Shown here: positions 1 through 64,000 of the stretch, one piece after another | Numbering within the stretch: position 1 is the stretch's first letter | How the letters are laid out: every line of letters starts with the position of its first letter | Assembly (NCBI GenBank): GCA_017309115.1 | Contig: JAFLEF010000023.1 | Coordinates: forward strand, 23,502 to 87,501 | Length of the DNA stretch: 64,000 nt | Direction: 5' to 3' | Source of the DNA: Verrucomicrobiota bacterium | Lineage (GTDB): Bacteria; Verrucomicrobiota; Verrucomicrobiia; Limisphaerales; UBA9464 | Notes under the pieces: model-generated | Told to the model about the DNA's origin: nothing | Database searches by the model: none | Seen by the model: only the letters and a program-made list of their open reading frames with translations | Program-made: the position numbers and the translations under genes

Positions 1-858
1 GTGGGCGCTGTGGTGGAACGCATCGCCCAGACGCCGTGGGTCACCGAGGTGTGTTTGCAGGGCGGAATCCATCCCGACTTGGGATTCGACTACTACTGCG
101 ACCTCTTGCGGGCGATTAAGGCGGCCTTTCCGGCGATGCATTTGCACGCCTATTCCCCGATGGAGCTGTACTCGTTGCGGGGCAAGACGGGCTGGAGTTA
201 CGAGCGAATTTTGGGGGAGTTGCAGGCAGCCGGCTTGGGGTCCACTCCGGGGACAGCGGCGGAGATCTTGGACGACTCGCTGCGGGAACGCCTGGCGCCG
301 GCCAAACTGCGGGCGGGCGAGTGGCGGGAGATTATTACCACGGCGCACCGATTAGGACTGCGGTCCACGGCGACTTTGATGTTTGGTCACGAGGAAACCT
401 GGGAAGATCGCCTGCGACATTTGGAAGTGCTGCGGCAGATTCAGGACGAGACGGGTGGCTTCACGGAGTTCATCCCTCTGGCCTTTGTGCCCTATCAAAA
501 TCGGCTGGGATCCGAACTCGCGGCTGCGGCGGGTGAATCCAAGGAAGCCATCGCTGCCCGCGGGGTGAATCTGATCCAACGGTTGTATCCCTTGGCCCGG
601 CTGTTTTTCGGGCGCGCCTTGCCGAACCTGCAAACCAGTTGGGTCAAACTCGGCCCGGAGACGGCGGCCCAGATGCTGCATTGGGGCTGCAACGACTTTG
701 GCGGGACCCTGTACGAAGAGAGCATCACCCGGGAGAGCGGGGGGAAGTATGGTGAATGCCTGACCCCAGCGGAGTTGCGTTCGTGGATCCACTCTGTGGG
801 CAAGACTCCCCGTCAGCGTACGACGCTATATCGGGAGGTGGGGAAGGCTGAGAGCTGA
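1..858 (+). CDS. cofH: Radical SAM enzyme, CofH / FbiC C-terminal-half type (FO synthase subunit 2-like); 5' end outside the window
   Basis: The frame is open from the window edge. Motifs GSTPGTAAEILDD, MFGHEET, IQDETGGFTEFIPLAF and C-terminal NDFGGTLYEESITRESGG...GKTPRQRTTLY fit CofH/FbiC as I remember it. MqnC/MqnE carry PGGGAEI instead. No HMM run. Confidence 0.6.
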   Translation: MGAVVERIAQTPWVTEVCLQGGIHPDLGFDYYCDLLRAIKAAFPAMHLHAYSPMELYSLRGKTGWSYERILGELQAAGLGSTPGTAAEILDDSLRERLAPAKLRAGEWREIITTAHRLGLRSTATLMFGHEETWEDRLRHLEVLRQIQDETGGFTEFIPLAFVPYQNRLGSELAAAAGESKEAIAARGVNLIQRLYPLARLFFGRALPNLQTSWVKLGPETAAQMLHWGCNDFGGTLYEESITRESGGKYGECLTPAELRSWIHSVGKTPRQRTTLYREVGKAES

Positions 859-1007
859 ACGGAGAGTGGAAAAGCGCGAAGCAGTTGCTGCGCTGCTCGG
901 TGCGGGGATGCTCCGGTCTCACCACCCCGGCTTCCGGAAGAATCCTTGTCAGAAGGACGGTTTTTGCTGAGCCTCGCTTTACCGGACAACCGGACAATGA
1001 CGTGGAG

Positions 1008-1790
1008 ATGAATCCCTTAAATGCCCTCGCCGGGCTCCTGGTCGGCATTGTTGTCGGCATTACAGGCGTCGGCGGAGGCGCGTTAATGACGCCCATTTTG
1101 GTGCTCATGTTTGGCATTGCGCCGCAGACGGCTGTCGGCACGGATCTTCTTTACGCGTCCATCACCAAGATTTTTGGAACCGCAGTTCACCACAGTCACG
1201 GCACGGTGGATTGGCAAGTGGTCCGGCGGTTGGCCTACGGCAGTCTGCCTGCGGCGGCGGCGACTTTGTTTTGGATGAGCCTGACGTCCACCAACCGGGT
1301 GACGGGCGGGTTCATCATTGATGCGGTGGGAGTTGCTCTGATCATTACCTCCCTGGGCATTCTCCTGAAGGACTGGCTGCACGGTTTGGGCCGCAATCTC
1401 CGTCTCTCGAGTACGGAAAAGTTCAAAATGGTTCAACCTTGGTTGACCGTGGTGGCGGGAGTGATTCTGGGTGTCTTGGTCACGCTCACCTCCATTGGGG
1501 CCGGTGCCTTGGGAACAGTCATGCTGGTGTACCTGTATCCCCTGCGACTCAACGCCAGCAAACTGGTCGGGACGGATCTGACCCATGCCATCCCGCTCGC
1601 GTTGGTGGCGGGTCTGGGTCACCTCACCCTGGGGAATGTGGATTACCGGCTGTTGTTGAATCTGCTGATTGGTTCCATTCCTGGCGTGATCCTCGGGGCC
1701 TTCATCAGCACGCGGGCTCCGCTGCAATTCATTCGGTACGCGATCGCCATCGTCCTCGCGGCGGTGGCGGTTAAAATGCTCATGGTCTGA
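1008..1790 (+). CDS. TauE/SafE (DUF81) family anion/sulfite exporter-type membrane protein
   Basis: Polytopic hydrophobic protein. N-terminal LLVGIVVGITGVGGGALMTPILVLMFG and an internal repeat LGVLVTLTSIGAGALGTVMLVYLY are typical of the TauE family. I chose ATG 1008 (MNPLNALAG...) rather than the ORF-track start at 885, whose first 41 aa look non-coding (R/G/C-rich). Confidence 0.8.
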   Translation: MNPLNALAGLLVGIVVGITGVGGGALMTPILVLMFGIAPQTAVGTDLLYASITKIFGTAVHHSHGTVDWQVVRRLAYGSLPAAAATLFWMSLTSTNRVTGGFIIDAVGVALIITSLGILLKDWLHGLGRNLRLSSTEKFKMVQPWLTVVAGVILGVLVTLTSIGAGALGTVMLVYLYPLRLNASKLVGTDLTHAIPLALVAGLGHLTLGNVDYRLLLNLLIGSIPGVILGAFISTRAPLQFIRYAIAIVLAAVAVKMLMV

Positions 1791-1974
1791 GGCAGTGGGG
1801 AATTAGTCCCGGGAATGAGTTCGATCTTCCGGTCGAACGGGAAAACTGAGTAAGAGCTGAGCTCACGAGTTCGTTCTGACTCCGTTGAATCTCCCGGGCT
1901 CTTCCGTTCGAAGTCCTCCGAGCCGTCCGAGTTCGAGCTCTTCCGGCCTGGGGTGACGCCCAGTCCAGTCCCGA

Positions 1975-3183
1975 ATGCAGCCCAGTATTTTCAGAATGGT
2001 CATCACGGCCGTGGCACTCCTGGCGGGGTGTGGGGTGCGTGCGTGGGGAAATCAGGATCTTCTTCCCTTAATCTTCCGAACCGGCGCGGAGGTCACCCTG
2101 CAACAGGGAGGAATTTCCTTCTCCTATTCGTCAGGATTGGTTCCAGAACGGCTGGAGTTCGCGTTTGGCTTTGCCTCCACAGACGTGGAAGAGGGTGGGT
2201 TCTTTCTGGATTCCGCGAGTTTGCTGCTGCGGCCGTCGGGAGCGGACAGCACGGTGCTGGTGACGGCGGATGTCAGCGGGACGGAATGGGTTCCGCCGAG
2301 TGATCTGGGACCGCCGCCGACGCTGACGCTGGCGATTCAGCCCCGGACATTCCCGGAGGAATGGGGCTCCGGCTACACCACCCGGGTGGCGTACTCGGTG
2401 AGTCTGGAACTGCCCGAAGCCTTCCGGCGTCAGTCGCTGTCGCTCACCCTGCAACTGTTCGACAATGGCGATCGGCGGAACTCCCTCGCCTTCCTGGACG
2501 ACGTGTTGGCAACCCCGGAACCCCCGTTCATCGAACTGCGTTCTTCCGCGTTCCCGTTGGGTCCGTTCGCCCGGGAATGGCTGGCCCGGCATGATCCGGT
2601 CTTGCGCACCTTTCGGATCGATCGGCCGGATCGCGCCCGGTTTTTCTGCCTGCGGTCGGATGCGGCGGTCACCCTGAAGATGCTCTCCCCGGGTCCCGAC
2701 GTGTGTCAGTTCAGTTACACCTTTGCGAGTCCAACGGTGGAACTTTTGGGAGGGGCTTCCGTAGCGGGTCCGTTCGATCTGGTGACGAACGCGGTGATGG
2801 ATCTCACCAACCGGGTGATTCGGGTGCCGGCGAATCAGGCGCAGCGTTACTTCCGGCTGAACGGCAACGTGCGGGCGCGGTTGGTGACGCCGGAATTGGA
2901 AGGGGAAACGTTGGTGTTCCGCTTCGTTTACTCCCCGCCGGTCTTTGCCCTGCAATCCAGCGTGGATGTCTGCGGCCCGTACGCGGACGAGCCGTTGACC
3001 CAATGGGATCCGACGCGGCAGCTCCTGACCGTCCCTCTGGAGGCCGCGCGGTTTTACCGAATTCGTTCCGCCGGCCAGCCGGAGCTGGAAGCCCTGCCGG
3101 TCTACTGGGAGGGCCAATCCCTGGTGATTCCATACCGACCGGTGGCGGCGGGGTTGAACTGGTCGCTGAGCTTGGAACCATGA
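1975..3183 (+). CDS. Lipoprotein of unknown function; its C-terminal half is three tandem ~40-45-aa '...FYR' modules. First gene of the giant operon
   Basis: Signal peptide with lipobox MVITAVALLAGC. Three tandem modules end in RFFCLRS (about 2527-2660), RYFRLNG (2737-2866) and RFYRIRS (2947-3069). The TGA stop at 3181-3183 overlaps the ATG of the next gene at 3180-3182. Confidence 0.75.
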   Translation: MQPSIFRMVITAVALLAGCGVRAWGNQDLLPLIFRTGAEVTLQQGGISFSYSSGLVPERLEFAFGFASTDVEEGGFFLDSASLLLRPSGADSTVLVTADVSGTEWVPPSDLGPPPTLTLAIQPRTFPEEWGSGYTTRVAYSVSLELPEAFRRQSLSLTLQLFDNGDRRNSLAFLDDVLATPEPPFIELRSSAFPLGPFAREWLARHDPVLRTFRIDRPDRARFFCLRSDAAVTLKMLSPGPDVCQFSYTFASPTVELLGGASVAGPFDLVTNAVMDLTNRVIRVPANQAQRYFRLNGNVRARLVTPELEGETLVFRFVYSPPVFALQSSVDVCGPYADEPLTQWDPTRQLLTVPLEAARFYRIRSAGQPELEALPVYWEGQSLVIPYRPVAAGLNWSLSLEP

Positions 3184-6100
3184 GCCCACTTGTTTCCCAA
3201 CTTGGCCGATTCCTTCGGTGTTTCCTTGCGCGAACCTGCTGGTGGCTGGGCTGGCTGCTGGCGGTAGGCGCCGGGGCTCTAACGGCTCGGGCCCAGGAAC
3301 GAACCTTCACGCTTGACGGTGGGAAGGTCGTGCTGACCGACGTTTCGGACCGGGCCACGGTGCTGGTGCGGTCGCTGCGGTATCTGCCCGAACGGCGGGT
3401 CTGGAATGCCAGTCTGCTGGTTCGCAACGCCGGTTCCATCCCGCTCCGCGGACCGATTGTGGTGGTCGCGGAATCGTGGACCGGAACCTCCGGGCCTCGG
3501 CAGACCGACACTTCGGCGGGCAGCGGGGAGCCGGAGTTTTGGCGGGTTAGTCCGGGGCCTTTGGGGACCAACGAGTTGACCGTTCCTCGATTGATCGTCT
3601 TGGGCGCGGAGGGAACGGTGGCGCCTCAGGTTCGCTGGAAGGTCTATGCGGGTCAGGCGCCAGTGGAATCTCCAGGGCTGGGATTCACTCGAACGCTGAC
3701 CGCGACGGGATTGCCGCTGGGCGAGGTCACCGTCACTCAACTCCAGCCTTCAGTTGGACCCGGGCGAGTGACGGAGGCTGAGAGTGGTGTGGTTTCTGTG
3801 AACGGTCCCCCGGGATCCTATCGGCTCCGGTTTGATCGGCCTGGATTCCTCTCGTCCTTTGCCGTGGCGCAACTTTCGGCGGGCGGATTGACGCTGATCC
3901 CCAATCCCCGGCTGACCCCGCGGGATCTGACATCCGTGGAGTTGGCGCCGGGGGCGGTGCTGGCCTCGGCGGACGGGGTGGTGGAACTCACGGTAGATCC
4001 TGGCGCGCCGCCTCCGAATGGACAGCGCGCGACCCTGACCGTGTTCCCGGAGCAGGCGCTGCCGGCTCCGTTGCCGGTGGGCTGGAGTCCGCTGGCGGCC
4101 TGGTCCTGGGAACCCGAGCGGGCCACTGCGGCGCGGGCGCGGGTCCGGCTGGGAGTCCGCGGCGTGGCGGCGGGAACGGTAGTTCCGGTGACGCTGAAGT
4201 CGGACGGGCGGTGGTTGCTCCGGGGTGAAGCCTTGACGGTGGATTCGGCGGGCGTGGTGGTTCTGACCCTGAACGAAAGCGAGCGGGTCGCGGTGGTGGT
4301 GCCGGATGCGGGCGGGTCGTTGCCCGCGGCGGGAACGGAGTTGCCGGCGGGATCAACGCCAGTGCCGACGCCGGATCAGTTGGTGGTGACCAGTCGGGTG
4401 GAACCTCCGGTGGTGGCGGCGAGCACCAACGCCACGTTGGTGACTGCCCAGGCGGAACTTACGGTGAGCAACCGATCCGGTGCGTTGCCCAGCGGAGGCG
4501 TGTTGCGGTTGGAGATTTCGGAACAGTACGAATTGACGGACGGAAGTCGGCGGACCCCACCTCGGTATGAAACCTTCGTTCGGGTGTTCCGTCGTCCGGA
4601 CGCCACGAATGCAGCCGTGGGGTTCGCGACGTTTCCGCTCCGGCCCCTACTGCTGTTCCCGGGCGACCAACTGCAGAGCGCGACCGTGACGGTGGAGGTC
4701 CTCGCTCCGGCGGACTTTGCGGGCGGACGTCTTGTTCCTGGCGGCAGTTACACGAACGGCGGATTTCGGGTCGTGAGTCAGTTGGGAGACTTGGCTGAGC
4801 CTCAGGCGATCCTTCTGGAACCGTTGGGATTGGCTGGCGAAGCCGTTCCTGGGCAACGCGTGCTAACCGACCTGGAATTGACCGGCGGCATTCCCCGAGC
4901 GGCGTTTGAACTGCACCTGGGTGGGGTCACTCCGGGCCGGCGGCTGGGACTTCAGGTCGACCGGGAACTTCCCGACGGCGAATACGTGCTGCTGCAACTG
5001 CGTTCTCGAGGAACGGAGTTGGAACTTCAGCCCCGCGAACGGCTGATCCGGCGCAACGGCGAATTTCAATCGGCCGAAGGTTCGGGCTCGCCGGCGCCGG
5101 GCCTTGCGGGCTCGGGTCAGTTTGTGGTGGTGCAGGTTCCCGGGCCGTTGGAATGGGTGACGGGTCAGGTCGAGGACGCCGGAGCCAGTCGGACGAATCT
5201 GCCGGTCACCGTGACGGGCCAACCCTGGGTGGTGTTCACGGATGCGACCGGTCGGTTTCTGACCCTGGCTCCAGCGGGTTCGGTGGAGGTGGCGGTTCGC
5301 GATTCCGGTTCGGCCCGCAGCGCGTTTCGAACTCTAGCGGTGGTGGCGGGTGTGGCCCCGGCTCCGGTGACGCTGGCCTTGGCTTTGGAAGCGCCGCGGG
5401 TGCTGACGGCGTTTCCGGCGGACGGCGCGGTGGGCGTGGATCGCCTGGTGGCGCCCAAGCTAACGCTGAGCCGTCCGTTGCGGGCCTCGTCGGTGAACGC
5501 GGGAACCGTGGTGCTCCGGGGGACCAATGGCGCCGTGATTCCGGCGCGGATCACCTTGGAGTCCGGGAATACGGTTCTGCGGGTCTACCCTGCGGAACCC
5601 CTCGCCGGCGAAACGCAGTTCACCCTGGAGTTGGCGGCGAGCATTGCGGACGACGCTGGAACGGGCCTGACGGGTCGCCGGCAGTTCTCGTTCGTCACGG
5701 TCAGCACGCCTTGGGTCCGTCCGCCGGGAGCGCAGTTGTATTCGTGGGTGCCGACCAACGGAGTGGCGCGGATCGTCGGGACCGAAGGTCTGGCGCCGCC
5801 GGGATTCCCGGTGATCTTCGTCAACGACACCACTGGGGAAACCGCTACCAGCACGGCGGGTCGGGGAGGGGAGTTCGAGCAAACGATCCCGGCTTGGTTG
5901 GAAGATCGGTTGCGGCTGGTGTTCGTAAATGCGGATGGCACCCGCAGTGAACTGGCGGTGGGTCAGCAGCGGTTCCCGGATGGCAGCGTGGCGTTCTACA
6001 GCGAAGGCGGGACCCTGACGGCGACCAATCTGGCGTCGGAATTACGAGAACTTCGGCTGGAAGTTCCGCCGGGCGCAGTGTCCGGCCGAACCCGGTTCAG

Positions 6101-9100
6101 ACTCGAGCCCCGACCGCTTCTGGACGCCGAAGTCCTCACATCCAACACCCCGCCGGCAGACGCGCAGGCGCTGGGCTTCTTCCGCCTGGAGATTGAGGGC
6201 GATCCGCTGCGGGAACCGGTGCGACTGATCTTCAAGGACCTCGACTTGGATCGGCTCCAACCGCCCGCGGGCCGAACGGTGGACGACATTCCCCTGGTGG
6301 TGGGGGCGCCGACGTGGGTGGACGAAGCGATTGGCGGAACGCCCACCCGAACGTTGGGTTATCGGTATCTGGGACAAGTGGTGCCGCTCACCAACGCGGT
6401 GGCTGCTTCAGGTCGGGTGGGCCGCCAGAGCATTCTGGCGGGAGGCGTGCTGACCTTCGCCGGGAGCGGCAATCTGTCAGCAATGCTGTTCGGCCCGATC
6501 ATCTGGTCCAAGATGGAGGTGGCCGGCAAGGTGTTCTCGGCCGATCTCAGCCAGGGACCGGTGCCGGTGGCGGGCAGCGAAGTGCCCTTGGCCGGAGCAG
6601 TGGTGCGGGGGCGGAGTCGGTCGAATCTGAGTTCGATTCCGTTCTCCCTCCAGCCGGGCGAGATCTACACGCTGAGCGATGCCAATGGCTTTTTCGCATT
6701 TCTGGCGCCGGCGAATTATCAGTCCGGGGCAATCACGCCGTTGTTACAGGGCTACTCGTTGAACGCGACGCATCCGGCGTTCCCGGGGCAGATGGCCGGC
6801 AGTCATGGACGGGCGAGCGTGTATGATCCGTCGCATCCGTTTGGCGGTGGCACCATTCTCTTCGATCGCACCCGACCTGCCGACACCCAGCCCCCGTCGA
6901 TCTTTGCCTCGCACGTTCCGGGATTGCCGGCCGTGTCGGAGCGGATTCGATTCACGGCCACGGCGAGTGATCCGGGCGGGATCGCGAGTCTGGTGGCCCT
7001 GACGGATTCGGTGAATCCGTTCAACGCGGTGGTGAACCTTCGATCGGCGGGTTCGGGGATTTGGGAACTGACGTCCGATCGCCCGGCCAAGGTCGTGCTT
7101 CGGGTGGAAGCGGTGGATGGTTATGGCAACCGGGCGACACGCACGCATGCGATTCTGGTTGGTCAGCCGCCTTCGGCGCCACCGACGGTGAATGATCCTG
7201 CGGGTCCGTTGGTGGTGGGCGCTGAACCGGATGCCGGCGCCCTCGGGGTCAGTCCGGCGACCGTGATTCAGCTGCAGTTCAGCGAGGAGTTGGATGACGG
7301 CATTCGGACCAATGCGGCCTTGTTCCTCACGTTGTCGCCGTCGGCCTGGACGCTCACCAGCGAGTTCGGCCGGAGTCGGCGCGACGTGGTGGTGCGGGTG
7401 CCGGGATTGCGGCCGGACACGGATTACACGCTGACCGTGCAGGGTGTTCGCGATTTGAGCGGTCAGGTGCTCGATCAAAATCCGGCGACGAATTCGCCGG
7501 CCGCCGAACCGTTCGTTTTGAATTTCCGCACCGCTCCGGAGCTGAGCGAAGTGCTGCCAGGAATCACGGAAGGCGGCGGGGCGTTGATTCGGGGAGCGTA
7601 TGCGTTTGTGTTGGATCGGCAGAGGCAGTCGCCCCAGTTGGTGGTGTTTGATATCTCCGTTCCTTCGCGGCCCGTCCGGGTCTACAGCCGTCCGTTGCCG
7701 GGTCCGCCCCGGGCCATGGTGTTGATTCCGGACTATGACTTTGCGACGTCGTTCGTGGACCTCCACCAACCGGATCCGAATCAGCCCGTGGGAATTCGTC
7801 GGGGCAACTTGTTGGCGGTGGCGGGCCAGTTGAGTGGCGCGACCACCAGTTATCTGCGCGTGCTGGATCTCGGGGGTTTGCCCGACGATGTGCCGACTCT
7901 CGCGGGGAATGTGTTGAGTATCGATCCGACGTCCCTGATCACCCGGTTGGATTGGTCGCCACCGTATCTGTTGGCGGTGGAAAACAGCAGCGAGGCGCCT
8001 TCGCTGCATGTGCTGAATTTGCAGGCGGTAATTCTGGGTCAGGCATTGACGGACTTCTCTCGGCAGTTTGCCCGGGCCTATTTACCCGCGCCGCCGGTGA
8101 TCTATCCCGAGCGCGCCGTGCCTGCGGTGGATGCCAATCAGGACGGGGACTTCGTCGATCCGGGCGACTCGTTGCCGGTGCCGGGACTCGACACGGTGGG
8201 CTCGGTGGCGGGCGAGGTGTCGTTGCTGACCCTGATGCCGAACCGCCGAGGAGCCAACGGAGGCGAACTGGTTCTGGTGCGGTCGCCCCGGTTCGTGACT
8301 GACGCGTTTATCGACGGGCCGGCAGGTTACTTGGGAGCGTTGACCACACCGGGGGCGGACACTGTGGTGGAGTTCACCTCGGCGCCGGTGTCGACCAATC
8401 GGGTGGATCATTCCACCGAATTTCGATCGTTCCTGGTCGGTCAGAATCTGTCAGAGACAGCGTCAGTTTCCTTTCCGGAGTTTTATCCGAAACGGGCCGT
8501 GCCGGTGATGGTGTTCGGTCGGCGGTTGGTCCTGGTGAATCTGTTGAGTCTGGACAACCAGACCAATCGGATCTGCGTTCTCGATACGACCCAAGCGGAA
8601 TCACCGGTGAAGTTGGCGGATGTGGATCTGCCGCAGTCCGAGTTCGGCGTGTTGCAGGGCGCGGTGCTCGATGAACGCGGGCGCATCGTGCTTTCGACAG
8701 TGACGACGAACGGGGAGAATTTTGTCCTCCTGGATCCGACGCGCTTCCTGGATCCGGTGGTGCCGGGGGCGATTCATCCGGCGGTGCTCGGCGTGATCCC
8801 GGGCGCGGGTGGCGGAGTGACGTCGTTCGGAGTGATTCCGGGCGGCACAAGTGTGGCGAGCTTGCGCGGGGTAAATGTGGTGGCGCAGACCGCCCCGGTG
8901 ATTCGCTTGGTCCAGGCTACCACCAATTCCCTGTCCGCGTTTGACGAGCCGGATCTGACGAATCGGTTGGCGGAACTGCGTTCCCTGGCGGACGTCGAGT
9001 TCCTGCCGGTGGCGCGTCATGGCACCAATATTTCCGATCTGCTCCCGGCCAATCCCGCTCGACATTTCCATCTGTGGGTGGAGGCGCCGGGTGGGGCTGG

Positions 9101-12100
9101 TCGGGAATTGGAGGTGACGGCGCTGAGTTTGGATGCCGCGGGTTTTGTGGTCGTGCGCACCAATGGCGCAGCGCCACCTGCGGTGCTGCGGGCGGTTCCC
9201 TTGCGTCGGCTGACGTCCGATCCCCGTTCGCCGGCGTTCAACACGTTCTTGTCCCGTCCACTGGCCTTGCTGGCGGAGGATCTTCCCCTCACCGAGGCCA
9301 ATGCTGTTCAAGCGGCGTTGCGACGCCACTTGCTCTTTGCCGGAACCCGACTGCGGGTGGGGTTCAGCGAAGAACTGTTCGCGAATCCCGCCCTGAGTGA
9401 CTTCGCCGGAGCGGGCCGGATCACGGTGGCGGTACCGACGAACACCTTGCCGCCGCGGCTGGGCGTGGCGCTCGGTCGGCCGGTGCTGGACTTGCAGCCG
9501 CGACTGGAAGCGGACGATACGTTGGTGATCCGGACGGTGGTGGATGCCGTGAACACCAATGCGTGTCCGGGATCGGCCTATCTGAGCTTCGGCCACACCG
9601 TGAACTGCCGGATTTCAATGTTCGTGGACGGTCAGCCCGCGCGCAATTTGTACGATGATCAGGGCCGGTTCTACGCGATCTTCACCAACGTTCCGTCCGC
9701 CGCCGGATTCCATCAGATCCTACTGGATGCCGCGGCCGTAGGGGACCCGGGACGGCACACGTTTGAACTGGTGGGAACGCAGTTCGACGGTTCTGAACCG
9801 CAAGTGACCTTGTCGGAATCCGGCGTTGTGGAGCATGAAGTGGAGATCCACCACAACTTCCCGGTTGGCCACACGATCATTCAGGGTGTGGACCTGTGGG
9901 ACGGCCATCTCACCCACAGCCGGCAGGACGTCGCGGTTCCCGGTCGCAAGCTCGCCCTCGATTTTTCGCGAACCTATTCCAATAGCGGCAACAGCTCCGC
10001 GGGACCGCTCGGCGGCGGTTGGACGCACAATTATCACATCCGGCTCGAGCAGCGTTGTGGCGTCTGGACGGTCATTGGCGGCGAAGGGACGGGCAACGCC
10101 TTCACACAACCCCAACCCGATGCCGCGAAGCTGGGCCGTTATGCCCGCTTCCTGCCGGCGGCGCGGGGGCAGTATGAATTTTTCCAACCGCAGGTGGGTT
10201 ATCACTCCGTGCTGGTGCGGGATACGGATCGGACTTCGGAGGCCTGGTTCTTCACGAAGTCGGCCGTGCGTTATCACTTTGTCAGCGACGGCTCCAGCAG
10301 CACGCCTTCCGCCACGGTGTATCGGCTGCGGTCCATCCGGGAGCCGAACGGCAATGAACTCCGCCTGAACTATCAGGACAACGACTCCAATCCGGCGACC
10401 CTCGATACGGTGACGGAGTATGAACCAACGGGCGTGCCGAAGCGCGGGTTCCGGTTCCAGTACCGCGTCATTGCCGGCGAAGACCGCTTGGTGAACCTCC
10501 GCGGATTCAATCAACAGGGCAGTCCTGATCTGCTCGGACTGGAGATTCGTTACGCCTATGACGAGTGGGGCAATCTGACGAACGTCACGCGGTGGGGCGG
10601 TTCCCCGGCGGAATCACGGACGGACTCCTACACGTACACTCCGGGATTTGAAGGTCCGACGACGCACAATCTGCTGACGTGGACCGATCCGAACGGTGCG
10701 GTCACGCAGTACGAGTACTTCCCGGCCGGTGCGGCGGGATACTATGCGATGAGCAGCCTGCTCGAGGGCGCTCCCCCGCACGAAACCGTTCGCAGCATTA
10801 CTCGTCTGGGAACCGCGCGGCCCGGCTTTGCGGCGACGGATGATTCTGTGACCCGGTTCGCCTACGACTTTGCCGGAGGAACCCGGCGGGTGTCGGATCC
10901 TCGGACAGGACTGACCGTTCCTGACACCGTGTACACGCTCAACGCGTACGGTGCGACGGTGCGGATTGAGGCGCCGCTGGGTCAGACCACCCTGCTGGAA
11001 TGGGCGACCGATCATCGGAATGGCGCGGTTCGCAACGAGGCGGGTCAGGCGGTGAACGACGTCGTGCTGACCCGGAAGGTGGACGCCGAGGGACAGGAAG
11101 TCCGCTACGAGTATCACGATGGTCGGGGCAACGTAACGCGGGAGATCACCACGGTGGCGCCGGGCAAACGGGCGGTCTTCGATTCCCAGGGCCGGACAGT
11201 GACGGTGTCCGAGCTCGTCCAGACGTATCATCCGGTTTTCAACTTTCCGGAAACCGTGGTGGATGCCGAAGGGCACTCCAGTCGGTTCGAGTTGGACCCG
11301 GCCACGGGGAATCTGCTGCGCAGCACCGATGGCGTCGGCAGTGTCACCGTCTTCGAGTACTACCCGAACGGCGACGTACAAATTCGACGCGACCCGCGCG
11401 GATTTGAAACGCGCTTTGTTCGGTATGATCCGTATGGCAATGCCGAGCTGATCGTCGACGCCGAGGGAAACGAGATCAGCAACCAATACGATGAACGCAG
11501 CCGGCTTCGTGAGACCCGCGATACGTTCACGCATCATCGCACGTTTGCCTACGACGCCTTGGATCGATTGGTGGCGGAGACCCAGGAGAACGACTTGAGC
11601 GGTTTGGCCACCGGACCCGGCAGTCGGACGGGCACCGGTTATTTGCCGGGAGGCCAAGTGCAGGTTCAGACCAACGCCCTTGGATTGGTCAGCCGCACCG
11701 AATACGATGCCCTGAATCGCCGGGTCCGGATGACCCAGGTGGCGGTTCCGCAAGGGGATGGCAGCCGGGTCGATTACGTTCAGACCTGGCAGTATGACGT
11801 CGCGGGCAACGTGGTGGCTGAAGTGGATTTCCGGAATGTCCGGCGGGAACATCGGTACGATGCGTTGAACCGGCGGGATCGAACGACGCTTTCCGGACCG
11901 CACGGGGGTCCGTTCAACGCGGATGGCGTTCTGTCCCGAATCACTTTCGACCGGATCAACAACGTTCTTGAGGAGATTAATCATCAGGGGTTGACCAATC
12001 GCTACGCCTACGACGGATTGCATCGGTTGGCGGAACAGACCCTTCCGTTGCCGGGAGCCGTCCTCCGAACCGATCGGGACCGTTTGGGAAATGTCCTCGT

Positions 12101-19700: not shown

Positions 19701-22700
19701 TGTTGAAGGTGTATCAGGCGAATCGCTTTCCGCGGGATCAGTTGGAGGCGCTGGCGGCTTCGCCCGACACGCGCGCGGCTTTGCTGGAGGCGTTCAATGT
19801 CGGCGAGTTCGGTCAGGCGGTGGTGGCGGTGGAGGGGTTGGATCGCGCGGTGTACCAGGACTTAGTTCCGCAGGGAGGCGCGCGGGATCAGAGCGAGCTC
19901 TCCGTGGTCCTGCGGTTTCGCGGTCGGGGAACGGTGACTGGCATCGTGCGCGACGAGCGCGGGGCGCCGTTGTCGGGCGCGGCGGTGAATCTGTTTCCGG
20001 ACACGGATTCCCGCGAGAAGGGCCGGGGAATCCTGAGCGGGCCGGATGGTTCCTTCCGGTTTGACGGTGTGCCGCTGGGTCGCTTTTCGATTGAAGCGTC
20101 CACCGGGGATCAGCGGCTGCGGGTTGTGGATGGTCGCCTAGAGACCTTGGGGCAAACGGTGGATCTGGAGTTGGTTGTGCCGGACACGCGACTCGCGTTT
20201 GGATCGCTGAACGGACAGGTCCTGGAGGCCGACGGGACGCCGCATGCCCAGGCGCGGGTGTACGTGGTGCAGGACCTCAATGCTGGATCTCCGCGGGGCA
20301 TTCTCGCGGAGGCGATCACGGACGAGGACGGCTACTGGCGTGCGGATCGGGTGTTGGCGACCAACCGCGTGGGGGTTGTCGCGCTCTCCCGCGATTCTCA
20401 GCGCAAAGCGGTGCGGGCAGGGGTTCAGCTGAATGTGGACGGCGAAGGCTTCCTGACCCTGGAACTGGAGAGCCTGGCCACGGTTCGCGGAATCGTTCGC
20501 TACGCTGATGGCCAACCCGCGGCGCGGGCGAAGGTCGGCGGAGGCGACGCCGTGGTGCGCACGGATGCGCGGGGCGAGTTTCTGCTGACGGGAGTTCCCG
20601 CGGGTCTGCGTTCCGTGGTGGCGGGTCTGGATGCGCCGGATTCGCGCGATGGCGTCACGCGCCTGACGGGAACCACGCTTACCGTAACGGCGGGTCAGGA
20701 CAACTTCGTCGATCTTCGGCTGCCCGCCCGAGGCAAGATTACGGGCCGCATTCTCAATGTGGCGGGCGAGCCCGTGCCGAACATCCGTGTGGCGATTCCA
20801 ATGGCCGACGGCTTCGCCTGGGTCAACGCCAACACCCGGGGCGAATTCGTCTTCGATGCCTGGCCCATCGGACGCTATATCGTGAGCGCTCCCTCGCCGC
20901 CGGTGAAGGTGAAGCCGGACGAACTAGCGGAGCGTGCCCTGAGTGCGCTTCAGGGAAGTGACGGCCGGAATATGTCCGCCGAGGCCGCCGCCCTGGTCGG
21001 GGAACTGGCGAACATTTATGCGCAGGGCACCATGGGCCGATTCAGTAGTCCGAACTTCGTGCCCACCACCTGGGGCTTCAACGAAGTGGAGCTGTTGAAC
21101 GACGGAGGCACGGCGTTTGTGGAGGTTCAGATGTTGCCCGGCGCGTCGGTCAGCGGAACCGTGGTGAACTCCCAGGGCGTGCCGATTGGCGCGAACGTCA
21201 AGGTGTTCGCCTTTGGCCCGAGCAAGACGGGCGGTCCTCTAGTCGAGGAGCGCGGGGAGATGGTCAGCGATCCGGGTACCGGCGAATTCCGCTTCACCGG
21301 ATTTCTCACCGGGCCGATCCGGCTGGAAGCGACGTCGCCGCTGCTGGTGGGTCGCGCGCAGTATGAAGATTACCTCGAGCCGGAATCTCCCATCCGGACT
21401 GGAGTCACGCTGACGTTCCCGGCCCAGGCGGCGACGACCGGCCGACTGATGGGGCAAGTGACTTCCGCGGAAGGAACGCCGGTCCCGGACGCGGAGGTGG
21501 CGATCAGTTTTTCCTCCGACTACGCGATTCGCACCGACACTAACGGCGTCTTCGACACACAGATTCGCTTGCCGGTCGCCTACTATTTCGTGACGGCGAA
21601 GGCGGACGGCAACGTGGGCCAGACGACGGTTCAATTGGTGGGAGGTATCACTAATTTTGCCGCGGTTCGGTTACTGGGCCGAGGTGATCTGGTGGTGGAG
21701 GTGCAGAATCTGGATGGAACCCCGGCGACGGGGGCGGAGGTGAAAGTCGTCGGCTGGGATTTTCCGCGGGAAGAATACTCGTTTGAGAGCGTCGATGGTT
21801 TCGGTCGGCGGACGTTGATGGGATTGGCCGAAGGTGAGTATGTGCTGGAGGCTAAGCAACTGACCGGCACTTTGGTGGAGTTCGTACGCGGAGCAGTGAA
21901 GGTGAGTCGGGGTCAGGAGTCCCGGGTTCAACTGCGGTTTGGTCCAACGGGTTCGGTGCGGGGACAGTTTGTGGAACGACTCACGCAGGTGCCGATCTCT
22001 GGTGCGCAGGTGTGGTTGCGGAATCCTGCCGGCTTGGCGGTGGCCAGTGCTCCGACCGGGGCGGATGGTCGGTTCGAACTGACGTCGTTGCCGTTGGCAA
22101 CGTATCAGCTGGTCTCGCGAAATCCGGTGAACGGCCGGCTTGGTTCGGCGACGGTGGCGGTAACTCCCGAGAATTCTGCGCCATCGGTGGTGTTGGTGGA
22201 ACAGGCCCTTGGGGAAGTACGGGGTATCGTGAGAGATTCGTCGGGAACCAATCCGGCGGTGGGAGTCCGGGTCACGTTGAGTCCTACCGATCGGCTGTTT
22301 GAAAGCCGGCAGGTGACGACTGGGCCGGACGGGGAGTTTCAGTTTCCGGGCGTTCCATTGGGCTCCTTTGAGGTTCAGGCCGTCCTGGGGCTGGCGGGTC
22401 CGCAATCCCGGGCGCAGGCCCTGCTCGCCTCCGAGACCGAACCTTTGATTCTCGATTTGGCCTTACCGCTGACGGGTAGTCTCGACATCACAGTTCTGCG
22501 TCCGGACGGGGTTTCACCCGCCACCAACGCCTCCGTGGTGCTGCGGTTGTTTGACGGGCCCCGACGATTTGATACGGACGCGCAGGGCCGCGTGCGGTTT
22601 GGGGACGTGCCTCTGGGCAACTGGACGGTGCGGGCGAATTCCGAGGTGCCAGGCGAAACCCGGAGTCAGGCGGTTAGGGATGTTGCCCTCAGTTTGGAAC

Positions 22701-25700
22701 GGCGGCAGATCCCGCTCACTCTGGTGTTGCCTGGAGTGGGTCGGGTGCAGGGCGAGGTGCGCAATAGCGACAACTCAATTCCCACATCCGCGGTGCGCCT
22801 GGATGTGCGGTTCCTGACAGTCGGGGGTGGCGGCGATACGGTGACGGTGCTGACGGATTCCTCGGGTCGGTTCGCGGTGCCGGATGCCCGGCTCGGGGAC
22901 TTCAGTGTGACCGCTTCCCTGAACGCGCTGGCGGCAACTGCCGGCGGGCGGTTGGACGCGGATGGCGACGTGGAGTCGGTGACCTTGCGACTTGCCGCCA
23001 ACGGGGTGGTGAGCGGACGATTGCTCAGCGCCACCGGAGCCGAACTGCGTGGGGCGGACATTTTGCTGACGTTCCCGTCCCAGACCGCCTTCCCCGGGCG
23101 GGTGCTAGTGCGGACCGATGCTCAAGCGGAGTTTCGCGCCGAAGGCGTTCCGATTGGTGTTCCCGTGGTGGTGACGGCGAATGTCGCTTCGCTGAACGGA
23201 CTCCTGCGCCGGACGGTGCGCTTGACGCAGGACGGTCAGGTGCTGGCGTTGGGCGATCTGCGGCTTGATGAGGAACCGCCCACCGTGGTGCAGATTCTGC
23301 CGCCGGACGGTTCGATGGAGTTTCTGGAAACGGAATCCGTGCGGGTGGATTTCAGTGAGGCGCTGGATCCGGACAGCGTGACCCCGGAGGCCCTTTATCT
23401 CGTGCAAGGCACCAACCGGGTGGCGAGCGATGTGACGCTGGAGAGTTTGGCGACGGGATCGCGGGTTGTGTTGCAACCAGACGAACCCCTGGCCAGCGCG
23501 ACGCAGTACTCTGTGGTTGTTCTCGGCGGGAATCGGGTGGGACCCAACGGCCAGTTGTTGCGGACGGGCGTGAAGGACGGCGTGGATCGGTTGCTGGTGG
23601 AGACCGTCACGTCCTCCTTCACCACTCGGGACTTCCTTCCGCCCGGCCTTCTGTCGGCGTTCCCGGCGGATGAGGCCGTCGAGATTGATCCTCAAGCGGT
23701 GGTTCGGTTGGAGTTCGATGAAGCGGTTCGCACGAACGGCTATCAGGTGGTGGTGCGCGGGCCGGCGGGTCCGATTCCGGGTGAGTCGCAGGTCAGTGCC
23801 AGTCGGCGGTTGGTGGTGTTCAGTCCCGCGGTGGAGTTGCCGGTCAACGCCCGGTTCACCGTGGAGGTCAGCGGAGTTCGCGATGCTGCGGGGAATGTAA
23901 CCCCCAACTTCACCAACCGCTTCACCACGCTCGACACGTTGGCGCCGGCGGTGGCGAATTTGCGACTGGCGGCGGGTCAGCGCGCGGTGGCGGGAGCCAC
24001 GGTGTTGGTTGAGGCGGTGTTGGATTCGACCGAAACGAATGCCGCGGTCCGCTTCAAGCTCGATGGCGTGGAGGTCGGCGTGGCCCTGATCGGACCGGTG
24101 TTCCGCTGGCCGGTGCGGCTGCCCGGTTCCGGGACGGCGGTGGTTTCCGCCACGGGTCTGGATTCCCGCGGCAACTCCGGCAGCGAAGCCGAGTTGATCC
24201 TGCCCTTGGTCGCCAACGATGCGCCCTCGGTGGCTTTGCGGCGCGGTCCGCTGGAATCAGGTCCGGTGCGTACCGGACGATCCTTCAGCGTGGTGGTCGA
24301 AGCGACCGATGATGCCCGTGTGGCGGGAACCGTGCTGACTCTGACGGGAGCCCTGACCAATCGCTGGGAACTGGGCGGTGGGACCAACACCGTGGTGGTG
24401 ACCCTGCCGGCGGAAGCGGTGTCCGGGCCGGCATTTGAGTTTCGCGCCACGGCCTTCGATGAACTCGGGGCGCGTTCGACGGAAGCGCTTCTCGCGGTTC
24501 CCACCACGGATGCAACGCTCCCGGGACTCGTCTGGAACGGGCCGCCGGCGGGAACCCGGTTGGATCCGCGGAATCCGTTCCCGTTGGACTTGGAAGTTCG
24601 GGACAACAGCGGGGCAGTGAACGTGCAGTCCACGCTGAGGTATCGAAACGGAGTTCTCACGAATCTGACCGCATCCGTCGTGCTCGTGCCCAATGTTTCC
24701 CAGTCGGTGCGACTGGAGGCGAATCTGGCGGGGGCGGAGGACGGCGGAACGTTGGAGGTGGATCTGACGGTGACGGATGCCGCCGGAAACGTCGCGCGCC
24801 AATCGCTCAGCTATTCGGTGCGGGGTGTGCGTGGTCCCAAGCTGGTGCAGATTCGCAACTCGGCCGGCACGTTGCTGCCAACGACCAACGTCGTTTCACC
24901 GTGGATCTCGTTTTTGATTTTCGACTTCGACCGGTCACTGGCGCCGACGAATTTGGTGGATCAGTTGGTCCTGACCAATGACCTGGGCGAACCCATCGCG
25001 TTCACGCCGGTCCTGACGGCGAATACGATCCAGTGTCAGCTCAATGGAGCTTCCCTGCCGCCCGGATCGGAAGTGACGGCCATTCTGCGACCCGGACTGA
25101 CCGATGCCAGTGGCAATGAAACGCAACTCGCCGACGGCCGAGCGTTTCCGCCCGAGGGAGTCAGCGTGACGTTCCCCGTGGCGCGGTTCTTGGGTTTGAA
25201 ACCGGATTCCGGCCGAAGGGTGGTTCCTGGGCAGACGCTGGTGTTGGACTTGACCCAGGATCGCGCTCTGGATCTGGTTGAAGTGCGCCTGAATGGTGAA
25301 CGGATGCCGGTGCGAACCGTGAATGGTGAGGTTCACCGGTATCCAGCACGGTTGTCGGAGCAGGCGACCAACGCTCAGGTCACGGTGATCACGGTCCAAC
25401 CGGGCCGGCCGCCGCGACTGCTGGCGCAAGCGGATTATGTGGTCGTGCCGCGAGACGGGGATTCCGATGGGGACGGGCTGCCCAATGGTTGGGAGGCGGA
25501 CCGTTCTTTCGTGAACGATGCGATTCGTTTCGATCCCGCGGATCCAGCGGACGCCCGGGCCAACTTTGACTCGGACGCCTTGGATAATCTGACGGAGTTC
25601 CAGTTGGGCACCGATCCCTTCCGGGTGGACACCGATGGTGACGGTCTCTGGGACCATCAGGAGTCGCTGGAACCGAATGGCTGTCCGAGTCCGCTGGTGG

Positions 25701-28700
25701 CCGACAGCGATGGCGATGGTACCAATGACCGGTTTGATTTTGATGCGTGTGATCCCCAGGAGAGTCTGACGGTGAGTCCCCTGGCGCTCACCGTTTCGGA
25801 GGGAACCGCCACGACCAACGCCCTGACCCTGCGTCTGGTGAATCTGGGTTCCCCGTCCCTCCGGTTCGACCCGGCGTTCCCGCGACCAGACTGGGCCCAG
25901 TTGCTCGACTCCAGTTCGCCCAACACCAACGTGTCCACCTGGCGACTGCGCCTGGGTCCTTCCTTCAGTGACGCCGGAGATTACTCCCTGCGCTTGCGGG
26001 CGACGGCGTCCCGGGCTTTGGGACAGGTGGAGTTTCCGGTGGAAGTGTTGGTTCGGGTGCAGAATGTGACCAACGTTCCGGTGACCCGCTGGCGTTCACC
26101 GGTCAGTGGTCGGTGGCAGGATGCCTCCGCGTGGAGCGACGGGGTTCCGGATGTGGGACGTCAGGCCGTCATTGACGTTCCCGGGACCTACACCGTCTCG
26201 GTGGATGTCGGCGGGCTGGCGTCGGGATTGCAGGTGGGCGGACCGGGCGCAGCGGTGACGCTGAATCTGGTGTCGGGGACCCTAACGCTGAACGACGACG
26301 CCACGATTCATCCCGGTTCGGTGCTGCGGAGTCAGAATGGTGGCTTGGACGGGCAGGGTGATCTTCGCGTGGCGGGTCGAATGGAGTGGTCGACCAGCGC
26401 GTTGGCCGGATCCGGACGCCTCCTGATTGAACCTGGTGGCGAGATGGAGACGCGGTCGGGCACGCTGTCGCTCTTCCGTTCGTTGGAAAATGCGGGAACG
26501 CTGCGGTTGGCGGACGGACTCACCCTGTGGCTGGAAGGATCCACCCTGACGAATCGCGGCGATCTGTTGCTGGAGAACTCGGGTCAGATTTGGTTCCGCA
26601 GTTCGTTGAACCGCGAGCAGGTGGTGAATGAAGGACGGATGCAGAAGACCGGGGCCGGCGAGTTCACTCTGAACAGCCTGCCATTCCATCAGCACGGGCG
26701 TCTGGAAGTGATGGCCGGAACACTGACGAGCACGGGCGGGGGCGTGCACAGCACCACCAATGTCCTGCCGGCGGGCGCGACGTTGCGGTTGGGCGGACGG
26801 AATCCGGCCAGTCCATTGGTGTGGACTCCGGAGAGTGCGTGGTCGGGGGCGGGACGTTTCGAGTTCGTGGGGTCTAGCAATCTGGTGCTCGGCTCGTTTC
26901 AGCCCACTGGTCTGGTGGAGTTCGCGGCCACCTCCACCCGGCTGGCGCGTTCGATCGTTCCTCCCTTGGCAGCCACGTTCAGCTTTGGGCTAACGCACTT
27001 CGCACAGGATCAGGTGCTGACCAATAGCGTCGCCTCGGCGTCGAGCACGATCCTGACGGACGGCGAGTTGAGCGTGGTGGGCCGCTTGCAGTCGGCGTCA
27101 GGAACGTTTGGGGGAACCGGTCGGTTGCGGATTGCGCCCGGGGGCAGTTGGGTCGTGAACGGGGATTCGATTGTGCAGTTGTCCTGTCAGGTGGAAAACG
27201 AGGGAGCGGTCGAAATTCTGGACGGCGGCGATCTGCGGCTGAATGGCGTGACGCTCGTCAATCGCGGGGAGTTCACCACCCGAGGTGAGGCGACGATCTG
27301 GTGGCAGACGGTCTTCGCGGAAAACCGATTCGAGAACGAGGGACGGTTCCGTCAGTTGGGCGGCGGACAGGTCTCCTTCCGCCTGGTTCCCTTCCATCAT
27401 CGCGGCGAATTAGAACTCACCGGAAGCCTGTTCCTGGACGAGGGGGGCGCCAACCACAGTCGCCTCGAAGTGCCAGCCGGAGTGACGCTCGTCCTGGGGG
27501 ATTCGATGGAATACGGGGCAGGTTCGTTTCTGGGGGGGGCGGGAACGATTCGGTTCGATCAGGGCAATCACATCTTGTCGGGCGGGTTTGAGCCGACGGG
27601 TTCGGTGATCTGGAATGGCGGAACGGTAACGGTGAACGAGACCCCAGCGTCCCCGTATGCGGCTTCCTTCAACTCCGGTCGGTCCGTTTTCGGCGCTCCA
27701 CAGCGGCTGCGCAGTGCCTCCTTTGCCGGCGCGACGGTCGAGGGAGCCGATCTCGAGGTGGAGGGAGATCTCCAATTGCGGTCCGGGGCTCTGCTGGGGC
27801 CGGGTCGGGTGACCACGACCACCAATTCCACGGTGCGCGTGGAGAGTTCGGTGCGCACGACCCTTTCCACGCTCGGGCGGACGCTCCTGACGCGGGGTCC
27901 GGTATTGTGTGCCACCAACGCCTGGGTGCGGTTTCAAGGAGGACGCTGGGAGAACGAAAGTCGCTTTGAAGTGCCGGCGGGCCTCCGTCTGGACTCCTTC
28001 GGGGGAACCAACGGATTTGTGAATCGGGGGGTGTTCGAGCAAAGCGGATCCAACACAGTGGAGATCACGGGCGTGGCGGTGGAGAACACCGGACCCTGGC
28101 TGCTGACGGGCGGTTCGCTGACCCTGGCCGGCGGCGGCACCAACTCGGTTCCCTGGAACATTCCGGCAGGAATGCCGTTGTCGCTCGGGGGACGTTGGCT
28201 CCAGTTGGCTCCGCTCACCGCCCGTGGTCCGGTTCAGTTCACGGCGGGAGTTCAGCAGTGGAACGCGCCCTTCCAAAATGTCGGAAGTCTGCGCGTCGAT
28301 TCCGGTGCCGAAGTCTTCTGGACCGCGGGACTGACCAACGACGGCTCGGTGACGGTGCTGGGCACGATGGTCGCCGGAACGCCGTCGTTGGTTCGGCAGA
28401 TGATCCTGCAGCAAGGCGAGCTCCGGGCCGAGGCGCCGTTGACGATTACCGAAGAGTTTCGGTGGCTCTCCGGGACCCTTGCCGGAGCGGGCGGAGTTCA
28501 TTTGGCCGCCACCGGTTTGGGCGAAGTCAGTGGCAACGGACTGGCCAGCCTTCGCGGTCTGTTCTCCAGCGCGGGCACCGTTACCCTCACCAACACCGCG
28601 TCGGTCCAGTTCCGTAATGGCACTTGGAGGAATGAACCCTCCGGCACGGTGATCCTGCGCAGTTCTGGAAGTTTCCTGGGATTTGGTTCGACCACCAATC

Positions 28701-29560
28701 GCCTGCTAAACCAGGGACGTTGGGTCAAGGAAACGGGCACGACGCTGGAGATTACCGGGGGCGTGGAGGTGGAGCAGACCGGCGCGTGGGAGGTGCAGGC
28801 GGGTCTGCTGAGAGTGGCGTCACCGGCGCGCTGGCAAGGTGAAGTGACCGTGGCCGCGGGCGCCGCGTTGGAACTGGGTTCGGGTCGGCAGACCTTCGGT
28901 CCGGATTTGAGTTTGAGCGGCAGTGGTCGGCTGGCGTTCTTGGCGAATTCCAACGTGGAGTTGGCCCAGGAGCTCAACCTGGGTCGCTTGTTGGTGGAGT
29001 TTGGTCCCTCGGTGGATGTCCTGGGTGAGTTGACGCTGCGCAATGACGCGGGTGGGGTGATGGCCTTCAGCACGGCGAATACGGTGAGTGGACCGCTGGT
29101 GGTCGGGGGCAGAATGACGGTGGTCGCGACGGCGACGGGCAATTTCAATGCGCTCAAGTTGGACGATACCCTGACCCTGTTGTCGGGAGGTCGGTTGGAG
29201 AACTCCGGGGAGATTCGCCTTCGGGAGTTTGTGGATCAGGGCGGCGTGGTGGTGGGCAATGCGCCAGTGATCCGGACGGTCGGGCCGTTGCGCATTGAGC
29301 AGATTGTGGTGCTGCCCGCAATTGGATCCTCCGTGAGCCGGGCGGAGGCGGAGGGTGCCCAAGCCGGACCCGGCCCGCAGGTGGTGGTCCGCTGGGCGGG
29401 GGAAGCAGACGGCACCTATGCCGTGGAGTTCAGTTCGGATCTGCGGAACTGGGAGCCCTTGCGATGGTCCATCCGCCGGACGGAACCGGATCGTTTCGAG
29501 GCCTCGGGCGAAGCGGGCTTAGGTTCGGGCTTCTACCGGGTGGTTTCTGTTGGCGAGTGA
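16721..29560 (+). CDS. Giant secreted multi-domain surface-protein candidate (4,279 aa). Order: signal peptide, ~900-aa unknown N-terminal region, about a dozen CarboxypepD_reg-like domains, Ig-like domains, TSP3-like Ca-binding repeats, four large beta-helix-type repeats, C-terminal '...FYRV' module
   Basis: ATG 16721-16723 overlaps the TGA 16722-16724 of the RHS gene. The N-terminus MNSFPLPLAWPLRVLLAVLTACSVVAAASL is signal-like. The frame is uninterrupted for 12.8 kb, with the domain patterns listed in the sub-features. Confidence 0.9.
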   Translation: MNSFPLPLAWPLRVLLAVLTACSVVAAASLSTFDLRVVGTQLRVSPTTLTVPKNVAGSVAVEFVRGDGTIVSDLSASLAGSRIKAVLRGPAFAAQELSGPADRPLILPALRLPGDYVLEDLQLVDNATGLSRFPVTPESIPVRVVDEILVSRVTSRPLDLEEIREKGIVIDEANFRAVEFEVTLVLKGRTFPVVLPVVAPRFQESTEIIPRAELEERLAHAERLNRELAGLVELPEDVQVEMPDFQIQPMNFEEVPLGEEEKKVGIPITGLLVIPGNVGFLNQFFSVQLYTENAAPSGSGLAVNQLEARLVLPPGRDGVLSPNPFQNPGDDPLRPARVGSEGAVRTLLPVVQLGPDGLPGTADDLSRLQPGETGTAEFLIEGLREGLHLLDLQLEGNLEGLAAGVTRIRGRASGSVLVRNANFSLTFSHPQTVRADEPYEATVTLLNTSDFTANLVSVSLRRNSVSGAVLLSEESAELGNLAPGQSATATFRFRSQRTGSVIFSNLSTSDDNVKGRLSFSMGVDERGVGLNPDAIGYPDPVTRLPNELRHAVNRVLGQALGVATAARLPAGVLPVRRATVTQRVIELAEAGQRVELGDPSRRVYTDLLLDWLGGRTASEGFDQILRETEAGREWRAALAAVIESADNENAVERSVSRAADLAGLGQAWWLAASSDSRITVAVVEGDLRATPELSKIPGSVSLAGGRGGWALTSPNTGRQLEWIVRSNLTSAQVSWLRLDTNGTGELLIWSLSTLTEGTVLSFDPGTGGTELTLQSGPNRTQLTAARKPIAELPPQILSVRQNLNVLTDRMWNRCPIRDYANWGTVVGVLYSKPMSELAAEPAAYRLTGTLGVRTAQLQPGRRIVYLQLHRALAGFPQRPQEYPLTVSSVADPRGNRLATDTRLVETKAAKGTTIRGLVLGIDGQPAAGVPVTLTMADRVGDRCLVSEVRAAQVFTDDTGRFTLDFVLADVAFTVAALDVRALGGTNLDFLVSQLLKVYQANRFPRDQLEALAASPDTRAALLEAFNVGEFGQAVVAVEGLDRAVYQDLVPQGGARDQSELSVVLRFRGRGTVTGIVRDERGAPLSGAAVNLFPDTDSREKGRGILSGPDGSFRFDGVPLGRFSIEASTGDQRLRVVDGRLETLGQTVDLELVVPDTRLAFGSLNGQVLEADGTPHAQARVYVVQDLNAGSPRGILAEAITDEDGYWRADRVLATNRVGVVALSRDSQRKAVRAGVQLNVDGEGFLTLELESLATVRGIVRYADGQPAARAKVGGGDAVVRTDARGEFLLTGVPAGLRSVVAGLDAPDSRDGVTRLTGTTLTVTAGQDNFVDLRLPARGKITGRILNVAGEPVPNIRVAIPMADGFAWVNANTRGEFVFDAWPIGRYIVSAPSPPVKVKPDELAERALSALQGSDGRNMSAEAAALVGELANIYAQGTMGRFSSPNFVPTTWGFNEVELLNDGGTAFVEVQMLPGASVSGTVVNSQGVPIGANVKVFAFGPSKTGGPLVEERGEMVSDPGTGEFRFTGFLTGPIRLEATSPLLVGRAQYEDYLEPESPIRTGVTLTFPAQAATTGRLMGQVTSAEGTPVPDAEVAISFSSDYAIRTDTNGVFDTQIRLPVAYYFVTAKADGNVGQTTVQLVGGITNFAAVRLLGRGDLVVEVQNLDGTPATGAEVKVVGWDFPREEYSFESVDGFGRRTLMGLAEGEYVLEAKQLTGTLVEFVRGAVKVSRGQESRVQLRFGPTGSVRGQFVERLTQVPISGAQVWLRNPAGLAVASAPTGADGRFELTSLPLATYQLVSRNPVNGRLGSATVAVTPENSAPSVVLVEQALGEVRGIVRDSSGTNPAVGVRVTLSPTDRLFESRQVTTGPDGEFQFPGVPLGSFEVQAVLGLAGPQSRAQALLASETEPLILDLALPLTGSLDITVLRPDGVSPATNASVVLRLFDGPRRFDTDAQGRVRFGDVPLGNWTVRANSEVPGETRSQAVRDVALSLERRQIPLTLVLPGVGRVQGEVRNSDNSIPTSAVRLDVRFLTVGGGGDTVTVLTDSSGRFAVPDARLGDFSVTASLNALAATAGGRLDADGDVESVTLRLAANGVVSGRLLSATGAELRGADILLTFPSQTAFPGRVLVRTDAQAEFRAEGVPIGVPVVVTANVASLNGLLRRTVRLTQDGQVLALGDLRLDEEPPTVVQILPPDGSMEFLETESVRVDFSEALDPDSVTPEALYLVQGTNRVASDVTLESLATGSRVVLQPDEPLASATQYSVVVLGGNRVGPNGQLLRTGVKDGVDRLLVETVTSSFTTRDFLPPGLLSAFPADEAVEIDPQAVVRLEFDEAVRTNGYQVVVRGPAGPIPGESQVSASRRLVVFSPAVELPVNARFTVEVSGVRDAAGNVTPNFTNRFTTLDTLAPAVANLRLAAGQRAVAGATVLVEAVLDSTETNAAVRFKLDGVEVGVALIGPVFRWPVRLPGSGTAVVSATGLDSRGNSGSEAELILPLVANDAPSVALRRGPLESGPVRTGRSFSVVVEATDDARVAGTVLTLTGALTNRWELGGGTNTVVVTLPAEAVSGPAFEFRATAFDELGARSTEALLAVPTTDATLPGLVWNGPPAGTRLDPRNPFPLDLEVRDNSGAVNVQSTLRYRNGVLTNLTASVVLVPNVSQSVRLEANLAGAEDGGTLEVDLTVTDAAGNVARQSLSYSVRGVRGPKLVQIRNSAGTLLPTTNVVSPWISFLIFDFDRSLAPTNLVDQLVLTNDLGEPIAFTPVLTANTIQCQLNGASLPPGSEVTAILRPGLTDASGNETQLADGRAFPPEGVSVTFPVARFLGLKPDSGRRVVPGQTLVLDLTQDRALDLVEVRLNGERMPVRTVNGEVHRYPARLSEQATNAQVTVITVQPGRPPRLLAQADYVVVPRDGDSDGDGLPNGWEADRSFVNDAIRFDPADPADARANFDSDALDNLTEFQLGTDPFRVDTDGDGLWDHQESLEPNGCPSPLVADSDGDGTNDRFDFDACDPQESLTVSPLALTVSEGTATTNALTLRLVNLGSPSLRFDPAFPRPDWAQLLDSSSPNTNVSTWRLRLGPSFSDAGDYSLRLRATASRALGQVEFPVEVLVRVQNVTNVPVTRWRSPVSGRWQDASAWSDGVPDVGRQAVIDVPGTYTVSVDVGGLASGLQVGGPGAAVTLNLVSGTLTLNDDATIHPGSVLRSQNGGLDGQGDLRVAGRMEWSTSALAGSGRLLIEPGGEMETRSGTLSLFRSLENAGTLRLADGLTLWLEGSTLTNRGDLLLENSGQIWFRSSLNREQVVNEGRMQKTGAGEFTLNSLPFHQHGRLEVMAGTLTSTGGGVHSTTNVLPAGATLRLGGRNPASPLVWTPESAWSGAGRFEFVGSSNLVLGSFQPTGLVEFAATSTRLARSIVPPLAATFSFGLTHFAQDQVLTNSVASASSTILTDGELSVVGRLQSASGTFGGTGRLRIAPGGSWVVNGDSIVQLSCQVENEGAVEILDGGDLRLNGVTLVNRGEFTTRGEATIWWQTVFAENRFENEGRFRQLGGGQVSFRLVPFHHRGELELTGSLFLDEGGANHSRLEVPAGVTLVLGDSMEYGAGSFLGGAGTIRFDQGNHILSGGFEPTGSVIWNGGTVTVNETPASPYAASFNSGRSVFGAPQRLRSASFAGATVEGADLEVEGDLQLRSGALLGPGRVTTTTNSTVRVESSVRTTLSTLGRTLLTRGPVLCATNAWVRFQGGRWENESRFEVPAGLRLDSFGGTNGFVNRGVFEQSGSNTVEITGVAVENTGPWLLTGGSLTLAGGGTNSVPWNIPAGMPLSLGGRWLQLAPLTARGPVQFTAGVQQWNAPFQNVGSLRVDSGAEVFWTAGLTNDGSVTVLGTMVAGTPSLVRQMILQQGELRAEAPLTITEEFRWLSGTLAGAGGVHLAATGLGEVSGNGLASLRGLFSSAGTVTLTNTASVQFRNGTWRNEPSGTVILRSSGSFLGFGSTTNRLLNQGRWVKETGTTLEITGGVEVEQTGAWEVQAGLLRVASPARWQGEVTVAAGAALELGSGRQTFGPDLSLSGSGRLAFLANSNVELAQELNLGRLLVEFGPSVDVLGELTLRNDAGGVMAFSTANTVSGPLVVGGRMTVVATATGNFNALKLDDTLTLLSGGRLENSGEIRLREFVDQGGVVVGNAPVIRTVGPLRIEQIVVLPAIGSSVSRAEAEGAQAGPGPQVVVRWAGEADGTYAVEFSSDLRNWEPLRWSIRRTEPDRFEASGEAGLGSGFYRVVSVGE
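19450..23200 (+). repeat. Tandem array of about 12-14 carboxypeptidase-regulatory-like (prealbumin/transthyretin-fold) domains
   Basis: Repeating pattern G.v.G.V.d..G.P..gA.V.l.......TD..G.F.f..vP.G.y.v.A. Examples: GTVTGIVRDERGAPLSGAAVNLFPD...GPDGSFRFDGVPLGRFSIEAS; GEVRGIVRDSSGTNPAVGVRVTL...TGPDGEFQFPGVPLGSFEVQA; GSVRGQFVERLTQVPISGAQVWL...GADGRFELTSLPLATYQLVS. Confidence 0.75.
23275..23947 (+). other. Two consecutive SbsA_Ig/Big_5-like Ig domains
   Basis: PPTVVQILPPDGSMEFLETESVRVDFSEALDPDSVTPEALYLVQG...ATQYSVVVLG and LLSAFPADEAVEIDPQAVVRLEFDEAVRTNGYQVVVRG...ARFTVEVSGVRDAAGNV. Confidence 0.6.
25453..25756 (+). repeat. Thrombospondin type-3-like Ca-binding repeats (D-x-D-x-D-G)
   Basis: DGDSDGDGLPNGWE, FDSDALDNLTEFQLGTDP, DTDGDGLWDHQE, DSDGDGTNDRFDFDACDP. 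Confidence 0.7.
26321..28900 (+). repeat. Four degenerate ~230-250-aa tandem repeats, G/T/N/L-rich (beta-helix / autotransporter-associated beta-strand-like). A possible partial fifth unit extends to about 29270
   Basis: Unit starts are near 26321, 27080, 27764 and 28451. Alignable cores: VVNEGRMQKTGAGEFTLNSLPFHQHGRLEVMAGTLT...VLPAGATLRLGG / FENEGRFRQLGGGQVSFRLVPFHHRGELELTGSLFL...EVPAGVTLVLGD / FVNRGVFEQSGSNTVEITGVAVENTGPWLLTGGSLTL...NIPAGMPLSLGG / LLNQGRWVKETGTTLEITGGVEVEQTGAWEVQAGLLRV...TVAAGAALELGS. Confidence 0.7.
29377..29557 (+). other. C-terminal '...FYRV' module of the giant protein
   Basis: PQVVVRWAGEADGTYAVEFSSDLRNWEPLRWSIRRTEPDRFEASGEAGLGSGFYRVVSVGE. It follows the same pattern as the modules at 2527-3069, 44328-44538 and 47113-47320. 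Confidence 0.6.
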
Positions 29561-31923
29561 GAACTCGAGTTGGGATCCGGGAGGGGAAAGGCGCGCCAAC
29601 CCTCCGGCCTGTAGGCGTGGCAGGCGCCACCATCGAGAGCGAACAAATGGATCCAACCGTGATCGAAGAGTTGGCGGACCCCTGGGTTTGCGCTCAGAAC
29701 GGCGGCGATCCGATCTCTGGGAGCCTCGATGAACACGGACAACCGGCGCGGTTCGTGCATGAACTGGTTGCCGTTGTGCAAGGATTGCAGCGGAAGTCCC
29801 ACCTTGAGGTCGCCGGTGTTTCCTTCGAGCACCCCCAGTCCGCCGACCACGTTATGCAGAACCTTGTTCCCGCTCCCATAACGTTGGGGATCCACGCGCG
29901 AGGCGTAGTATTGCAGATTGATCCAGCTCGCGACGACCACCGGCGCGCTGAGTATCAGGGTCAGCACCCGATCCTCTGGGTCGAGTTCCGAGCGGTAGTC
30001 GTGGAGGAACACCCGACCCTGCAGATTGAGCTGGGCGGTCCGGTAGCGAGGAGCGGCGATCAGCGCCGCGTTGTTGGCCAAGCCCCATTCCGGCCGGACT
30101 TGGGAGATGTCCGTTCCGCGGTCTCGAATTCGCTCGTCCAATTCCCAGCTTGAGGCTGTGAAACAGCCCAGGTCCTGAGCTCGCTCTCGGCGCGTAGCAG
30201 ACCCAGCGGCGGCGAGTGCGTCCTGCAGGAGGGTCAGTTCCTCATGATGCGTGGTCGGAACCGCTTCGGCGAACAGGGTGACATCATCCGAAGTCGTGTT
30301 GTGAAGTCCGGCGAGGAAGTGGGTGTCGTCCGGAATGTCGATGCCCCGTTGCCGCAAGCCTTGGCGTACGTCGGGCTGATTCAGGGTGGTGGCCGCGAGC
30401 CGGGCGTTGACGTCGCCGGCATGACCGCCACAAGCGCCGCAGTCTAATCCCGAAGCGTAGGGGTTGTTGGCACTCTGGCTGCCATGACCACAGATCAGCA
30501 CGAGTCGAGAGAATCCACCCGTGAGGCTCATGTTCCGTAGGGCGCCTTCGGCCAGGGCTAGGCGGGTCGGGAGGGACTGCTCAGCAGGGAGAGAAAGCGC
30601 CGGAGCCACAGGACCGCAAGTGGGCTGGATCCGACTTCGCGTTCGTCCCAAAGCGGCACCGAACGTCAGCCCCAGAGTTTCGACAAAGGAGAAGCAGGAG
30701 GCGGCCGAGTTCTGGAAGGCTTTCCAAGCCTCCTTTTCCCGGTGGCCAACGCTGAGTTGAGCCTGCTCCTCTGGACTAAGGGGTTCCGTGGAAGTCACCG
30801 GTGGCACGAGGAGTGCCGGGCAGCGGGCGCCAACCGAATCCGTGTGGGTCGCATGGTGGCTGACAGGGAATCCGAAGAAGCCGGCGAACCCCAGGGTTTG
30901 AATGCCCGGGAACTCATATTCCAGGTGCCGTCGAAACACCTCGGAGCGGACGTCGATGCAGAAAATGGCTTGCGCCGTAGGGCGTGTTTTAAAGGGCGTG
31001 AGGTTCTGTCGGACAAGTCGAAGGGCCAGGTCGCGTTGAAATCCCAGTTCATAGGCCTGTTGCCAACGAACCAAAGCCGCGACCACCTCCCGCGACGGGG
31101 CAGATTCGGACGGATCCGCGGGAGGCGGGGAAAACGCGTGGTGAAGCGCCGCGTCATAGGCGAGGCGGATGGCGAGCAGGTCCCGCAAAAGGGTGTTGGA
31201 TTTTCCCCGGAGCTGATCCTCCCGGACGCGGTACTGAAGGTGCCCGGCCCAGCCGGAAATGGTGGCCAGTTGCCGATGGAGGAATTCAGCGATCGGGATG
31301 TTCTGAGGTTGAATGATCTCGAGACAGACCCGGATGCATTCGGCGGCGTCTTCCGGTAGATTGCCGACAAAATTCCGGAAGCCCGTGAGGCCAAAGGTCT
31401 CGGGAGCATGGTCCCAGCGGGCGGCCTCCCGCCAGGCGCGATAAAGTTCCTGCTCCCGCCAAGGGGAACGCCAGGCGGCTTGGTTTTCGTCAAACTGAAC
31501 CGCACACCACTTGGAGATTTCCTCAATTACGAACTGTCCCCAATGAGCTCCCGGCCTCTGTCGATCCAGCCGATCGGCGACGGTTGGGATAGGTCGGCTT
31601 TCCCGGGAACCCGCTTGCTCCAGCGCTTCCCGCAGGCGATCGGGGGTCCATTCCGCGTCGCTCACGGCCGCGAGATCGGTGGGTGAGATGACCCCGCTTT
31701 TCCACGCTTCGAGGTAATCTTGGGCGGATTGCAGAGGGATCGCGCCCGTAACCCGGTCCAGAAGGGTGCACGCGGACGTGAAGGGTAGGCCGGTCAATCC
31801 GAGGAAGGGATTGACCGCGACGAAATGGCGTAATGGCCAGAGCGGTGGAATTCGGCTCTGAGCCTCCTCGCTGGCGGCGTGAACGGAGGCGGCATCAAGG
31901 TGGGGCGAAGGAATCAGGCTCAT
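29533..31923 (-). CDS. dabA: DabA (DUF2309/UPF0753), the beta-carbonic-anhydrase-like subunit of the DAB inorganic carbon pump
   Basis: N-terminal PLWPLRHFVAVNPFLG and internal SGLDCGACGGHAGDVNARLAATTLN are DUF2309 hallmarks. About 800 aa, directly downstream of a NuoL/ND5-like gene. Its 3' end overlaps the convergent giant gene by 28 nt. Confidence 0.85.
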   Translation of the reverse strand: MSLIPSPHLDAASVHAASEEAQSRIPPLWPLRHFVAVNPFLGLTGLPFTSACTLLDRVTGAIPLQSAQDYLEAWKSGVISPTDLAAVSDAEWTPDRLREALEQAGSRESRPIPTVADRLDRQRPGAHWGQFVIEEISKWCAVQFDENQAAWRSPWREQELYRAWREAARWDHAPETFGLTGFRNFVGNLPEDAAECIRVCLEIIQPQNIPIAEFLHRQLATISGWAGHLQYRVREDQLRGKSNTLLRDLLAIRLAYDAALHHAFSPPPADPSESAPSREVVAALVRWQQAYELGFQRDLALRLVRQNLTPFKTRPTAQAIFCIDVRSEVFRRHLEYEFPGIQTLGFAGFFGFPVSHHATHTDSVGARCPALLVPPVTSTEPLSPEEQAQLSVGHREKEAWKAFQNSAASCFSFVETLGLTFGAALGRTRSRIQPTCGPVAPALSLPAEQSLPTRLALAEGALRNMSLTGGFSRLVLICGHGSQSANNPYASGLDCGACGGHAGDVNARLAATTLNQPDVRQGLRQRGIDIPDDTHFLAGLHNTTSDDVTLFAEAVPTTHHEELTLLQDALAAAGSATRRERAQDLGCFTASSWELDERIRDRGTDISQVRPEWGLANNAALIAAPRYRTAQLNLQGRVFLHDYRSELDPEDRVLTLILSAPVVVASWINLQYYASRVDPQRYGSGNKVLHNVVGGLGVLEGNTGDLKVGLPLQSLHNGNQFMHEPRRLSVFIEAPRDRIAAVLSANPGVRQLFDHGWIHLFALDGGACHAYRPEGWRAFPLPDPNSSSHSPTETTR

Positions 31924-31956
31924 GTAGGTTGGCAGATGAAAGGTGGGACGTGAGAA

Positions 31957-33489
31957 TCAGAGGCTGGTTGCGCGGGGCCAAAGTCGGTTAAGGGCGCGAT
32001 TGGCCCAGGTCCCGACGTAAAAGCCGTTGAGAGCATGGACGTAGAGGCGACGGCCCAGGGGCCAGTTCCGGCTTCTCCACAGCAGCGCCTGGAACAGGAA
32101 GAGGCCGATGAATATCGCGCCGACCAAGCTGGAGACCCAGGGGCTGGGATCCCAAGCGGGCGTTGGCGGCACCAAGGCGGTCGCGGCTGCGTGCAGGCCC
32201 AGGCTGATCAGAACCAGCACGGCCGCAAACAGGACACCCTTGGTCAGCGATCGGATTCCCGCGTCGGAAGAACCGAGACGCGCCAATCCGTAGGCCAGGG
32301 CCAGGGACAAGATCAGGAGGAACACGATCGAGGTTTCACTCCCGCCGGGGGCAAACTTCGCCCAAAGCGTTGCGCACCCGGAAACCAGGATCGCCCCCGC
32401 GAGAACTCCAAAGCTCAGGGTGGGTACGCTTAGTCGGATTGCCGCCGGAGAACGCGCCCCGATGGTCGATCCGGCGTGGAGGAAGGCGTGAGCCTTGTAA
32501 AGGGAGTGCGCCACGATGTGCAGCAACGCCAGGCCGAACGCTCCCAGTCCGCATTGCAGGAGCATGAAGCCCATTTGGGCGATGGTGGAGTAGGCCAGCG
32601 CCCGTTTCACCGTGGGCTGGGCGAGCATGACCGTGGCCCCAAAGGCGGCGGTGATCGCGGCCATGATCGAGAGGACGGCGAGTCCGCTAGCCGAGTGCGC
32701 CAAGAGCGGGTTCAGGCGGATCAGCAGAAATCCACCGGCATTGATGATCCCGGCGTGCATGAAAGCGGATACGGGAGTGGGAGTTTCCATGGTGTCCGGC
32801 AGCCAGCTGTGGAAGGGGAATAGCGCCGACTTCAGGGACGCACAGAGCACAAGTAAGACTCCGACGCTGGGGAGCGGTTGGTTGTCGCCGGCCGCGACCA
32901 ACCGAAACAGGGACTCCAATTCCCAGGTTCCGTAGTGGCGATAGATCAGGATAACCGCGCCCAGCAGACACAGGTCACCGAGCCGGCTGACGACAAACTT
33001 CTTTCGGGCCGCAAAAACGGCTCCTGGCCGCTCGGGATAGAACAGGAGCAATTGGTGGAGACACAGACTCGTAGCAATCCAGGCCAGGAGGATCAGCAGT
33101 AGATTGCCGGAAAGTACCAAGGTCAGCACCGCGCTCAGGGTCAGACCCATCCAACCAAAGAACTGATTCTGTCTTGGGTCACCTGCGAGGTAGTGAAGGG
33201 AAAAACGCAGTATTGCCGATCCCAGTGAGGTCACCAGTAGGACCATGACGAGGCTGATGGCATCCAGTCGGAGGGAGATCGCGGAGAGCCCGGAATCTGG
33301 CATCAGCCGGACCCAAGCGGTTCCATAAACCAAGACGGCGGCCGTGGTGGCGAAAGCGATGACGGCGGCAGCGAGCGTGGCTGCCCAAACCAGACGTGGG
33401 GCGCGGGAGGTTCCGAGCAGAGCGAGGAGGCCGGCGATCAGCGGGAGGAGAGGCAGGGCGGCGGCCAGACCGAGAAGCAGTAAACTCAT
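31957..33489 (-). CDS. dabB: DabB (NuoL/ND5-like proton-conducting membrane transporter, PF00361 family)
   Basis: 510-aa polytopic protein with NuoL/Mrp-type segments (SALFPFHSWLPDTMETPTPVSAFMHAGIINAGGFLLIRL; AYSTIAQMGFMLLQCGLGAFGLALLHIVAHSLYKAHAFL). It sits 33 nt upstream of DUF2309, which is the canonical dabBA pairing. Confidence 0.8.
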   Translation of the reverse strand: MSLLLLGLAAALPLLPLIAGLLALLGTSRAPRLVWAATLAAAVIAFATTAAVLVYGTAWVRLMPDSGLSAISLRLDAISLVMVLLVTSLGSAILRFSLHYLAGDPRQNQFFGWMGLTLSAVLTLVLSGNLLLILLAWIATSLCLHQLLLFYPERPGAVFAARKKFVVSRLGDLCLLGAVILIYRHYGTWELESLFRLVAAGDNQPLPSVGVLLVLCASLKSALFPFHSWLPDTMETPTPVSAFMHAGIINAGGFLLIRLNPLLAHSASGLAVLSIMAAITAAFGATVMLAQPTVKRALAYSTIAQMGFMLLQCGLGAFGLALLHIVAHSLYKAHAFLHAGSTIGARSPAAIRLSVPTLSFGVLAGAILVSGCATLWAKFAPGGSETSIVFLLILSLALAYGLARLGSSDAGIRSLTKGVLFAAVLVLISLGLHAAATALVPPTPAWDPSPWVSSLVGAIFIGLFLFQALLWRSRNWPLGRRLYVHALNGFYVGTWANRALNRLWPRATSL

Positions 33490-33514
33490 CGGCCGCCATG
33501 CTAGGCGGACTCTT

Positions 33515-33557
33515 GTTTTAGACGACTACAGCCATTAAAACCCGGACGTTAGTTTTA
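33515..33557. promoter_or_regulatory. Candidate LysR-type operator in the 78-bp dabB / lysR divergent intergenic region: three GTTTTA/TAAAAC half-sites
   Basis: GTTTTA at 33515-33520, TAAAAC at 33536-33541 and GTTTTA at 33552-33557. These form two overlapping inverted repeats (spacers of 15 and 10 nt) in the only AT-rich patch between the divergent start codons. Confidence 0.4.
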
Positions 33558-33567
33558 TTTAACGCCA

Positions 33568-34482
33568 ATGCCGTTCCTGAATTACCACCATCTGCGGTAT
33601 TTCCGGGTGATTGCCCGGGAGCTCAGTCTTTCCCGGGCGGCTCGGAAACTGAATCTTTCGCCGCCCGCGCTGAGTATTCAGTTGCGCCAACTGGAGGGGA
33701 GTCTTGGTCACACTCTGTTCGAGCGCCGCCGGAGCGGACTGGTGCTGACCGAAGCCGGCCGTCTGGCGCTGGATTACGCGGAGACGATTGGGCGGGCGGG
33801 GGAGGAGTTGATGGATCTGATGCAGCATCAGCCCCGGGGTGGCCGGCACCTTCTTCGCGTGGGCGCGATGGCGACTTTATCGCGCAACTTTCAGTTGGAG
33901 TTCCTCCGTCCGGTCCTGGGTCGGGACGGGGTCGAGATCAAGATTCGGTCCGGAGCGCTCCGCGAACTGGTCGTGTTGCTGCACGCGCTGGAGGTGGATG
34001 TTGTGCTCTCGAATCATCCGGCGCGGCGGGACAGTGAAACCACCTGGCACAGTCATCTCTTGGCGGAGCAGCCTGCCAGCCTGGTGGGAGAACCTTCCTG
34101 GAAGAAGAAGCGGCTGCGATTTCCGGAGGACTTCCGGGACGTCCCGGTGATTCTGCCCAGTCTGGAGAGCAACACCCGGCTGGGTTTTGACCGGCTCATG
34201 GCGGCGGCCGGGGTTCGGCCCAGGGTGGTGGCGGAAGTGGACGACATGGCGATGATCCGACTGCTGGTACGGGAGGGGGGCGCGCTGGCATTAGTGCCTC
34301 CGGTGGTGGTGCGAGGAGAAATTGCCGACGGCCGTTTGGTGGAGACTCATCGGTTGCCGCAACTGTGGGAGACGTTTTATGCGATCACGCCCACCCGCCG
34401 GTTTCCCAACCCGTTGGTGGCCGAGTTGGTGCGGACGTTTGTGGCTAAGAACCCGCCGGAGGATCGGCCTTCGTCGCGATGA
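33568..34482 (+). CDS. LysR-family transcriptional regulator (NhaR/CbbR-like), divergent from dabBA
   Basis: N-terminal wHTH LNYHHLRYFRVIARELSLSRAARKLNLSPPALSIQLRQLE, ~300 aa, with a LysR substrate-binding-type C-terminal half. Confidence 0.88.
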   Translation: MPFLNYHHLRYFRVIARELSLSRAARKLNLSPPALSIQLRQLEGSLGHTLFERRRSGLVLTEAGRLALDYAETIGRAGEELMDLMQHQPRGGRHLLRVGAMATLSRNFQLEFLRPVLGRDGVEIKIRSGALRELVVLLHALEVDVVLSNHPARRDSETTWHSHLLAEQPASLVGEPSWKKKRLRFPEDFRDVPVILPSLESNTRLGFDRLMAAAGVRPRVVAEVDDMAMIRLLVREGGALALVPPVVVRGEIADGRLVETHRLPQLWETFYAITPTRRFPNPLVAELVRTFVAKNPPEDRPSSR

Positions 34483-34569
34483 TGGCTGTCGGGTTCGCTC
34501 ACGGAGGATTGCCAGCCACGGCGCGGGCGATAGGCTGGTCGCTCGCAGTAACTGAGATTCATCACGACT

Positions 34570-35205
34570 ATGGCACTTCGATTGGGCGATTTGGCGCCGG
34601 ATTTCACGGCGGAAACCACTGAGGGAACGATTCAGTTCCATTCCTGGTTGGGCGACTCCTGGGGCATTCTTTTTTCGCATCCGGCGGATTACACGCCGGT
34701 GTGCACCACCGAACTGGGCGCCACGGCCAAGCTCGGTGCGGAATTCGCCCGCCGAAATGTGAAGGTCGCCGCGGTCAGCGTGGATCCGCTGGACGCCCAC
34801 CACGGCTGGGTCAAGGACATCAATGAAACCCAAGGTACAACGGTTAAGTTCCCGATCATCGCCGATCCCAACCGGGTGGTCGCCACCGCGTACGACATGA
34901 TCCATCCCAACGCTGATGACAAAGCCACCGTACGTTCGGTGTTCGTCATTGGGCCGGACAAGAAGATCAAGCTGACGCTGACCTATCCGGCGTCCACGGG
35001 TCGGAACTTTCTGGAGCTGTTGCGGGTGATCGACTCGCTGCAACTGACTGCCAAGTATCGCGTCGCCACTCCGGCCGACTGGCAGGAGGGTCAAGACTGC
35101 ATTATCACGCCGGCGGTGAAGGATGCCGAGGCTGAGACGCTGTTTCCGAAGGGCTTTCGGAAGGTGAAGCCGTATCTGCGCTACACACCGCAGCCCAATC
35201 GCTGA
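34570..35205 (+). CDS. 1-Cys peroxiredoxin (Prx6 subfamily)
   Basis: LGDLAPDFTAETTEGTIQFHSWLGDSWGILFSHPADYTPVCTTELG contains the PVCTTE peroxidatic Cys motif. 211 aa, with a Prx6-type C-terminal extension. Confidence 0.9.
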   Translation: MALRLGDLAPDFTAETTEGTIQFHSWLGDSWGILFSHPADYTPVCTTELGATAKLGAEFARRNVKVAAVSVDPLDAHHGWVKDINETQGTTVKFPIIADPNRVVATAYDMIHPNADDKATVRSVFVIGPDKKIKLTLTYPASTGRNFLELLRVIDSLQLTAKYRVATPADWQEGQDCIITPAVKDAEAETLFPKGFRKVKPYLRYTPQPNR

Positions 35206-35227
35206 AGCGGTTTCGCAGGGGATTTTC

Positions 35228-35258
35228 GGGCCGGAAAGCGGATGCCGTTTTCCGGCCC
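35228..35258. terminator. GC-rich hairpin between the convergent prx and P450 genes (possible bidirectional terminator)
   Basis: GGGCCGGAAA (35228-35237) pairs perfectly with TTTCCGGCCC (35249-35258) across an 11-nt loop. Only a short T run flanks it, so it is not a textbook intrinsic terminator. Confidence 0.5.
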
Positions 35259-35264
35259 TTCGCG

Positions 35265-36428
35265 TTACCGGGGGAGCAGGCGGACTGTGAGGGACTCGTA
35301 CGCGGCCGTCCTCCGGTAGCGGGTTTCCTCTTCGACTCGTTCGACGGCATTTAGAATGGAAATCTGCGCCACCCGTTCGGTGCACTTTTGCAGCAGCGTG
35401 CGTAGGATGAGCCGGGCGTGCGCGGCACCCAGACAGAAGTGGGCGCCACTGCCGAAGGCCACGTGTGGGTTCGGCTTCCGATCGAGCCGGGTTTCCTCCG
35501 GGGCATCGAACGTTTCTTCATCCCGATTCGCCGACGCCCAGCAGAGCGAGACCCGGCCGCCCGCGGGTACAGTGTGGCCGTGGACCTCGGTGGGGACCGG
35601 GCAGACCCGGCCGATGTGCGTCAGCGGCGAAATCACCCGGAAGAACTCTTCGCCCGCCAACGCGATTCGACGCGGATCCTCGCGCAGAAACTCGAGCGCC
35701 CGGGGATTCGAACCGAGGTAGCCCAGCACGGAGGAGACGGTGTGAATGATGGTGTCGCGTCCGCCTGCGAAAGCCAGATTGGCAAAGCCCAGCAGTTCCT
35801 CGCGAGTCAGCCGGCGGCCGCGGTAGGTGGCCTGGGAGAGCGCGCTGAAAAAGTCGTCACCCGGATTGGCTTCCGCCCGGTCGAACTGCTGATTCAAATA
35901 CCGTTCCAGCGCGGCGCCTTTCTTTTGGCCATCCCCGCCGTCGCGAAACACGTGAATACCCCAGCTGATCCAGAGCGTTGCCTCCGACTCTGGCATGTTG
36001 AGCAGATAGGTGAGCGCGACGGATTGCAGCGGCAGGGCGAATTCGCGGACCACTTCCAGCGAATCCCGTTGGAAGGCGTCGGTGAGCAACCGATCCACCA
36101 GCGCCTCGACCTGTGCGATCATCGCGGGGTCCTTTGGTCGCTGGAAGAACGGCTCGACGATCTCCCGATACTCGGTGTGTTCCGGCGGATCGGTTTCGAC
36201 CGGGAGTTGGCGCATGGACCGGACATCCTCCTCCGAAGGAATTGGCACCCGGAACGGAGCGTCCGAGCTGTAAGTCTTCCAGTCTTTGGCCGCGCGCCGG
36301 ACATCGTCGAGGCGCAGAATCATGGGGACTTCCTCTCCTTGAAATTCGCCCAGGAATAATCCGGTTTCCTGGCGCGCGTTTTGGAAGGGATCCGGAGAGG
36401 CGGGCGAAGTGGGCGACGACGGGTTCAT
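35265..36428 (-). CDS. Cytochrome P450
   Basis: Heme-binding loop FGSGAHFCLGAAHARL (Cys codon at 35433-35435), plus AGGRDT (I-helix-like) and EEFFRVISP (ExxR region). I chose ATG 36428 (MNPSSPTS...), because the longer ORF-track start at 36773 overlaps the upstream gene. Confidence 0.88.
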   Translation of the reverse strand: MNPSSPTSPASPDPFQNARQETGLFLGEFQGEEVPMILRLDDVRRAAKDWKTYSSDAPFRVPIPSEEDVRSMRQLPVETDPPEHTEYREIVEPFFQRPKDPAMIAQVEALVDRLLTDAFQRDSLEVVREFALPLQSVALTYLLNMPESEATLWISWGIHVFRDGGDGQKKGAALERYLNQQFDRAEANPGDDFFSALSQATYRGRRLTREELLGFANLAFAGGRDTIIHTVSSVLGYLGSNPRALEFLREDPRRIALAGEEFFRVISPLTHIGRVCPVPTEVHGHTVPAGGRVSLCWASANRDEETFDAPEETRLDRKPNPHVAFGSGAHFCLGAAHARLILRTLLQKCTERVAQISILNAVERVEEETRYRRTAAYESLTVRLLPR

Positions 36429-36490
36429 GGAAAGCGGTTGGGTCGTAAGGGAACCATGGGGAGCCAAGGGAACCGAGCGAAAAGCCGGGC

Positions 36491-37762
36491 TCAGGGCGCC
36501 GGCCGAATGCCTGTGCGAGTGCGACAGAGAAACCGGCAGGCTTCGGACCAATCCACTCCATGATCGGCCTGGAGTCGCGCGCCGACGGCCGTGCGCCAGG
36601 ATTCGGGAAATAGATTCGGTCCCTGCAGGGCGCCCGCCATGGCTCCAATCAGCTGCGCGTACGAATCGGAGTCGTGGCCCCATTCCAGACAGAGCTGCAC
36701 GGCAGCGAGGGCATCGTAGTCGGCGAGTTCCAAACACGAGACGGCCACCACCACGGGCACTTGGGCCTCCCATTTGGTGGTTTCGGCGAAGACTTGGTCG
36801 AGTCGGGCAAATAGGCGGGCTGGCTCGCCCTCAGCTTCCCGGGCGAGTTTGAGGGCCAGATTCAGCCAGCGGTCCACCGCCCGCTCGGTCCAGCGAATCT
36901 GGCGAAAGCGAAAGGGATCGGTGGTGCGCATGACTTCGAAAACGTGGGTGTAGGCCATGCGGGGTCGGGCGGCGTCCCATGGGGTCACCAGCGCCTCGGC
37001 CAGGCCCGCCACCAGCGCGGCATTCAGATCCTTGCCGAAGCCATTGTCGAAGAACGCCAGGTCGTACGCGGCGCGGTAGGCGGCTTCCGGTCGCCCGGCT
37101 TCTAGCGCGGCGATCGGCAATAAGGTCATCTGCCCGCTACACGTCGGTAAACTTTGCCACATGCGCTCGGGAGGAAGTGCCCGGGACAAGTCGCGCTCGC
37201 CGAGCACCCACCGGGCGGCGAGTTGCCACTCCTCCAGCCAGTCGCGCGCGAGGGCTTCGTAGCCGGGGCGACCGGCGATGGCTGGCGAGGACGGCCAGTC
37301 GAGATACGCCTTCGCCAAATCCTGAACGGTTAGCGGCCAACGCCCCGTACGGTCGGCCCGCTCGAGTGCGAAGAGCAGAACCAGCTTGTGACGCGTGTCG
37401 TCGGTGATCGTCCCGGGTTCGGACAGCTGATTCCATTGGCCGTAGGATTCGGGGGTGGGTCGGAGGTCGCGATAAGAACGGAGCCGGAGGCGGGCCGCCG
37501 TGGCCGCGCGGGCGCTGGGATTCAGTTTCTCCCCCGGTTGCCAGACCTTGGGCGGGTCCAAGAGGTTCTGAATTCTGTTGCGGGGTTGGAACTCAATCGG
37601 CCCCCCCAAGGCATCGCCCAAGGCCGTGCCCCACATCAAGCCGCAGATCCGTTCTTCGACCTCAACCACCGAGAGGTTCGGGGCGGCATGAACCAGTGCC
37701 GAGGTGAGCATTCCCAGCACAGGAGCGTGCTGGAGAAACTGGCGACGGGAGCAAGGAATCAT
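36491..37762 (-). CDS. ADP-ribosylglycohydrolase-family protein with a twin-arginine (Tat) signal
   Basis: N-terminus MIPCSRRQFLQHAPVLGMLTSALVHAAPN (SRRxFL Tat motif). GLMWGTALGDALGGPIEF is the ARH family N-terminal motif. C-terminal WGHDSDSYAQLIGAMAGAL matches the second metal-site motif. Confidence 0.8.
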   Translation of the reverse strand: MIPCSRRQFLQHAPVLGMLTSALVHAAPNLSVVEVEERICGLMWGTALGDALGGPIEFQPRNRIQNLLDPPKVWQPGEKLNPSARAATAARLRLRSYRDLRPTPESYGQWNQLSEPGTITDDTRHKLVLLFALERADRTGRWPLTVQDLAKAYLDWPSSPAIAGRPGYEALARDWLEEWQLAARWVLGERDLSRALPPERMWQSLPTCSGQMTLLPIAALEAGRPEAAYRAAYDLAFFDNGFGKDLNAALVAGLAEALVTPWDAARPRMAYTHVFEVMRTTDPFRFRQIRWTERAVDRWLNLALKLAREAEGEPARLFARLDQVFAETTKWEAQVPVVVAVSCLELADYDALAAVQLCLEWGHDSDSYAQLIGAMAGALQGPNLFPESWRTAVGARLQADHGVDWSEACRFLCRTRTGIRPAP

Positions 37763-38814
37763 ACGGGCAGCAGTGGGTGAACCCGCGGTTCGAGCACCAG
37801 GTCGCGGGAAAGTTCGAGCAGTTCCTGTTTTCGGGCCAGTCCGTAGCCAACCGGCAATTGAGCGTAGCCGATGAGCCGACGCATGATTTCTACGCCGGTC
37901 AGTTGCCGCATGAGGGCATCATCAAATGACGACGGCGCCGCGTAGGCCGATCTCCAGGCTGGGGCGAGATCCGTTGATTGTCCCGACAACGTGAGGTGCG
38001 CCAGAAACACGGCGGCATCAAACTCAGGCCGACCGAAGAAGCCGAACTCGGGATCAATGACCCGTGGACCAGCAGGGGTGCGCAGCAGGCTTCCCGGAAA
38101 GAAATCACCGTGAAGCAAGCTGGGGCCGTCGCTCAGATACGCCTCCCGGCCCAAACGCGCAGTCTCACGGCAATAGCGGGGATCCTTCTTTAGCGAATGA
38201 GCCACCTGTGCTAAACCCGGGGTGAGGGCATCCAGATCGAGTCCATTGGCGGGTTGCAATGGGATCTCAAAAATATGGGCGTGATTGAGCTGCCGCATTT
38301 CCCGATTGGTCAGATCGCGCGGCTCCTCTTCCGCCCCCGGATGGTGGAGTGCCGAGAGAAACCGGCCCAGATGCTGAACTTCGTCGCGGGTGAACACATC
38401 GCCCCGGTACACACCGGTGTAGTCACTGGCCGCCCCCAAGTCCTCCAGGATTAACACCCGGGCGTCAGGATCGACTGCCCGGATCTGGGGCAGAAACTTA
38501 GCCACCTCTGGTCGGAGGGAAACGAGCCGATAGAATTCGGCTTCGCGCAACGTGCGATCCCAGGGGGCGGCGAACTGCGGATATTTCTCCACCCAGGGCC
38601 GTGACTGCTTGACGATGAAGGAGCCACGGTCCGTGAGAACGCGGACGGTGCAGTTCATGTTGCCGTCGCCGGCGCGTTCAACCGCGAGCACGCGTTCGCC
38701 GGGTGCGAGCTGTCCAACCGTTGTCAGAAACGTGGCGAGGTCGGCCGGCCGTTGCGCGCTCAGATAGAACGTGTGCGGAAAGCCACTCGGTGGGAGCGAT
38801 GGAGAATCAACCAT
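37759..38814 (-). CDS. APH/choline-kinase-fold phosphotransferase, methylthioribose-kinase-like
   Basis: AGDGNMNCTVRVLTDRGSFIVKQSRPWVEKYPQFAAPWDRTLREAEFY resembles the MtnK N-lobe, and LLHGDFFPGS is the catalytic-loop Brenner-type motif. Its TGA overlaps the ATG of the downstream ARH gene (37759-37762). The start could instead be 38916. Confidence 0.7.
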   Translation of the reverse strand: MVDSPSLPPSGFPHTFYLSAQRPADLATFLTTVGQLAPGERVLAVERAGDGNMNCTVRVLTDRGSFIVKQSRPWVEKYPQFAAPWDRTLREAEFYRLVSLRPEVAKFLPQIRAVDPDARVLILEDLGAASDYTGVYRGDVFTRDEVQHLGRFLSALHHPGAEEEPRDLTNREMRQLNHAHIFEIPLQPANGLDLDALTPGLAQVAHSLKKDPRYCRETARLGREAYLSDGPSLLHGDFFPGSLLRTPAGPRVIDPEFGFFGRPEFDAAVFLAHLTLSGQSTDLAPAWRSAYAAPSSFDDALMRQLTGVEIMRRLIGYAQLPVGYGLARKQELLELSRDLVLEPRVHPLLPV

Positions 38815-39483
38815 GTCGGAATCCTGCGTCCCGATAAGCGGGCCGAGCCGCGCGAAGTCAAGTTTGGACCGGTCTGGAGATGCAGGCGCCCCCGGGCCCG
38901 GCACCCGGCACACCAACCGCGGCCAGAACGGCGAACAAAAATATTTGGAAGAAATCGGTGACCGATGCCGGGATTCTCCGAATCAGAGGTCAGAATGTCT
39001 CTGCATCTCTCGTCTCCGGCGCCGCGGTTCGCGACATCAACGAGCCGTGTTGCTCGGAGAAGTGGGAACGGGAGAAAGCGGGAGGGATTTGTCGGAACCG
39101 GGTGGAAGTTCGGTTCTCCCAGGAACCAGGTAGCCAATATACCGGTTCACCGGCATTCCCAGATCTCGCATGCAGGGGGCATTCTGAAAGGCGTGCTCGG
39201 CTGCAGTAGGGAGCGCACTTGTTCTCGGACGCAACTGGAGATGGCCACGGCTCAGGTCCAACCCAGGCCGGCGAATAGTGGGAGGTTACCCAGACCCCGT
39301 TCGTCGGCCTTATCTGAGCCGAAGTCTGTCTTCCGGAAGCTTACCCTCCCGATTGGGGTGGGGCGGCGGGTCGCGGGTGTGAAGGATAGAGACACACTCC
39401 GGCCCGCCGTTTGGTCCCACCCGAAATGGCTCCAGTTCGCTTTCTGAACTCTCACCCTCATCCGTTTCTCGTCCTCTGCTCTC

Positions 39484-42400
39484 ATGAAAAACCTTCTCAG
39501 TGTCTTGAGTCTTTTCGCCGCCCTTGGCGGGGCCCCTGGCTCCGTCGCCGACTCCCCTGTCCCTGAACAGGTGTTGGTGAAGTTGAAGTCCAATCCGTCA
39601 ACGCGGGTATCGAGGTCAGCGGTAGAGACGGTTCAACAGTTGCTGCCCGGGGCCACGTACGAAGGGCCACTGACAGCGGATGGCTGGCATCAGTTGACGC
39701 TCCCTACAGGGACAACGATGACTCAGGCCCTTGCCGAATTGGAACTCAGTGCTGACGTCGAGTACGCCGAACCGAATCTTCGGTATGCTCTACTCCAACC
39801 CGCCCGCAGTAGTGGCGGTACGATGACGGAAGCAAACCGCCGAGTCGCACCGGCGGCTGGCGAACCGACGGATCCCTTGTTTCCCCGTTTGTACGGACTT
39901 CGAAACATCGGTGTTCCCCAGGCCTGGCAGCACAGCCCGGGCAGCAACACCGTGGTAATCGCGGTCTTTGATACCGGCATCGACTACACGCATCCGGATC
40001 TAGCCGCAAACATGTGGCGCAATCCGGGAGAAATCCCAGGCAATCGAATCGACGACGACAGGAATGGGTTCGTCGATGACGTGTTCGGCGCCAACGTGGT
40101 GAATAACACGGGCGATCCCATCGACCGCCATGGCCATGGGACGCACGTCGCGGGAACAATCGGAGCGGTCGGCCACAACGGTCAGGGGGTTATCGGCGTC
40201 AACCAGAATGTGCAATTGCTCGCCGTCCGAGTCGCGCGGGACTACGACGGCGCCTTCGCCGGCGACCTGGTCCGGGGCTTGGATTACCTGACCGCACTCA
40301 AGAAACGTGGTGTGAACCTCGTCGCGGTGAATCACAGCTGGGGTGGGATCTGGCCGAATCGGGCCCTGATAGAAGCGATGGGCCGGCTCTCTGCGGTCGG
40401 CGTGGTCAACGCGATAGCCGCTGGCAATTCACGGGAGGATCACTCGATTGTTCCCAAATTTCCCAACGAGTACAACTTGCCCGGAATCATCACGAGCGGC
40501 GCGGTGGATTCGGAGGATCACCTCTCTGACTTTAGCGACTTCGGCATTCATACGGTAGATGTCGCTGCTCCCGGGGTCTTCATCTGGAGCACTCTTCCTG
40601 GCAATCGCTACGCCGCATGGTCGGGCACTTCGATGGCGACGCCGCATCTGACCGGTTCGGTGGGGTTGCTCTATTCCGTTCGCCCGGACCTCACCCCAGA
40701 ACAGGTGAAATACCTGCTCATGAATACGGTGGATCCGCTGCCGGAATTCGACCGAGGTCGCGTTCGCAGCGGCGGCCGGATCAATGTGGGTCGGGCTGTC
40801 CAATGGTTGGTGGAGGGCAAGCCGTTACCCACGACGTTCACGCGCCCGGAAATCCCGGCGCTGACGGTGACTTCGGTCAGCCGAACACCGGCCGGATTCG
40901 ATGCCAACGAAGCCAGTTCCGCTCCGGCCCTCAGCCGCGACGGGCGCTTCGTGGCGTTTGTTTCTCGGGCGTCCAATTTGGTTCCCGGTGACACGAATAC
41001 CCTTGCTGACGTTTTCCTGCGGGATCGTCAGGAGGGAACAGTGACGCGGGTTTCGCAGACGGCAGAGGGACGCCAAGCCGACGGCTCTAGCACGTTGCCC
41101 GCCATCAGCGGAGATGGTCAGTGGGTAGCGTTTGTGACGGCGGCCCGTTCACTCGTTCCCGAGGACACGACCGCGCTGAAGGATATTGTGCTATGGCAGC
41201 GGGAGAGTGGGGCGTTGCAATGGATCAGCCGCTCCGAGGTGGGCGAGACCTCCGGCAACAGCGACTTTCCGTCGTTGGACTTCACCGGGCAACGAGTCGT
41301 CTTTCAATCCAACGTGCGCCTGGTCGACGGCGATACCAATGGAGTCTTGGACGTGTATCTCTTCGACCAGCCCAGTGGAAAATTGGAAGTCATCAGCCGA
41401 ACGCAAACGGGTGAATCGGCCGAAGGCTCCTCCTCGGGTCCAGTCATCAGCAGCGATGGTCGTTGGGTGGCGTTCCTGTCGTCGTCCAGCCAGTTGGTGG
41501 AAGGCGACACCAACCAAGTGGCCGACGCCTTCGTTCGCGACTTGTCCACGGGCGTGACGGAGTTGGTTAGCCGGAGTTCGATTGGGGACTTGGTGGATCA
41601 GGCTGTGACTCGGGTTCGCATCAGCGGAGATGGCCGCTATGTCGCGTTTCAAACGGCGGCGAGAACTCTGGAACCCCTGCCCGCGGGGAGCGGGGTTCAG
41701 GTGTATCTCCGCGATCGGCAGGAGGGGCGAACTTGGCGGGTGTCGAAGTCGGCCGAAGTCGGGGCGTTGACCGGGACGACGGCGCTGGAGGGTATTTCGG
41801 AGGATGGCCGCTGGGTGATCTTTCGCTCCAATTCATCCCAACTTCCGCCCGGTGCGGGGTCGGTGGTTCAACGGGTCTTTGGTTACGATCGATTGGTTGA
41901 TGACGTCGTGGCCCTGTCTTACAGCGACTCGGGACAGCCTGCCTCGGCGGTTCCCGAGTTTCTGGGGGTGAGTGATATCGGGATTTCCGAGGCGGCGATC
42001 TCCGGCAATGGAGGGTCGATTGCCCAGACGACTTTGGGGTGGAACTTGGCGCCTGGAGATGGGAATGCCGCGCCCGATATCTTCGTCTCCGATCGCGCGT
42101 CCCTCTCACTGGATCTGTCGGTGCGAGCCGTCGGCGAGTCGCGCGAGACGGGGCGTGGTGTGGTCGGCCCGGCCATTGTACAATACCACGCTCAGTCGCT
42201 CCGCGGACAGGAATCGGGGTCGGTGGAACTTCGCTTGATCAACCGGGGCGTGAGTCAGCCAGAACCTCGGGTGCGAATTGAATCAGCGCCTCCGGGAGTC
42301 ACCTGGTCCTGGCCGGCGGGAACGGTGGCCGAAGGTGACGGGGTGTTTCGCCTTCCGCCGCTCGCAGCGGGGGCGGGTACAACTTGGACAGTGCAGATTC

Positions 42401-44541
42401 CTGTTCCATCGGCCGAATCCCAGGCGCGGGTTCGCTTATTGGCGGGAACCCGGCGGGAAGACGGTTCCTTCGCGGTGGCGGATGGAGTAACGGCCGCGGT
42501 CACGACTGACTTGAAGGCTCCAGGAGCAGAGTTGATCTCTGTGGGGTTCAGCGGAGCTCCCCTGGATCGGCATGCGTTGCGTTCTTCGATCTCCGAGGAT
42601 GGCGAACGAGTAGTGTTCCACACGCTGGCTGACCACGTCATTGCGACGGATCGAAACGAACATTCCGACGTTTTCCTGCGGAGTCGGGCAACCCGAACAA
42701 ATACCGCGGTGAGCGCTCAGCGTGGGGGAACTCTGGGAAATGATTGGAGCATGGGCGGACAGATCAGTGCCGACGGGCGCCTGGTGGTGTTCAGTTCTTT
42801 TGCGAACAATCTGGGAGCCGACGGCAACTTTATCTGTGATGTGTTCGTCAAGAATCTGGAGACCGGAACCGTGGAGTTGGTGAGCCGACGGGGAACGACG
42901 TTTGGAGACTTCAACAGCGCTGAAGCGGGGGATGCGTCGATCAGCGCCGATGGCCGGTGGGTTTGCTTTTCGAGCCACGCGCTCAATTTGGTAACGGGCG
43001 ATACCAATCGTGCGGGTGACGTTTTCCGGGTGGACCGGACCGAGGCTGGGGCCCCGCCGCGAATCATCTCCCGCGCCCCCGATGGTACCTTGGGTAATGG
43101 GGTCAGCTTCCTGCCGTATCCGTCGTCGGATGGTCGCTGGATCGTGTACTCGAGCCACGCCAGCAACCTTTCGGGTTCGCCCGACACCAATCAAACTCAG
43201 GACGTCTACCTTTGGGATGCGGGAACGGGTGCAAACACCCTGGTCACCCGGGCTGCTGATGGAACGGCGGCGGCGGGGAATTCGGAAGCGCTCAGTATTT
43301 CCGACGATGGCCGGTGGGTCACTTTGTTATCGGACGCTCCCAATCTTCCCGGCGGGCTGACAGATTCCGCGCCGCACTTCTATTTGTGGGATCGGGAAAC
43401 CGGCGGGGTGGTGGCTGCGGAGCAACTCCGTAGTGCGGAGGAAAAGGACTTTGTTCCTACGAGTCTATTGGTGCGAACCGACGGCGACTGGCTGGTTCTG
43501 GCCCTGCGTCGGCGCGTGTCAGTGGGCGGAGGGGAACGGCTCGAAACCCGACTGAACCTGCTTCAACGAAGCACCGGGCGGAGAGTAATCGTGGCCCAAG
43601 GCGCGCGTGGAACCGGGGTGATCCCCGGAGGATTTAGCGAAGTCCTGATCAGTGATTCCATCCTTATTCCCTATGGACAACGTGCCAACAACCGAGGCCG
43701 TTATCTGATCTTCAACGGTGAAGGCCGCGAAGGACGAGCGTTTGTGGCTCAGGCCTATTTGTATGATCGGGCGGAGGCGGAAGTGAGGTTGGCGGCGGGT
43801 CGAGGTGGTTCGACGCCGCGAACGGTGGATCTGGAGGATGCGAATGCGGCATGGCGGGCGGTCCAGGTGTTGGTGCAGCCGGGCGTGCCGGCACCGTTCC
43901 AACTGGTTTTGGGGAATCCGGGTGAATTTGGCGAGACGATGAACCTGACGGCGGGAGCCCTGGGATCGATGACTCTGGAACTGCGCCGGGCCGACGAAGC
44001 GGGCGAGCCACCTTTGAGTTTGCCAGCGAAGGTGCCCGTCCAAGCGGGGACACAGGCGTGGCTTAAGGGAACACTGACAGTGCCGGTGGGAGCGGAACTG
44101 GCGGCGGTGGAACTGACGTTGCAATCGCAGCTCAATGCGACGGTGTGGGAACGGGTGCGTTTGCAGCCGGTGTTGGACTCCGACGGGGACGGGTTGGCGG
44201 ATGCCTGGGAGCAGACGCACTTCCGTTCGTTGCTGCTGGCAGGGGCTGATACGGATTCGGACGGCGATGGGCAGTCGGATCGGGAGGAGTTTCAAGCGGG
44301 GAGTGATCCGACGAAGAGCACTGAACCGTTCCGAGTGAGTTTGGAAGAAGTAGACGGGAAAGCGCGGCTGCGCTGGCCGGTGGTAACGGATCGGTTTTAC
44401 ACGGTGCAGCGGAGTGGAGGTCTGGAGCAGACCTTTGAGCCGAGCGCGGACGGGATTCGGTGGCTGGAGGGCGGGCTGGCGGAGTATGTCGAAGTGCCCG
44501 AGGCCAACACCTTCTACCGTGTCGAGGTGGATCTGCCGTAG
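39484..44541 (+). CDS. Secreted subtilisin-like serine protease (S8) fused to two PD40/TolB-like beta-propeller regions, TSP3-like Ca-binding repeats and a C-terminal '...FYRV' module
   Basis: Signal peptide MKNLLSVLSLFAALGGAPGSVA. Catalytic triad motifs: VFDTGID (Asp 39970-39972), HGHGTHVAG (His 40135-40137), GTSMATPH (Ser 40630-40632). At least 10 repeats of type S.DGR.VAF.S.A.NLV.GDTN...DVF..D lie at about 40915-41920 and 42585-43420. DSDGDGLADAWE / DTDSDGDGQSDREEF lies at 44171-44310. The protein ends ...TFYRVEVDLP. Confidence 0.9.
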   Translation: MKNLLSVLSLFAALGGAPGSVADSPVPEQVLVKLKSNPSTRVSRSAVETVQQLLPGATYEGPLTADGWHQLTLPTGTTMTQALAELELSADVEYAEPNLRYALLQPARSSGGTMTEANRRVAPAAGEPTDPLFPRLYGLRNIGVPQAWQHSPGSNTVVIAVFDTGIDYTHPDLAANMWRNPGEIPGNRIDDDRNGFVDDVFGANVVNNTGDPIDRHGHGTHVAGTIGAVGHNGQGVIGVNQNVQLLAVRVARDYDGAFAGDLVRGLDYLTALKKRGVNLVAVNHSWGGIWPNRALIEAMGRLSAVGVVNAIAAGNSREDHSIVPKFPNEYNLPGIITSGAVDSEDHLSDFSDFGIHTVDVAAPGVFIWSTLPGNRYAAWSGTSMATPHLTGSVGLLYSVRPDLTPEQVKYLLMNTVDPLPEFDRGRVRSGGRINVGRAVQWLVEGKPLPTTFTRPEIPALTVTSVSRTPAGFDANEASSAPALSRDGRFVAFVSRASNLVPGDTNTLADVFLRDRQEGTVTRVSQTAEGRQADGSSTLPAISGDGQWVAFVTAARSLVPEDTTALKDIVLWQRESGALQWISRSEVGETSGNSDFPSLDFTGQRVVFQSNVRLVDGDTNGVLDVYLFDQPSGKLEVISRTQTGESAEGSSSGPVISSDGRWVAFLSSSSQLVEGDTNQVADAFVRDLSTGVTELVSRSSIGDLVDQAVTRVRISGDGRYVAFQTAARTLEPLPAGSGVQVYLRDRQEGRTWRVSKSAEVGALTGTTALEGISEDGRWVIFRSNSSQLPPGAGSVVQRVFGYDRLVDDVVALSYSDSGQPASAVPEFLGVSDIGISEAAISGNGGSIAQTTLGWNLAPGDGNAAPDIFVSDRASLSLDLSVRAVGESRETGRGVVGPAIVQYHAQSLRGQESGSVELRLINRGVSQPEPRVRIESAPPGVTWSWPAGTVAEGDGVFRLPPLAAGAGTTWTVQIPVPSAESQARVRLLAGTRREDGSFAVADGVTAAVTTDLKAPGAELISVGFSGAPLDRHALRSSISEDGERVVFHTLADHVIATDRNEHSDVFLRSRATRTNTAVSAQRGGTLGNDWSMGGQISADGRLVVFSSFANNLGADGNFICDVFVKNLETGTVELVSRRGTTFGDFNSAEAGDASISADGRWVCFSSHALNLVTGDTNRAGDVFRVDRTEAGAPPRIISRAPDGTLGNGVSFLPYPSSDGRWIVYSSHASNLSGSPDTNQTQDVYLWDAGTGANTLVTRAADGTAAAGNSEALSISDDGRWVTLLSDAPNLPGGLTDSAPHFYLWDRETGGVVAAEQLRSAEEKDFVPTSLLVRTDGDWLVLALRRRVSVGGGERLETRLNLLQRSTGRRVIVAQGARGTGVIPGGFSEVLISDSILIPYGQRANNRGRYLIFNGEGREGRAFVAQAYLYDRAEAEVRLAAGRGGSTPRTVDLEDANAAWRAVQVLVQPGVPAPFQLVLGNPGEFGETMNLTAGALGSMTLELRRADEAGEPPLSLPAKVPVQAGTQAWLKGTLTVPVGAELAAVELTLQSQLNATVWERVRLQPVLDSDGDGLADAWEQTHFRSLLLAGADTDSDGDGQSDREEFQAGSDPTKSTEPFRVSLEEVDGKARLRWPVVTDRFYTVQRSGGLEQTFEPSADGIRWLEGGLAEYVEVPEANTFYRVEVDLP

Positions 44542-44629
44542 GTGAGGTTCGGTAAAGCCTACCCGGTCACGGTCACAAACGGTGTGACGTTGGACAGCGT
44601 TTCCCGAAGTAACCGATAGAACGGATGAT

Positions 44630-47350
44630 ATGAACACCTTTCGGAACTGTGCCTGGGGAGACTCCCTCCGCAATCTGCGGCGAGTATTGGTCTTGGTCGG
44701 ACTCATGATGGCGCCCCGCTTGGTAGCGGCGGTGCCTCCGCCCCTGGCGCTTTGGACCTTTGACAGAGACGCGCGGGACCAAATCGGTTCGTTGCATGGC
44801 GAGTTGGTAAATGGCGCGGTCATTCGCGAGGGGCGCCTCGTCTTGCGGACGCAGGGTGCGGCGCTCCTCACGGACACTCTGGCGACGAATCTGACGGAAA
44901 AGACGGTGGTGCTAACCGTCCGACCTGCGGACGCCTACTATGAACGTGGGCGGCTGTTCACGGTATCTGAGAACTCCGCCGTTTTTGATGGAGTGTCGTT
45001 TGGATGGGACATCATGGGTGCGTGGGGCGAGGGACAGTTTTGGTCGGCGGACAATGAGGAGGGAGGGGCCTTCTGGGAGAACTCACCCGAGCCTGATCCC
45101 GACACTCTGCTCCATGTGGTCGCGGTCTATGACTCGGGCGGCGGTGTCACTCTGTATCGGAATGGCAAGCCATTCATCGCGCGCATGCAGATTCGTTCAC
45201 GGGCTCACACGTTTCCCGCTGGGCAAACCCGCGTGATAATCGGCGAAATGGAGTCCACCTTCCGCGGCGAGATCGAGGAAGCAGCCTTGTATGACCGGGC
45301 GCTGACGGCAGCCGAAGTGGCGGAGTTGGGGACTTCCCTCAGTCCTTCGGTCGCACGAATGTGGAACCTGGAATTGTTGAAGGCCATTCGGATCGACACG
45401 CCGCATCCACCAGTGCATGCGCGCAATCTCTTCACGCTCTCGGCGGCGATGTATGATGCGTGGGCGGCCTACGATCCGGTTGCGGTGGGATTGTCGTATC
45501 GGAGGAAACACACTGCGCGAGATGTGGAGGCGGCCCGCGATGAGGCGATTAGTTATGCGGCGTACACGGTGCTGAGCGAACGCTTCGCCAATTCACTTCG
45601 GGGGGCCGAAACGCTTCTCTCCCTGCGCCGCCGAATGCAACATCTCGGATTCGACCCCGACAGGACCTCGGTGGATCTCAATTCGCCAACGGGCGTCGGG
45701 TTGGCGGTGGCGACGTCGATCAGTCGCTGGTTTCTGAACGACGGTTCACGCCAGACGGAGGGCTATCAGGACGTCCCTGCTTCGGCGGGAGGGTATGTCC
45801 CCACCCAGCCGCATCTGGATTCGGTGGCCACTGGCGTCGGGGGATTGCAGGATGTGAATCACTGGCAGCCGTTGATCTTTACGGAGGTGGTTCCGGCGGG
45901 TCAGAATGGCTCGATCGTGATCAAGCGGGATCAGAGTTTTCTCGGTGCCCATTGGCTGGGAGTCCGACCGTTCTGCTTGGTGCGCGACGATCCCCGGCGA
46001 CCTTGGATGGATCCGGGGCCTCCACCGCAGTTTGGCGGTCCGACGGAAACGGAGTTTCGCTCGAATGTGGTGGCGGTGATTCGGGCGAGCTCGGAATTGA
46101 CCCCTGGTGACGGAGTGATCGTGGATATCTCACCCGCGGCACAGGGGAACAATCCGTTGGGGCTGAATACGGGAAAGGGGCACACCCGGAATCCCGTCAC
46201 CGGCAAGCCCTATGCGCCGAATCTCGTCAGGCGGGGAGACTTCACCCGGGTTCTGGCAGAGTTTTGGGCGGACGGTCCGCATTCGGAGACGCCCCCAGGG
46301 CATTGGAATGTATTGGCCAATCAGGTCACGGATTCCCCGGGTTTTTCCCGACAGATTGGCGGTGTTGGACCTGTCCTGGGCAAATTGGAATGGGATGTTA
46401 AACTCTATTTCAGTCTGAATGCGGCGGTGCATGACGCGGCTTGTGCGGCGTGGTCACTGAAACGGTACTACGATGGTTGGCGTCCGCTGGCGGCGGTGCG
46501 GTATCTCGCGTCCCTAGGGCAGAGCAGTGATCCTCATCTACCCAGATACCATCCTTCCGGCCTGCCTCTGATACCGGGACTGATAGAACTGACGACGTCC
46601 TTTTCGGTTCGCGTCGAGGGTCCTCATGCTGGTTTGGCGCCAAACCAGATCGCGATCCGGGCGTGGTCGAGTCCGGAAGTGAGTGATTTCGGAGGGATCC
46701 ATTTCAAGGGAGTGTCATGGATCGATGCCCAGACGTGGGTGCCGTATCAGCGGAAGTCTTTCGTAACCCCTGCCTTTCCGGGATACATCTCCGGACACAG
46801 CACCTTCAGTCGGGCCGCAGCAGAGGTTCTGACCGAGTTTACCGGCTCGGCCTTTTTTCCGGGAGGCATGGCGACGCACACAGTGCCGGTCGGAGGCCTG
46901 GGTTTTGAGCCAGGACCTGCGGCCGACGTTCAGTTACAGTGGGCGACTTACCGGGATGCGGCTGATCAGGCCGGGCTTTCGCGGATCTGGGGAGGGATTC
47001 ACCCGCCAGCGGATGATTTCCCGGGACGTCGGGTTGGAGCGCAATGTGGACAACAGGCGTGGGCGCTGGCCCGGCAGTATTTCGACGGCTCCGTGGCCAA
47101 CCAACAGATTGTGGCGACATTGGAACCGGTGGATACCGATCGGGCGAATCTCCGGTATGGGACGATTCGGGGCTTGTACTACCAAGTAGAGTCAGCTTCC
47201 GAATTGAACGGGCCCTATTCGCCGATTGCGGAGGTGCCATTTCGGGCCGAAGACGGAGTGGGGCGGGAACTACTGACTATCTCCTCCACACAGCGCTGGT
47301 TCCGCGTCACTGCTTGGCTATCTCCGCTGGGTTCCGACCAAGGTCGCTGA
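44630..47350 (+). CDS. Secreted LamG (concanavalin-A-like) domain + vanadium-dependent haloperoxidase / PAP2 acid-phosphatase-like domain protein with a C-terminal '...WFRV' module
   Basis: LamG-type signature FRGEIEEAALYDRALTAAEVAEL (about 44740-45330). PAP2/VHPO motifs: WRPLAAVRY, PPGHWN, YISGHSTFSRAAAEVL (46784-46831) and SRIWGGIHPPADD (about 46978-47016). C-terminal QVESASELNGPYSPIA...RWFRVTAW. Confidence 0.75.
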   Translation: MNTFRNCAWGDSLRNLRRVLVLVGLMMAPRLVAAVPPPLALWTFDRDARDQIGSLHGELVNGAVIREGRLVLRTQGAALLTDTLATNLTEKTVVLTVRPADAYYERGRLFTVSENSAVFDGVSFGWDIMGAWGEGQFWSADNEEGGAFWENSPEPDPDTLLHVVAVYDSGGGVTLYRNGKPFIARMQIRSRAHTFPAGQTRVIIGEMESTFRGEIEEAALYDRALTAAEVAELGTSLSPSVARMWNLELLKAIRIDTPHPPVHARNLFTLSAAMYDAWAAYDPVAVGLSYRRKHTARDVEAARDEAISYAAYTVLSERFANSLRGAETLLSLRRRMQHLGFDPDRTSVDLNSPTGVGLAVATSISRWFLNDGSRQTEGYQDVPASAGGYVPTQPHLDSVATGVGGLQDVNHWQPLIFTEVVPAGQNGSIVIKRDQSFLGAHWLGVRPFCLVRDDPRRPWMDPGPPPQFGGPTETEFRSNVVAVIRASSELTPGDGVIVDISPAAQGNNPLGLNTGKGHTRNPVTGKPYAPNLVRRGDFTRVLAEFWADGPHSETPPGHWNVLANQVTDSPGFSRQIGGVGPVLGKLEWDVKLYFSLNAAVHDAACAAWSLKRYYDGWRPLAAVRYLASLGQSSDPHLPRYHPSGLPLIPGLIELTTSFSVRVEGPHAGLAPNQIAIRAWSSPEVSDFGGIHFKGVSWIDAQTWVPYQRKSFVTPAFPGYISGHSTFSRAAAEVLTEFTGSAFFPGGMATHTVPVGGLGFEPGPAADVQLQWATYRDAADQAGLSRIWGGIHPPADDFPGRRVGAQCGQQAWALARQYFDGSVANQQIVATLEPVDTDRANLRYGTIRGLYYQVESASELNGPYSPIAEVPFRAEDGVGRELLTISSTQRWFRVTAWLSPLGSDQGR

Positions 47351-47446
47351 TTATCTGGAGAGGTGTTCCCGTCGCCTTGTGTTCGTGAAGTGGGCCGCTT
47401 CTGTGGCGTTGAGTGGGCAAGGCTGTCCTCAGGCAGAAAACAAAGC

Positions 47447-47489
47447 GGCGGGCCGGAGCGCACACACGGTTTCGCGCTCGCGGCCCGCC
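47447..47489. terminator. Long imperfect GC hairpin between convergent genes
   Basis: GGCGGGCCGGAGCGC ... GCGCTCGCGGCCCGCC (one bulge). A second small hairpin CCGCCC-AAA-GGGCGG follows at 47492-47506. No canonical U-tract in either orientation. Confidence 0.4.
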
Positions 47490-47671
47490 GTCCGCCCAAA
47501 GGGCGGAAAACCAAAAAGCGGTGAGGTTAGGCCAGAGAATCTCAGCTTGCGGTAGGGATCTCGGACACGCGAAAAGTGACGATTTGTTCGCCGGATGCCA
47601 CTGCGAAGTTGGAAACTTTTGAATGACGACTTCGGAGCGGGTTTATAGGGAACCGGAATCGGTCCGTTGAA

Positions 47672-48421
47672 TCATCGCGGAACGGTCAATGGCTCCAGCA
47701 GACGAAACTCAATCAGCTCACCTTTGGAAATTGTGGCGGTGTCGCCGGAAGAAAGCGCACTGGCGCCAGCCCCGACAGCGGCTCCCCGGCCAGCGCCTCG
47801 ACCTCCGCCAAAAGCGGCACCGACGCCTGCTCCGACGGCGGTGGTGGCCGCGGTATTGCCGGCTGAGCCGGCGCCGCGAACGCGAAAGTCGCTGGTAACA
47901 ATCGATCGTAGGGTTCCTTGGATTTCGATTTCGTTAAGTCCGATCTCCAAATGAGAGGCGCCCGTCAAGCGGCCGGCCTGTCGAGCTTCTTCCACCCGAC
48001 CAAACAATCGAGTTCCTGCCGGGGCAACGAGGATTCCATCGACGCGCAGATCGCTGTCTAGGCGAGCCCCAAAACGACGGCCGGCCGAATTGCGGGAAGA
48101 CAATGTGTCGGACATGCGAACCAAAAGGGGTATCCCGGCAGGAACAGTAATTGTAGTAGGAGCCGGAACGGCGGGGGCAGCGGGGGCGACTGGCGCTACG
48201 GGCGCTACCGGGGTGGGAGTCGATTGGGCGAGAGTCAACGCCAACACATCGGCCGTTGGGAATTCCATTTCAACGGTGCCAATCCGAAATCGCATCGCTT
48301 GCGCCGTAGAGCCTAGGAACGTTCCGTTGAGGACAGAACCGTCCTTAAGCTCCAAAACATCTGAACGACTGAACACGATACTGAATGCTAGGGCGATGAT
48401 GATCGCGAATGACCTTCTCAT
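47672..48421 (-). CDS. Secreted hypothetical protein with a P/A/V-rich linker and a C-terminal glycine-zipper-like segment
   Basis: Signal-like MRRSFAIIIALAFSIVFS, with ATG at 48421 (the ORF-track start is 48475). Linker PTPVAPVAPVAPAAPAVPAP. C-terminal GAGSAGNTAATTAVGAGVGAAFGGGRGAGRGAAVGAGA. I recognise no family. Confidence 0.6.
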   Translation of the reverse strand: MRRSFAIIIALAFSIVFSRSDVLELKDGSVLNGTFLGSTAQAMRFRIGTVEMEFPTADVLALTLAQSTPTPVAPVAPVAPAAPAVPAPTTITVPAGIPLLVRMSDTLSSRNSAGRRFGARLDSDLRVDGILVAPAGTRLFGRVEEARQAGRLTGASHLEIGLNEIEIQGTLRSIVTSDFRVRGAGSAGNTAATTAVGAGVGAAFGGGRGAGRGAAVGAGASALSSGDTATISKGELIEFRLLEPLTVPR

Positions 48422-48602
48422 GGCCGAGCGGCTACACGAACGACCAGTCATTTTCAATGCTGATTTTGAACTCACCCAATGTCGGGCCTTCGCGGCTCGA
48501 TTTTTTTCAGGTCGTCAATCCTGAAACCCATCCAATGATCATCCGACCGCAACAATTCAGGTTCCTTCGGCGGTGGTCCTCGCTAGGTTTAGCGCCCGAC
48601 GA

Positions 48603-49664
48603 ATGAAGCAGAAAGCCTACGCCGCCGCTGGTGTCGACATCGACCTGGGTAACCAAGTCAAGAGCACCCTTCCCCACCTCCTCGCGTCCACTCACCGCCG
48701 TGAGGTCCTCGGCAAGGTGGGTGGGTTTGGTGGGCTCTTCGCGCTCGATACCAAAAAGTACCGACAACCGATTCTCGTTTCGTCGGTCGATGGGGTCGGA
48801 ACCAAGCTCAAGCTGGCCTTCGCCATGGATCGCCACGACACCATCGGCGAGGACTTGGTCAACCATTGCGTCAATGACATTGCCGTTCTTGGGGCCGAAC
48901 CCCTCTTCTTTCTCGATTACCTCGGGACGGGGAAACTCCAGCCGCACGTCTTTACCGATATCATCCGTGGCTTCGCCCGGGGCTGCGCCGCCAACGGCTG
49001 CACTCTGATCGGCGGCGAAACCGCGCAAATGCCCGGGTTTTATCAGGCCGGGGAGTATGACGTGAGTGGCACCATTGTGGGCGTCGTGGAGAAGTCACGG
49101 ATGCTTAACGGCCAAAAGTCCGTGAAGCGTGGCGACGCTGTCATCGGAATCACCTCAAGTGGTCTTCACACCAATGGCTACTCCCTCGCCCGCAAAATCT
49201 TCTTCGAAACTCTGAAGCTCAAGCCGAGCAGCAAGGTAGCGGAATTGGGCACGACGATCGGGGATGAACTGCTCAAGGTTCACGTGACCTATGGCCCGCT
49301 GGTTCAGTCCCTCCTCAAACGCTTCAATAAACCCACCGGCGCGCGTCCGCCGGGAATCAAGGCCTTTGCCCACATCACGGGTGGCGGCTTCGTGGACAAT
49401 ATTCCGCGGACGCTTCCGGCCAAATGCGACGTCGTCATTCGCAAAGGCTCGTGGGACATGCTACCGGTCTTTCAAATGATCCAGGCGAAGAGCGGCGTGG
49501 ACGAGGCTGAGCTCTATCAGGTGTTCAACATGGGCATTGGCATGACCGTTACGGTGGCCCCGGAGGTGGTCGACGACGTGCTCGCCGCCATTCGCGCCAC
49601 CCGGCTCAAGGCGTGGTTGATTGGCGAAGTGGTTAAGGGTACGGGCGAATGCCGCGTCGTTTGA
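48603..49664 (+). CDS. purM: Phosphoribosylformylglycinamidine cyclo-ligase (AIR synthetase)
   Basis: YAAAGVDIDLGN, GGFGGLFAL, LVSSVDGVGTKLKLAF, HDTIGEDLVNHCVNDIAVLGAEPLFFLDY, GLHTNGYSLARK. ATG 48603 (MKQKAY...) is preferred over 48573. Confidence 0.95.
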   Translation: MKQKAYAAAGVDIDLGNQVKSTLPHLLASTHRREVLGKVGGFGGLFALDTKKYRQPILVSSVDGVGTKLKLAFAMDRHDTIGEDLVNHCVNDIAVLGAEPLFFLDYLGTGKLQPHVFTDIIRGFARGCAANGCTLIGGETAQMPGFYQAGEYDVSGTIVGVVEKSRMLNGQKSVKRGDAVIGITSSGLHTNGYSLARKIFFETLKLKPSSKVAELGTTIGDELLKVHVTYGPLVQSLLKRFNKPTGARPPGIKAFAHITGGGFVDNIPRTLPAKCDVVIRKGSWDMLPVFQMIQAKSGVDEAELYQVFNMGIGMTVTVAPEVVDDVLAAIRATRLKAWLIGEVVKGTGECRVV

Positions 49665-49739
49665 TTCGGAGGGCGCGGAACACCTCCCAATCACTCGCCG
49701 TGCTTCCGTCTCGCGTCCCTTCAGGGTAGGCTGATCCGC

Positions 49740-50600
49740 ATGCCTGAGTTGGAAGCACCGCGAATAACGAAGTGGCCGTTCCTTCTGGCCGACGCCCTGT
49801 TGGTCGGGGTGGCCGGCTTTTTGATTCTCACCGCGACTTGGCCCCTGAGCCGATGGGAGATCATGGGAATAGTTCCCTGTGTTGTCGTGGGGTGTTGGAT
49901 AGGTTTGATTCCCTTCCTTCGAGAACACCACGCCGCGGTGAAGCTTTGGGAACAGGCCAACCTGGCGGAGGCGGCGCGTCAGTTGGCAGATGTAGGATCG
50001 GTCGCCGAACAGATGAAGCTGGCGACGGCGCAATGGCAGAACATTCATGACGTTGCCACTCGGGCGGCTCAGACCTCCACAACGGCTGTCGAGAAGGTTA
50101 CGGCCGAGGCTCGAGCTTTCACCGAGTTTCTAGGCCGAGCCAATGATCAGGAGAAAGCCGCGCTCAAACTAGAGCTCGAGAAGCTGCGTCGCGGCGGTAC
50201 GGAACATGTGCAGGTGATCGTTCACATTCTGGACCACGTGTACGCGCTCTACCAAGCAGCGCGGCGCAGTGGGGTGCCTGGGGTACAGGCCCAATTGACC
50301 CAGTTTCGGGGCACCTGTTTGGACGCGGCCCGACGCGTGGGATTGTCCTGCTACGAGGCACAGCCCGGCGATGTTTTTGATCCCCAAGTGCATCAGTCTC
50401 CCGACGGTCAAATCCCGACGCCGGGCACCCGCATTGAGGGGACGGTGGCGTGCGGCTACACCTACCAAGGTCAGCCCGTCCGCCGCATCTTGGTCTCGGT
50501 ACAGCGGGAAGCGCCCGTGGTCACGGAGGCGGTGGAGGTCCCGACGGAAACCCATCTGGAACTGCCTCTGGAACCCGAGCCGGAAGAGCGCCCGAGCTGA
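49740..50600 (+). CDS. Membrane-anchored protein with a C-terminal GrpE-like domain
   Basis: Two N-terminal hydrophobic helices (WPFLLADALLVGVAGFLILTA; IMGIVPCVVVGCWIGLIPFL), then a coiled-coil-like middle. The C-terminus ILDHVYALYQAA...LTQFRGTCLDAARRVGLSCYEAQPGDVFDPQVHQS...GTVACGYTYQGQPVRRILVSV parallels the GrpE dimerisation/beta-domain pattern (l.v.D.l..Al....G...i...l...L...Gv..i...G..FDP..H.A.......GY...g..lR.a.V.V). Confidence 0.6.
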   Translation: MPELEAPRITKWPFLLADALLVGVAGFLILTATWPLSRWEIMGIVPCVVVGCWIGLIPFLREHHAAVKLWEQANLAEAARQLADVGSVAEQMKLATAQWQNIHDVATRAAQTSTTAVEKVTAEARAFTEFLGRANDQEKAALKLELEKLRRGGTEHVQVIVHILDHVYALYQAARRSGVPGVQAQLTQFRGTCLDAARRVGLSCYEAQPGDVFDPQVHQSPDGQIPTPGTRIEGTVACGYTYQGQPVRRILVSVQREAPVVTEAVEVPTETHLELPLEPEPEERPS

Positions 50601-50620
50601 TCCTGGGACCGGATCCGGGG

Positions 50621-50654
50621 AACAAAAACGGCGGTGGAGCGAACTCCACCGCCG
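50621..50654 (-). terminator. Intrinsic terminator of the rpsB-tsf operon
   Basis: On the minus strand, 32 nt after the tsf stop: perfect 11-bp stem CGGCGGTGGAG / CTCCACCGCCG (50629-50654) with a 4-nt loop, followed by TTTTTGTT (50628-50621). Confidence 0.85.
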
Positions 50655-50685
50655 GATGCTTTGGCCGCGGTTGCGGCTGGGGACT

Positions 50686-51525
50686 TCAGATCGCCTCGCC
50701 CACTTGGAAGCGCAGGAAGCGACGGACGACGAGGGAGTCGTTGAGTGCCTTGCCCACGGACGCGATGTGGGCTTCGACCTTGAGGTCCGGATTCTTCACG
50801 AAGCCCTGCTCGAGCAGACAGGCCGTCTCGAGGAACTTACCGACCTTGCCTTCGATAATCTTGGCGACGGCTTGCGGCGGTTTGTTCTTCACCGCTTCGC
50901 TTTGACCGGCGATTTCGCGTTCCTTCTCGATCACCGAGGCGGGCACGGAATCCCGGCTGATGGCGATCGGGCTGGCGGCGACGATCTGCAGGGTGATGTC
51001 GCGAACGAGTTGCTTGAAGTCTTCGGACGTGACCGTTTCGGGCTTGGTCGAACCGACTTCCACGAGCACGCCGACTTTGCCGCCGGTGTGAATGTAAGCC
51101 GCGACCAGGCCGCTGCCGGTGACTTCGAGCCGTTGCTGACGACGAATCTGGATGTTCTCACCGATCTTGGCGACGGCGGCGACTCGGTCGGCTTCGAGGT
51201 CAACCGCCGGATTGGCGGCCACCTTGGCGGCGAGTTCGTTGCAGAAGGCCTTGAAGTCTTCATTGCGGGCGACGAAGTCGGTTTCGCAATTCACTTCGAC
51301 CAAGGCGCCCACTTGTCCGCCGTTGAGTACGGCTTGAGCAATGAGGCCATCCTTGGCTTCGCGACCGGCCTTCTTGGCGGCGCTGGCCTGGCCCTTTTTG
51401 CGGAGAATATCCACGGCGCCATCGAGATTGCCGCCCGCTTCCACGAGCGCGTTCTTGCAGTCCATGAGGCCGGCGCTGGTCATCTCACGGAGTTTGCCCA
51501 CGAGGGCGGGAGTAATGTCTGCCAT
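50686..51525 (-). CDS. tsf: Translation elongation factor Ts
   Basis: MADITPALVGKLREMTSAGLMDCKNALVEAGGNLDGAVDILRKKG is the canonical UBA-like N-terminus. It lies immediately downstream of rpsB. Confidence 0.97.
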   Translation of the reverse strand: MADITPALVGKLREMTSAGLMDCKNALVEAGGNLDGAVDILRKKGQASAAKKAGREAKDGLIAQAVLNGGQVGALVEVNCETDFVARNEDFKAFCNELAAKVAANPAVDLEADRVAAVAKIGENIQIRRQQRLEVTGSGLVAAYIHTGGKVGVLVEVGSTKPETVTSEDFKQLVRDITLQIVAASPIAISRDSVPASVIEKEREIAGQSEAVKNKPPQAVAKIIEGKVGKFLETACLLEQGFVKNPDLKVEAHIASVGKALNDSLVVRRFLRFQVGEAI

Positions 51526-51608
51526 GTCAGGAAACGCGGTTACTGTTGAATGTTGCGGGAGGCCGGTGACGCCGAGGTCACTGGCCGGACCCGATCAGGT
51601 GACGTTGC

Positions 51609-52400
51609 TCAGGCGACCGGAGCCGGTTCGGGAGCTGGTTCAGCTGCGACCGGAGCCGGTTCAGCCGGAGCGGGGGTGGCTTCAGCCTTGTCGCTCTTCC
51701 GCGCCCGCTTGGCGTCGAATTCCGCCTTCGACTTGGCGATGACCTCGACCACGGTGCCGAGAATCAGCTTCACCGAGCGAATCGCGTCGTCGTTGCCGGC
51801 GATCGGATAGTCGACGAGATCGGGATCGCAGTTGGTATCCACGATCGCGACGAGGGGAATCTTGAGCCGGCGGGCTTCCGCCACGGCGTTGTGCTCGCGC
51901 TTGATGTCGACAATGAACATCGCGTCCGGGAGCGAATCGGTGGTTCGGAGACCGTCCAGATTCTTGACGAAGCGGGCGTGTTCGCGGCGGATCATCGACT
52001 GCTCCTGCTTCACGTACTCATTGATCGAGCCGTCGGTTTCCATGCGCTCGATGTCCTTCATCCGCTTCAGGGAACGCTTAAGCGTGCGAAGGTTGGTGAG
52101 CGTGCCACCCAGCCAGCGACCGGTGACGTAGGGCTGGCTGCAGGACTTGGCGGCTTCCTTGACCGCTTCCTGAGCCTGCTTCTTGGTGCCCACGAACAGA
52201 ATCTGGCCACCTTTGGCAGCGATCTGAGCGAGGAAATCACAAGCGGCTTCCAACTGGGGGACCGTCTTGGACAGGTCGATGACGTGGATGCCGTTCCGGG
52301 CTTCGAAGATGAACGGTTTCATCTTCGGGTTCCAACGGCGGGTTTGGTGACCGAAATGAACTCCCGCTTCGAGGAGTTCTTTGACGCCTACACTAATCAT
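51609..52400 (-). CDS. rpsB: 30S ribosomal protein S2 (with an A/P/E-rich C-terminal tail)
   Basis: LLEAGVHFGHQTRRWNPKMKPFIFEARNGIHVIDL, PYVTGRWLGGTLTN, LPDAMFIVD. Confidence 0.97.
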   Translation of the reverse strand: MISVGVKELLEAGVHFGHQTRRWNPKMKPFIFEARNGIHVIDLSKTVPQLEAACDFLAQIAAKGGQILFVGTKKQAQEAVKEAAKSCSQPYVTGRWLGGTLTNLRTLKRSLKRMKDIERMETDGSINEYVKQEQSMIRREHARFVKNLDGLRTTDSLPDAMFIVDIKREHNAVAEARRLKIPLVAIVDTNCDPDLVDYPIAGNDDAIRSVKLILGTVVEVIAKSKAEFDAKRARKSDKAEATPAPAEPAPVAAEPAPEPAPVA

Positions 52401-52699
52401 GTCGTTCTGCTTCCGATGGTTGCGGCGTTTTCCCGGGATGAGTTCCCGACGCCATCCGGCGGAAGAACCGGATTGGTTTTGGTGTGATTGTGGCCGCCCG
52501 CCGCACGCGCGCCGGGACGTTACAGGCCGTTTACCCCCGCGATTTAACGCGAAGGAACGCCCAACCTGTCAAACGACTGACCGGCGGGCAATAGGTTTTT
52601 CCAGGTGAACGGTGTTGTGAAGTTGGCCTGGTGTCTGTCGGGCAGTGGGAACTCCAGGAAAGCTGGCCTCGCCCCGGGCAGACCTGAGACATCAAGAGG

Positions 52700-53071
52700 G
52701 TGTCCGAGAACTGGAACTGGTTGTTGGAAACGGCCCGCGCCGAGGTGGAGCAAACGGTGAGGAACCTGCCGCCGGATCTACGGCTGCATGCTGAGTCGAT
52801 CCCGGTGACCTACGAGTCATGGCCCAGCGAAGCCCTGATTGCCGAGGGCTGGGAGGGGGATTTGCTGGGTATGTACATCGGCGATCCCGTGGGAGTCGCT
52901 GAAGTCTCCGGAGCGCCCCGCCAGATTCTCCTGTTCCTCGAGAATCTCTGGGACTTCGCCGAGGAAGACCAAGCGGTATACCAGGAGGAGATTCGCATTA
53001 CCTATATCCATGAATTCGGCCATTTCCTGGGCCTGGATGAGGACGAGTTGGCTGAAAGAGGGCTGCTTTAG
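52700..53071 (+). CDS. Small metallopeptidase-family protein (Zincin_1/DUF1025-like), GTG start
   Basis: 123 aa with ITYIHEFGHFLGLDEDEL (HExxH followed by an acidic tail), as in the MMP-like Zincin_1 family. Confidence 0.7.
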   Translation: MSENWNWLLETARAEVEQTVRNLPPDLRLHAESIPVTYESWPSEALIAEGWEGDLLGMYIGDPVGVAEVSGAPRQILLFLENLWDFAEEDQAVYQEEIRITYIHEFGHFLGLDEDELAERGLL

Positions 53072-53224
53072 GTGTCGCCGGGCTGAGGCGCAACATCGCG
53101 GGGAAGCCTACATCACGGAAGAAGAGGTGAGCATTATTCCTTTCTTGAGATTCTGTTTGCCGCGCTGGAATCTGATGATTGCGGACTTCTGCCCCTCGTT
53201 GCTCTTTCGGCCGTTCCGGACGGA

Positions 53225-54127
53225 TCAGTTACCCAGTTGCGCCAGGGCGAGGCGAATGGCGGCGTTTCGGTTTTCGACGCTGAGCTTTTCCAGGATGTGC
53301 TCGACGTGCTTCTCCACCGTTCGACGGGCGGAACCCAGAATCACGCCCACTTCGGCGTTGGTCTTGCCTTCGCTCAGCCAGAAGAGGACCTCGGCTTCGC
53401 GCGGGGTTAGACCAAGGGGAAGCAGGTCCGAGGGACCGACGACGCGGTGACCCACGAGTTCCAAAACTCCGAGTTCCGTCGCGTTGGCCTGGCGTAGAAT
53501 CCGGGTCTCAAGTCCCTCGGGCAGCGGAGAGGCAGGGTGGCCGGCAATTGAGTAGGTAAGTGGGGGTGGTACCGTGCCCCGGGGTGTTTCGGGGAAGTAG
53601 TGGGCCAGCAGGGTCGAGGCGAGACGGGTGGCGAAGTGCAGGCGACCGTGGGCGTCGATGACCATTAAGGCTCGGTCGAGGGAATCCCGTAGCTGTTCCT
53701 CGGCTTCCCGTCGCATTTCCAGCTCCTCCTCGAGTTGGCGCTGCAGTCGGGCGAGGCGAAGATGGGTGCGCACTCGCGCGAGGACTTCCGGGGGTTGAAT
53801 GGGTTTGGTGACGTAGTCCACCGCTCCGGCTTCGAGCGCGCGTACTTTGTCCGCGACTTCGTCCACGGCCGAGAGGAACAGCACCGGCAGATCCGCGCAG
53901 TCGGGCAGGGCCTTGAGTCGGCGACAGACTTCGAGTCCGTCCCAGCCGGGCAGCATGAAGTCCAGTAGGATCAGATCCGGCACCTCGTGGGTGACTTGCT
54001 CCAGGGCGCCTTCCCCGCTTTCGGCCACGAGCACGCGGTAGCCGGCCTTGCCCAGGGAATCGAGCAGGAGACCGAGGTTGGCGGGAACATCATCGACTAC
54101 CAGAATGGTGGCGGGTTTGTTCGGCAT
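53225..54127 (-). CDS. Response regulator: receiver domain + ~100-aa middle segment + LuxR/FixJ-type HTH
   Basis: ILVVDDVPANLGLLLDSL...DLILLDFMLPGWDGLEVCRRLK (receiver), and LTPREAEVLFWLSEGKTNAEVGVILGSARRTVEKHVEHILEKLSVENRNAA (LuxR HTH). Confidence 0.9.
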   Translation of the reverse strand: MPNKPATILVVDDVPANLGLLLDSLGKAGYRVLVAESGEGALEQVTHEVPDLILLDFMLPGWDGLEVCRRLKALPDCADLPVLFLSAVDEVADKVRALEAGAVDYVTKPIQPPEVLARVRTHLRLARLQRQLEEELEMRREAEEQLRDSLDRALMVIDAHGRLHFATRLASTLLAHYFPETPRGTVPPPLTYSIAGHPASPLPEGLETRILRQANATELGVLELVGHRVVGPSDLLPLGLTPREAEVLFWLSEGKTNAEVGVILGSARRTVEKHVEHILEKLSVENRNAAIRLALAQLGN

Positions 54128-54128
54128 T

Positions 54129-57100
54129 TCAGAGGGCGGCGGAACTTGAGGCGGTGGTTGAGGACGGTGATTTGCTGGCGCGTTCGAGACGGTCGCGAAC
54201 GGCGGCCATCTGGTAATTCGCCGCGAGGGATTCCAATTCCGCCAGCCAGCCGGCGAATTGCGGAGAGTGCTTACGCAACGTCATGAGTTCCTGACGCAGG
54301 GCCATCACGTCGCCCCGATTGGCGGCCGCGCGAAGGGGGGCCAGTGCTTCGGCTCCAGGGATCTTTCCGGCCTCGGGTGTCGGATTCGGTGGGGTGGGCA
54401 CGGATTCAGCCTCGGCGTACTGCCAGCGCAGTCGGAGTTGGTGCTGCAATAGGTCGAGGAGTTGGGCCTCCTGAAACGGCTTCGGAAGGAATTCGTCGGC
54501 TCCGGCGCGCAGGGCATCTTCCCGGTTGAAGCCGAGTACGCTCGCGGAGGTGGCGACCAACCGCGCTTTCCAACCCGGCCGGGCGCGTAGACGACGGGTC
54601 AGCTCGAAGCCGTCCATGCCGGGCATGCGCAAATCCAGCAGGACCAAGTCGAAGTCCGGTGTTCCGGGAGTGTCGAGCAGTTGGAGCGCAGCAGCGCCTT
54701 GTACGGCTTCGGTGACTTCAAAGCCGAGCGGTTCCAGGAATTCCCGGAGCAAACGTCGGTTGACCTCGAGATCATCCACCAGCAGGACCCGTTGAACCCG
54801 GCCTTCGTAACCGAGAATGCGTCGGGTCGGCGCCGTGGATCGCTGGGGATCGCTGCTCGGCGTTAGGGCCACCGTGAACTGAAATTCGCTGCCGTGGCCG
54901 GGCCGACTTTGGACCGTGATGCGGCCGCCCATCAGACCCACGAGATGCTGACTGATCGCGAGACCGAGTCCGGCCCCGGGTTCGGCGGGCCGGCCGGCAT
55001 CCGCCTGGGAGAAGGGTTGGAATAATCGGGCCACGTCGGCGGGTTCCAGTCCGGGTCCGGTGTCGGTAACGCGGAACTCGAAGCGGTTAGGTTCCGCTGC
55101 GGGCCGGCACTCAAGGGTCACTTCGCCCTGGCGTGTGAACTTGAGGGCATTGCCCATCAGATTCTCGAGCACTTGGCGCAGTCGTTGGCGGTCGCCGATC
55201 ACGTCGCCCTCGGGAATCTGGGGGAGCGGAACCCGGAAGCGCAGACCGCGTTGAGTGGCGCGGGGGGCAAAGCTGGCTTCCAGATCGCGGACCAATTCCC
55301 GCAAGCTGAAGGGACCCGTACGCAACTCGACCCGGCCGGCCTCGACCTTGGCGAGATCGAGCACGTCGTTGATCAGACTCAGCAGATGATCGCCGCTGGA
55401 GCGAATGATGCGGAGGCGTTCGCGGTTCCGGTCGCTGAGGTCGGATTCGCGCCCGAGAATTTGGGCGAATCCGAGAATGCCGTTCAGCGGTGTGCGCAGC
55501 TCATGGCTCATGTTGGCCAGGAACCGGGATTTGGCGCGGTTGGCGTCCTCGGCCTCGTTCTTGGCAAGTTCCAGTTCGCGGGTGCGGAGAGCAACAGTTT
55601 CCTCGAGTTGCCGAGCGCGTTCCTCGGCGCGTCGAAGGCGGACATGCAGGGCGCCTTGGAACGCACCCCAGCCCAACGCGGCGTAGCCGAGCCAGGCCCA
55701 ACCGCTCAGATACCACGGTGACGCCACCCGGAAACTTCGCGCGGCCACCTCGGACATTCCGCCGAACCGATCCTGGGCGCGGACTTCGAATCGGTACTGT
55801 CCGCCGGGAAGTCCGGCCCAGGAAACGTCGCGTTTTCCGGAGAGTTCGCTCCAGCGATCGTCCCAACCCACGAGGCGAGTCTGATAGCGAACCTCGGCGC
55901 CACGGTCCGGACGTGGGGCGTCGAATTCGAATTCGTAGCGGTCGCGGGTGTGAGGCAGGGCCACGGTGTTGGCGATGAGCGATTGATTCGTCCCCACGGC
56001 GCGAAAGGACGCGACATGCGTGTGCCAGCGCGCGGGTGGCGTTGGCAGTCGGTCGGGTTCCAAGCGCAGCAAGGCGTCCATGCTCAGCGACCAAATCACT
56101 TCCCGGCCGTCCTCGAATTCCCGGCGAGTGTGCAGACTGCCGAGGAACCCCAGAGCCTCAGCCACCGCGGGAGGCATGGGTTCGGCCAGAAAGTCGCCGT
56201 TGGTTTGTTTGCGAAATCGGACGAGCGGGTAGTCGGCGGCATCGGCGGCCTGGGATCGCGCGGCCACGGCCCAGAAGGTGTTGGAGTCGGCAACGGCGGT
56301 GTTGGCGATGAACCGCAGGGGACCCGTTCGGTCCACGTACCGGAGATCCACCACGAAGGATTGTGTCGCGGGAACGAAACGCAGGAGGTCCTCAAAGACG
56401 GGCACCACGAAGCCCTCCGAAACCGGGAACAACAGGGTGTGAGTGCTGCTGGACGCAATCTTGCCGTTACCTTTGGACCAGGTGGTCACTGTGGGATTGG
56501 CCCACGGATCGTCGCCGGGTCCGGCTTCCAGTCGGTGAATCCCGCGGGAGATGGAATCCATCCACCAGTTTTGCGCGGAGTCCTGATATAGATTGCGCAC
56601 CTCGCCCAGCTCCGGGACCAGCTTGGTCTCGGCCCAGCGGCCGTCCCGAAAGCGCTGAAACGAAAGTCCGTTGGCCCGGCCGGCGAGCAGAAGGTTGGGA
56701 TCATTGTCGGAAAGGCGAAGCACGAAGAACCGGTTGTTGGAGGCGATGATTCGCTGGCGGGCGTTGGTGGAGAGCAGTTCCAGTCCCTCGGGCCCGCCGA
56801 CGAGCAATCCGCTGGGATGACTGGCGAGGCCTTGCGGCGAGTTGAAACTGGCCGGATGAGTCTGCACCTGGGCGGCAGCACCCGCGTTGGCGGAGGGCAC
56901 GATTTGGTAGATGCCCTTGGGATTGGCGAACACGATTCGGCCGTCATGCCGCGTCAGGGCGCTGCCGATGCCGCTGACGAGTCCATTGCGCGCGTCGAAC
57001 ACTGTGGCGGCTCCCGGGAGATCCACGGCCACAATTCCGGAATCCGTTCCCAGCCACCAGGAGCCGTGGCGGTCGAGCACCGCACTATTGAATGTATCCG

Positions 57101-58019
57101 TGGGCAATCCGCGCCTTCGGTCGTAGCGTCCGCGAACCGATCCGTCGGGCCCGAGATGCCATAGTCCGTTGGTAATGGACCCCACGAGCAGCGACTGGTC
57201 GGGCAACACGGTCAAACGTTGTGCCCGCATTCCGGTCCAGCGTTCGTTGAGTGCGGCCGAGATGGGTTGCGGGGTGTTGTTCTGCCAGCGAAACAGGCCG
57301 GCCCGGCGAGTCAGCAGCAGCAACGTTCCATCTTGGGACTTCAGGTCCGCGAGGCTGTTGGTGGCGAGCCACGATTGGGTGGCCCAGGGTTCGAACTGTT
57401 CGCCGGTGAAGCGCAGCAAGCCGACGCCCGATTGCTGGAGGTAGACGGCCTCGGGCGTGACGAAGAGTTCGAGTCGGCTGGGCGTGTTGGTGAAGCTCCA
57501 GGTCCGAACTCCGGAGGCGTTATGGCGGAAGACATGTTGATCCGATCCGAACCATGCTTCGCTGCCTCGTACTGCGACTCGCATGATTTGGCCGACCTGA
57601 GCGGGACCAGCCGGCGGTTTGGGGCGGAGTGATTGCCATTCCCAACGTCCCTGCCCATCCCGCCGGGCCACCCCGAAGTCGTCGGCGCCTCCGGTGACGA
57701 TGGATCCGTCGGGCAGGGCTCCGAGAGCGCGCAGATTGGAGATTTTGGTTTCCAGCTTGGTCCACTTCACGCCGTCGAACCAACCTAGGTAACTGGCCGA
57801 AACAAACGCAATCCGCCCGTCGGGGGTTTCGATCACGTCGTAGACCTGGGGATTGGCGAGAAAATCCTGGGCGGTGAACTGCCGAACCAGGGCGAGTCCT
57901 TCCTCTCGGGGATCGGCCTGAAGTAACATCATGAGCCCAACCAGTCCGAGGGCGATCAGGAGCCGGAACACTCCAGAACGCCGGGCGAACGGAACCAGGC
58001 CACGAAACGGGGGCTGCAT
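54129..58019 (-). CDS. Hybrid sensor histidine kinase: signal/TM, two-component-regulator propeller + Y_Y_Y-like periplasmic region, TM, HisKA, HATPase_c, receiver, Hpt-like C-terminus
   Basis: H-box SHELRTPLNGILGFAQIL (His codon at 55503-55505). N/G boxes: LMGNALKFT, DTGPGL, GAGLGLAISQ. Receiver: VLLVDDLEVNRRLL...DLVLLDLRMPGMDGFELTRRLR. The ~750-aa N-terminal region has propeller-like repeats. Confidence 0.9.
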   Translation of the reverse strand: MQPPFRGLVPFARRSGVFRLLIALGLVGLMMLLQADPREEGLALVRQFTAQDFLANPQVYDVIETPDGRIAFVSASYLGWFDGVKWTKLETKISNLRALGALPDGSIVTGGADDFGVARRDGQGRWEWQSLRPKPPAGPAQVGQIMRVAVRGSEAWFGSDQHVFRHNASGVRTWSFTNTPSRLELFVTPEAVYLQQSGVGLLRFTGEQFEPWATQSWLATNSLADLKSQDGTLLLLTRRAGLFRWQNNTPQPISAALNERWTGMRAQRLTVLPDQSLLVGSITNGLWHLGPDGSVRGRYDRRRGLPTDTFNSAVLDRHGSWWLGTDSGIVAVDLPGAATVFDARNGLVSGIGSALTRHDGRIVFANPKGIYQIVPSANAGAAAQVQTHPASFNSPQGLASHPSGLLVGGPEGLELLSTNARQRIIASNNRFFVLRLSDNDPNLLLAGRANGLSFQRFRDGRWAETKLVPELGEVRNLYQDSAQNWWMDSISRGIHRLEAGPGDDPWANPTVTTWSKGNGKIASSSTHTLLFPVSEGFVVPVFEDLLRFVPATQSFVVDLRYVDRTGPLRFIANTAVADSNTFWAVAARSQAADAADYPLVRFRKQTNGDFLAEPMPPAVAEALGFLGSLHTRREFEDGREVIWSLSMDALLRLEPDRLPTPPARWHTHVASFRAVGTNQSLIANTVALPHTRDRYEFEFDAPRPDRGAEVRYQTRLVGWDDRWSELSGKRDVSWAGLPGGQYRFEVRAQDRFGGMSEVAARSFRVASPWYLSGWAWLGYAALGWGAFQGALHVRLRRAEERARQLEETVALRTRELELAKNEAEDANRAKSRFLANMSHELRTPLNGILGFAQILGRESDLSDRNRERLRIIRSSGDHLLSLINDVLDLAKVEAGRVELRTGPFSLRELVRDLEASFAPRATQRGLRFRVPLPQIPEGDVIGDRQRLRQVLENLMGNALKFTRQGEVTLECRPAAEPNRFEFRVTDTGPGLEPADVARLFQPFSQADAGRPAEPGAGLGLAISQHLVGLMGGRITVQSRPGHGSEFQFTVALTPSSDPQRSTAPTRRILGYEGRVQRVLLVDDLEVNRRLLREFLEPLGFEVTEAVQGAAALQLLDTPGTPDFDLVLLDLRMPGMDGFELTRRLRARPGWKARLVATSASVLGFNREDALRAGADEFLPKPFQEAQLLDLLQHQLRLRWQYAEAESVPTPPNPTPEAGKIPGAEALAPLRAAANRGDVMALRQELMTLRKHSPQFAGWLAELESLAANYQMAAVRDRLERASKSPSSTTASSSAAL

Positions 58020-58033
58020 GAGTTGCCCGAATG

Positions 58034-58903
58034 CTACGCGGGGGGAGTGGGCAGTGGCAACTCACCCGGACGGGGGGTGGAGAACTCCGTTCGCAGAGAC
58101 TCGGGAGTACGACCAGCGTTTCGTAGGGCGCGCAGGCTGAGAGCGGCGTGGCGCTTGGCCAGGCGGACCCCATGCTCGTCCGCCAGGAGCGGGGCGTGAT
58201 AGAACCGGGGAGGAGGCCAGCCCAACGCCTGGTACAGCAAAAGTTGTCGGGCGGTGGAGACCAGCAGGTCGGCGCCCCGGACCACCTCGGTGATACGCAT
58301 GGCGGCGTCATCGGCCACACAAGCCAGTTGATAACTGGGCAGGTCGTCGTGGCGCCACACCACGAAGTCCCCGAAGTCGCGGCCCGCGACGAAGCGCTGG
58401 GGACCGAAGTGGCCGTCCACGAACTCAATGACTGCGCCGTCGGGAACTCGGAAGCGCCAGTTCACTCGGCTTTGGTGCTCGATTTGGATTCCGGTACGAG
58501 GGCGACAGGTTCCGGGATAGATGGGTTCGTCGTCGGCGGCATGCGGGGCGCGTACCGCGTTCTGGATGTCCTTCCGGGAACACTGGCAGGGAAACAGCCA
58601 GCCTCCGGCGCGTAGTCGTTCCAGAATTTCCCGATACGAACTCAACCGTTCGCTTTGGGAGTAGGGGCCAAACGGTCCGCCGACATCAGGGCCTTCCGTC
58701 CACTCGAGTCCCAGCCAGCGCAGATCCTCCAGAAACGCGGCCACAAACTCCGGTCGAGCTCGGTCGCGATCGAGGTCTTCGTTGCGCAGGATGAGGGTTC
58801 CTCCGGCCTGGCGGGCGCGCTGAGACGCGGTCCAGAAGGTCCGGGCGTGACCGAGATGCAAATAACCGGTCGGGGAGGGAGCGAGACGTCCGCGATAGGA
58901 CAT
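58034..58903 (-). CDS. gluQ: Glutamyl-Q tRNA(Asp) synthetase (truncated GluRS paralog)
   Basis: YRGRLAPSPTGYLHLGHARTFW (HIGH-type), LILRNEDLD, no anticodon-binding domain, 289 aa. Confidence 0.85.
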   Translation of the reverse strand: MSYRGRLAPSPTGYLHLGHARTFWTASQRARQAGGTLILRNEDLDRDRARPEFVAAFLEDLRWLGLEWTEGPDVGGPFGPYSQSERLSSYREILERLRAGGWLFPCQCSRKDIQNAVRAPHAADDEPIYPGTCRPRTGIQIEHQSRVNWRFRVPDGAVIEFVDGHFGPQRFVAGRDFGDFVVWRHDDLPSYQLACVADDAAMRITEVVRGADLLVSTARQLLLYQALGWPPPRFYHAPLLADEHGVRLAKRHAALSLRALRNAGRTPESLRTEFSTPRPGELPLPTPPA

Positions 58904-58911
58904 GGGGGCAC

Positions 58912-59763
58912 CTAGCGCAGTGGTTCCGCCTGGGCGATCCAGTCGCGGAACCGGGGCAACGGCCGGCCGAGCAGTTGCTCAGCTCGGGAGCACTTCAGGG
59001 AGACATCGGCTGGCCTTGGCGGCCCAGTGAAGTCCCGGAGAGACGAAGGTTCGATCCGCGGTTGGACTTCTGGATGTCGCGCGGCCAGGAGTTGACCGAG
59101 TTCCCAGCGGGACACCCGTTCGGTACCGGCCACGTGAACGGTTCCCGTGGCGTTTCGTTCGAGGAGTTCGAGCACGGCCCGGGCGGTTTCGGTGGCGGCA
59201 ATTGGGGAACGGAACTCGTCGGTAAACAGCTTTAGGGTTCTTCCCTGGCGCCAGGCAGTCACCATCTCTTCGTTGAAGGATCGAGTGCCGGTATCGGAAT
59301 GACCGTAATTCAGGGAGGTTCGAATGATCAGGTGTTGCTCGTGGGTGCGAACGATCTGTTCCGCTTCCACCTTGGTTTCGGCGTAAATCAGGCGGGGATT
59401 CGGCGAGTCGTCTTCCGTGTAGTGGCCCTGGGTTCCGTCGAAGACCAGGTCAGTCGAGAAGAACACCAGCGGAATTCCAGCGGCGAGTTCCGCGAGATGA
59501 CGGGTGACGTCAACATTGTGCCGGCGAGCCAGCGCGGGATCGGCCTGGCAAATCGGGGACCGACTGATCGCCGCGCAGTGAATCACGGCGGAGGGGGAGT
59601 CGGCCAAGAATTGATCCCGGACGCGGGTGTGTTCGGTGAGATCCAGTTCGGGTCGGCCGACGGCGACCACGCGGCACTGGGGCCAAAGCAAAGCGGCCTG
59701 ACCGAACAGATAGCTTCCGATCAGACCGCGGGCGCCCGTGATCCAAAGAACTCGGGGAATCAT
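58912..59763 (-). CDS. RmlD-like NAD(P)-dependent sugar reductase (dTDP-4-dehydrorhamnose reductase family)
   Basis: VLWITGARGLIGSYL (Rossmann), FFSTDLVFDG...YTEDDSPNPRLIYAETKVEAE (YxxxK), LIIRTSLNYG; 283 aa. Confidence 0.7.
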   Translation of the reverse strand: MIPRVLWITGARGLIGSYLFGQAALLWPQCRVVAVGRPELDLTEHTRVRDQFLADSPSAVIHCAAISRSPICQADPALARRHNVDVTRHLAELAAGIPLVFFSTDLVFDGTQGHYTEDDSPNPRLIYAETKVEAEQIVRTHEQHLIIRTSLNYGHSDTGTRSFNEEMVTAWRQGRTLKLFTDEFRSPIAATETARAVLELLERNATGTVHVAGTERVSRWELGQLLAARHPEVQPRIEPSSLRDFTGPPRPADVSLKCSRAEQLLGRPLPRFRDWIAQAEPLR

Positions 59764-59794
59764 GAATTCGGCCCGCTGGGGCGGGCCTGCTGCC

Positions 59795-61162
59795 TTACAG
59801 CTCCTGAATCCGGACGTTGCGGAACATCACCGGGTCGTTGTGACCGGCGAATCCGAAGTGTCCTCGGGTACGGTCCTTGCCGGGATGCGGCGAGTTCGCC
59901 ATGAAATCCTTCACCGTGGAGAGATCGGCATCGAGGATGACGAATCCGTTCAGCTCCACCTTGATTCGGGAGCCTTTGACGGTGACTTCCTCGTAGTTCC
60001 ATTCACCGACCGGGCGTTGGAAGCCCCGGGCGGCGGCGGCCATGCCGTAGGCGGAACCGTGGACTTGGCGGGGATCGAGCTTGGAGTTGGTGACTTTCTC
60101 GTAGTTGTCGTCGAGCACCTGGAGTTCGCACATGCCGTCGTAGGCGGTGTCGCCCTTGCCGGGATAACGAATGGCCAAGCCGTTGTTACCACCGGGTGGA
60201 AGCTTGAACTCAAAGCGGACGACGAAATCCCCGTACTCCTTCTCGGTGAAAATCGTGCCACCCTTGCCGGCCTTGCAGCCGATGGCGCCGTTGATGATTT
60301 CATAGTTGTCCAAGGGGCCGGACCAACCGGTCAGATCCTTGCCGTTGAACACCGGTTTGAAATTGGCTTCACCCTCTTTGGCGAGAATCTCGTTGGCTTC
60401 CTTGGCCGGGATCTCGCGGATGAACGCATTGCGCCAGCGGATCTCACCGCCGTGGGTCTGCAATTGGATCGGCCCCTTGACCGGAACCGGCAGCTTGCGG
60501 TCGTAGTAGTTCTCCATCACGGCGTTCTTCACCACCTGTTTGCCGTTGAGCCAGATGCTGACTCGGGAGCCGACCATGACGATGCGGAACGAATTCCATT
60601 CGCCGAAGGGTTTGTCGGCCAGGACCGCGGGATCCTTACCCGGGGCACCGGGGGAATTGTTCCACAGACCACCCGATCCTTTGTCGGCACCAAGGTTAAA
60701 CTTTTCCTTTTCCGTGAAGTCCCAGATTTGGACCTGGGGTACGCCGCGCAGGTAGATACCGGAATCGGCCAGGGGCACCGTCTTGTAGTCGATCAGCAGT
60801 TCAAAATCGCCGTAGTCCTTCTCGGTGGTCGCATAGGCTCCAAGTCCGTCGTTCACCAGTTCGCCATTTTTCTCGAAGTACCAGTGCGGTTTTCCGGTCT
60901 TGGGATTCACCTCGAGCATCGAGGCGGTCCACTTGGCGATCTGCGCGTTGCGTTCGGCTTCCGGAAGGGCCTTGAGCTTGCGATCGTCGTAGGTGTCGCC
61001 GCCGCGGAATCCGGTGAGATCCTTCCCGTTGAACAACGGGGTGAATCCGGGAGGCGGCGTCTGGGCCAGCGCGGTGGGCGCCCAGCTCAGAGCGGTGAGA
61101 ACCAGGGTGGAAACCGACGCCAGTACGGCGAATCGGCGACGGGACAGGGCGAAGCTCATCAT
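59795..61162 (-). CDS. Secreted protein with two tandem DUF1080 (3-keto-disaccharide hydrolase-like) domains
   Basis: FTPLFNGKDLTGFRG...WRNAFIREI and FKPVFNGKDLTGWSG...FRNVRIQEL. Signal MMSFALSRRRFAVLASVSTLVLTALSWAPTALAQ. The start could be 61201. Confidence 0.85.
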   Translation of the reverse strand: MMSFALSRRRFAVLASVSTLVLTALSWAPTALAQTPPPGFTPLFNGKDLTGFRGGDTYDDRKLKALPEAERNAQIAKWTASMLEVNPKTGKPHWYFEKNGELVNDGLGAYATTEKDYGDFELLIDYKTVPLADSGIYLRGVPQVQIWDFTEKEKFNLGADKGSGGLWNNSPGAPGKDPAVLADKPFGEWNSFRIVMVGSRVSIWLNGKQVVKNAVMENYYDRKLPVPVKGPIQLQTHGGEIRWRNAFIREIPAKEANEILAKEGEANFKPVFNGKDLTGWSGPLDNYEIINGAIGCKAGKGGTIFTEKEYGDFVVRFEFKLPPGGNNGLAIRYPGKGDTAYDGMCELQVLDDNYEKVTNSKLDPRQVHGSAYGMAAAARGFQRPVGEWNYEEVTVKGSRIKVELNGFVILDADLSTVKDFMANSPHPGKDRTRGHFGFAGHNDPVMFRNVRIQEL

Positions 61163-61255
61163 GTGCGGAAAGCGTCTAGGCGGTTGGTGCTCCGGGGTCA
61201 ATCGGGGAGAAAGCCGCGGAACGACTGAAATGGGGTATCTGGAACAGAAGCCGGA

Positions 61256-62014
61256 TCACTTCGGATTAAAGCTGGCGGTGTTGGTTCGCCAGATTTCAGT
61301 GGTGGCCCACAGGTTGATCGGTGTCAGCGCGCGGCCGAAGCGCAGATAACGAACGCTGCCATCCACGAAGGCGTGATTGGAGCCATGGCCCTTGGCGTTG
61401 CCCACTCGACCGTGCCGGCCGTGCTCGAGTTCCTCCACGTCATCTCCGAGCCGGCTGGCCAGGAAATCCATGTGGAAATGACCGTGGGACGGAGCGTCGG
61501 AACGTTTCTCGCCGAAGACGACCGTCTCCGAAGGTTCGCGAATGCCGGTATCGGGCACGGAATTCGTCACCTTGTTCTCGAGATACAGCTGGAAATCCTC
61601 CGCGCTGGAGTTGACCTGAAACCAATCGTTCCAGCCGTTCATGATGTAACTGCGCGGCGCGTTGTCGGCGAAGTGATTGGTGTCCGGGGAACCAAACGTG
61701 TGCGGCGGCTTGGGGCCGTCGCTGGGGCAGCGCAGGAGTTTAACATCCTGATACCCGGAACGGAGCAGGGTGGGCCACGCCGGCCGATACGTTCGCGGCA
61801 CCATTTTGCCAGAATAGTCGCCGGAGTAGAGCGCGTGGGAGAGGCCGAGTTGACGCAGGTTATTCACGCAGGAAATCCGGCGGGCCGCCTCCTTGGCGCT
61901 GGACAGTGAGGGTAACAGCATGCCCGCGAGAATCGCGATGATCGCGATCACGACCAGCAACTCAATCAACGTGAACGCGCGGAGCGACGGTCGGGGTGAA
62001 ATCCGGGCGGGCAT
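61256..62014 (-). CDS. Prepilin-type N-terminal cleavage/methylation domain protein (H-X9-DG / DUF1559-like pseudopilin)
   Basis: [47 protein letters not shown], and C-terminal [12 protein letters not shown] (H..DGSV). ATG 62014 gives a short prepilin leader. The ORF-track start at 62128 would overlap the divergent gene. Confidence 0.85.
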
Positions 62015-62108
62015 AAAACGATTCTGACCGGGAAGTTGCGTTGAGGCTTCAAAAAAGTTCCGAAGGGATTCAATAAAAGGAACGTCCTTTAGTCCGCGAT
62101 TCCAGTTC

Positions 62109-63947
62109 ATGGCCTTTCCTCTGCCCATTTTCCGTTGGTTCCTGGTTTTTTCGACCGGGCTGGGATTGTTTCAGACGAGATCGGAGTCGCCGCACTGGGC
62201 CTTTGTGCCTCCGGTGGAACCGCCCCTGCCGGCGGTGCGGAATGTCCAGTGGGCGCGCACACCGGTGGACCGGTTCATTCAGGCCAAACTGGAGCGGGAG
62301 CGTGTGAAACCTTCGCCGGAAGCGGACCGTGTAACGCTGCTGCGCCGGGTGACGTTAGACTTGATTGGGCTGCCGCCGAGTCCGGAGGAAATCGACTCGT
62401 TTCTCGCTGATACGCTGCCCGACGCCTACGAGCGCCGGGTGAACCAGTTGCTGGCCTCGCCTCATTTCGGAGAACGTTGGGGCCGGCATTGGCTGGATCT
62501 GGCGCGGTACGCCGACAGCAGTGGTTATCAGGTGGACCGGGAACGTCCGTGGGCCTGGGTGTATCGAGATTGGGTAATCCGGTCCGTGAATCGGGATCAA
62601 CCGTTTGACCAGTTCACCGTCGAACAGTTGGCCGGCGATCTTCTGTACGAACAGACCAAGTCCACGGCACCGAATCCGGATCTGCTGATCGCGGCGGGCT
62701 TCCATCGAATGTCCCTGAGTAATCACGAGGACGGCGTGGATGCGGCGGAATTCGCCGTGCGCGCCAAGGTGGATCGGGTGGCAACGACCGGAACGGCTTG
62801 GCTGGGACTCACGCTGGGGTGCGCCGAATGCCACTCGCACAAGTACGATCCGATCAGCCAGCGCGAGTTCTATCAGCTCTACGCCTTCTTCGAAGCGGCG
62901 GAAGAGTGCGAGCAGGAAGTTGGGCCGGGCCTGACGGCATACACGTTCCGGCAACGCAAGGAACCGGCGCCCACGTTCATTCACGTGCGGGGCGACTTCC
63001 TGCGCAAGGGTGAGGAAGTGCGGCCGGCGATGTTGCAGGCGGTGTCGGAGAAGACGGGTTGGGAACCGGTTCCGACGCCCACCCGGCTGGATCTGGCCCG
63101 CTGGTTGGTCGCCCCGGACAATCCGCTGACGGCACGGGTCGCGGTGAACCAGATCTGGCTCCACCTCTTTGGTCGGGGGTTGGTGAGCACGACCGATGAC
63201 TTTGGTGTTCGGGGCGAACGGCCGTCCCATCCGGAGCTGCTGGATTGGCTGGCGCGGGAATTTCAGAACTCGGGCTGGAGTCGGAAACACATGATTCGCC
63301 TGATCGTGGGTTCCGCCACGTATCGGCAGGCTTCCGAGGCGCGTTCGGAACTGCGGGAACGCGATCCGGAGAACCGCTGGCTGGCCCGACAGAACCGCCT
63401 TCGCCTGGAGTCGGAAATCCTGCGGGACAGCGCGTTGGCCGCGGGAGGAAGGCTGAACTTGGAAGTGGGTGGACGTAGTTTCCGGCCGGAGATGCCGGCG
63501 GATATCAAGTGGCTGGGTTCCGCCGGCGCGTGGAGTTGGACGGATGATGCGGGTCCGGTGCTGGATCGGCGCAGCCTCTACATTTTCTCCCAGCGAACCG
63601 TGCCGCATCCGTTGTTGCCGGTGTTCGATCAGGCCAATTCGAGCGAGTCCTGCACCCGGCGGGAGCGTTCCAACAACGCCCTGCAGGCGCTGACCCTGCT
63701 GAATCATGACACCTTCATCGGAGCCGCCCGTTCGTTGGCGACGCAGGTGGCTCGGGACTGTCCCGATGATTCCGAGGCGCAGATCGACCTCGCCTTCCGC
63801 CGCTGCGTGGGACGCTCCCCAACCCGAGCGGAGCGGGTTCGGTTGGAACGGTTGTACGCGCAGGTCGCCGCGAAGGCGGCGCCGGAGGCGTTGTTCGTCG
63901 TCGCGCAGACCTTGATGAACCTTGATGAGTTCCAGAACCGTGAGTAA
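62109..63947 (+). CDS. DUF1549 + DUF1553 domain protein (PSD1-type, Planctomycetes/Verrucomicrobia)
   Basis: [47 protein letters not shown] (DUF1549) and [24 protein letters not shown] (DUF1553). Confidence 0.88.
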
Positions 63948-64000
63948 ACGGCCCTTCAGCGATCCGACTCCGGACGACGTGATTCAGCTCACGCGTCGGG
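63940..64000 (+). CDS. Start of a probable DUF1501 (sulfatase-like) partner protein; truncated by the window end
   Basis: GTG at 63940 overlaps the upstream stop (63945-63947). It translates [20 protein letters not shown], consistent with the Tat-type N-terminus usual for the DUF1501 genes that follow DUF1553 genes. Only 20 codons are visible. Confidence 0.4.
   Translation, partial: MSKRPFSDPTPDDVIQLTRR

Follow-up and report, generated by a model that had tools for sequence, protein, structure and literature searches.

The window analysed here is a 64,000-nucleotide stretch of contig JAFLEF010000023.1 from a Verrucomicrobiota bacterium. Within it, three consecutive open reading frames (ORFs) on the plus strand, designated S, A and B, encode products of 402, 4514 and 4279 amino acids (aa) (Table 1). 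The length of A is counted from the ATG at 3180, while its open frame extends back to 2703. ATGA stop/start overlaps were found in the sequence at 3180-3183 (S/A) and 16721-16724 (A/B), indicating that translation of the three genes is coupled, and the operon spans 27,586 nt, or 43.1% of the window. Given their length and their hundreds of homologues, these ORFs cannot be ascribed to chance. Since the convergent gene dabA overlaps the 3' end of B, no small ORF follows the operon, and no immunity ORF was found in the window. The other window ORFs scanned were housekeeping or unrelated genes, and none of them encoded a PAAR, VgrG, Hcp, Tc or TpsB protein. Promoter and terminator scans at both operon ends were uninformative. 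The junctions, the share of the window and the lack of delivery genes and of a small downstream ORF agreed with the original prediction. Its claim that each product has an export signal of its own was likewise sustained: the strings WWLGWLLAVGAGALTARA/QE in A and LLAVLTACSVVAAA/S in B and the lipobox of S were all present, and homologues of A and B also begin with signal-peptide-like sequences.

Table 1 Features of the S-A-B locus, in positions of the window.
Feature	Residues	Position (nt)	Strand	Description or basis
Gene S	1-402	1975..3183	+	402-aa exported accessory protein; predicted lipoprotein in the window organism
S signal peptide and lipobox LLAG/C19		1975-2031	+	read from sequence
S N-terminal beta-sandwich (jelly-roll-like) domain	~30-181	2062..2517	+	alignment and AF2 model
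Three ~45-aa repeat modules of S	184-229, 252-298, 322-367	2524..3075	+	
Gene A	1-4514	3180..16724	+	4514-aa exported carrier: scaffold, RHS capsule, C-terminal domain
A signal peptide, ...LTARA/QE	1-38	3180..3293	+	read from sequence
Conserved A scaffold	~39-2100	3294..9479	+	
RHS/YD capsule of A	2230-4058	9867..15353	+	
Orphan 456-aa C-terminal domain of A	4059-4514	15354..16721	+	presumed encapsulated cargo
Gly/Ala-rich small-xxx-small segment	121-215 of the C-terminal domain	15714-15998	+	composition
Gene B	1-4279	16721..29560	+	4279-aa exported fibre-like protein; signal peptide residues 1-28
B N-terminal conserved region	~30-880	16808..19360	+	best-conserved part of B
CarboxypepD_reg (transthyretin-like) array of B	~900-2150	19421..23170	+	Pfam E = 2.5e-64; internal repeats
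Big_5 and other Ig-like domains; three TSP3-type calcium-binding repeats of B	2183-2403 and beyond; 2914-3006	23267..25696	+	
Four tandem ~230-aa repeats of B	3205-4082	26333..28966	+	self-comparison

The N-terminal domain of S carries motifs that are conserved in the S-family alignment (LEFxFGF, FLDSxSL and DLFDN...SLAFLD). Its AF2 model was all-beta with a mean pLDDT of 68, and a Foldseek search with this model returned jelly-roll and lectin matches only, none of them significant. The repeat modules follow the pattern LQSS..GPYADE...RFYRIRS, and an HMM built from them matched S-family proteins only, so that a module common to S and the C-terminal 'FYRV' domain of B was not supported. No match to S was found in Pfam or NCBIfam. 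The family is rare and clade-restricted, yet always linked to A or B: only 9 homologues were found among 5.8 billion proteins and only 2 loci in a metagenome scan, and S adjoined A or B in every contig with visible context, upstream of A in L001-L005 and L088 and downstream of B in L089. Most lineages have no S and carry unrelated small proteins in its place. The small Puniceicoccaceae proteins in equivalent positions (a 213-aa PEP-CTERM protein and a 320-aa protein) were considered as possible S counterparts and rejected, as BLASTP gave no match and hhalign an E value of 0.068 at 0.8% probability. A short likeness in the final strands, '...NSLAFLDDV..PEP', remains only a lead. The lipobox pattern [LVI][ASTVI][GAS]C is present in window S, but the lipobox cysteine was otherwise found only in a relative with 88% identity and was absent or non-canonical in seven of the nine family members, so that lipidation is not a conserved trait of the family. 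An outer-membrane lipoprotein anchor, as originally suggested, is therefore no conserved component of the system.

Equivalent signal peptides were seen in homologues of A, where a conserved motif (ERTF.L.GG.V.L) comes after them. Pfam assigned a weak CarboxypepD_reg domain (660-733) and two Big_5 domains (737-840 and ~1341-1385) to the scaffold. When the unannotated parts of A and B were searched at a permissive Pfam threshold, the only result was a weak, non-significant LVIVD-type match at ~1470-1500 of the A scaffold (E = 0.17), which is the sole basis on which the region before the plug might be called propeller-like. Large parts of A and B gave no match to any family or structure, and no beta-barrel, T9SS or PEP-CTERM signal was found in the proteins. 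The capsule opens with a DUF6531 plug (PF20148; residues 2237-2304, E = 6e-12), which is followed by 11 RHS_repeat stretches (PF05593, E = 1.5e-85; also matched by TIGR01643) and a Rhs-associated core (TIGR03696) at residues 3979-4058. The YD repeats run continuously, with no propeller-sized gap. The core ends in NPLRYVDPTG/Y, which contains the PxxxxDPxG self-cleavage motif, and cleavage at this site is predicted. The capsule also matched the solved type VI secretion system (T6SS) Rhs cores 8h8a, 7q97, 8qjb and 8cp6 (Tse5), with E values down to 5e-29. The Pfam and NCBIfam searches recovered the domains that had been named for A and B.

The C-terminal domain of A consists of a charged helical part, the Gly/Ala-rich segment and a unique domain of ~240 aa. 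Its only relatives were near-identical copies and the domain of locus L010 (72% identity). Searches of Pfam, PDB sequences and a word index of 5.8 billion proteins were empty save for weak matches to the helical/Gly-rich part, and so was a full HMMER scan of 1.84 billion representatives. No toxin fold was detectable in the domain. Its maximum Kyte-Doolittle hydropathy of 1.1 lies below the transmembrane level, and a glycine zipper or pore is only weakly suggested.

Protein B starts with a conserved region composed of beta-sandwiches, a six-helix bundle (539-662, ~125 aa) and a further beta-sandwich in the AF2 model (mean pLDDT 79.6). This region has 78 homologues, and its profile gave 276 matches across GTDB species-representative genomes. 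Foldseek returned only generic multi-beta-sandwich matches (TEP, C3, A2M and transglutaminase; E ~1e-7, TM ~0.1). A relationship to alpha-2-macroglobulin/TEP proteins was rejected in view of this TM value, the absence of a CxEQ thioester motif and the small size of the helical bundle. Downstream of the CarboxypepD_reg array, B contains two Big_5 domains, and its TSP3-type repeats follow the DxDxDG pattern. The tandem repeats in the C-terminal third of B abound in Gly, Thr, Asn and Leu, matched nothing in Pfam or PDB and are the least conserved part of the protein, with 24-29% identity to homologues compared with 57% for the N-terminus. Their sequence suggests a putative beta-helix fold.

To follow the distribution of this gene arrangement, 80 related genome loci were surveyed. 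Adjacency was defined as a same-strand ORF of at least 800 aa ending within 200 nt of the B start, and was assessed in the 63 loci whose upstream flank reached 3 kb or more. A was adjacent to B in 51 of these 63 loci, separated by no more than 60 nt in 44 of the 51; the 4-nt overlap of the window recurred in 12 loci. In most of the 12 exceptions, A was frameshifted, lay further off behind a longer gap or had one small gene for a secreted protein between it and B. Where the upstream flank sufficed, the ORF before B matched A in the part that precedes the RHS shell. Three modules with differing payloads occur together in one genome (L020, L048 and L061), the pair having been duplicated rather than single genes, and a distant B-like gene occurs without A (L007). 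In the window, B starts inside the stop codon of A, where an immunity gene would directly follow. As a rule no gene lies between A and B across the surveyed loci, which in general leaves no place for a linked immunity gene. The conserved unit is the pair of giant proteins A and B. A functional link between the three genes, as originally proposed, was supported for A and B by their adjacency, and for S by its position beside one of them.

Across these loci, A comprises a conserved all-beta scaffold of ~2100 aa and an exchangeable C-terminal payload. Nearly all of the loci have regions homologous to the scaffold ahead of the B homologue, whether or not there is an RHS shell. The shell was found in ~35 loci (at least 31 with an HMM built here and 4 more with Pfam). 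An LCAT/PGAP1-like lipase, with or without PKD domains, was the payload in 13 loci, PKD domains occurred in 11, and in ~7 loci A was short (~2350-2650 aa) with no payload. Rather than forming the core of the system, the RHS capsule is one payload among several that the conserved scaffold carries. The C-terminal domains behind the shell varied as toxin domains do, in keeping with the proposed toxin-type cargo: the 28 that followed a canonical ...NPxxxRDPxG core end fell into 17 unrelated clusters, in which the window domain was related only to that of L010, and just one of the 21 scanned had a Pfam match (Peptidase_C39). Between the window and L010, identity is 41-46% over the scaffold, jumps to 59-81% over the shell and C-terminal domain, and is only 29-56% for B. 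These values indicate that shell and C-terminal domain are exchanged as a cassette.

Sec-dependent ('T2SS-class') RHS polymorphic toxins were catalogued by Zhang et al. (2012), and the class was recorded in Verrucomicrobia (PMC3482391). Like A, they have a signal peptide and RHS repeats, and their self-cleaving core is followed by a C-terminal domain of high variability. Unlike A, they were defined with linked immunity genes; they have no conserved giant partner and no conserved 2100-aa scaffold common to non-RHS paralogues. The teneurin-like proteins (TLPs) of Raoelijaona et al. (2026) are Sec-targeted and presumably surface-exposed, and share with A the N-terminal adhesion modules, the FN-plug/DUF6531, the YD shell and a polymorphic C-terminal domain (PMC13018210). 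However, TLPs carry an NHL beta-propeller between plug and shell, whereas A has no NHL match and its continuous YD repeats leave no room for a propeller. The C-terminal domain of A is about three times the TLP size, A is paired with B, and it lacks the immunity gene that nearly every TLP operon has immediately downstream. TLPs occur in six phyla, to which Verrucomicrobiota does not belong, and their delivery machinery was stated to be unknown (PMC13018210). With Sec-signal RHS toxins already described without dedicated machinery (PMC3482391, PMC13018210), the premise that RHS proteins need a dedicated delivery context proved too narrow.

Further likenesses were found to systems with dedicated delivery. 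In Tc (ABC) complexes of TcA and TcB-TcC, an RHS cocoon with cleaved cargo is likewise encoded beside a very large partner in one operon, and their eukaryotic targets make an immunity gene unnecessary; the present locus also has none. Nevertheless, A has no SpvB or TcdB-mid match and no propeller insertion, both A and B carry signal peptides, and B is an all-beta, Sec-exported repeat protein rather than an alpha-helical pore former like TcA. The T6SS Rhs effectors Tse5, which carries a pore-forming cargo (PMC10684867), RhsA and Tse15 have a homologous shell and core. In contrast to them, A has a Sec signal, no PAAR or prePAAR, no VgrG, Hcp or chaperone gene among the neighbouring genes scanned and no immunity gene. 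The module resembles CdiA/CdiB in that a giant exported protein, conserved in its N-terminal body and exchangeable in its C-terminal effector, is encoded with a conserved partner; in both, one genome may hold several divergent copies. Unlike that system, no TPS domain, FHA repeats or Omp85-type TpsB/CdiB occurred in the three proteins or the scanned window ORFs, there is no cdiI-type immunity gene, and the partner B is fibre-like.

On the best reading, the module belongs among RHS toxin systems as a new variant. We consider it plausible, though finely balanced, that this locus holds one copy of a module of two giant proteins, widespread in Verrucomicrobiota, that serves as a Sec-exported, surface-displayed platform for variable effectors. 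S, A and B would be made from one transcript by coupled translation and exported via Sec, after which the conserved parts of A and B may bring the two proteins together on the cell surface. B would act as a long tether or adhesin, possibly a surface fibre, while A presents the payload; S, lipid-anchored in the window organism, could help to attach or assemble the complex. The cargo would be cut at the DPxG motif within the capsule and then released, perhaps upon contact, onto non-self cells, where it may be toxic. The producer would be protected by export and encapsulation instead of a cognate immunity protein. Several observations count against this reading. An antibacterial polymorphic toxin would normally have an immunity gene linked to it, and the lack of one could mean that the cargo is no toxin. 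No outer-membrane translocation route was recognised, the cargo has no detectable toxin fold, S is missing in most lineages, and B-like genes occur without A (L007).

How Sec-dependent surface RHS toxins reach their targets is an open question (PMC13018210). B is a concrete candidate partner, because it is conserved beside A in dozens of species and with three payload classes. A bolder proposal, which we put forward tentatively and regard as rather doubtful, is that the A-B pair with its variable small accessory proteins represents an undescribed, nearly phylum-wide Sec-dependent platform for effector display or delivery. B would then supply what surface RHS toxins and other payloads seemed to lack, a machinery to deliver or tether them, and the platform would work without cognate immunity, for example because its targets are eukaryotic grazers or unrelated bacteria. 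The module challenges the rule that variable RHS cargo comes with a linked immunity gene, and it offers a natural experiment in which the same scaffold occurs with an RHS capsule, with a lipase or without any payload. It takes up ~27 kb per copy, reaches three copies per genome and is common in Verrucomicrobiota; these little-studied bacteria are abundant in soil, freshwater and gut, where the module may shape their interactions with neighbours.

Attachment or feeding, rather than antagonism, would also account for several of these features. A and B would then be giant adhesins or exoenzymes of the cell surface, binding to particles, algae or polymers, with payloads acting on substrates and an RHS shell that only protects or stores the enzyme. 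Such a function agrees with the lack of a linked immunity gene in the window and most loci, with the adhesin-type CarboxypepD_reg, Big_5 and TSP3 domains of B and with the chief alternative payload, a lipase/acyltransferase with PKD domains typical of exoenzymes. Large Sec-secreted PVC proteins with RHS, TSP3 and CglD-like regions have, moreover, been interpreted as catabolic or adhesive (PMC12057145). However, an enzyme used in feeding should be conserved and easy to recognise, whereas the domains behind the canonical self-cleavage motif are extremely variable, as in toxin systems (17 clusters among 28), 20 of the 21 scanned have no Pfam family, and shell and C-terminal domain are swapped as a cassette. 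Furthermore, Pfam detected no carbohydrate-active domain in A or B. On this evidence, we regard a feeding role as unlikely.

A and B could instead be independent surface proteins that are merely co-transcribed, forming no complex and leaving B without a role in payload delivery, so that A alone would resemble a teneurin-like or Sec-type RHS toxin. Such toxins have been reported to act with no known partner (PMC3482391, PMC13018210), and B-like genes without A in distant lineages (L007) would fit. Nevertheless, dozens of species preserve the adjacency, the gene order and often the 4-nt overlap as well, at only 45-57% identity and with three payload classes, and the multi-copy genome (L020, L048 and L061) duplicated the pair as a whole. 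So persistent a linkage is hard to explain without joint function, and independence is accordingly judged improbable. Finally, a classical antibacterial RHS effector with its delivery system (for example, a T6SS with a cognate VgrG) and immunity gene encoded elsewhere in the genome is very improbable: the A core does resemble solved T6SS Rhs cores, but A has a Sec signal peptide predicted to be cleaved and an N-terminal region of 2200 aa that is of extracytoplasmic type, with no PAAR or prePAAR, variable C-terminal domains need tightly linked immunity genes and none was linked in the surveyed loci, and the conserved neighbour of A is B, not a T6SS gene.

S, A and B together span 27,586 nt, or 43.1% of the window, in line with the 43% of the original prediction. 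ATGA overlaps were read in the window sequence at both the S/A and A/B junctions, and the three ORFs form one tightly packed, partly translationally coupled gene set, as had been proposed. Nothing unusual flanks the set: upstream lie TauE and a radical-SAM CofH/MqnC-like gene, and downstream a convergent dabA/dabB pair runs into the 3' end of B. At 29533-34482, this minus-strand pair encodes an inorganic-carbon pump and is accompanied by a LysR regulator that is transcribed divergently; the 3' ends of dabA and B share 28 nt. The export signal anticipated on each product was also recovered, since S, A and B all begin with a predicted Sec-type N-terminus: S with a signal peptide closing with a canonical lipobox (LLAG/C19), A with a typical Sec signal (...GAGALTARA/QE) and B with ...LTACSVVAAA/S. 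The N-termini of A and B homologues in other genomes are of the same kind.

Features of the S-A-B gene set and of protein A
Feature	Position	Strand	Description	Source
S	1975-3183	same strand as A, B	ORF, 402 aa	
A	3180-16724	same strand as S, B	ORF, 4514 aa counted from ATG at 3180	
B	16721-29560	same strand as S, A	ORF, 4279 aa	
DUF6531 plug	A residues 2237-2304			Pfam/NCBIfam
RHS_repeat	A		11 stretches	Pfam/NCBIfam
Rhs-associated core TIGR03696	A residues 3979-4058		end NPLRYVDPTG/Y	Pfam/NCBIfam
C-terminal domain	A		456 aa, directly after core	

The S-A-B finding is real and wider than the window alone could reveal. The N-terminal 900 aa of B represent a large family (78 matches in a homologue search), and scanning a single genome for each GTDB species with a B profile identified 276 relatives. 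Locus comparisons covered the best 80 of these 276, which came almost entirely from Verrucomicrobiota MAGs, apart from one bin labelled Myxococcota, and included Limisphaerales, Verrucomicrobiales, Puniceicoccaceae, Luteolibacter and Haloferula. A tblastn search with window segments against the related loci showed that the same-strand gene directly upstream of each B homologue resembles the pre-RHS 2200 aa of A. Upstream flank of 3 kb or more was available for 63 loci, and in 51 of them an ORF of at least 800 aa ended within 200 nt of the B start; the A-B gap was at most 60 nt in 44 loci, and the 4-nt overlap of the window recurred in 12. Most of the other 12 loci had a frameshifted A, a longer gap, or an extra secreted-protein gene (~320 aa) between A and B. 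The A-B pair is conserved. The proposed linkage was upheld for A and B, whose order was kept across most of the surveyed neighborhoods, and also for S, which is rare, lineage-specific and confined to few lineages.

The B N-terminus of the Myxococcota-labelled bin (L077, OZ245817.1) was 48% identical to that of the window, as close as many Verrucomicrobiota copies, which points to transfer or mis-binning. Loci titled Akkermansia muciniphila, Bifidobacterium, Enterobacteriaceae and Cyanophyceae are seemingly mislabelled bins. A distant B-like gene (37% identity) on a 5.7-Mb contig (L007, 10001-14191) had no upstream A and is possibly a decayed copy, because it seems to be split into several ORFs.

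The family profiles suggested beforehand identified A as a complete RHS protein with RHS repeats and core, whose shell matches solved T6SS Rhs cores, and found many CarboxypepD_reg domains, Big_5 and three DxDGDG TSP3-type repeats in B. No PDB sequence match was found for the A scaffold. Homology to the window A commonly stopped near residues 1880-2100, and the part downstream varied by locus. An HMM made from the window shell detected an RHS shell in 31 of 55 upstream proteins, and Pfam added four; an LCAT/PGAP1-like alpha/beta-hydrolase, usually with PKD domains, took the place of RHS in 13 loci, and about seven encoded a short A (~2350-2650 aa) without extra payload. One Limisphaerales chromosome (OZ260084.1) even carried three modules with differing payloads: an LCAT-like lipase (L020), RHS with a Peptidase_C39 C-terminal domain (L048) and a payload that scanned as non-RHS (L061). 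Protein A thus acts as a carrier whose modular payload can be swapped. Exchange at the scaffold/payload border is directly visible in the alignment with locus L010: scaffold residues 1300-2100 were 41-46% identical, the shell and C-terminal domain 59-81%, and the B proteins just 29-56%; no such identity jump was seen in L008, L011 or L048.

The cargo carried by the RHS shells is variable. The canonical core end (...NPxxxRDPxG), a predicted self-cleavage motif, occurred in 28 RHS-bearing A proteins, and the C-terminal domains of these (~250-470 aa) fell into 17 unrelated clusters in an all-against-all comparison; one of 21 domains scanned had a Pfam family, Peptidase_C39. The window domain is an orphan, with no match in Pfam, PDB sequences or a word-index search of 5.8 billion proteins, and HMMER over 1.84 billion representatives gave weak matches to its helical and Gly/Ala-rich part alone. 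This Gly/Ala-rich small-xxx-small segment (domain residues 121-215) is common to the otherwise different L008 and L011 domains; as its hydropathy is under transmembrane level, a membrane-active role is only a suggestion. In most loci, the window included, B directly follows A, and thus the usual downstream immunity gene is missing as a rule. In the window no gene follows B, and the small downstream ORF was absent as originally noted. ADP-ribosylglycohydrolases can provide immunity against ADP-ribosylating toxins; one is encoded in the window with a P450-like protein and an APH-type kinase (35268-38916, minus strand), and no tie to the RHS cargo was found.

An AF2 model of B residues 1-900 (mean pLDDT 79.6) comprised beta-sandwiches, a six-helix bundle (539-662) and another beta-sandwich. 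Its Foldseek matches (TEP1, C3, C5, alpha-2-macroglobulin, transglutaminase C-terminal domains and mastigoneme proteins; TM ~0.1) reflect generic multi-sandwich similarity, and B has no thioester motif. Four tandem repeats of ~230 aa each lie near the C-terminus, for which no PDB sequence match was found. Identity to homologues fell from 57% at the N-terminus (L008) to 24-29% in these repeats, a gradient consistent with conservation at an assembling end and rapid evolution at an exposed one.

S had no family match in Pfam or NCBIfam, and its homologues numbered nine among 5.8 billion proteins plus two metagenome loci. Wherever context was visible, S adjoined the module, before A in six loci (L001-L005, L088) and after B, overlapping its end, in L089. 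Apart from the window protein, the lipobox Cys was present only in a relative that is 88% identical to it. The S model (AF2, mean pLDDT 68) was all-beta, with a jelly-roll-like N-terminal domain and three small modules, and Foldseek returned no significant structural neighbour. Other accessory genes occur elsewhere. A conserved Gly-rich secreted protein of ~400 aa, absent from the window, is encoded directly downstream of B in RHS and lipase modules alike (L042, 19955-21160; L079, 19848-21056; L063, 20363-21565; also L047, L052, L060 and L061). In Puniceicoccaceae- and Haloferula-type modules (L080, 195-9886; L070; L086), the gene of a PEP-CTERM protein (213-236 aa) is coupled to the A start, A and B are separated by a gene for a secreted protein of 320-365 aa, and A lacks an RHS shell; L080 and L070 encode a DUF6268 protein further upstream.

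The genes belong together and the RHS part is effector-like without classical partners, as first supposed; the core, however, is the A-B pair, with the RHS capsule as one optional payload and the lipoprotein as a lineage-specific accessory. After Sec export, A and B may join at the cell surface via their conserved parts, B serving as a long tether or adhesin of Ig-like and transthyretin-like domains and A presenting the payload. Lipid-anchored S would aid attachment or assembly in the window organism, cargo would be let go onto non-self cells, and export and encapsulation, rather than an immunity protein, would keep the producer safe. This surface effector display, taken as a whole, has an even chance of being correct. 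That the module instead serves adhesion or feeding, without antagonism, is improbable, with adhesin-like domains and lipase payloads on one side and highly variable RHS cargo on the other. Still less probable are independent proteins that are merely co-transcribed, given a pairing kept across loci. A classical effector with its delivery system and immunity gene elsewhere is very unlikely. As originally noted, genes for PAAR, VgrG, Hcp, Tc and TpsB are all absent from the window.

RHS toxins with signal peptides are an already catalogued class (PMC3482391), and a descriptive account exists of large Sec-secreted PVC proteins that have RHS, TSP3 and CglD-like regions (PMC12057145). Bacterial teneurin-like proteins (TLPs) are YD-shell toxins that are targeted to Sec and exposed at the surface; their C-terminal domains vary, and their delivery route is explicitly unknown (PMC13018210). 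The window A works like both kinds of toxin but is not a TLP, as it lacks a downstream immunity gene and, its YD motifs being continuous, an NHL propeller between plug and shell. A T6SS Rhs was ruled out by the missing PAAR/VgrG and the Sec signal, a Tc toxin by the missing TcB and TcA features, and a CDI system by the missing TPS domain and TpsB. The literature searched held no description of the A-B pairing, of one scaffold that bears different payloads, or of immunity genes being systematically missing. There is a real chance that the A-B module is a new delivery platform among Sec-dependent RHS/polymorphic effector systems.

Further large proteins are encoded in the window. Two exported ones lie at 39484-47350 (plus strand). 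The first, a subtilase of 1685 aa (Peptidase_S8), has a fervidolysin-type prodomain, PD40 repeats and one TSP3_bac repeat; the second, of 906 aa, combines Laminin_G_3 and DUF6851 with a helical domain resembling vanadium chloroperoxidase. On the minus strand, at 53228-58019, a hybrid histidine kinase (1296 aa, Y_Y_Y domain) adjoins a LuxR-type response regulator.

Follow-up and report, generated by a model that had tools for sequence, protein, structure and literature searches.

What is a small predicted lipoprotein doing in front of the gene for a giant RHS protein, and does the module that it carries in three tandem copies also end other, unrelated secreted proteins? The question is raised by a 64,000-nucleotide stretch of DNA from a Verrucomicrobiota bacterium (the window), and it touches on a poorly understood side of PVC bacteria, Verrucomicrobiota included, namely how the secreted enzymes and giant proteins that they have in very large numbers are exported and displayed. 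The small protein is laid out as follows.

1975-3183, + strand: open reading frame (402 aa) with signal peptide, N-domain and three tandem modules
1975-2031, + strand: signal peptide with lipobox (MQPSIFRMVITAVALLAG/C), read from the translation
2062-2520, + strand: N-domain (aa ~30-182, ~150 aa), all-beta, from alignments and AlphaFold2
2521-2730, + strand: module 1 (aa 183-252), core 'IELRSS..GPF...RTFRI...RFFCLRS' and then a hairpin, from HMM and repeat statistics
2731-2934, + strand: module 2 (aa 253-320), from HMM and repeat statistics
2935-3144, + strand: module 3 (aa 321-390), from HMM, repeat statistics and AlphaFold2 of the module alone
3145-3183, + strand: 12-aa C-terminal extension and stop codon, the stop overlapping the RHS start codon

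The tandem repetition, first pointed out in a sequence-only reading of the interval 2527-3069 (in frame with this ORF), is real. Pairwise Smith-Waterman scores between the three modules are 47-69, against 21-23 +/- 4 in 2000 shuffles (z = 6.9-10.7, with 0/2000 shuffles scoring as high), and the family HMM recognizes each copy with a domain E of about 1e-19 to 1e-24. The repeat length proposed in that reading, 40-45 aa, has to be extended to 68-70 aa because a conserved beta-hairpin ('..I..IR..GD.L.I.YE') comes after every '...GP[FY]...FYR' core, and the three units together span nt 2521-3144 (aa 183-390). Across the family, modules 1-3 differ from one another by position only weakly. The basic and aromatic residues of '[RK]F[FY]R' are conserved across modules, which is compatible with a putative ligand site.

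AlphaFold2 models the whole protein with a pLDDT of 87.9 and a pTM of 0.72; values are mostly >90 in the N-domain and <50 at aa 394-402, and most family members stop at the module end or <=3 residues past it, in contrast to the 12-aa extension found here. Module 3 alone, modelled from an 85-sequence alignment, gives seven strands at a pLDDT of 90.5. Searches of Pfam and NCBIfam down to E <= 1 returned nothing relevant for the window protein, 47 family members, the tails or the single-copy hosts described below: the window protein is without any Pfam family, and the 47 family members gave three stray sub-significant Pfam matches, none of them to known Rhs accessory families. No relative of the window protein or of family members was found by PDB sequence search. 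Foldseek found nothing at E <= 1e-3 with the whole model and the module against the PDB or with the module against BFVD, the best PDB match of the module model having an E of 0.79 and TM <= 0.5, at a sensitivity that is limited for 70-aa domains. A description of the module was not found in the literature searched either, in line with the earlier statement that no function had been assigned to it. The models thus describe the repeat unit as a previously undescribed, independently folding seven-strand beta domain of ~66-70 residues.

How widely this domain occurs was addressed by an exhaustive profile search with the module among 1.84 billion proteins, which gave 544 matches, 188 of them at E <= 1e-10, so that the similarity is significant rather than compositional; no annotation was obtained from the cluster names of the matches. 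In the 68 single-copy matches of this search, the module ends at the protein's last residue in 47 cases and within 4 residues of the C-terminus in 63. This placement on signal-peptide proteins bears out, on evidence mostly from outside the window, the earlier idea of a C-terminal tag. A stop codon follows the module immediately in the DNA of two of the hosts (L010 and L011), internal or N-terminal placement is almost absent among the top single-copy matches, and module-bearing C-termini share the conserved ending '..[VI][VIL][IL]TY[EQ]-COOH'. The single-copy hosts combine the module with alkaline phosphatase and He_PIG, Kelch and HYR, NHL and cadherin-like, CBM6/35 or DUF11 domains, and tails of the permuted form (see below) add an S8 peptidase and a VCPO to the set; signal peptides are visible in the full-length hosts inspected. 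Protein clusters in the hundreds, whose extracellular functions are unrelated, have their exact C-terminus marked by a domain that none of the searched libraries contains. All organism labels seen are Verrucomicrobiota (subdivision 3/Limisphaerales-type) and, judging from five MAG loci and the source names on VCPO orthologues, the module would be restricted to this lineage. Placement at the C-terminus of many secreted proteins is as easily explained by an export signal as by a retention domain.

The same pattern had been reported at the ends of three further proteins of the window. The coordinates first given for these tails were approximate and out of frame, and are corrected here.

47102-47347, + strand: tail of the LamG/DUF6851/VCPO-like (haloperoxidase-like) protein, a permuted (hairpin-first) module by hhalign
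44323-44538, + strand: tail of the S8 peptidase/PD40/TSP3 protein, a permuted (hairpin-first) module by hhalign and HMM
29375-29557, + strand: tail of the second giant protein (16721-29560), resembling the module at motif level only

Module, extended and permuted HMMs did not reach the three tails at significance among the six-frame ORFs of the window, and a word-indexed homologue search with the three-tail alignment gave one match; the link therefore emerged only when profiles were compared with each other and a separate profile was built for a tail. Against the permuted module profile, the haloperoxidase-like tail is matched by hhalign at 96.9% (E 1.5e-10, 69 columns), with a score of 50.7 compared with 9.9 +/- 2.2 (maximum 15.1) in shuffles, ~18 sd above the column-shuffled nulls, and the hairpin alone scores 15.2 against 5.6 +/- 1.3. 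Of the 120 best VCPO orthologues, 113 keep this tail, whose HMM in turn detects tri-module proteins at up to 6e-17. The S8 protein, which has Peptidase_S8, PD40, TSP3_bac and Fervidolysin_NPro-like domains above Pfam cut-offs and two sub-threshold propeller matches, has no Pfam match in its tail, which is aligned to the haloperoxidase-tail family at 93.4% (hhalign, E 2.5e-7, 71 columns) and found by the haloperoxidase-tail HMM at E 0.007 among the window ORFs. Profile comparison thus confirms both tails as remote homologues of the module in circularly permuted order. The third tail, in contrast, was not reached by the module, extended/permuted or haloperoxidase-tail HMMs and is given only 15.7% (E 0.0017) by hhalign; its motif (..VRW..Y.VE.SSDL..W....FYRV) resembles the module at motif level only and makes it at most a putative homologue. 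The module domain comes in two forms related by circular permutation, each found at the very end of unrelated secreted proteins, and these forms, with the tandem-repeat family as a possible intermediate, make it a candidate for circular permutation by duplication.

About 80 of the 544 matches belong to the family of the window protein, with an N-domain and 3-4 modules, in at least 48 clusters at 50% identity. The number of module copies varies among family members (0 in L006, 1 in L005, 3 or 4), and the invariant part is the N-domain, with the alignment motifs LEFxFGFAT.E, FLDSFSLTLQ and LDLFDNGN..SLAFLD, which stands alone in L006 and is joined to a single module in L005. Foldseek relates the N-domain only weakly (E 2e-3 to 7e-2) to proteins of jelly-roll or lectin fold, namely PNGase F, PL7 lyase, legume lectin and MAM. 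The family thus consists of a signal peptide, a jelly-roll-like N-domain and 0-4 modules. Two apparent long arrays, P0120 and P0152 (11 and 8 'stretches'), were rejected because their repeats have a conserved 'YDG' motif and their scores are summed from weak matches. The lipoprotein assignment made in the sequence-only reading holds for the window protein, where a putative lipobox, LLAG/C at aa 16-19, fits the pattern [LVI][ASTVI][GAS]C, yet of the 48 full-length family members listed it extends only to P0001 and P0002; the other 45 do not match the pattern, and most of them start with a hydrophobic, signal-peptide-like stretch as judged by eye.

The small gene is immediately upstream of, and translationally coupled to, the gene for a giant Sec-dependent polymorphic protein.

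3180-16724, + strand: partner gene, encoding a 4,514-aa signal-peptide RHS protein, from Pfam, blastp and synteny

The stop codon of the small gene overlaps the RHS start (ATGA at 3180-3183), and the tight coupling proposed earlier recurs elsewhere: in nine loci, eight of them intact, a giant gene overlaps the small gene or comes directly after it, and a giant gene lies downstream in every locus with downstream DNA (L001-L008 included), the ninth case being a fragmented RHS gene. The pairing with a giant gene is kept even where the family member has 0 or 1 module. One 235-nt metatranscriptome contig of a related organism spans the junction of the small and giant genes, a minimal piece of RNA evidence.

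The RHS protein runs from a ~2,100-aa N-terminal region (CarboxypepD_reg, Big_5) through DUF6531 (6e-12) and the RHS shell (RHS_repeat, 1.5e-85, 11 stretches) to a C-terminal part of ~670 aa, whose 674 residues have no Pfam match. With an RHS shell, DUF6531 before it and a variable C-terminus, it has the marks of an RHS/YD-repeat polymorphic toxin. The giants downstream of the homologues (L001, L003-L008) share homology with it by blastp in the N-terminal ~2,100 aa only, and their payloads differ at the C-terminus, being RHS or, in L007, LCAT-lipase and PKD. The giant partner thus combines a conserved N-terminal carrier with a variable, swappable C-terminal payload, here an RHS-encased toxin, and the pairing of the carrier with an N-domain and module protein encoded beside it is conserved. 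Sec-dependent RHS/YD polymorphic toxins (WapA-type) have been labelled as trafficked by 'T2SS' (Zhang et al. 2012, PMC3482391). The partner gene is like them in its signal peptide, DUF6531, RHS shell and variable C-terminal region, and differs in that its ~2,100-aa N-terminal carrier also bears a non-RHS lipase payload. A conserved upstream jelly-roll-like and module partner of RHS toxins was found neither in the literature searched nor in the text of PMC3482391, and neither the window protein nor its 47 relatives have Pfam matches to EagR/DUF1795 chaperones, VgrG/PAAR or TpsB-type transporters. The small protein is a new accessory gene product for a class of Sec-dependent polymorphic toxins.

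Taken with its distribution, the module suggests an uncharacterised surface-anchoring or sorting tag. The reading that we favour, tentatively and with less than even confidence, is that it is a lineage-specific surface-retention or sorting (address) domain, that the N-domain binds the giant protein and that the modules tether it. Proteins fused to the module would all be held at the same site in the envelope or at the surface, probably because the module binds some component of the cell surface. The N-domain of the small protein may bind the conserved N-terminal region of the giant, an interaction that we propose from synteny alone, and the three modules, with the lipid anchor in the lineage of the window, would tether or present the giant at the cell surface. 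The anchoring modules SLH, LysM and CWB2 likewise vary in tandem copy number and serve as terminal single copies, and the module appears to resemble them in this respect: they too are terminal units on diverse exoproteins or occur in 2-4 tandem copies, with a copy number that varies among orthologues. The module is, however, unrelated to them in sequence and fold, and its hosts are diderm Verrucomicrobiota. PPC (PF04151) offers another likeness, as a ~70-aa beta domain ending secreted hydrolases that include S8 peptidases, but the module has no Pfam match and its hosts range far wider than peptidases. As a marker, the module could be used to predict the surface and secreted proteome of uncultured Limisphaerales-type bacteria and to seek a cognate machinery or ligand by phylogenetic profiling, and it is a possible display tag to test.

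It is possible, if rather unlikely, that the module is instead a C-terminal secretion or sorting signal, read and perhaps cleaved by a dedicated outer-membrane export or attachment machine as T9SS CTDs are, with the tri-module protein as a cargo, shuttle or adaptor serving the giant. Placement at the very C-terminus with a conserved ending, diverse signal-peptide cargo, an apparently lineage-restricted distribution and the density of the window, where the S8 tail, the VCPO-like tail and the tri-module protein all lie inside 64 kb, speak for such a signal. Like the type A CTD of Bacteroidota (TIGR04183/PF18962, Por_Secre_tail), the module is a small all-beta C-terminal domain (~70-100 aa) found at the end of many unrelated signal-peptide proteins of one phylum. 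However, the TIGR04183 and PF18962 HMMs match neither the lipoprotein, the three tails nor the single-copy hosts, no solved CTD, a seven-strand sandwich of Ig-like type, is among the top PDB matches of the module model, and the module has tandem internal copies and two permuted orders. Internal copies in tandem, 2-4 in number, are unusual in cleaved export signals, so that an anchoring or binding domain fits better, and a terminal-strand signal would be expected to constrain the order that is here permuted. Candidate export or sorting machinery was not found beside the single-copy host L010 or any other locus examined, and inspection of genes in the 64-kb window and in flanks of up to 10 kb brought up no T9SS machinery (PorK/L/M/N, SprA, PorU/V); to our knowledge, no T9SS is known in Verrucomicrobiota. 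In the case of PEP-CTERM and exosortase, the module proteins end in '...VVITY[EQ]' or '...FFRVSASLAP', without the PEP motif or the hydrophobic transmembrane helix, and PF07589 and TIGR02595 matched none of the proteins scanned. The earlier comparison with both systems thus survives as an analogy, while membership in either fails.

An unlikely reading is that of a carbohydrate- or substrate-binding module targeting enzymes to a polymer, prey or target cells, the small protein being an adhesin of lectin type that assists the RHS toxin in engaging its targets. CBMs, too, typically occupy a terminal position and come in tandem copies, CBM6/35 or lectin-like domains accompany the module in several hosts, and the N-domain is weakly like lectin folds; but no CBM family is matched, the protease, phosphatase, haloperoxidase and propeller hosts have no common substrate, and CBMs are positionally freer than a module so rarely internal or N-terminal.

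We consider it doubtful that the module is the recognition and attachment domain of an unrecognised, Verrucomicrobiota-specific outer-membrane pathway exporting or displaying folded proteins, for which the N-domain and tri-module protein would be the adaptor loading giant toxins. Such a pathway, a distinctly improbable functional counterpart of the T9SS CTD system, would carry giant cargo with RHS or lipase payloads and, given the two permuted forms, would recognize the fold rather than a terminal peptide.

The sequence-only reading had proposed that modules pair through their strands, which as homotypic docking would have the C-terminal modules of enzymes join the tri-module scaffold by their edge strands in the manner of cohesin and dockerin. 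One domain type is indeed found singly at the C-terminus of enzymes and also in a tandem array within a signal-peptide protein, and the pTM of the four-domain model suggests that modules pack together. The likeness to cohesin-dockerin, a C-terminal tag on enzymes with a repeated module on a scaffold, is conceptual: here the module is both tag and repeat (the same domain type), and Ca-binding dockerin repeats are missing. In the genome, the tri-module gene goes with giant toxin-like genes rather than with genes for enzymes. That modules pair by strands with the RHS partner is unsupported because the N-domain alone is constant, module number ranges from 0 to 4 among members that keep their giant genes, and the RHS protein is free of the module by HMM, the giants sharing only their N-terminal region. 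We regard docking of this kind as very unlikely.

It is scarcely credible that composition, or a beta-strand motif of a generic kind, accounts for the similarity without common origin: the module HMM alone misses the in-window tails, and the hairpin pattern is generic, but the repeat statistics, the strong database matches, the reciprocal detection by the haloperoxidase-tail HMM and the hhalign scores far above nulls refute a compositional origin of the lipoprotein repeats and of the tails of the S8 and haloperoxidase-like proteins, though not of the motif-like tail of the giant protein.

The interval in which a sequence-only reading had recognized three tandem modules (2527-3069) is in frame with the gene of a small secreted protein, whose features, with module boundaries taken from the repeat alignment, are as follows:

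1975-3183, + strand: small-protein open reading frame, 402 aa
aa 183-252, + strand: module 1
aa 253-320, + strand: module 2
aa 321-390, + strand: module 3

Each repeat consists of a core, '..LQSS..V.GP[YF]..E......RT.TVP.....RF[YF]R[IL]RS', and, on its C-terminal side, a conserved hairpin, '...I..IR..GD.L.I.YE'. Pairwise local scores of 47-69, against 21-23 +/- 4 in 2000 shuffles (z 6.9-10.7; no shuffle as high), confirm that the repetition is real, the unit being 68-70 aa and thus longer than the ~40-45 aa first assigned to it. The N-terminus, as read from the translation, is a signal peptide closing on a lipobox (LLAG|C, aa 16-19). At the other end of the gene, the TGA stop and the ATG of the downstream RHS gene share nucleotides (ATGA at 3180-3183), which bears out the coupling of the two genes proposed earlier. 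The RHS protein has 4,514 aa and its own signal peptide, and the stop of its gene overlaps in turn the ATG of a gene for a 4,279-aa protein (ATGA at 16721-16724). Given these overlaps, and a TauE gene that ends 185 nt upstream, the small-protein gene is plausibly the first of a three-gene unit of ~27.6 kb; neither a promoter nor an informative terminator emerged from a pattern scan around it. A 235-nt leaf-litter metatranscriptome contig from a related organism, with five mismatches, covers the stop/start overlap (window 3113-3346), and this single contig provides weak evidence that the small-protein and RHS genes are co-transcribed in a relative.

A word-indexed search returned nine relatives only. 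An exhaustive search of 1.84 billion representative proteins, with a profile built from 20 module copies, matched 544 proteins at E <= 1e-3, of which 188 reached E <= 1e-10. About 80 of the best matches have the full architecture of the small protein, that is, the N-domain preceding the repeats plus three or four modules in about 390-490 aa, and at least 48 of the family's clusters (50% identity) are full length. A longer variant of ~690 aa carries an extra N-terminal region before three modules (L007 930-3005, L008 3289-5361 and the cluster P0077, where the region consists of DUF11 repeats). Of the full-length members listed, the lipobox pattern is confined to the window protein and a pair of close relatives; inspection by eye shows an N-terminus that is hydrophobic and signal-peptide-like in most of the others. 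The long proteins P0120 and P0152 were considered as long module arrays and rejected, their E of about 1e-13 being the sum of many weak partial matches to unrelated repeats in which a 'YDG' motif is conserved; such proteins are a false-positive class to be masked in any module census. Genome matches of the family are Verrucomicrobiota MAGs (subdivision 3 / Limisphaerales), and the window sequence is present in activated-sludge, wastewater and biofilm metagenome runs. As separate observations, two further genes agree with the taxonomic assignment: that of a hybrid sensor kinase containing a Y_Y_Y domain (54132-58019, - strand), and that of a PSCyt2/PSD1 (DUF1549/DUF1553) protein (62109-63944, + strand), which is of a type typical of Planctomycetes and Verrucomicrobia and fits a PVC genome.

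Outside this family, the module behaves as the C-terminal tag that the sequence-only reading had taken it to be. Among the 150 matches listed of the 544, 68 hold a single copy; in 47 of these the profile match extends to the final residue, and in 63 it stops no more than four residues short of it. Contig truncation cannot account for this position, since it would cut the profile at random points; in the DNA of L010 and L011 a stop codon lies directly 3' of the module. The full-length single-copy hosts inspected have signal peptides and unrelated extracellular-type domains (alkaline phosphatase with He_PIG, Kelch with HYR, NHL propeller with cadherin-like, CBM6/CBM35 with Big_7, DUF11), and usually end in '...VVITY[EQ]'.

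The same pattern had also been claimed for the tails of three other window proteins, and here the outcome is divided. Against the window reading frames, the module HMM, even when extended to 278 copies, does not reach these tails, the best non-self match being that of the haloperoxidase-like protein (E about 0.3). When the module profile is re-cut so that the hairpin comes first and the end is FYRxRS, an alignment of the three tails matches it, profile against profile, over 68 columns (score 31.8, probability 89%; column shuffles 9.0 +/- 1.9, maximum 17.7). The haloperoxidase-like protein (44630-47350) is secreted and combines LamG, DUF6851 and VCPO-like (vanadium haloperoxidase / PAP2-type) domains; its orthologues (P0165-P0284), mostly labelled Verrucomicrobiota MAGs, have a tail ending '[KR]F[FY]RVSASLAP' in 113 of the best 120. 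An independent profile of 99 orthologue tails matches the permuted module profile over 69 columns (probability 96.9%, E 1.5e-10, score 50.7; shuffles 9.9 +/- 2.2, maximum 15.1), against a 48-column core only (score 39.4) in the ordinary register. The N-terminal hairpin of the tails alone scores 15.2 against the C-terminal hairpin of the module (shuffles 5.6 +/- 1.3, 0/200 as high), with the caveat that amphipathic hairpins are generic. Reciprocally, the tail HMM matches tri-module proteins with E down to 6e-17 and, within the window, the S8 peptidase tail (E 0.007) and module 3 (E 0.02). Compared with the tail family by profile, the S8 tail reaches 93.4% and the tail of the second giant protein 15.7%. 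As judged from these comparisons, the tails of the haloperoxidase-like protein and the S8 peptidase are homologues of the module in a circularly permuted order, hairpin plus core instead of core plus hairpin; homology of the second giant's tail ('..VRW..Y.VE.SSDL..W...FYRV') is unproven, its resemblance being at motif level only. A tandem array like that of the small protein may have been the intermediate from which a permuted unit was excised. The S8 peptidase itself (39484-44541, 1,685 aa) has a fervidolysin-like prodomain, PD40 beta-propeller repeats and, directly before the tail, bacterial TSP3 (Ca-binding) repeats.

No Pfam-A or NCBIfam family matches the small protein, the in-window tails or the host C-termini, and PDB sequences gave no match to the small protein by single sequence or profile; in these libraries the module matches no characterized domain, and a match to one with a known unrelated role would have undone the original proposal. 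A domain scan of 47 family members yielded three stray sub-significant matches, none of them relevant. AlphaFold2 predicts an all-beta small protein (47-sequence alignment; mean pLDDT 87.9, pTM 0.72) and a seven-stranded module (85-sequence alignment; pLDDT 90.5). Foldseek searches with these models found no neighbour in PDB or BFVD at E <= 1e-3, which is absence of evidence rather than proof of a new fold, as Foldseek is weak on 70-residue domains. The whole model gave jelly-roll/lectin and tandem-Ig resemblances, all weak; for the module against PDB the best E was 0.79 (TM <= 0.5), with T9SS CTD, Ig and FN3 absent from the top matches. We found no description of the module in the literature searched. 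It represents an undescribed domain family that obeys a clear positional rule and occurs in two permuted forms.

A giant reading frame directly follows the small-protein homologue, usually with a start/stop overlap, in every homologous locus with downstream DNA (L001, L003-L008); in L002 the giant gene is present but fragmented. By blastp, homology to the window RHS protein is confined to the first ~2,050-2,100 residues, with 28-42% identity for the divergent loci, rising to 85% for the near relative L004, a carrier region with CarboxypepD_reg and Big_5 domains at about aa 660-870. Among the payloads scanned with Pfam, a set that excludes those of L004 and L008, the window, L001 and L006 giants have RHS, whereas the L007 giant has an LCAT-like lipase with PKD. 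The ~690-aa variant pairs with this lipase-type giant and with its counterpart in L008 (lipase by Pfam in L007 only). The giants have a polymorphic-toxin-like architecture on a carrier that we have not found described. The presumed toxin region of the RHS protein (C-terminal ~670 aa, 14700-16721) has no Pfam match, and its gene is followed by no small immunity-like reading frame, the next gene being that of the 4,279-aa protein. This second giant secreted protein (16721-29560) has six CarboxypepD_reg stretches and two Big_5 domains, and no detectable homology to the RHS carrier (no blastp alignment > 150 residues). Signal-peptide RHS toxins have been placed under general-secretory ('T2SS') trafficking (Zhang et al. 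2012, PMC3482391); the passages of that work on Verrucomicrobia and lipoproteins contain no upstream partner like the small protein. Conserved next to giant Sec-dependent polymorphic proteins, the domain family has a putative accessory role there.

Module number in the small protein varies from none in L006 and one in L005 to three or four elsewhere, the N-domain is always kept, and the module HMM finds no module in the RHS protein. We infer that it is the N-domain that corresponds to the conserved carrier of the giant protein, the modules having a generic function apart from this. The reading we favour, tentatively, is that of the module as an address or retention domain specific to the lineage, which would keep the protein fused to it at one shared site in the envelope or on the surface; the small protein would use its three copies, with a lipid anchor in this lineage, to tether or present the giant polymorphic toxin, which its N-domain would hold. 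The module resembles known C-terminal sorting and anchoring domains in kind, and tests for membership of the T9SS CTD, PEP-CTERM, PPC and known Rhs accessory families found it in none. A CTD-like export signal is a less probable reading; both the tandem copy number, which varies, and the fact that two permuted orders are tolerated speak for an anchor rather than a cleaved signal. Somewhat less probable again is a CBM-like module binding a substrate or target. Pairing of module with module in a homotypic docking scaffold, as the sequence-only reading had suggested for the RHS partner, is improbable given the module counts in the RHS protein, L006 and L005. Should a dedicated pathway for the module be found, the importance of the finding would rise.

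Beyond the putative operon, the window contains a dabA (PF10070, E 3.5e-248) / dabB-like (Proton_antipo_M) inorganic-carbon uptake pair (29536-33489, - strand), and a divergent reading frame (33568-34482, + strand) whose helix-turn-helix-like N-terminus is suggestive of a LysR-type regulator.

Follow-up and report, generated by a model that had tools for sequence, protein, structure and literature searches.

Capsules built from Rhs/YD repeats are known with solved structures in three delivery contexts, namely T6SS effectors, Tc (ABC) toxins, and teneurins together with bacterial TLPs. Another well-known protein of this kind is WapA of Bacillus subtilis, in which a Sec signal and an N-terminal surface region precede Rhs repeats and a polymorphic toxin at the C-terminus. 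Polymorphic toxins commonly have an immunity gene as the next gene downstream; this is not obligatory, and Tc toxins are encoded without one. Verrucomicrobiota are abundant in soil, freshwater and gut, and toxin delivery in this phylum has been little studied.

The T6SS effector RhsA forms a shell of 76 strands in three turns around a cargo of ~15 kDa, and Tc cocoons make four turns around a cargo of ~30 kDa (PMC8765631). The shell of teneurin-2 has 78 strands (PMC5851990). A TTR-like domain lies upstream in both teneurins and TLPs, and the autoprotease motif has been lost from uncleaved teneurins (PMC13018210). A survey found TLPs in six phyla, Verrucomicrobiota not among them; their C-terminal domains average ~15 kDa and an immunity gene lies directly downstream (PMC13018210).

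Here we describe a locus in a 64,000-nt window (the whole stretch of DNA that was analysed) which encodes a protein, P1, of a previously undescribed Verrucomicrobiota family. We consider P1 to be, with fair probability, a Sec-exported Rhs/YD-shell polymorphic toxin that is displayed on the surface or released. P1 is a single gene on the forward strand (3180-16724; 4,514 aa, 487 kDa) inside an open reading frame at 2703-16724, and its likely start is the ATG at 3180, which forms an ATGA overlap with the stop of the upstream ORF. The protein consists of a signal peptide, an Ig/TTR-like stalk, a propeller, two small domains, a DUF6531 plug, a YD array, an Rhs core and a cargo, in that order (Table 1). 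The N-terminus, MSPLVSQLGRFLRCFLARTCWWLGWLLAVGAGALTARA followed by QE, resembles a Sec signal peptide, and comparable hydrophobic N-termini were read from the sequences of ten P1 family members. No PAAR, VgrG, prePAAR or other T6SS signature was matched in P1 (Pfam, NCBIfam), and there are no T6SS genes among the annotated ORFs of the window. By this reading of the N-terminus, P1 would be exported by a Sec-type route, as an earlier note on this DNA had claimed, rather than by a T6SS-type one.

Table 1. Features of the P1 locus (window coordinates).
Feature	Position (nt)	Strand	Basis
Upstream ORF, 402 aa, lipoprotein-like N-terminus (LLAGC)	1975..3183	+	Stop overlaps P1 start as ATGA
P1 start codon and Sec-type signal peptide (residues 1-37)	3180..3290	+	Read from sequence; predicted cleavage between ARA and QE
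Stalk of beta-sandwich domains, ~1,410 aa	3291..7529	+	Pfam; BLAST vs Big_5 domains of P2
CarboxypepD_reg/TTR-like domain in P1 stalk	~5157-5378	+	E 3e-6 on segment, under Pfam cut-off
Big_5 Ig-like domains in P1 stalk	~5388-5699 and ~7185-7530	+	Pfam, two matches, E 8.7e-22
LVIVD-type beta-propeller, 7-8 blades (predicted)	7530..8915	+	AlphaFold2, Foldseek, family LVIVD matches
Alpha/beta domain, ~150 aa, end of widely conserved 'pre1' module	8958..9419	+	AlphaFold2 pLDDT 80-94
Beta-sandwich domain 'pre2'	9504..9842	+	AlphaFold2 all-beta, pLDDT 80-94
DUF6531 (PF20148), Rhs-type N-terminal plug	9885..10094	+	Pfam E 6e-12 and 1.6e-12 (match nt 9888-10091)
Continuous YD/RHS-repeat array (shell), ~1,670 aa	10095..15113	+	RHS_repeat matches, AlphaFold2 hairpins
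Rhs-associated core with aspartyl autoprotease motif	15114..15356	+	TIGR03696 (Rhs_assc_core) E 7e-19
C-terminal cargo, 455-456 aa, ~49 kDa, pI 5.5	15357..16721	+	Sequence after DPTGY
P2, 4,279 aa	16721..29560	+	ATGA overlap with P1 stop; Pfam

The P1 family comprises at least 175 cluster representatives (E<=1e-3), mostly of 4,000-4,500 aa and typically of ~4,000. Every relative with a reliable taxon label belongs to Verrucomicrobiota (Verrucomicrobiae, Limisphaerales, Verrucomicrobiales, Haloferula, Puniceicoccaceae and Opitutia). Apart from the cargo, every segment of P1 is conserved across the family, including the shell and the N-terminal 2,100 aa; a conserved module is found at residues ~1,450-2,100 of the representatives. 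The database names of these genes are generic, such as 'RHS repeat-associated protein' and 'Ig-like domain-containing protein'.

The earlier note had also placed Ig-like domains ahead of the YD region, which the two Big_5 matches bear out. The entire stalk (segments N1 and N2) is conserved across the family, and it gave no match against PDB sequences. For the region that follows, claimed to be a propeller with LVIVD-like blades at 7560-8800, AlphaFold2 with the family alignment predicts an all-beta structure, its strands falling into 7-8 sets of four, at a pLDDT of mostly 85-97. In Foldseek the model matches 7- and 8-bladed propellers, with Sec12 at TM 0.66 (normalised to target), followed by mLST8 (0.54), the clathrin N-terminal domain (0.50) and Cdc4 (0.46), and also integrin alpha. 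Pfam LVIVD (PF08309) finds in P1 itself a single unit at nt ~7587-7676, at a marginal E of 0.09 that is below cut-off, and is matched in four of six family members (best E 4.5e-6); the propeller motifs are kept across the family. The modelled fold and these matches thus agree with the claim of a propeller. It bears an inserted helix and a loop, DANQDGDFVD (~8124-8160), that resembles a calcium site.

One or two domains separate the propeller from the DUF6531 plug on its C-terminal side. The alpha/beta domain is kept in ~100 family representatives (query positions to ~638) and matches no Pfam entry, PDB entry or known family, and 'pre2' is limited to the subclade of the window, with phmmer matching only P0002-P0005 and a few fragments. 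DUF6531 is present in 89 of 150 family representatives (jackhmmer) and was modelled at low confidence (AlphaFold2 pLDDT 40-70).

This part of the protein bears on whether P1 is a true bacterial TLP and would thereby be a divergent representative of the FN-plug/NHL/YD-shell superfold class that gave rise to teneurins. For a model of the propeller plus the start of the shell, teneurins are the top Foldseek match (E 2.5e-11), with TLP 9ifo at 1.8e-10, and P1 shares an upstream TTR-like domain with both groups (PMC13018210). Relatives of P1 also have precomputed matches to PF25023 (TEN_YD-shell), which are weak or faint in all but P0003. However, the TM values to teneurins are only 0.07-0.16, with the top matches at 0.12-0.16, and P1 has no Pfam match to TEN_YD-shell, teneurin NHL, FN-plug, the TcdB mid domains or SpvB; even at E<=1, pieces of the shell match neither PF25023 nor SpvB nor TcdB_toxin_midN/midC. 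P1 was rejected as a member of the teneurins/TLPs on the grounds that its plug is DUF6531 and not an FN-plug, and that its LVIVD-like, 7-8-bladed propeller precedes the plug, whereas NHL sits between plug and shell. In addition, Verrucomicrobiota are outside the six phyla reported, and TLPs have C-terminal domains of ~15 kDa and an adjacent immunity gene (PMC13018210). We regard a true TLP as extremely unlikely. Of the teneurin/TcB-TcC-like architecture that the earlier note had seen in P1, the linear order stands, in that a TTR-like domain, a propeller, a YD shell and a C-terminal domain loosely parallel teneurins, but the implied relatedness is not supported, there being no Tc or teneurin Pfam match. 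P1 is like teneurins and Tc toxins in layout only.

The shell is matched by RHS_repeat (PF05593) at E 2.9e-86, with 28 significant stretches over three pieces, and by TIGR01643 at E 8e-46, and no non-YD domain is inserted in it. It was modelled with AlphaFold2 as two fragments of 1,200 residues, in which the core and plug have pLDDT below 50-70. The array is predicted to consist of beta-hairpins only, with 93 strands counted over 1,120 residues and 21 over the initial 310, which gives ~130 strands for the whole shell (estimate ~132). The span from the start of DUF6531 (nt 9888) to the end of TIGR03696 (nt 15353) is 1,823 aa, so that the unusual length reported earlier, ~1,825 aa and near that of TcB-TcC, holds against the 76 strands of RhsA and 78 of teneurin-2. 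Such a span and strand estimate would be compatible with an enlarged cocoon of four turns, as in Tc toxins. Over the family the same span is 1,374-1,844 aa long (median 1,604 aa, n=63), and the extra length in P1 lies in many scattered insertions of 10-28 aa. Cargos measure 185-456 aa (median 283 aa, n=63), and their length is uncorrelated with shell length (Spearman -0.03), and hence a 'bigger shell for bigger cargo' applies only to the family as compared with other Rhs classes.

By both sequence and fold, the P1 shell is closest to T6SS-type Rhs cocoons. Among PDB sequences, T6SS Rhs proteins match P1 at E 2e-29 to 1e-17, and Tc proteins match it only over the ~100-aa Rhs core (E 6.5e-5). 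The Foldseek order for the shell model is T6SS Rhs (2.6e-44), TLP (8e-36), TcB-TcC (3e-30) and teneurins (4e-30). With T6SS Rhs 8qja the shell fragment has a TM of 0.46 (to query) or 0.52 (to target), and with TcdB2-TccC3 one of 0.44-0.48 (to query). The Foldseek comparison with teneurin and TcB-TcC that the earlier note had suggested returned both, but T6SS Rhs came first for the shell, and the agreement with teneurins is at the low TM given above.

In the Rhs core, the motif ARYYD...AQDP...PLRYVDPTGY predicts cleavage after DPTGY (15342-15356). The Arg and both DP motifs are conserved in the alignment to RhsP (8h8a) and RhsA (7q97), by which the aspartyl pair expected near DPTGY is intact, and the motif also stands in the family consensus. 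The end of the core fits PxxxxDPxG. The spacing of the two Asp is 27 residues, longer than the 22 of the canonical DPxG-X18-DPxG (PMC13018210).

The cargo begins with a helical, charged N-terminal part, continues with a Gly-rich amphipathic stretch and ends in a unique C-terminal domain of ~200 aa. It has no match in Pfam, NCBIfam or PDB and no similarity to any toxin, and no hydrophobic segment of transmembrane grade was found in it. Only two sequences in the databases are related to it, a metagenome fragment of 97% identity (P0001) and, for residues 136-250, P0004. In the family the cargos are polymorphic, being Peptidase_C39-like in P0003 and PT-HINT in P0094 and without a match in five others.

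A cargo unlike any toxin would also fit a non-toxic giant adhesin or scaffold, in which the YD shell has a structural role, as it does in metazoan teneurins, and no effector is released from the C-terminal end. The lack of an immunity gene is in keeping with this, and so is the likeness of the Ig/TTR-like stalk and the giant P2 to the surface-fibre proteins that are common among PVC bacteria. Against it, P1 and its family have kept an intact Arg and two-Asp motif, which uncleaved teneurins lost (PMC13018210), and C-terminal domains that are polymorphic and include a PT-HINT pretoxin and a papain-like C39 are a signature of polymorphic toxins. We consider an adhesin or scaffold very unlikely.

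P1 is translationally coupled to the gene for P2. The claim that this neighbour is rich in TTR/CarboxypepD_reg domains is borne out by Pfam, with at least six CarboxypepD_reg stretches (E 2.5e-64) besides Big_5 and TSP3-type matches. P2 has a signal peptide and a Gly/Thr/Ser-rich C-terminal region of ~1,000 aa, and looks like a chain of beta-sandwich domains; it matches neither a PDB sequence nor a TcA-type Pfam model, and no helical or hydrophobic segment is predicted beyond its signal peptide. In each of the five loci examined, the gene that immediately follows the P1 homolog encodes a homolog of P2 (~4,300 aa); the gaps range from -4 to +73 nt, and the identities to P2 are 92% in L001 and 37-44% in L002, L003, L015 and L016. 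On the other side, the 402-aa ORF is probably the first gene of the P1 operon. It has no Pfam or NCBIfam match and is 30% identical over 358 aa to a 413-aa gene directly upstream of a P1 homolog in Limisphaerales (OZ260084.1); a homolog is absent upstream of the P1 homologs in L003 and L015. No immunity-sized ORF lies between P1 and P2 in the window or in the five other loci, nor does one follow P2 in the window, where the next genes are on the opposite strand. The lack of such a gene beside P1 and P2 suggests that the target of P1 is other than a sibling cell.

A coupled giant partner in five of five loci, together with the missing immunity gene, recalls insecticidal Tc toxins, and P1 might be part of a Tc-like multi-component toxin, in which P1 is a fused BC-type cocoon, its propeller docks onto and is gated by P2, and P2 is a functional analogue of TcA in receptor binding and translocation. 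The shell is of Tc size, as are the family cargos of 30-50 kDa (PMC8765631), and the TM of TcdB2-TccC3 to the query is on a par with that of the best T6SS Rhs. P2, however, shows none of the features of TcA, whether a TcA-type domain, a PDB sequence match or a helical or hydrophobic segment past the signal peptide, and T6SS Rhs stand well above Tc in sequence and in Foldseek E-values. P1 as a member of TcB-TcC was rejected because it has neither SpvB nor the TcdB mid domains and because its propeller is no insertion within the shell but stands one or two domains ahead of an Rhs-type plug. We consider a Tc-like toxin unlikely.

Equally, P1 could be an ordinary WapA-like toxin of contact-dependent interbacterial antagonism that has grown larger, with its immunity gene elsewhere or lost and with the propeller and P2 as generic adhesive decoration. 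Both fall in one broad class, with a Sec signal, a region for surface display, a YD shell, a DPxG motif and a polymorphic C-terminus; the shell is nearest to antibacterial T6SS Rhs effectors, and small ORFs and an orphan Rhs-WHH toxin cassette lie downstream of P0067, a more distant relative within the family. This reading is made improbable by the lack of an immunity-sized ORF after P1 in the window, L001, L002, L003, L015 and L016, by a shell ~1.5-1.7 times the length of the T6SS Rhs cocoon, and by the conservation of the N-terminal 2,100 aa with the propeller, and of P2, at 31-46% identity across Verrucomicrobiota classes, which points to a dedicated machine and not to shuffled decoration.

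If P1 is a Sec-exported polymorphic toxin, as we prefer, it may work as follows, by analogy with Rhs, Tc and TLP proteins of solved structure. Its YD array would fold into a closed cocoon, sealed by the DUF6531 plug at its N-terminal end and by the Rhs core at the other, and the core would cut after DPTGY, so that the 49-kDa cargo lies free and largely unfolded inside. A shell of Tc size may allow the family to hold cargos of 20-50 kDa. Given its Rhs-type plug, P1 is more likely to use the propeller to bind a receptor, a glycan or a partner (cf. the exposed NHL of teneurins) than as a gate of Tc type, and the stalk would keep the capsule at a distance from the cell. P2, whose gene is translationally coupled to that of P1 in one operon, may anchor, export or help deliver P1; an interaction of the two is proposed from conserved gene order alone. 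Against an exported toxin, it must be said that a protein of 487 kDa would have to cross the outer membrane of a diderm; the missing immunity gene is atypical of a polymorphic toxin, and the putative cargo matches nothing known.

A bolder and doubtful proposal is that P1 and P2 form a new delivery machine of two giant proteins in diderm Verrucomicrobiota, independent of T6SS, Tc and CDI. In such a machine the propeller and the alpha/beta domain would dock the single-chain capsule of Tc size onto P2 as a fibre of TTR repeats, and P2 would take it through the outer membrane or past it and present it to a target that is not kin and might be eukaryotic. If true, this would account for both the missing immunity genes and the large cargos of 20-50 kDa.

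The P1 family would represent a fourth Rhs/YD arrangement, Sec-exported and with a propeller upstream of an Rhs-type plug. To this it adds a shell of one chain that equals the two-chain Tc cocoon in length, cargos of up to 49 kDa, and an obligatory giant partner in the place of the immunity gene. Widespread in Verrucomicrobiota, the family offers a natural test of shell size against cargo capacity. It also bears on whether YD shells acquired propellers more than once and independently, and hence on the origin of teneurins.

Compared with known systems, P1 differs from WapA in its diderm host, in its unrelated and far larger N-terminal region with a propeller, and in its longer shell, and the giant P2 gene occupies the site where a WapI-like immunity gene would sit. 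The mosquito proteins SGS1/SGS4 (8FJP, 9ON3) are giant YD-shell proteins of >3,000 aa and bacterial origin; they match the Rhs core of P1 at E 5e-4 to 2e-3 and the shell fold at E 1.7e-20, with a weak TM of 0.26 to query and 0.14 to target. TLPs (BiTLP 9IFO) and teneurins (6FB3, 6FAY) share with P1 Sec dependence, BIG/TTR-like N-terminal domains and a propeller followed by a single-chain YD shell. The encapsulated C-terminal toxin of TLPs is cleaved off, and P1 likewise has what appears to be a cleavage motif. P1 lacks the FN-plug and the 6-bladed NHL that define TLPs and teneurins, having a propeller of 7-8 blades instead, its shell is ~1.7 times longer than theirs and its cargo ~3 times the TLP average, and no immunity gene lies directly downstream.

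The BC cocoon of Tc toxins (TcdB2-TccC3, 4O9X/6H6E; YenB-YenC2, 4IGL) and P1 have a similar amount of YD sequence, a large cargo and, as judged from the motif, the same type of aspartyl protease. In both, a beta-propeller is associated with the capsule, a very large partner is encoded alongside, and there is no immunity gene. P1 is one polypeptide whereas the Tc cocoon is two; its propeller is of LVIVD type and precedes the plug, whereas the Tc gate is inserted in the shell; and the Tc partner is TcA, whose features P2 does not have. The closest known proteins, by sequence and fold, are the T6SS Rhs effectors (RhsA of P. protegens, 7Q97; RhsP, 8H8A; Tse5, 8CP6; S. bongori/Advenella Rhs, 8QJA-D; Tse15, 8UY4). 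P1 differs from them in having a Sec-type signal peptide in place of PAAR, VgrG-binding or prePAAR elements, ~2,200 aa ahead of the plug, a span of 1,823 versus ~1,050 aa with ~130 versus 76 strands (a shell ~1.5-1.7 times as long), a cargo of 49 versus ~15 kDa, and no adjacent immunity gene. What P1 and the T6SS Rhs effectors have in common is the DUF6531 plug, the YD shell, the DPxG autoprotease core and the polymorphic C-terminal domain.

The giant protein under study (P1) is contained in one very long open reading frame (ORF). Translation probably begins at the ATG at 3180, for a product of 4,514 aa and 487 kDa. This ATG shares ATGA with the stop of the 402-aa ORF lying upstream, and an ATGA junction likewise joins the stop of P1 to the start of P2, the giant protein (4,279 aa) encoded directly downstream. 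A Sec-type signal peptide was assigned to P1 by reading the sequence: the predicted peptide is a typical one, with a charged n-region, a hydrophobic core and a site between ARA and QE. Equivalent N-termini are present in ten relatives. The domain profile of P1 is listed in the table. From the start of the plug (DUF6531) to the end of the Rhs-associated core, the YD region measures 1,823 aa, in agreement with the length (about 1,825 aa) put forward in an earlier note. Paralogy of P1 with P2 or other large window proteins was considered and rejected, the Big_5 domains being the sole common part.

Features of P1 and of other genes in the window (positions are window nucleotides; model residues are those of the AlphaFold2 model of the pre-shell region)
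Feature	Position (nt)	Strand	Model residues	Evidence or content
402-aa ORF	1975-3183	+		lipoprotein-like N-terminus (LLAGC)
ORF containing P1	2703-16724			
P1	3180-16724			
Big_5, two copies (P1)				Pfam, E 8.7e-22
CarboxypepD_reg (P1)				Pfam, below cut-off
Propeller (P1)	~7530-8915		11-472	all-beta, 7-8 four-strand groups; pLDDT mostly 85-97
Helix and loop inserted in propeller			174-238	invariant D-x-N-x-D-G-D-x-V-D; pLDDT ~46-92 per 10-residue block, <50 at 194-203
Alpha/beta domain			487-640	pLDDT 80-94
Beta-sandwich			669-781	pLDDT 80-94
Plug and first YD hairpins			from ~796	lower confidence
DUF6531 plug (P1)	from 9888			Pfam, E 6e-12
RHS_repeat (P1)				Pfam, E 2.9e-86
YD_repeat_2x (P1)				NCBIfam, E 8e-46
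TIGR03696 Rhs-associated core (P1)	ends 15353			NCBIfam, E 7e-19
P2	16721-29560			
P2 C-terminal ~1,000 aa	26600-29560	+		Gly/Thr/Ser/Asn-rich, beta-repeat-like
Inorganic-carbon transporter pair	29533-33489; 33568-34482	-; +		DabA (E 3.5e-248) / DabB-like (Proton_antipo_M), with divergent LysR regulator
Gene cluster	35265-38916	-		P450-like, ADP-ribosylglycohydrolase, APH-family kinase
Subtilase, 1,685 aa	39484-44541	+		secreted-looking; Peptidase_S8, fervidolysin-like prodomain, PD40 propeller repeats, bacterial TSP3 repeats
906-aa protein after subtilase	44630-47350	+		Laminin_G_3, DUF6851, vanadium-chloroperoxidase-like helical domain
Hybrid histidine kinase, 1,296 aa	54129-58019	-		Y_Y_Y domain
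PSCyt2/PSD1 (DUF1549/DUF1553) protein	62109-63947	+		typical of PVC bacteria

The LVIVD-like blades that had been read by eye at 7560-8800 belong to a real propeller. In P1 alone the Pfam LVIVD match is marginal (E 0.09), the pre-shell region has no sequence match in the PDB, and a word-index homology search with it gave no relatives, as the index apparently does not return giants of ~4,000 aa. LVIVD was matched in four of six family members (best E 4.5e-6), and AlphaFold2, supplied with nt 7500-11099 and an alignment of 35 family sequences, modelled the propeller region as all-beta. For this model, Foldseek returned isolated 7- and 8-bladed propellers from the PDB, with target-normalised TM-scores of 0.66 for Sec12, 0.54 for mLST8, 0.50 for the clathrin N-terminal domain and 0.46 for Cdc4. 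Since P1 has an Rhs-type plug, from which one or two domains separate the propeller, the latter would more likely serve for binding, as the exposed NHL propeller of teneurins does, than as a Tc-type gate.

The shell, that is, the array of YD/RHS repeats, is unusually large. A second model (nt 11754-15353; mean pLDDT 69), built for the 1,200 aa that run up to the core, contains 93 beta-strands in an unbroken array. The first model contributes 21 strands past the plug, and the 218 unmodelled residues would add ~18 at equal density, so that two partial models and an extrapolation give a total of ~132. Published counts are 76 strands (three turns) for RhsA, 78 strands for teneurin-2 and four turns for Tc cocoons (PMC8765631, PMC5851990); the P1 shell is thus ~1.7 times the size of T6SS Rhs or teneurin shells, an amount comparable with the two-chain Tc cocoon. 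Across the shell pieces, 28 stretches matched RHS_repeat significantly, and no teneurin model (TEN_YD-shell) or Tc model (TcdB mid, SpvB) in Pfam was matched even at E<=1. Foldseek ranked T6SS Rhs cocoons first (best E 2.6e-44), followed by the structure 9ifo of a bacterial teneurin-like protein (TLP; 8e-36), TcdB2-TccC3 (3e-30) and teneurins (4e-30). Query-normalised TM does not discriminate between the classes (0.46 for 8qja vs 0.44-0.48 for TcB-TcC). The Foldseek ranking agrees with sequence searches of the PDB, in which the shell matched T6SS Rhs proteins at E 2e-29 to 1e-17 and Tc proteins matched P1 only in the ~100-aa core (E 6.5e-5).

When the final 319 shell residues were aligned with RhsP (8h8a) and RhsA (7q97), the aspartyl autoprotease pair sought near the DPTGY terminus was found in place: the Arg of ARYYD, the DP of AQDP and the DP of PLRYVDPTGY are all conserved, and the family consensus keeps them too. 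In Rhs, Tc and TLP proteins, catalysis is ascribed to these residues (PMC13018210, PMC8765631). The two Asp of P1 are spaced by 27 rather than 22 residues, owing to a short insertion. Given the conserved Arg and two DP motifs, cleavage of P1 after DPTGY is expected. By homology with Rhs, Tc and TLP proteins of known structure, plug and core would seal the cocoon, and the protease would free the cargo (the C-terminal domain after DPTGY) inside it.

The 456 aa past DPTGY have no match in Pfam, NCBIfam or the PDB, and a homology search with them returned a 549-aa fragment as the sole relative. Cargo residues 136-250 are the only part common to the relative P0004. A Gly-rich stretch suggested a pore-former, which hydropathy does not support (maximum 19-residue window 0.96). 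Cargos across the family are polymorphic: P0003 has a Peptidase_C39-like domain at its end, P0094 carries a PT-HINT pretoxin module, and the cargos of five other members gave no match.

Cluster representatives, 1.84 billion in all, were searched exhaustively by HMMER with the pre-shell module. This yielded 175 proteins, of which 63 score E<1e-30; most of the 175 are 4,000-4,500 aa long and carry the matched module at residues ~1,450-2,100. Segment-wise phmmer showed that these giants conserve the N-terminal stalk, propeller module, plug and core, but not the cargo. In the 63 representatives with plug and core detected, the median distance from plug to core is 1,604 aa (range 1,374-1,844) and the median length of the post-core domain 283 aa (185-456). 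The window subclade comprises, besides P1, P0002 (99% identical to it) and P0003-P0005 (44-46%); no other part of the family has shells as long (1,823-1,844 aa) or cargos as large (437-456 aa), and the subclade has an additional beta-sandwich. Its surplus shell length consists of many scattered 10-28-aa insertions without a foreign domain. The idea that a domain inserted in the shell, for instance a Tc-like propeller, accounts for the extra 220 aa was rejected, since the models show hairpins only; scaling of shell length with cargo length across the family was likewise rejected (Spearman -0.03). Most family members, though not the window subclade, have a ~130-aa insertion that separates the last YD hairpins (YDxWGQ) from the Rhs core (FxGQYFDYDxGL) in the alignment consensus.

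Relatives with a name or location come from Verrucomicrobiae, Limisphaerales, Verrucomicrobiales, Haloferula, Puniceicoccaceae and Opitutia; the Limisphaerales relative sits in a complete 7.9-Mb genome (OZ260084.1). A 45%-identical propeller module occurs on a 3.7-kb contig (L005, JBIKWS010000537.1) of a MAG labelled Cyanophyceae. This contig is probably mis-binned or a contaminant, since every other match is from Verrucomicrobiota. A distant member of 5,141 aa (P0067) has cadherin-like and Big_9 repeats in place of the Ig/TTR stalk, and downstream of it lie an ORF of 153 aa, a transposase, an orphan Rhs fragment (1,342 aa) bearing a WHH/colicin-DNase toxin, and the reverse transcriptase of a group II intron. 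Unlike the core family, this locus is a classical polymorphic-toxin, toxin-cassette exchange arrangement. Literature searches found no description of the P1 family; a preprint on giant genes (10.1101/2023.11.21.568195) treats other proteins.

In all loci examined (the window, L001, L002, L003, L015 and L016), a P2 homolog starts -4 to +73 nt from the stop of the P1 homolog, with no immunity-sized ORF between them. Identity to P2 is 92% in L001 and 37-44% over ~3,000 aa in the other loci. Past P2, the window continues with the convergent DabA/DabB genes. P2 is made up of CarboxypepD_reg (TTR-like), Big_5 and TSP3-type modules; its C-terminal ~1,000 aa have no Pfam, NCBIfam or PDB match, and it ends with a small domain (tail FYRVVSVGE). 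P2 as a whole has no PDB match and no TcA-type domain, and its signal peptide is the only hydrophobic segment. A TcA-like role has no sequence support, nor is a lipoprotein reading of its lipobox (LTAC) supported, as the Cys is replaced by Phe in L001 (LTAF). The 402-aa ORF belongs to no known family; it matches (30% identity) the gene that precedes the P1 homolog in L002 (Limisphaerales OZ260084.1), and is not conserved in L003 or L015. Its repeated modules ending in R-F/Y-F/Y-R-L/I resemble the last ~80 aa of P2. From gene order, P2, which is strictly conserved and coupled to P1 in translation, is the obvious candidate partner of P1 for anchoring, export or delivery, and the most interesting possibility is that the two form a new two-component delivery system.

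P1 is best supported as a Sec-exported polymorphic toxin of the Rhs/YD-capsule type, from a Verrucomicrobiota-specific family. It shows the four sequence hallmarks of the Rhs core family and lacks an adjacent immunity gene, a common but non-obligatory feature. It does not belong to the T6SS Rhs effectors, as it has no PAAR, nor to TcB-TcC, as TcB domains, an inserted propeller and a TcA partner are all lacking. A 2026 paper on TLPs (PMC13018210) shows that the teneurin architecture already has known free-standing relatives in bacteria. P1, which the earlier note had proposed as such a relative, is not one: it has neither FN-plug nor NHL, and its domain order differs from that of TLPs and teneurins. 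What the note observed stands, and its interpretation holds in part. P1 is not a homolog of teneurins or Tc toxins beyond the shared YD-shell superfamily. Nor is P1 an ordinary WapA-like protein; compared with these systems, it represents a different way of joining a propeller and a YD shell.
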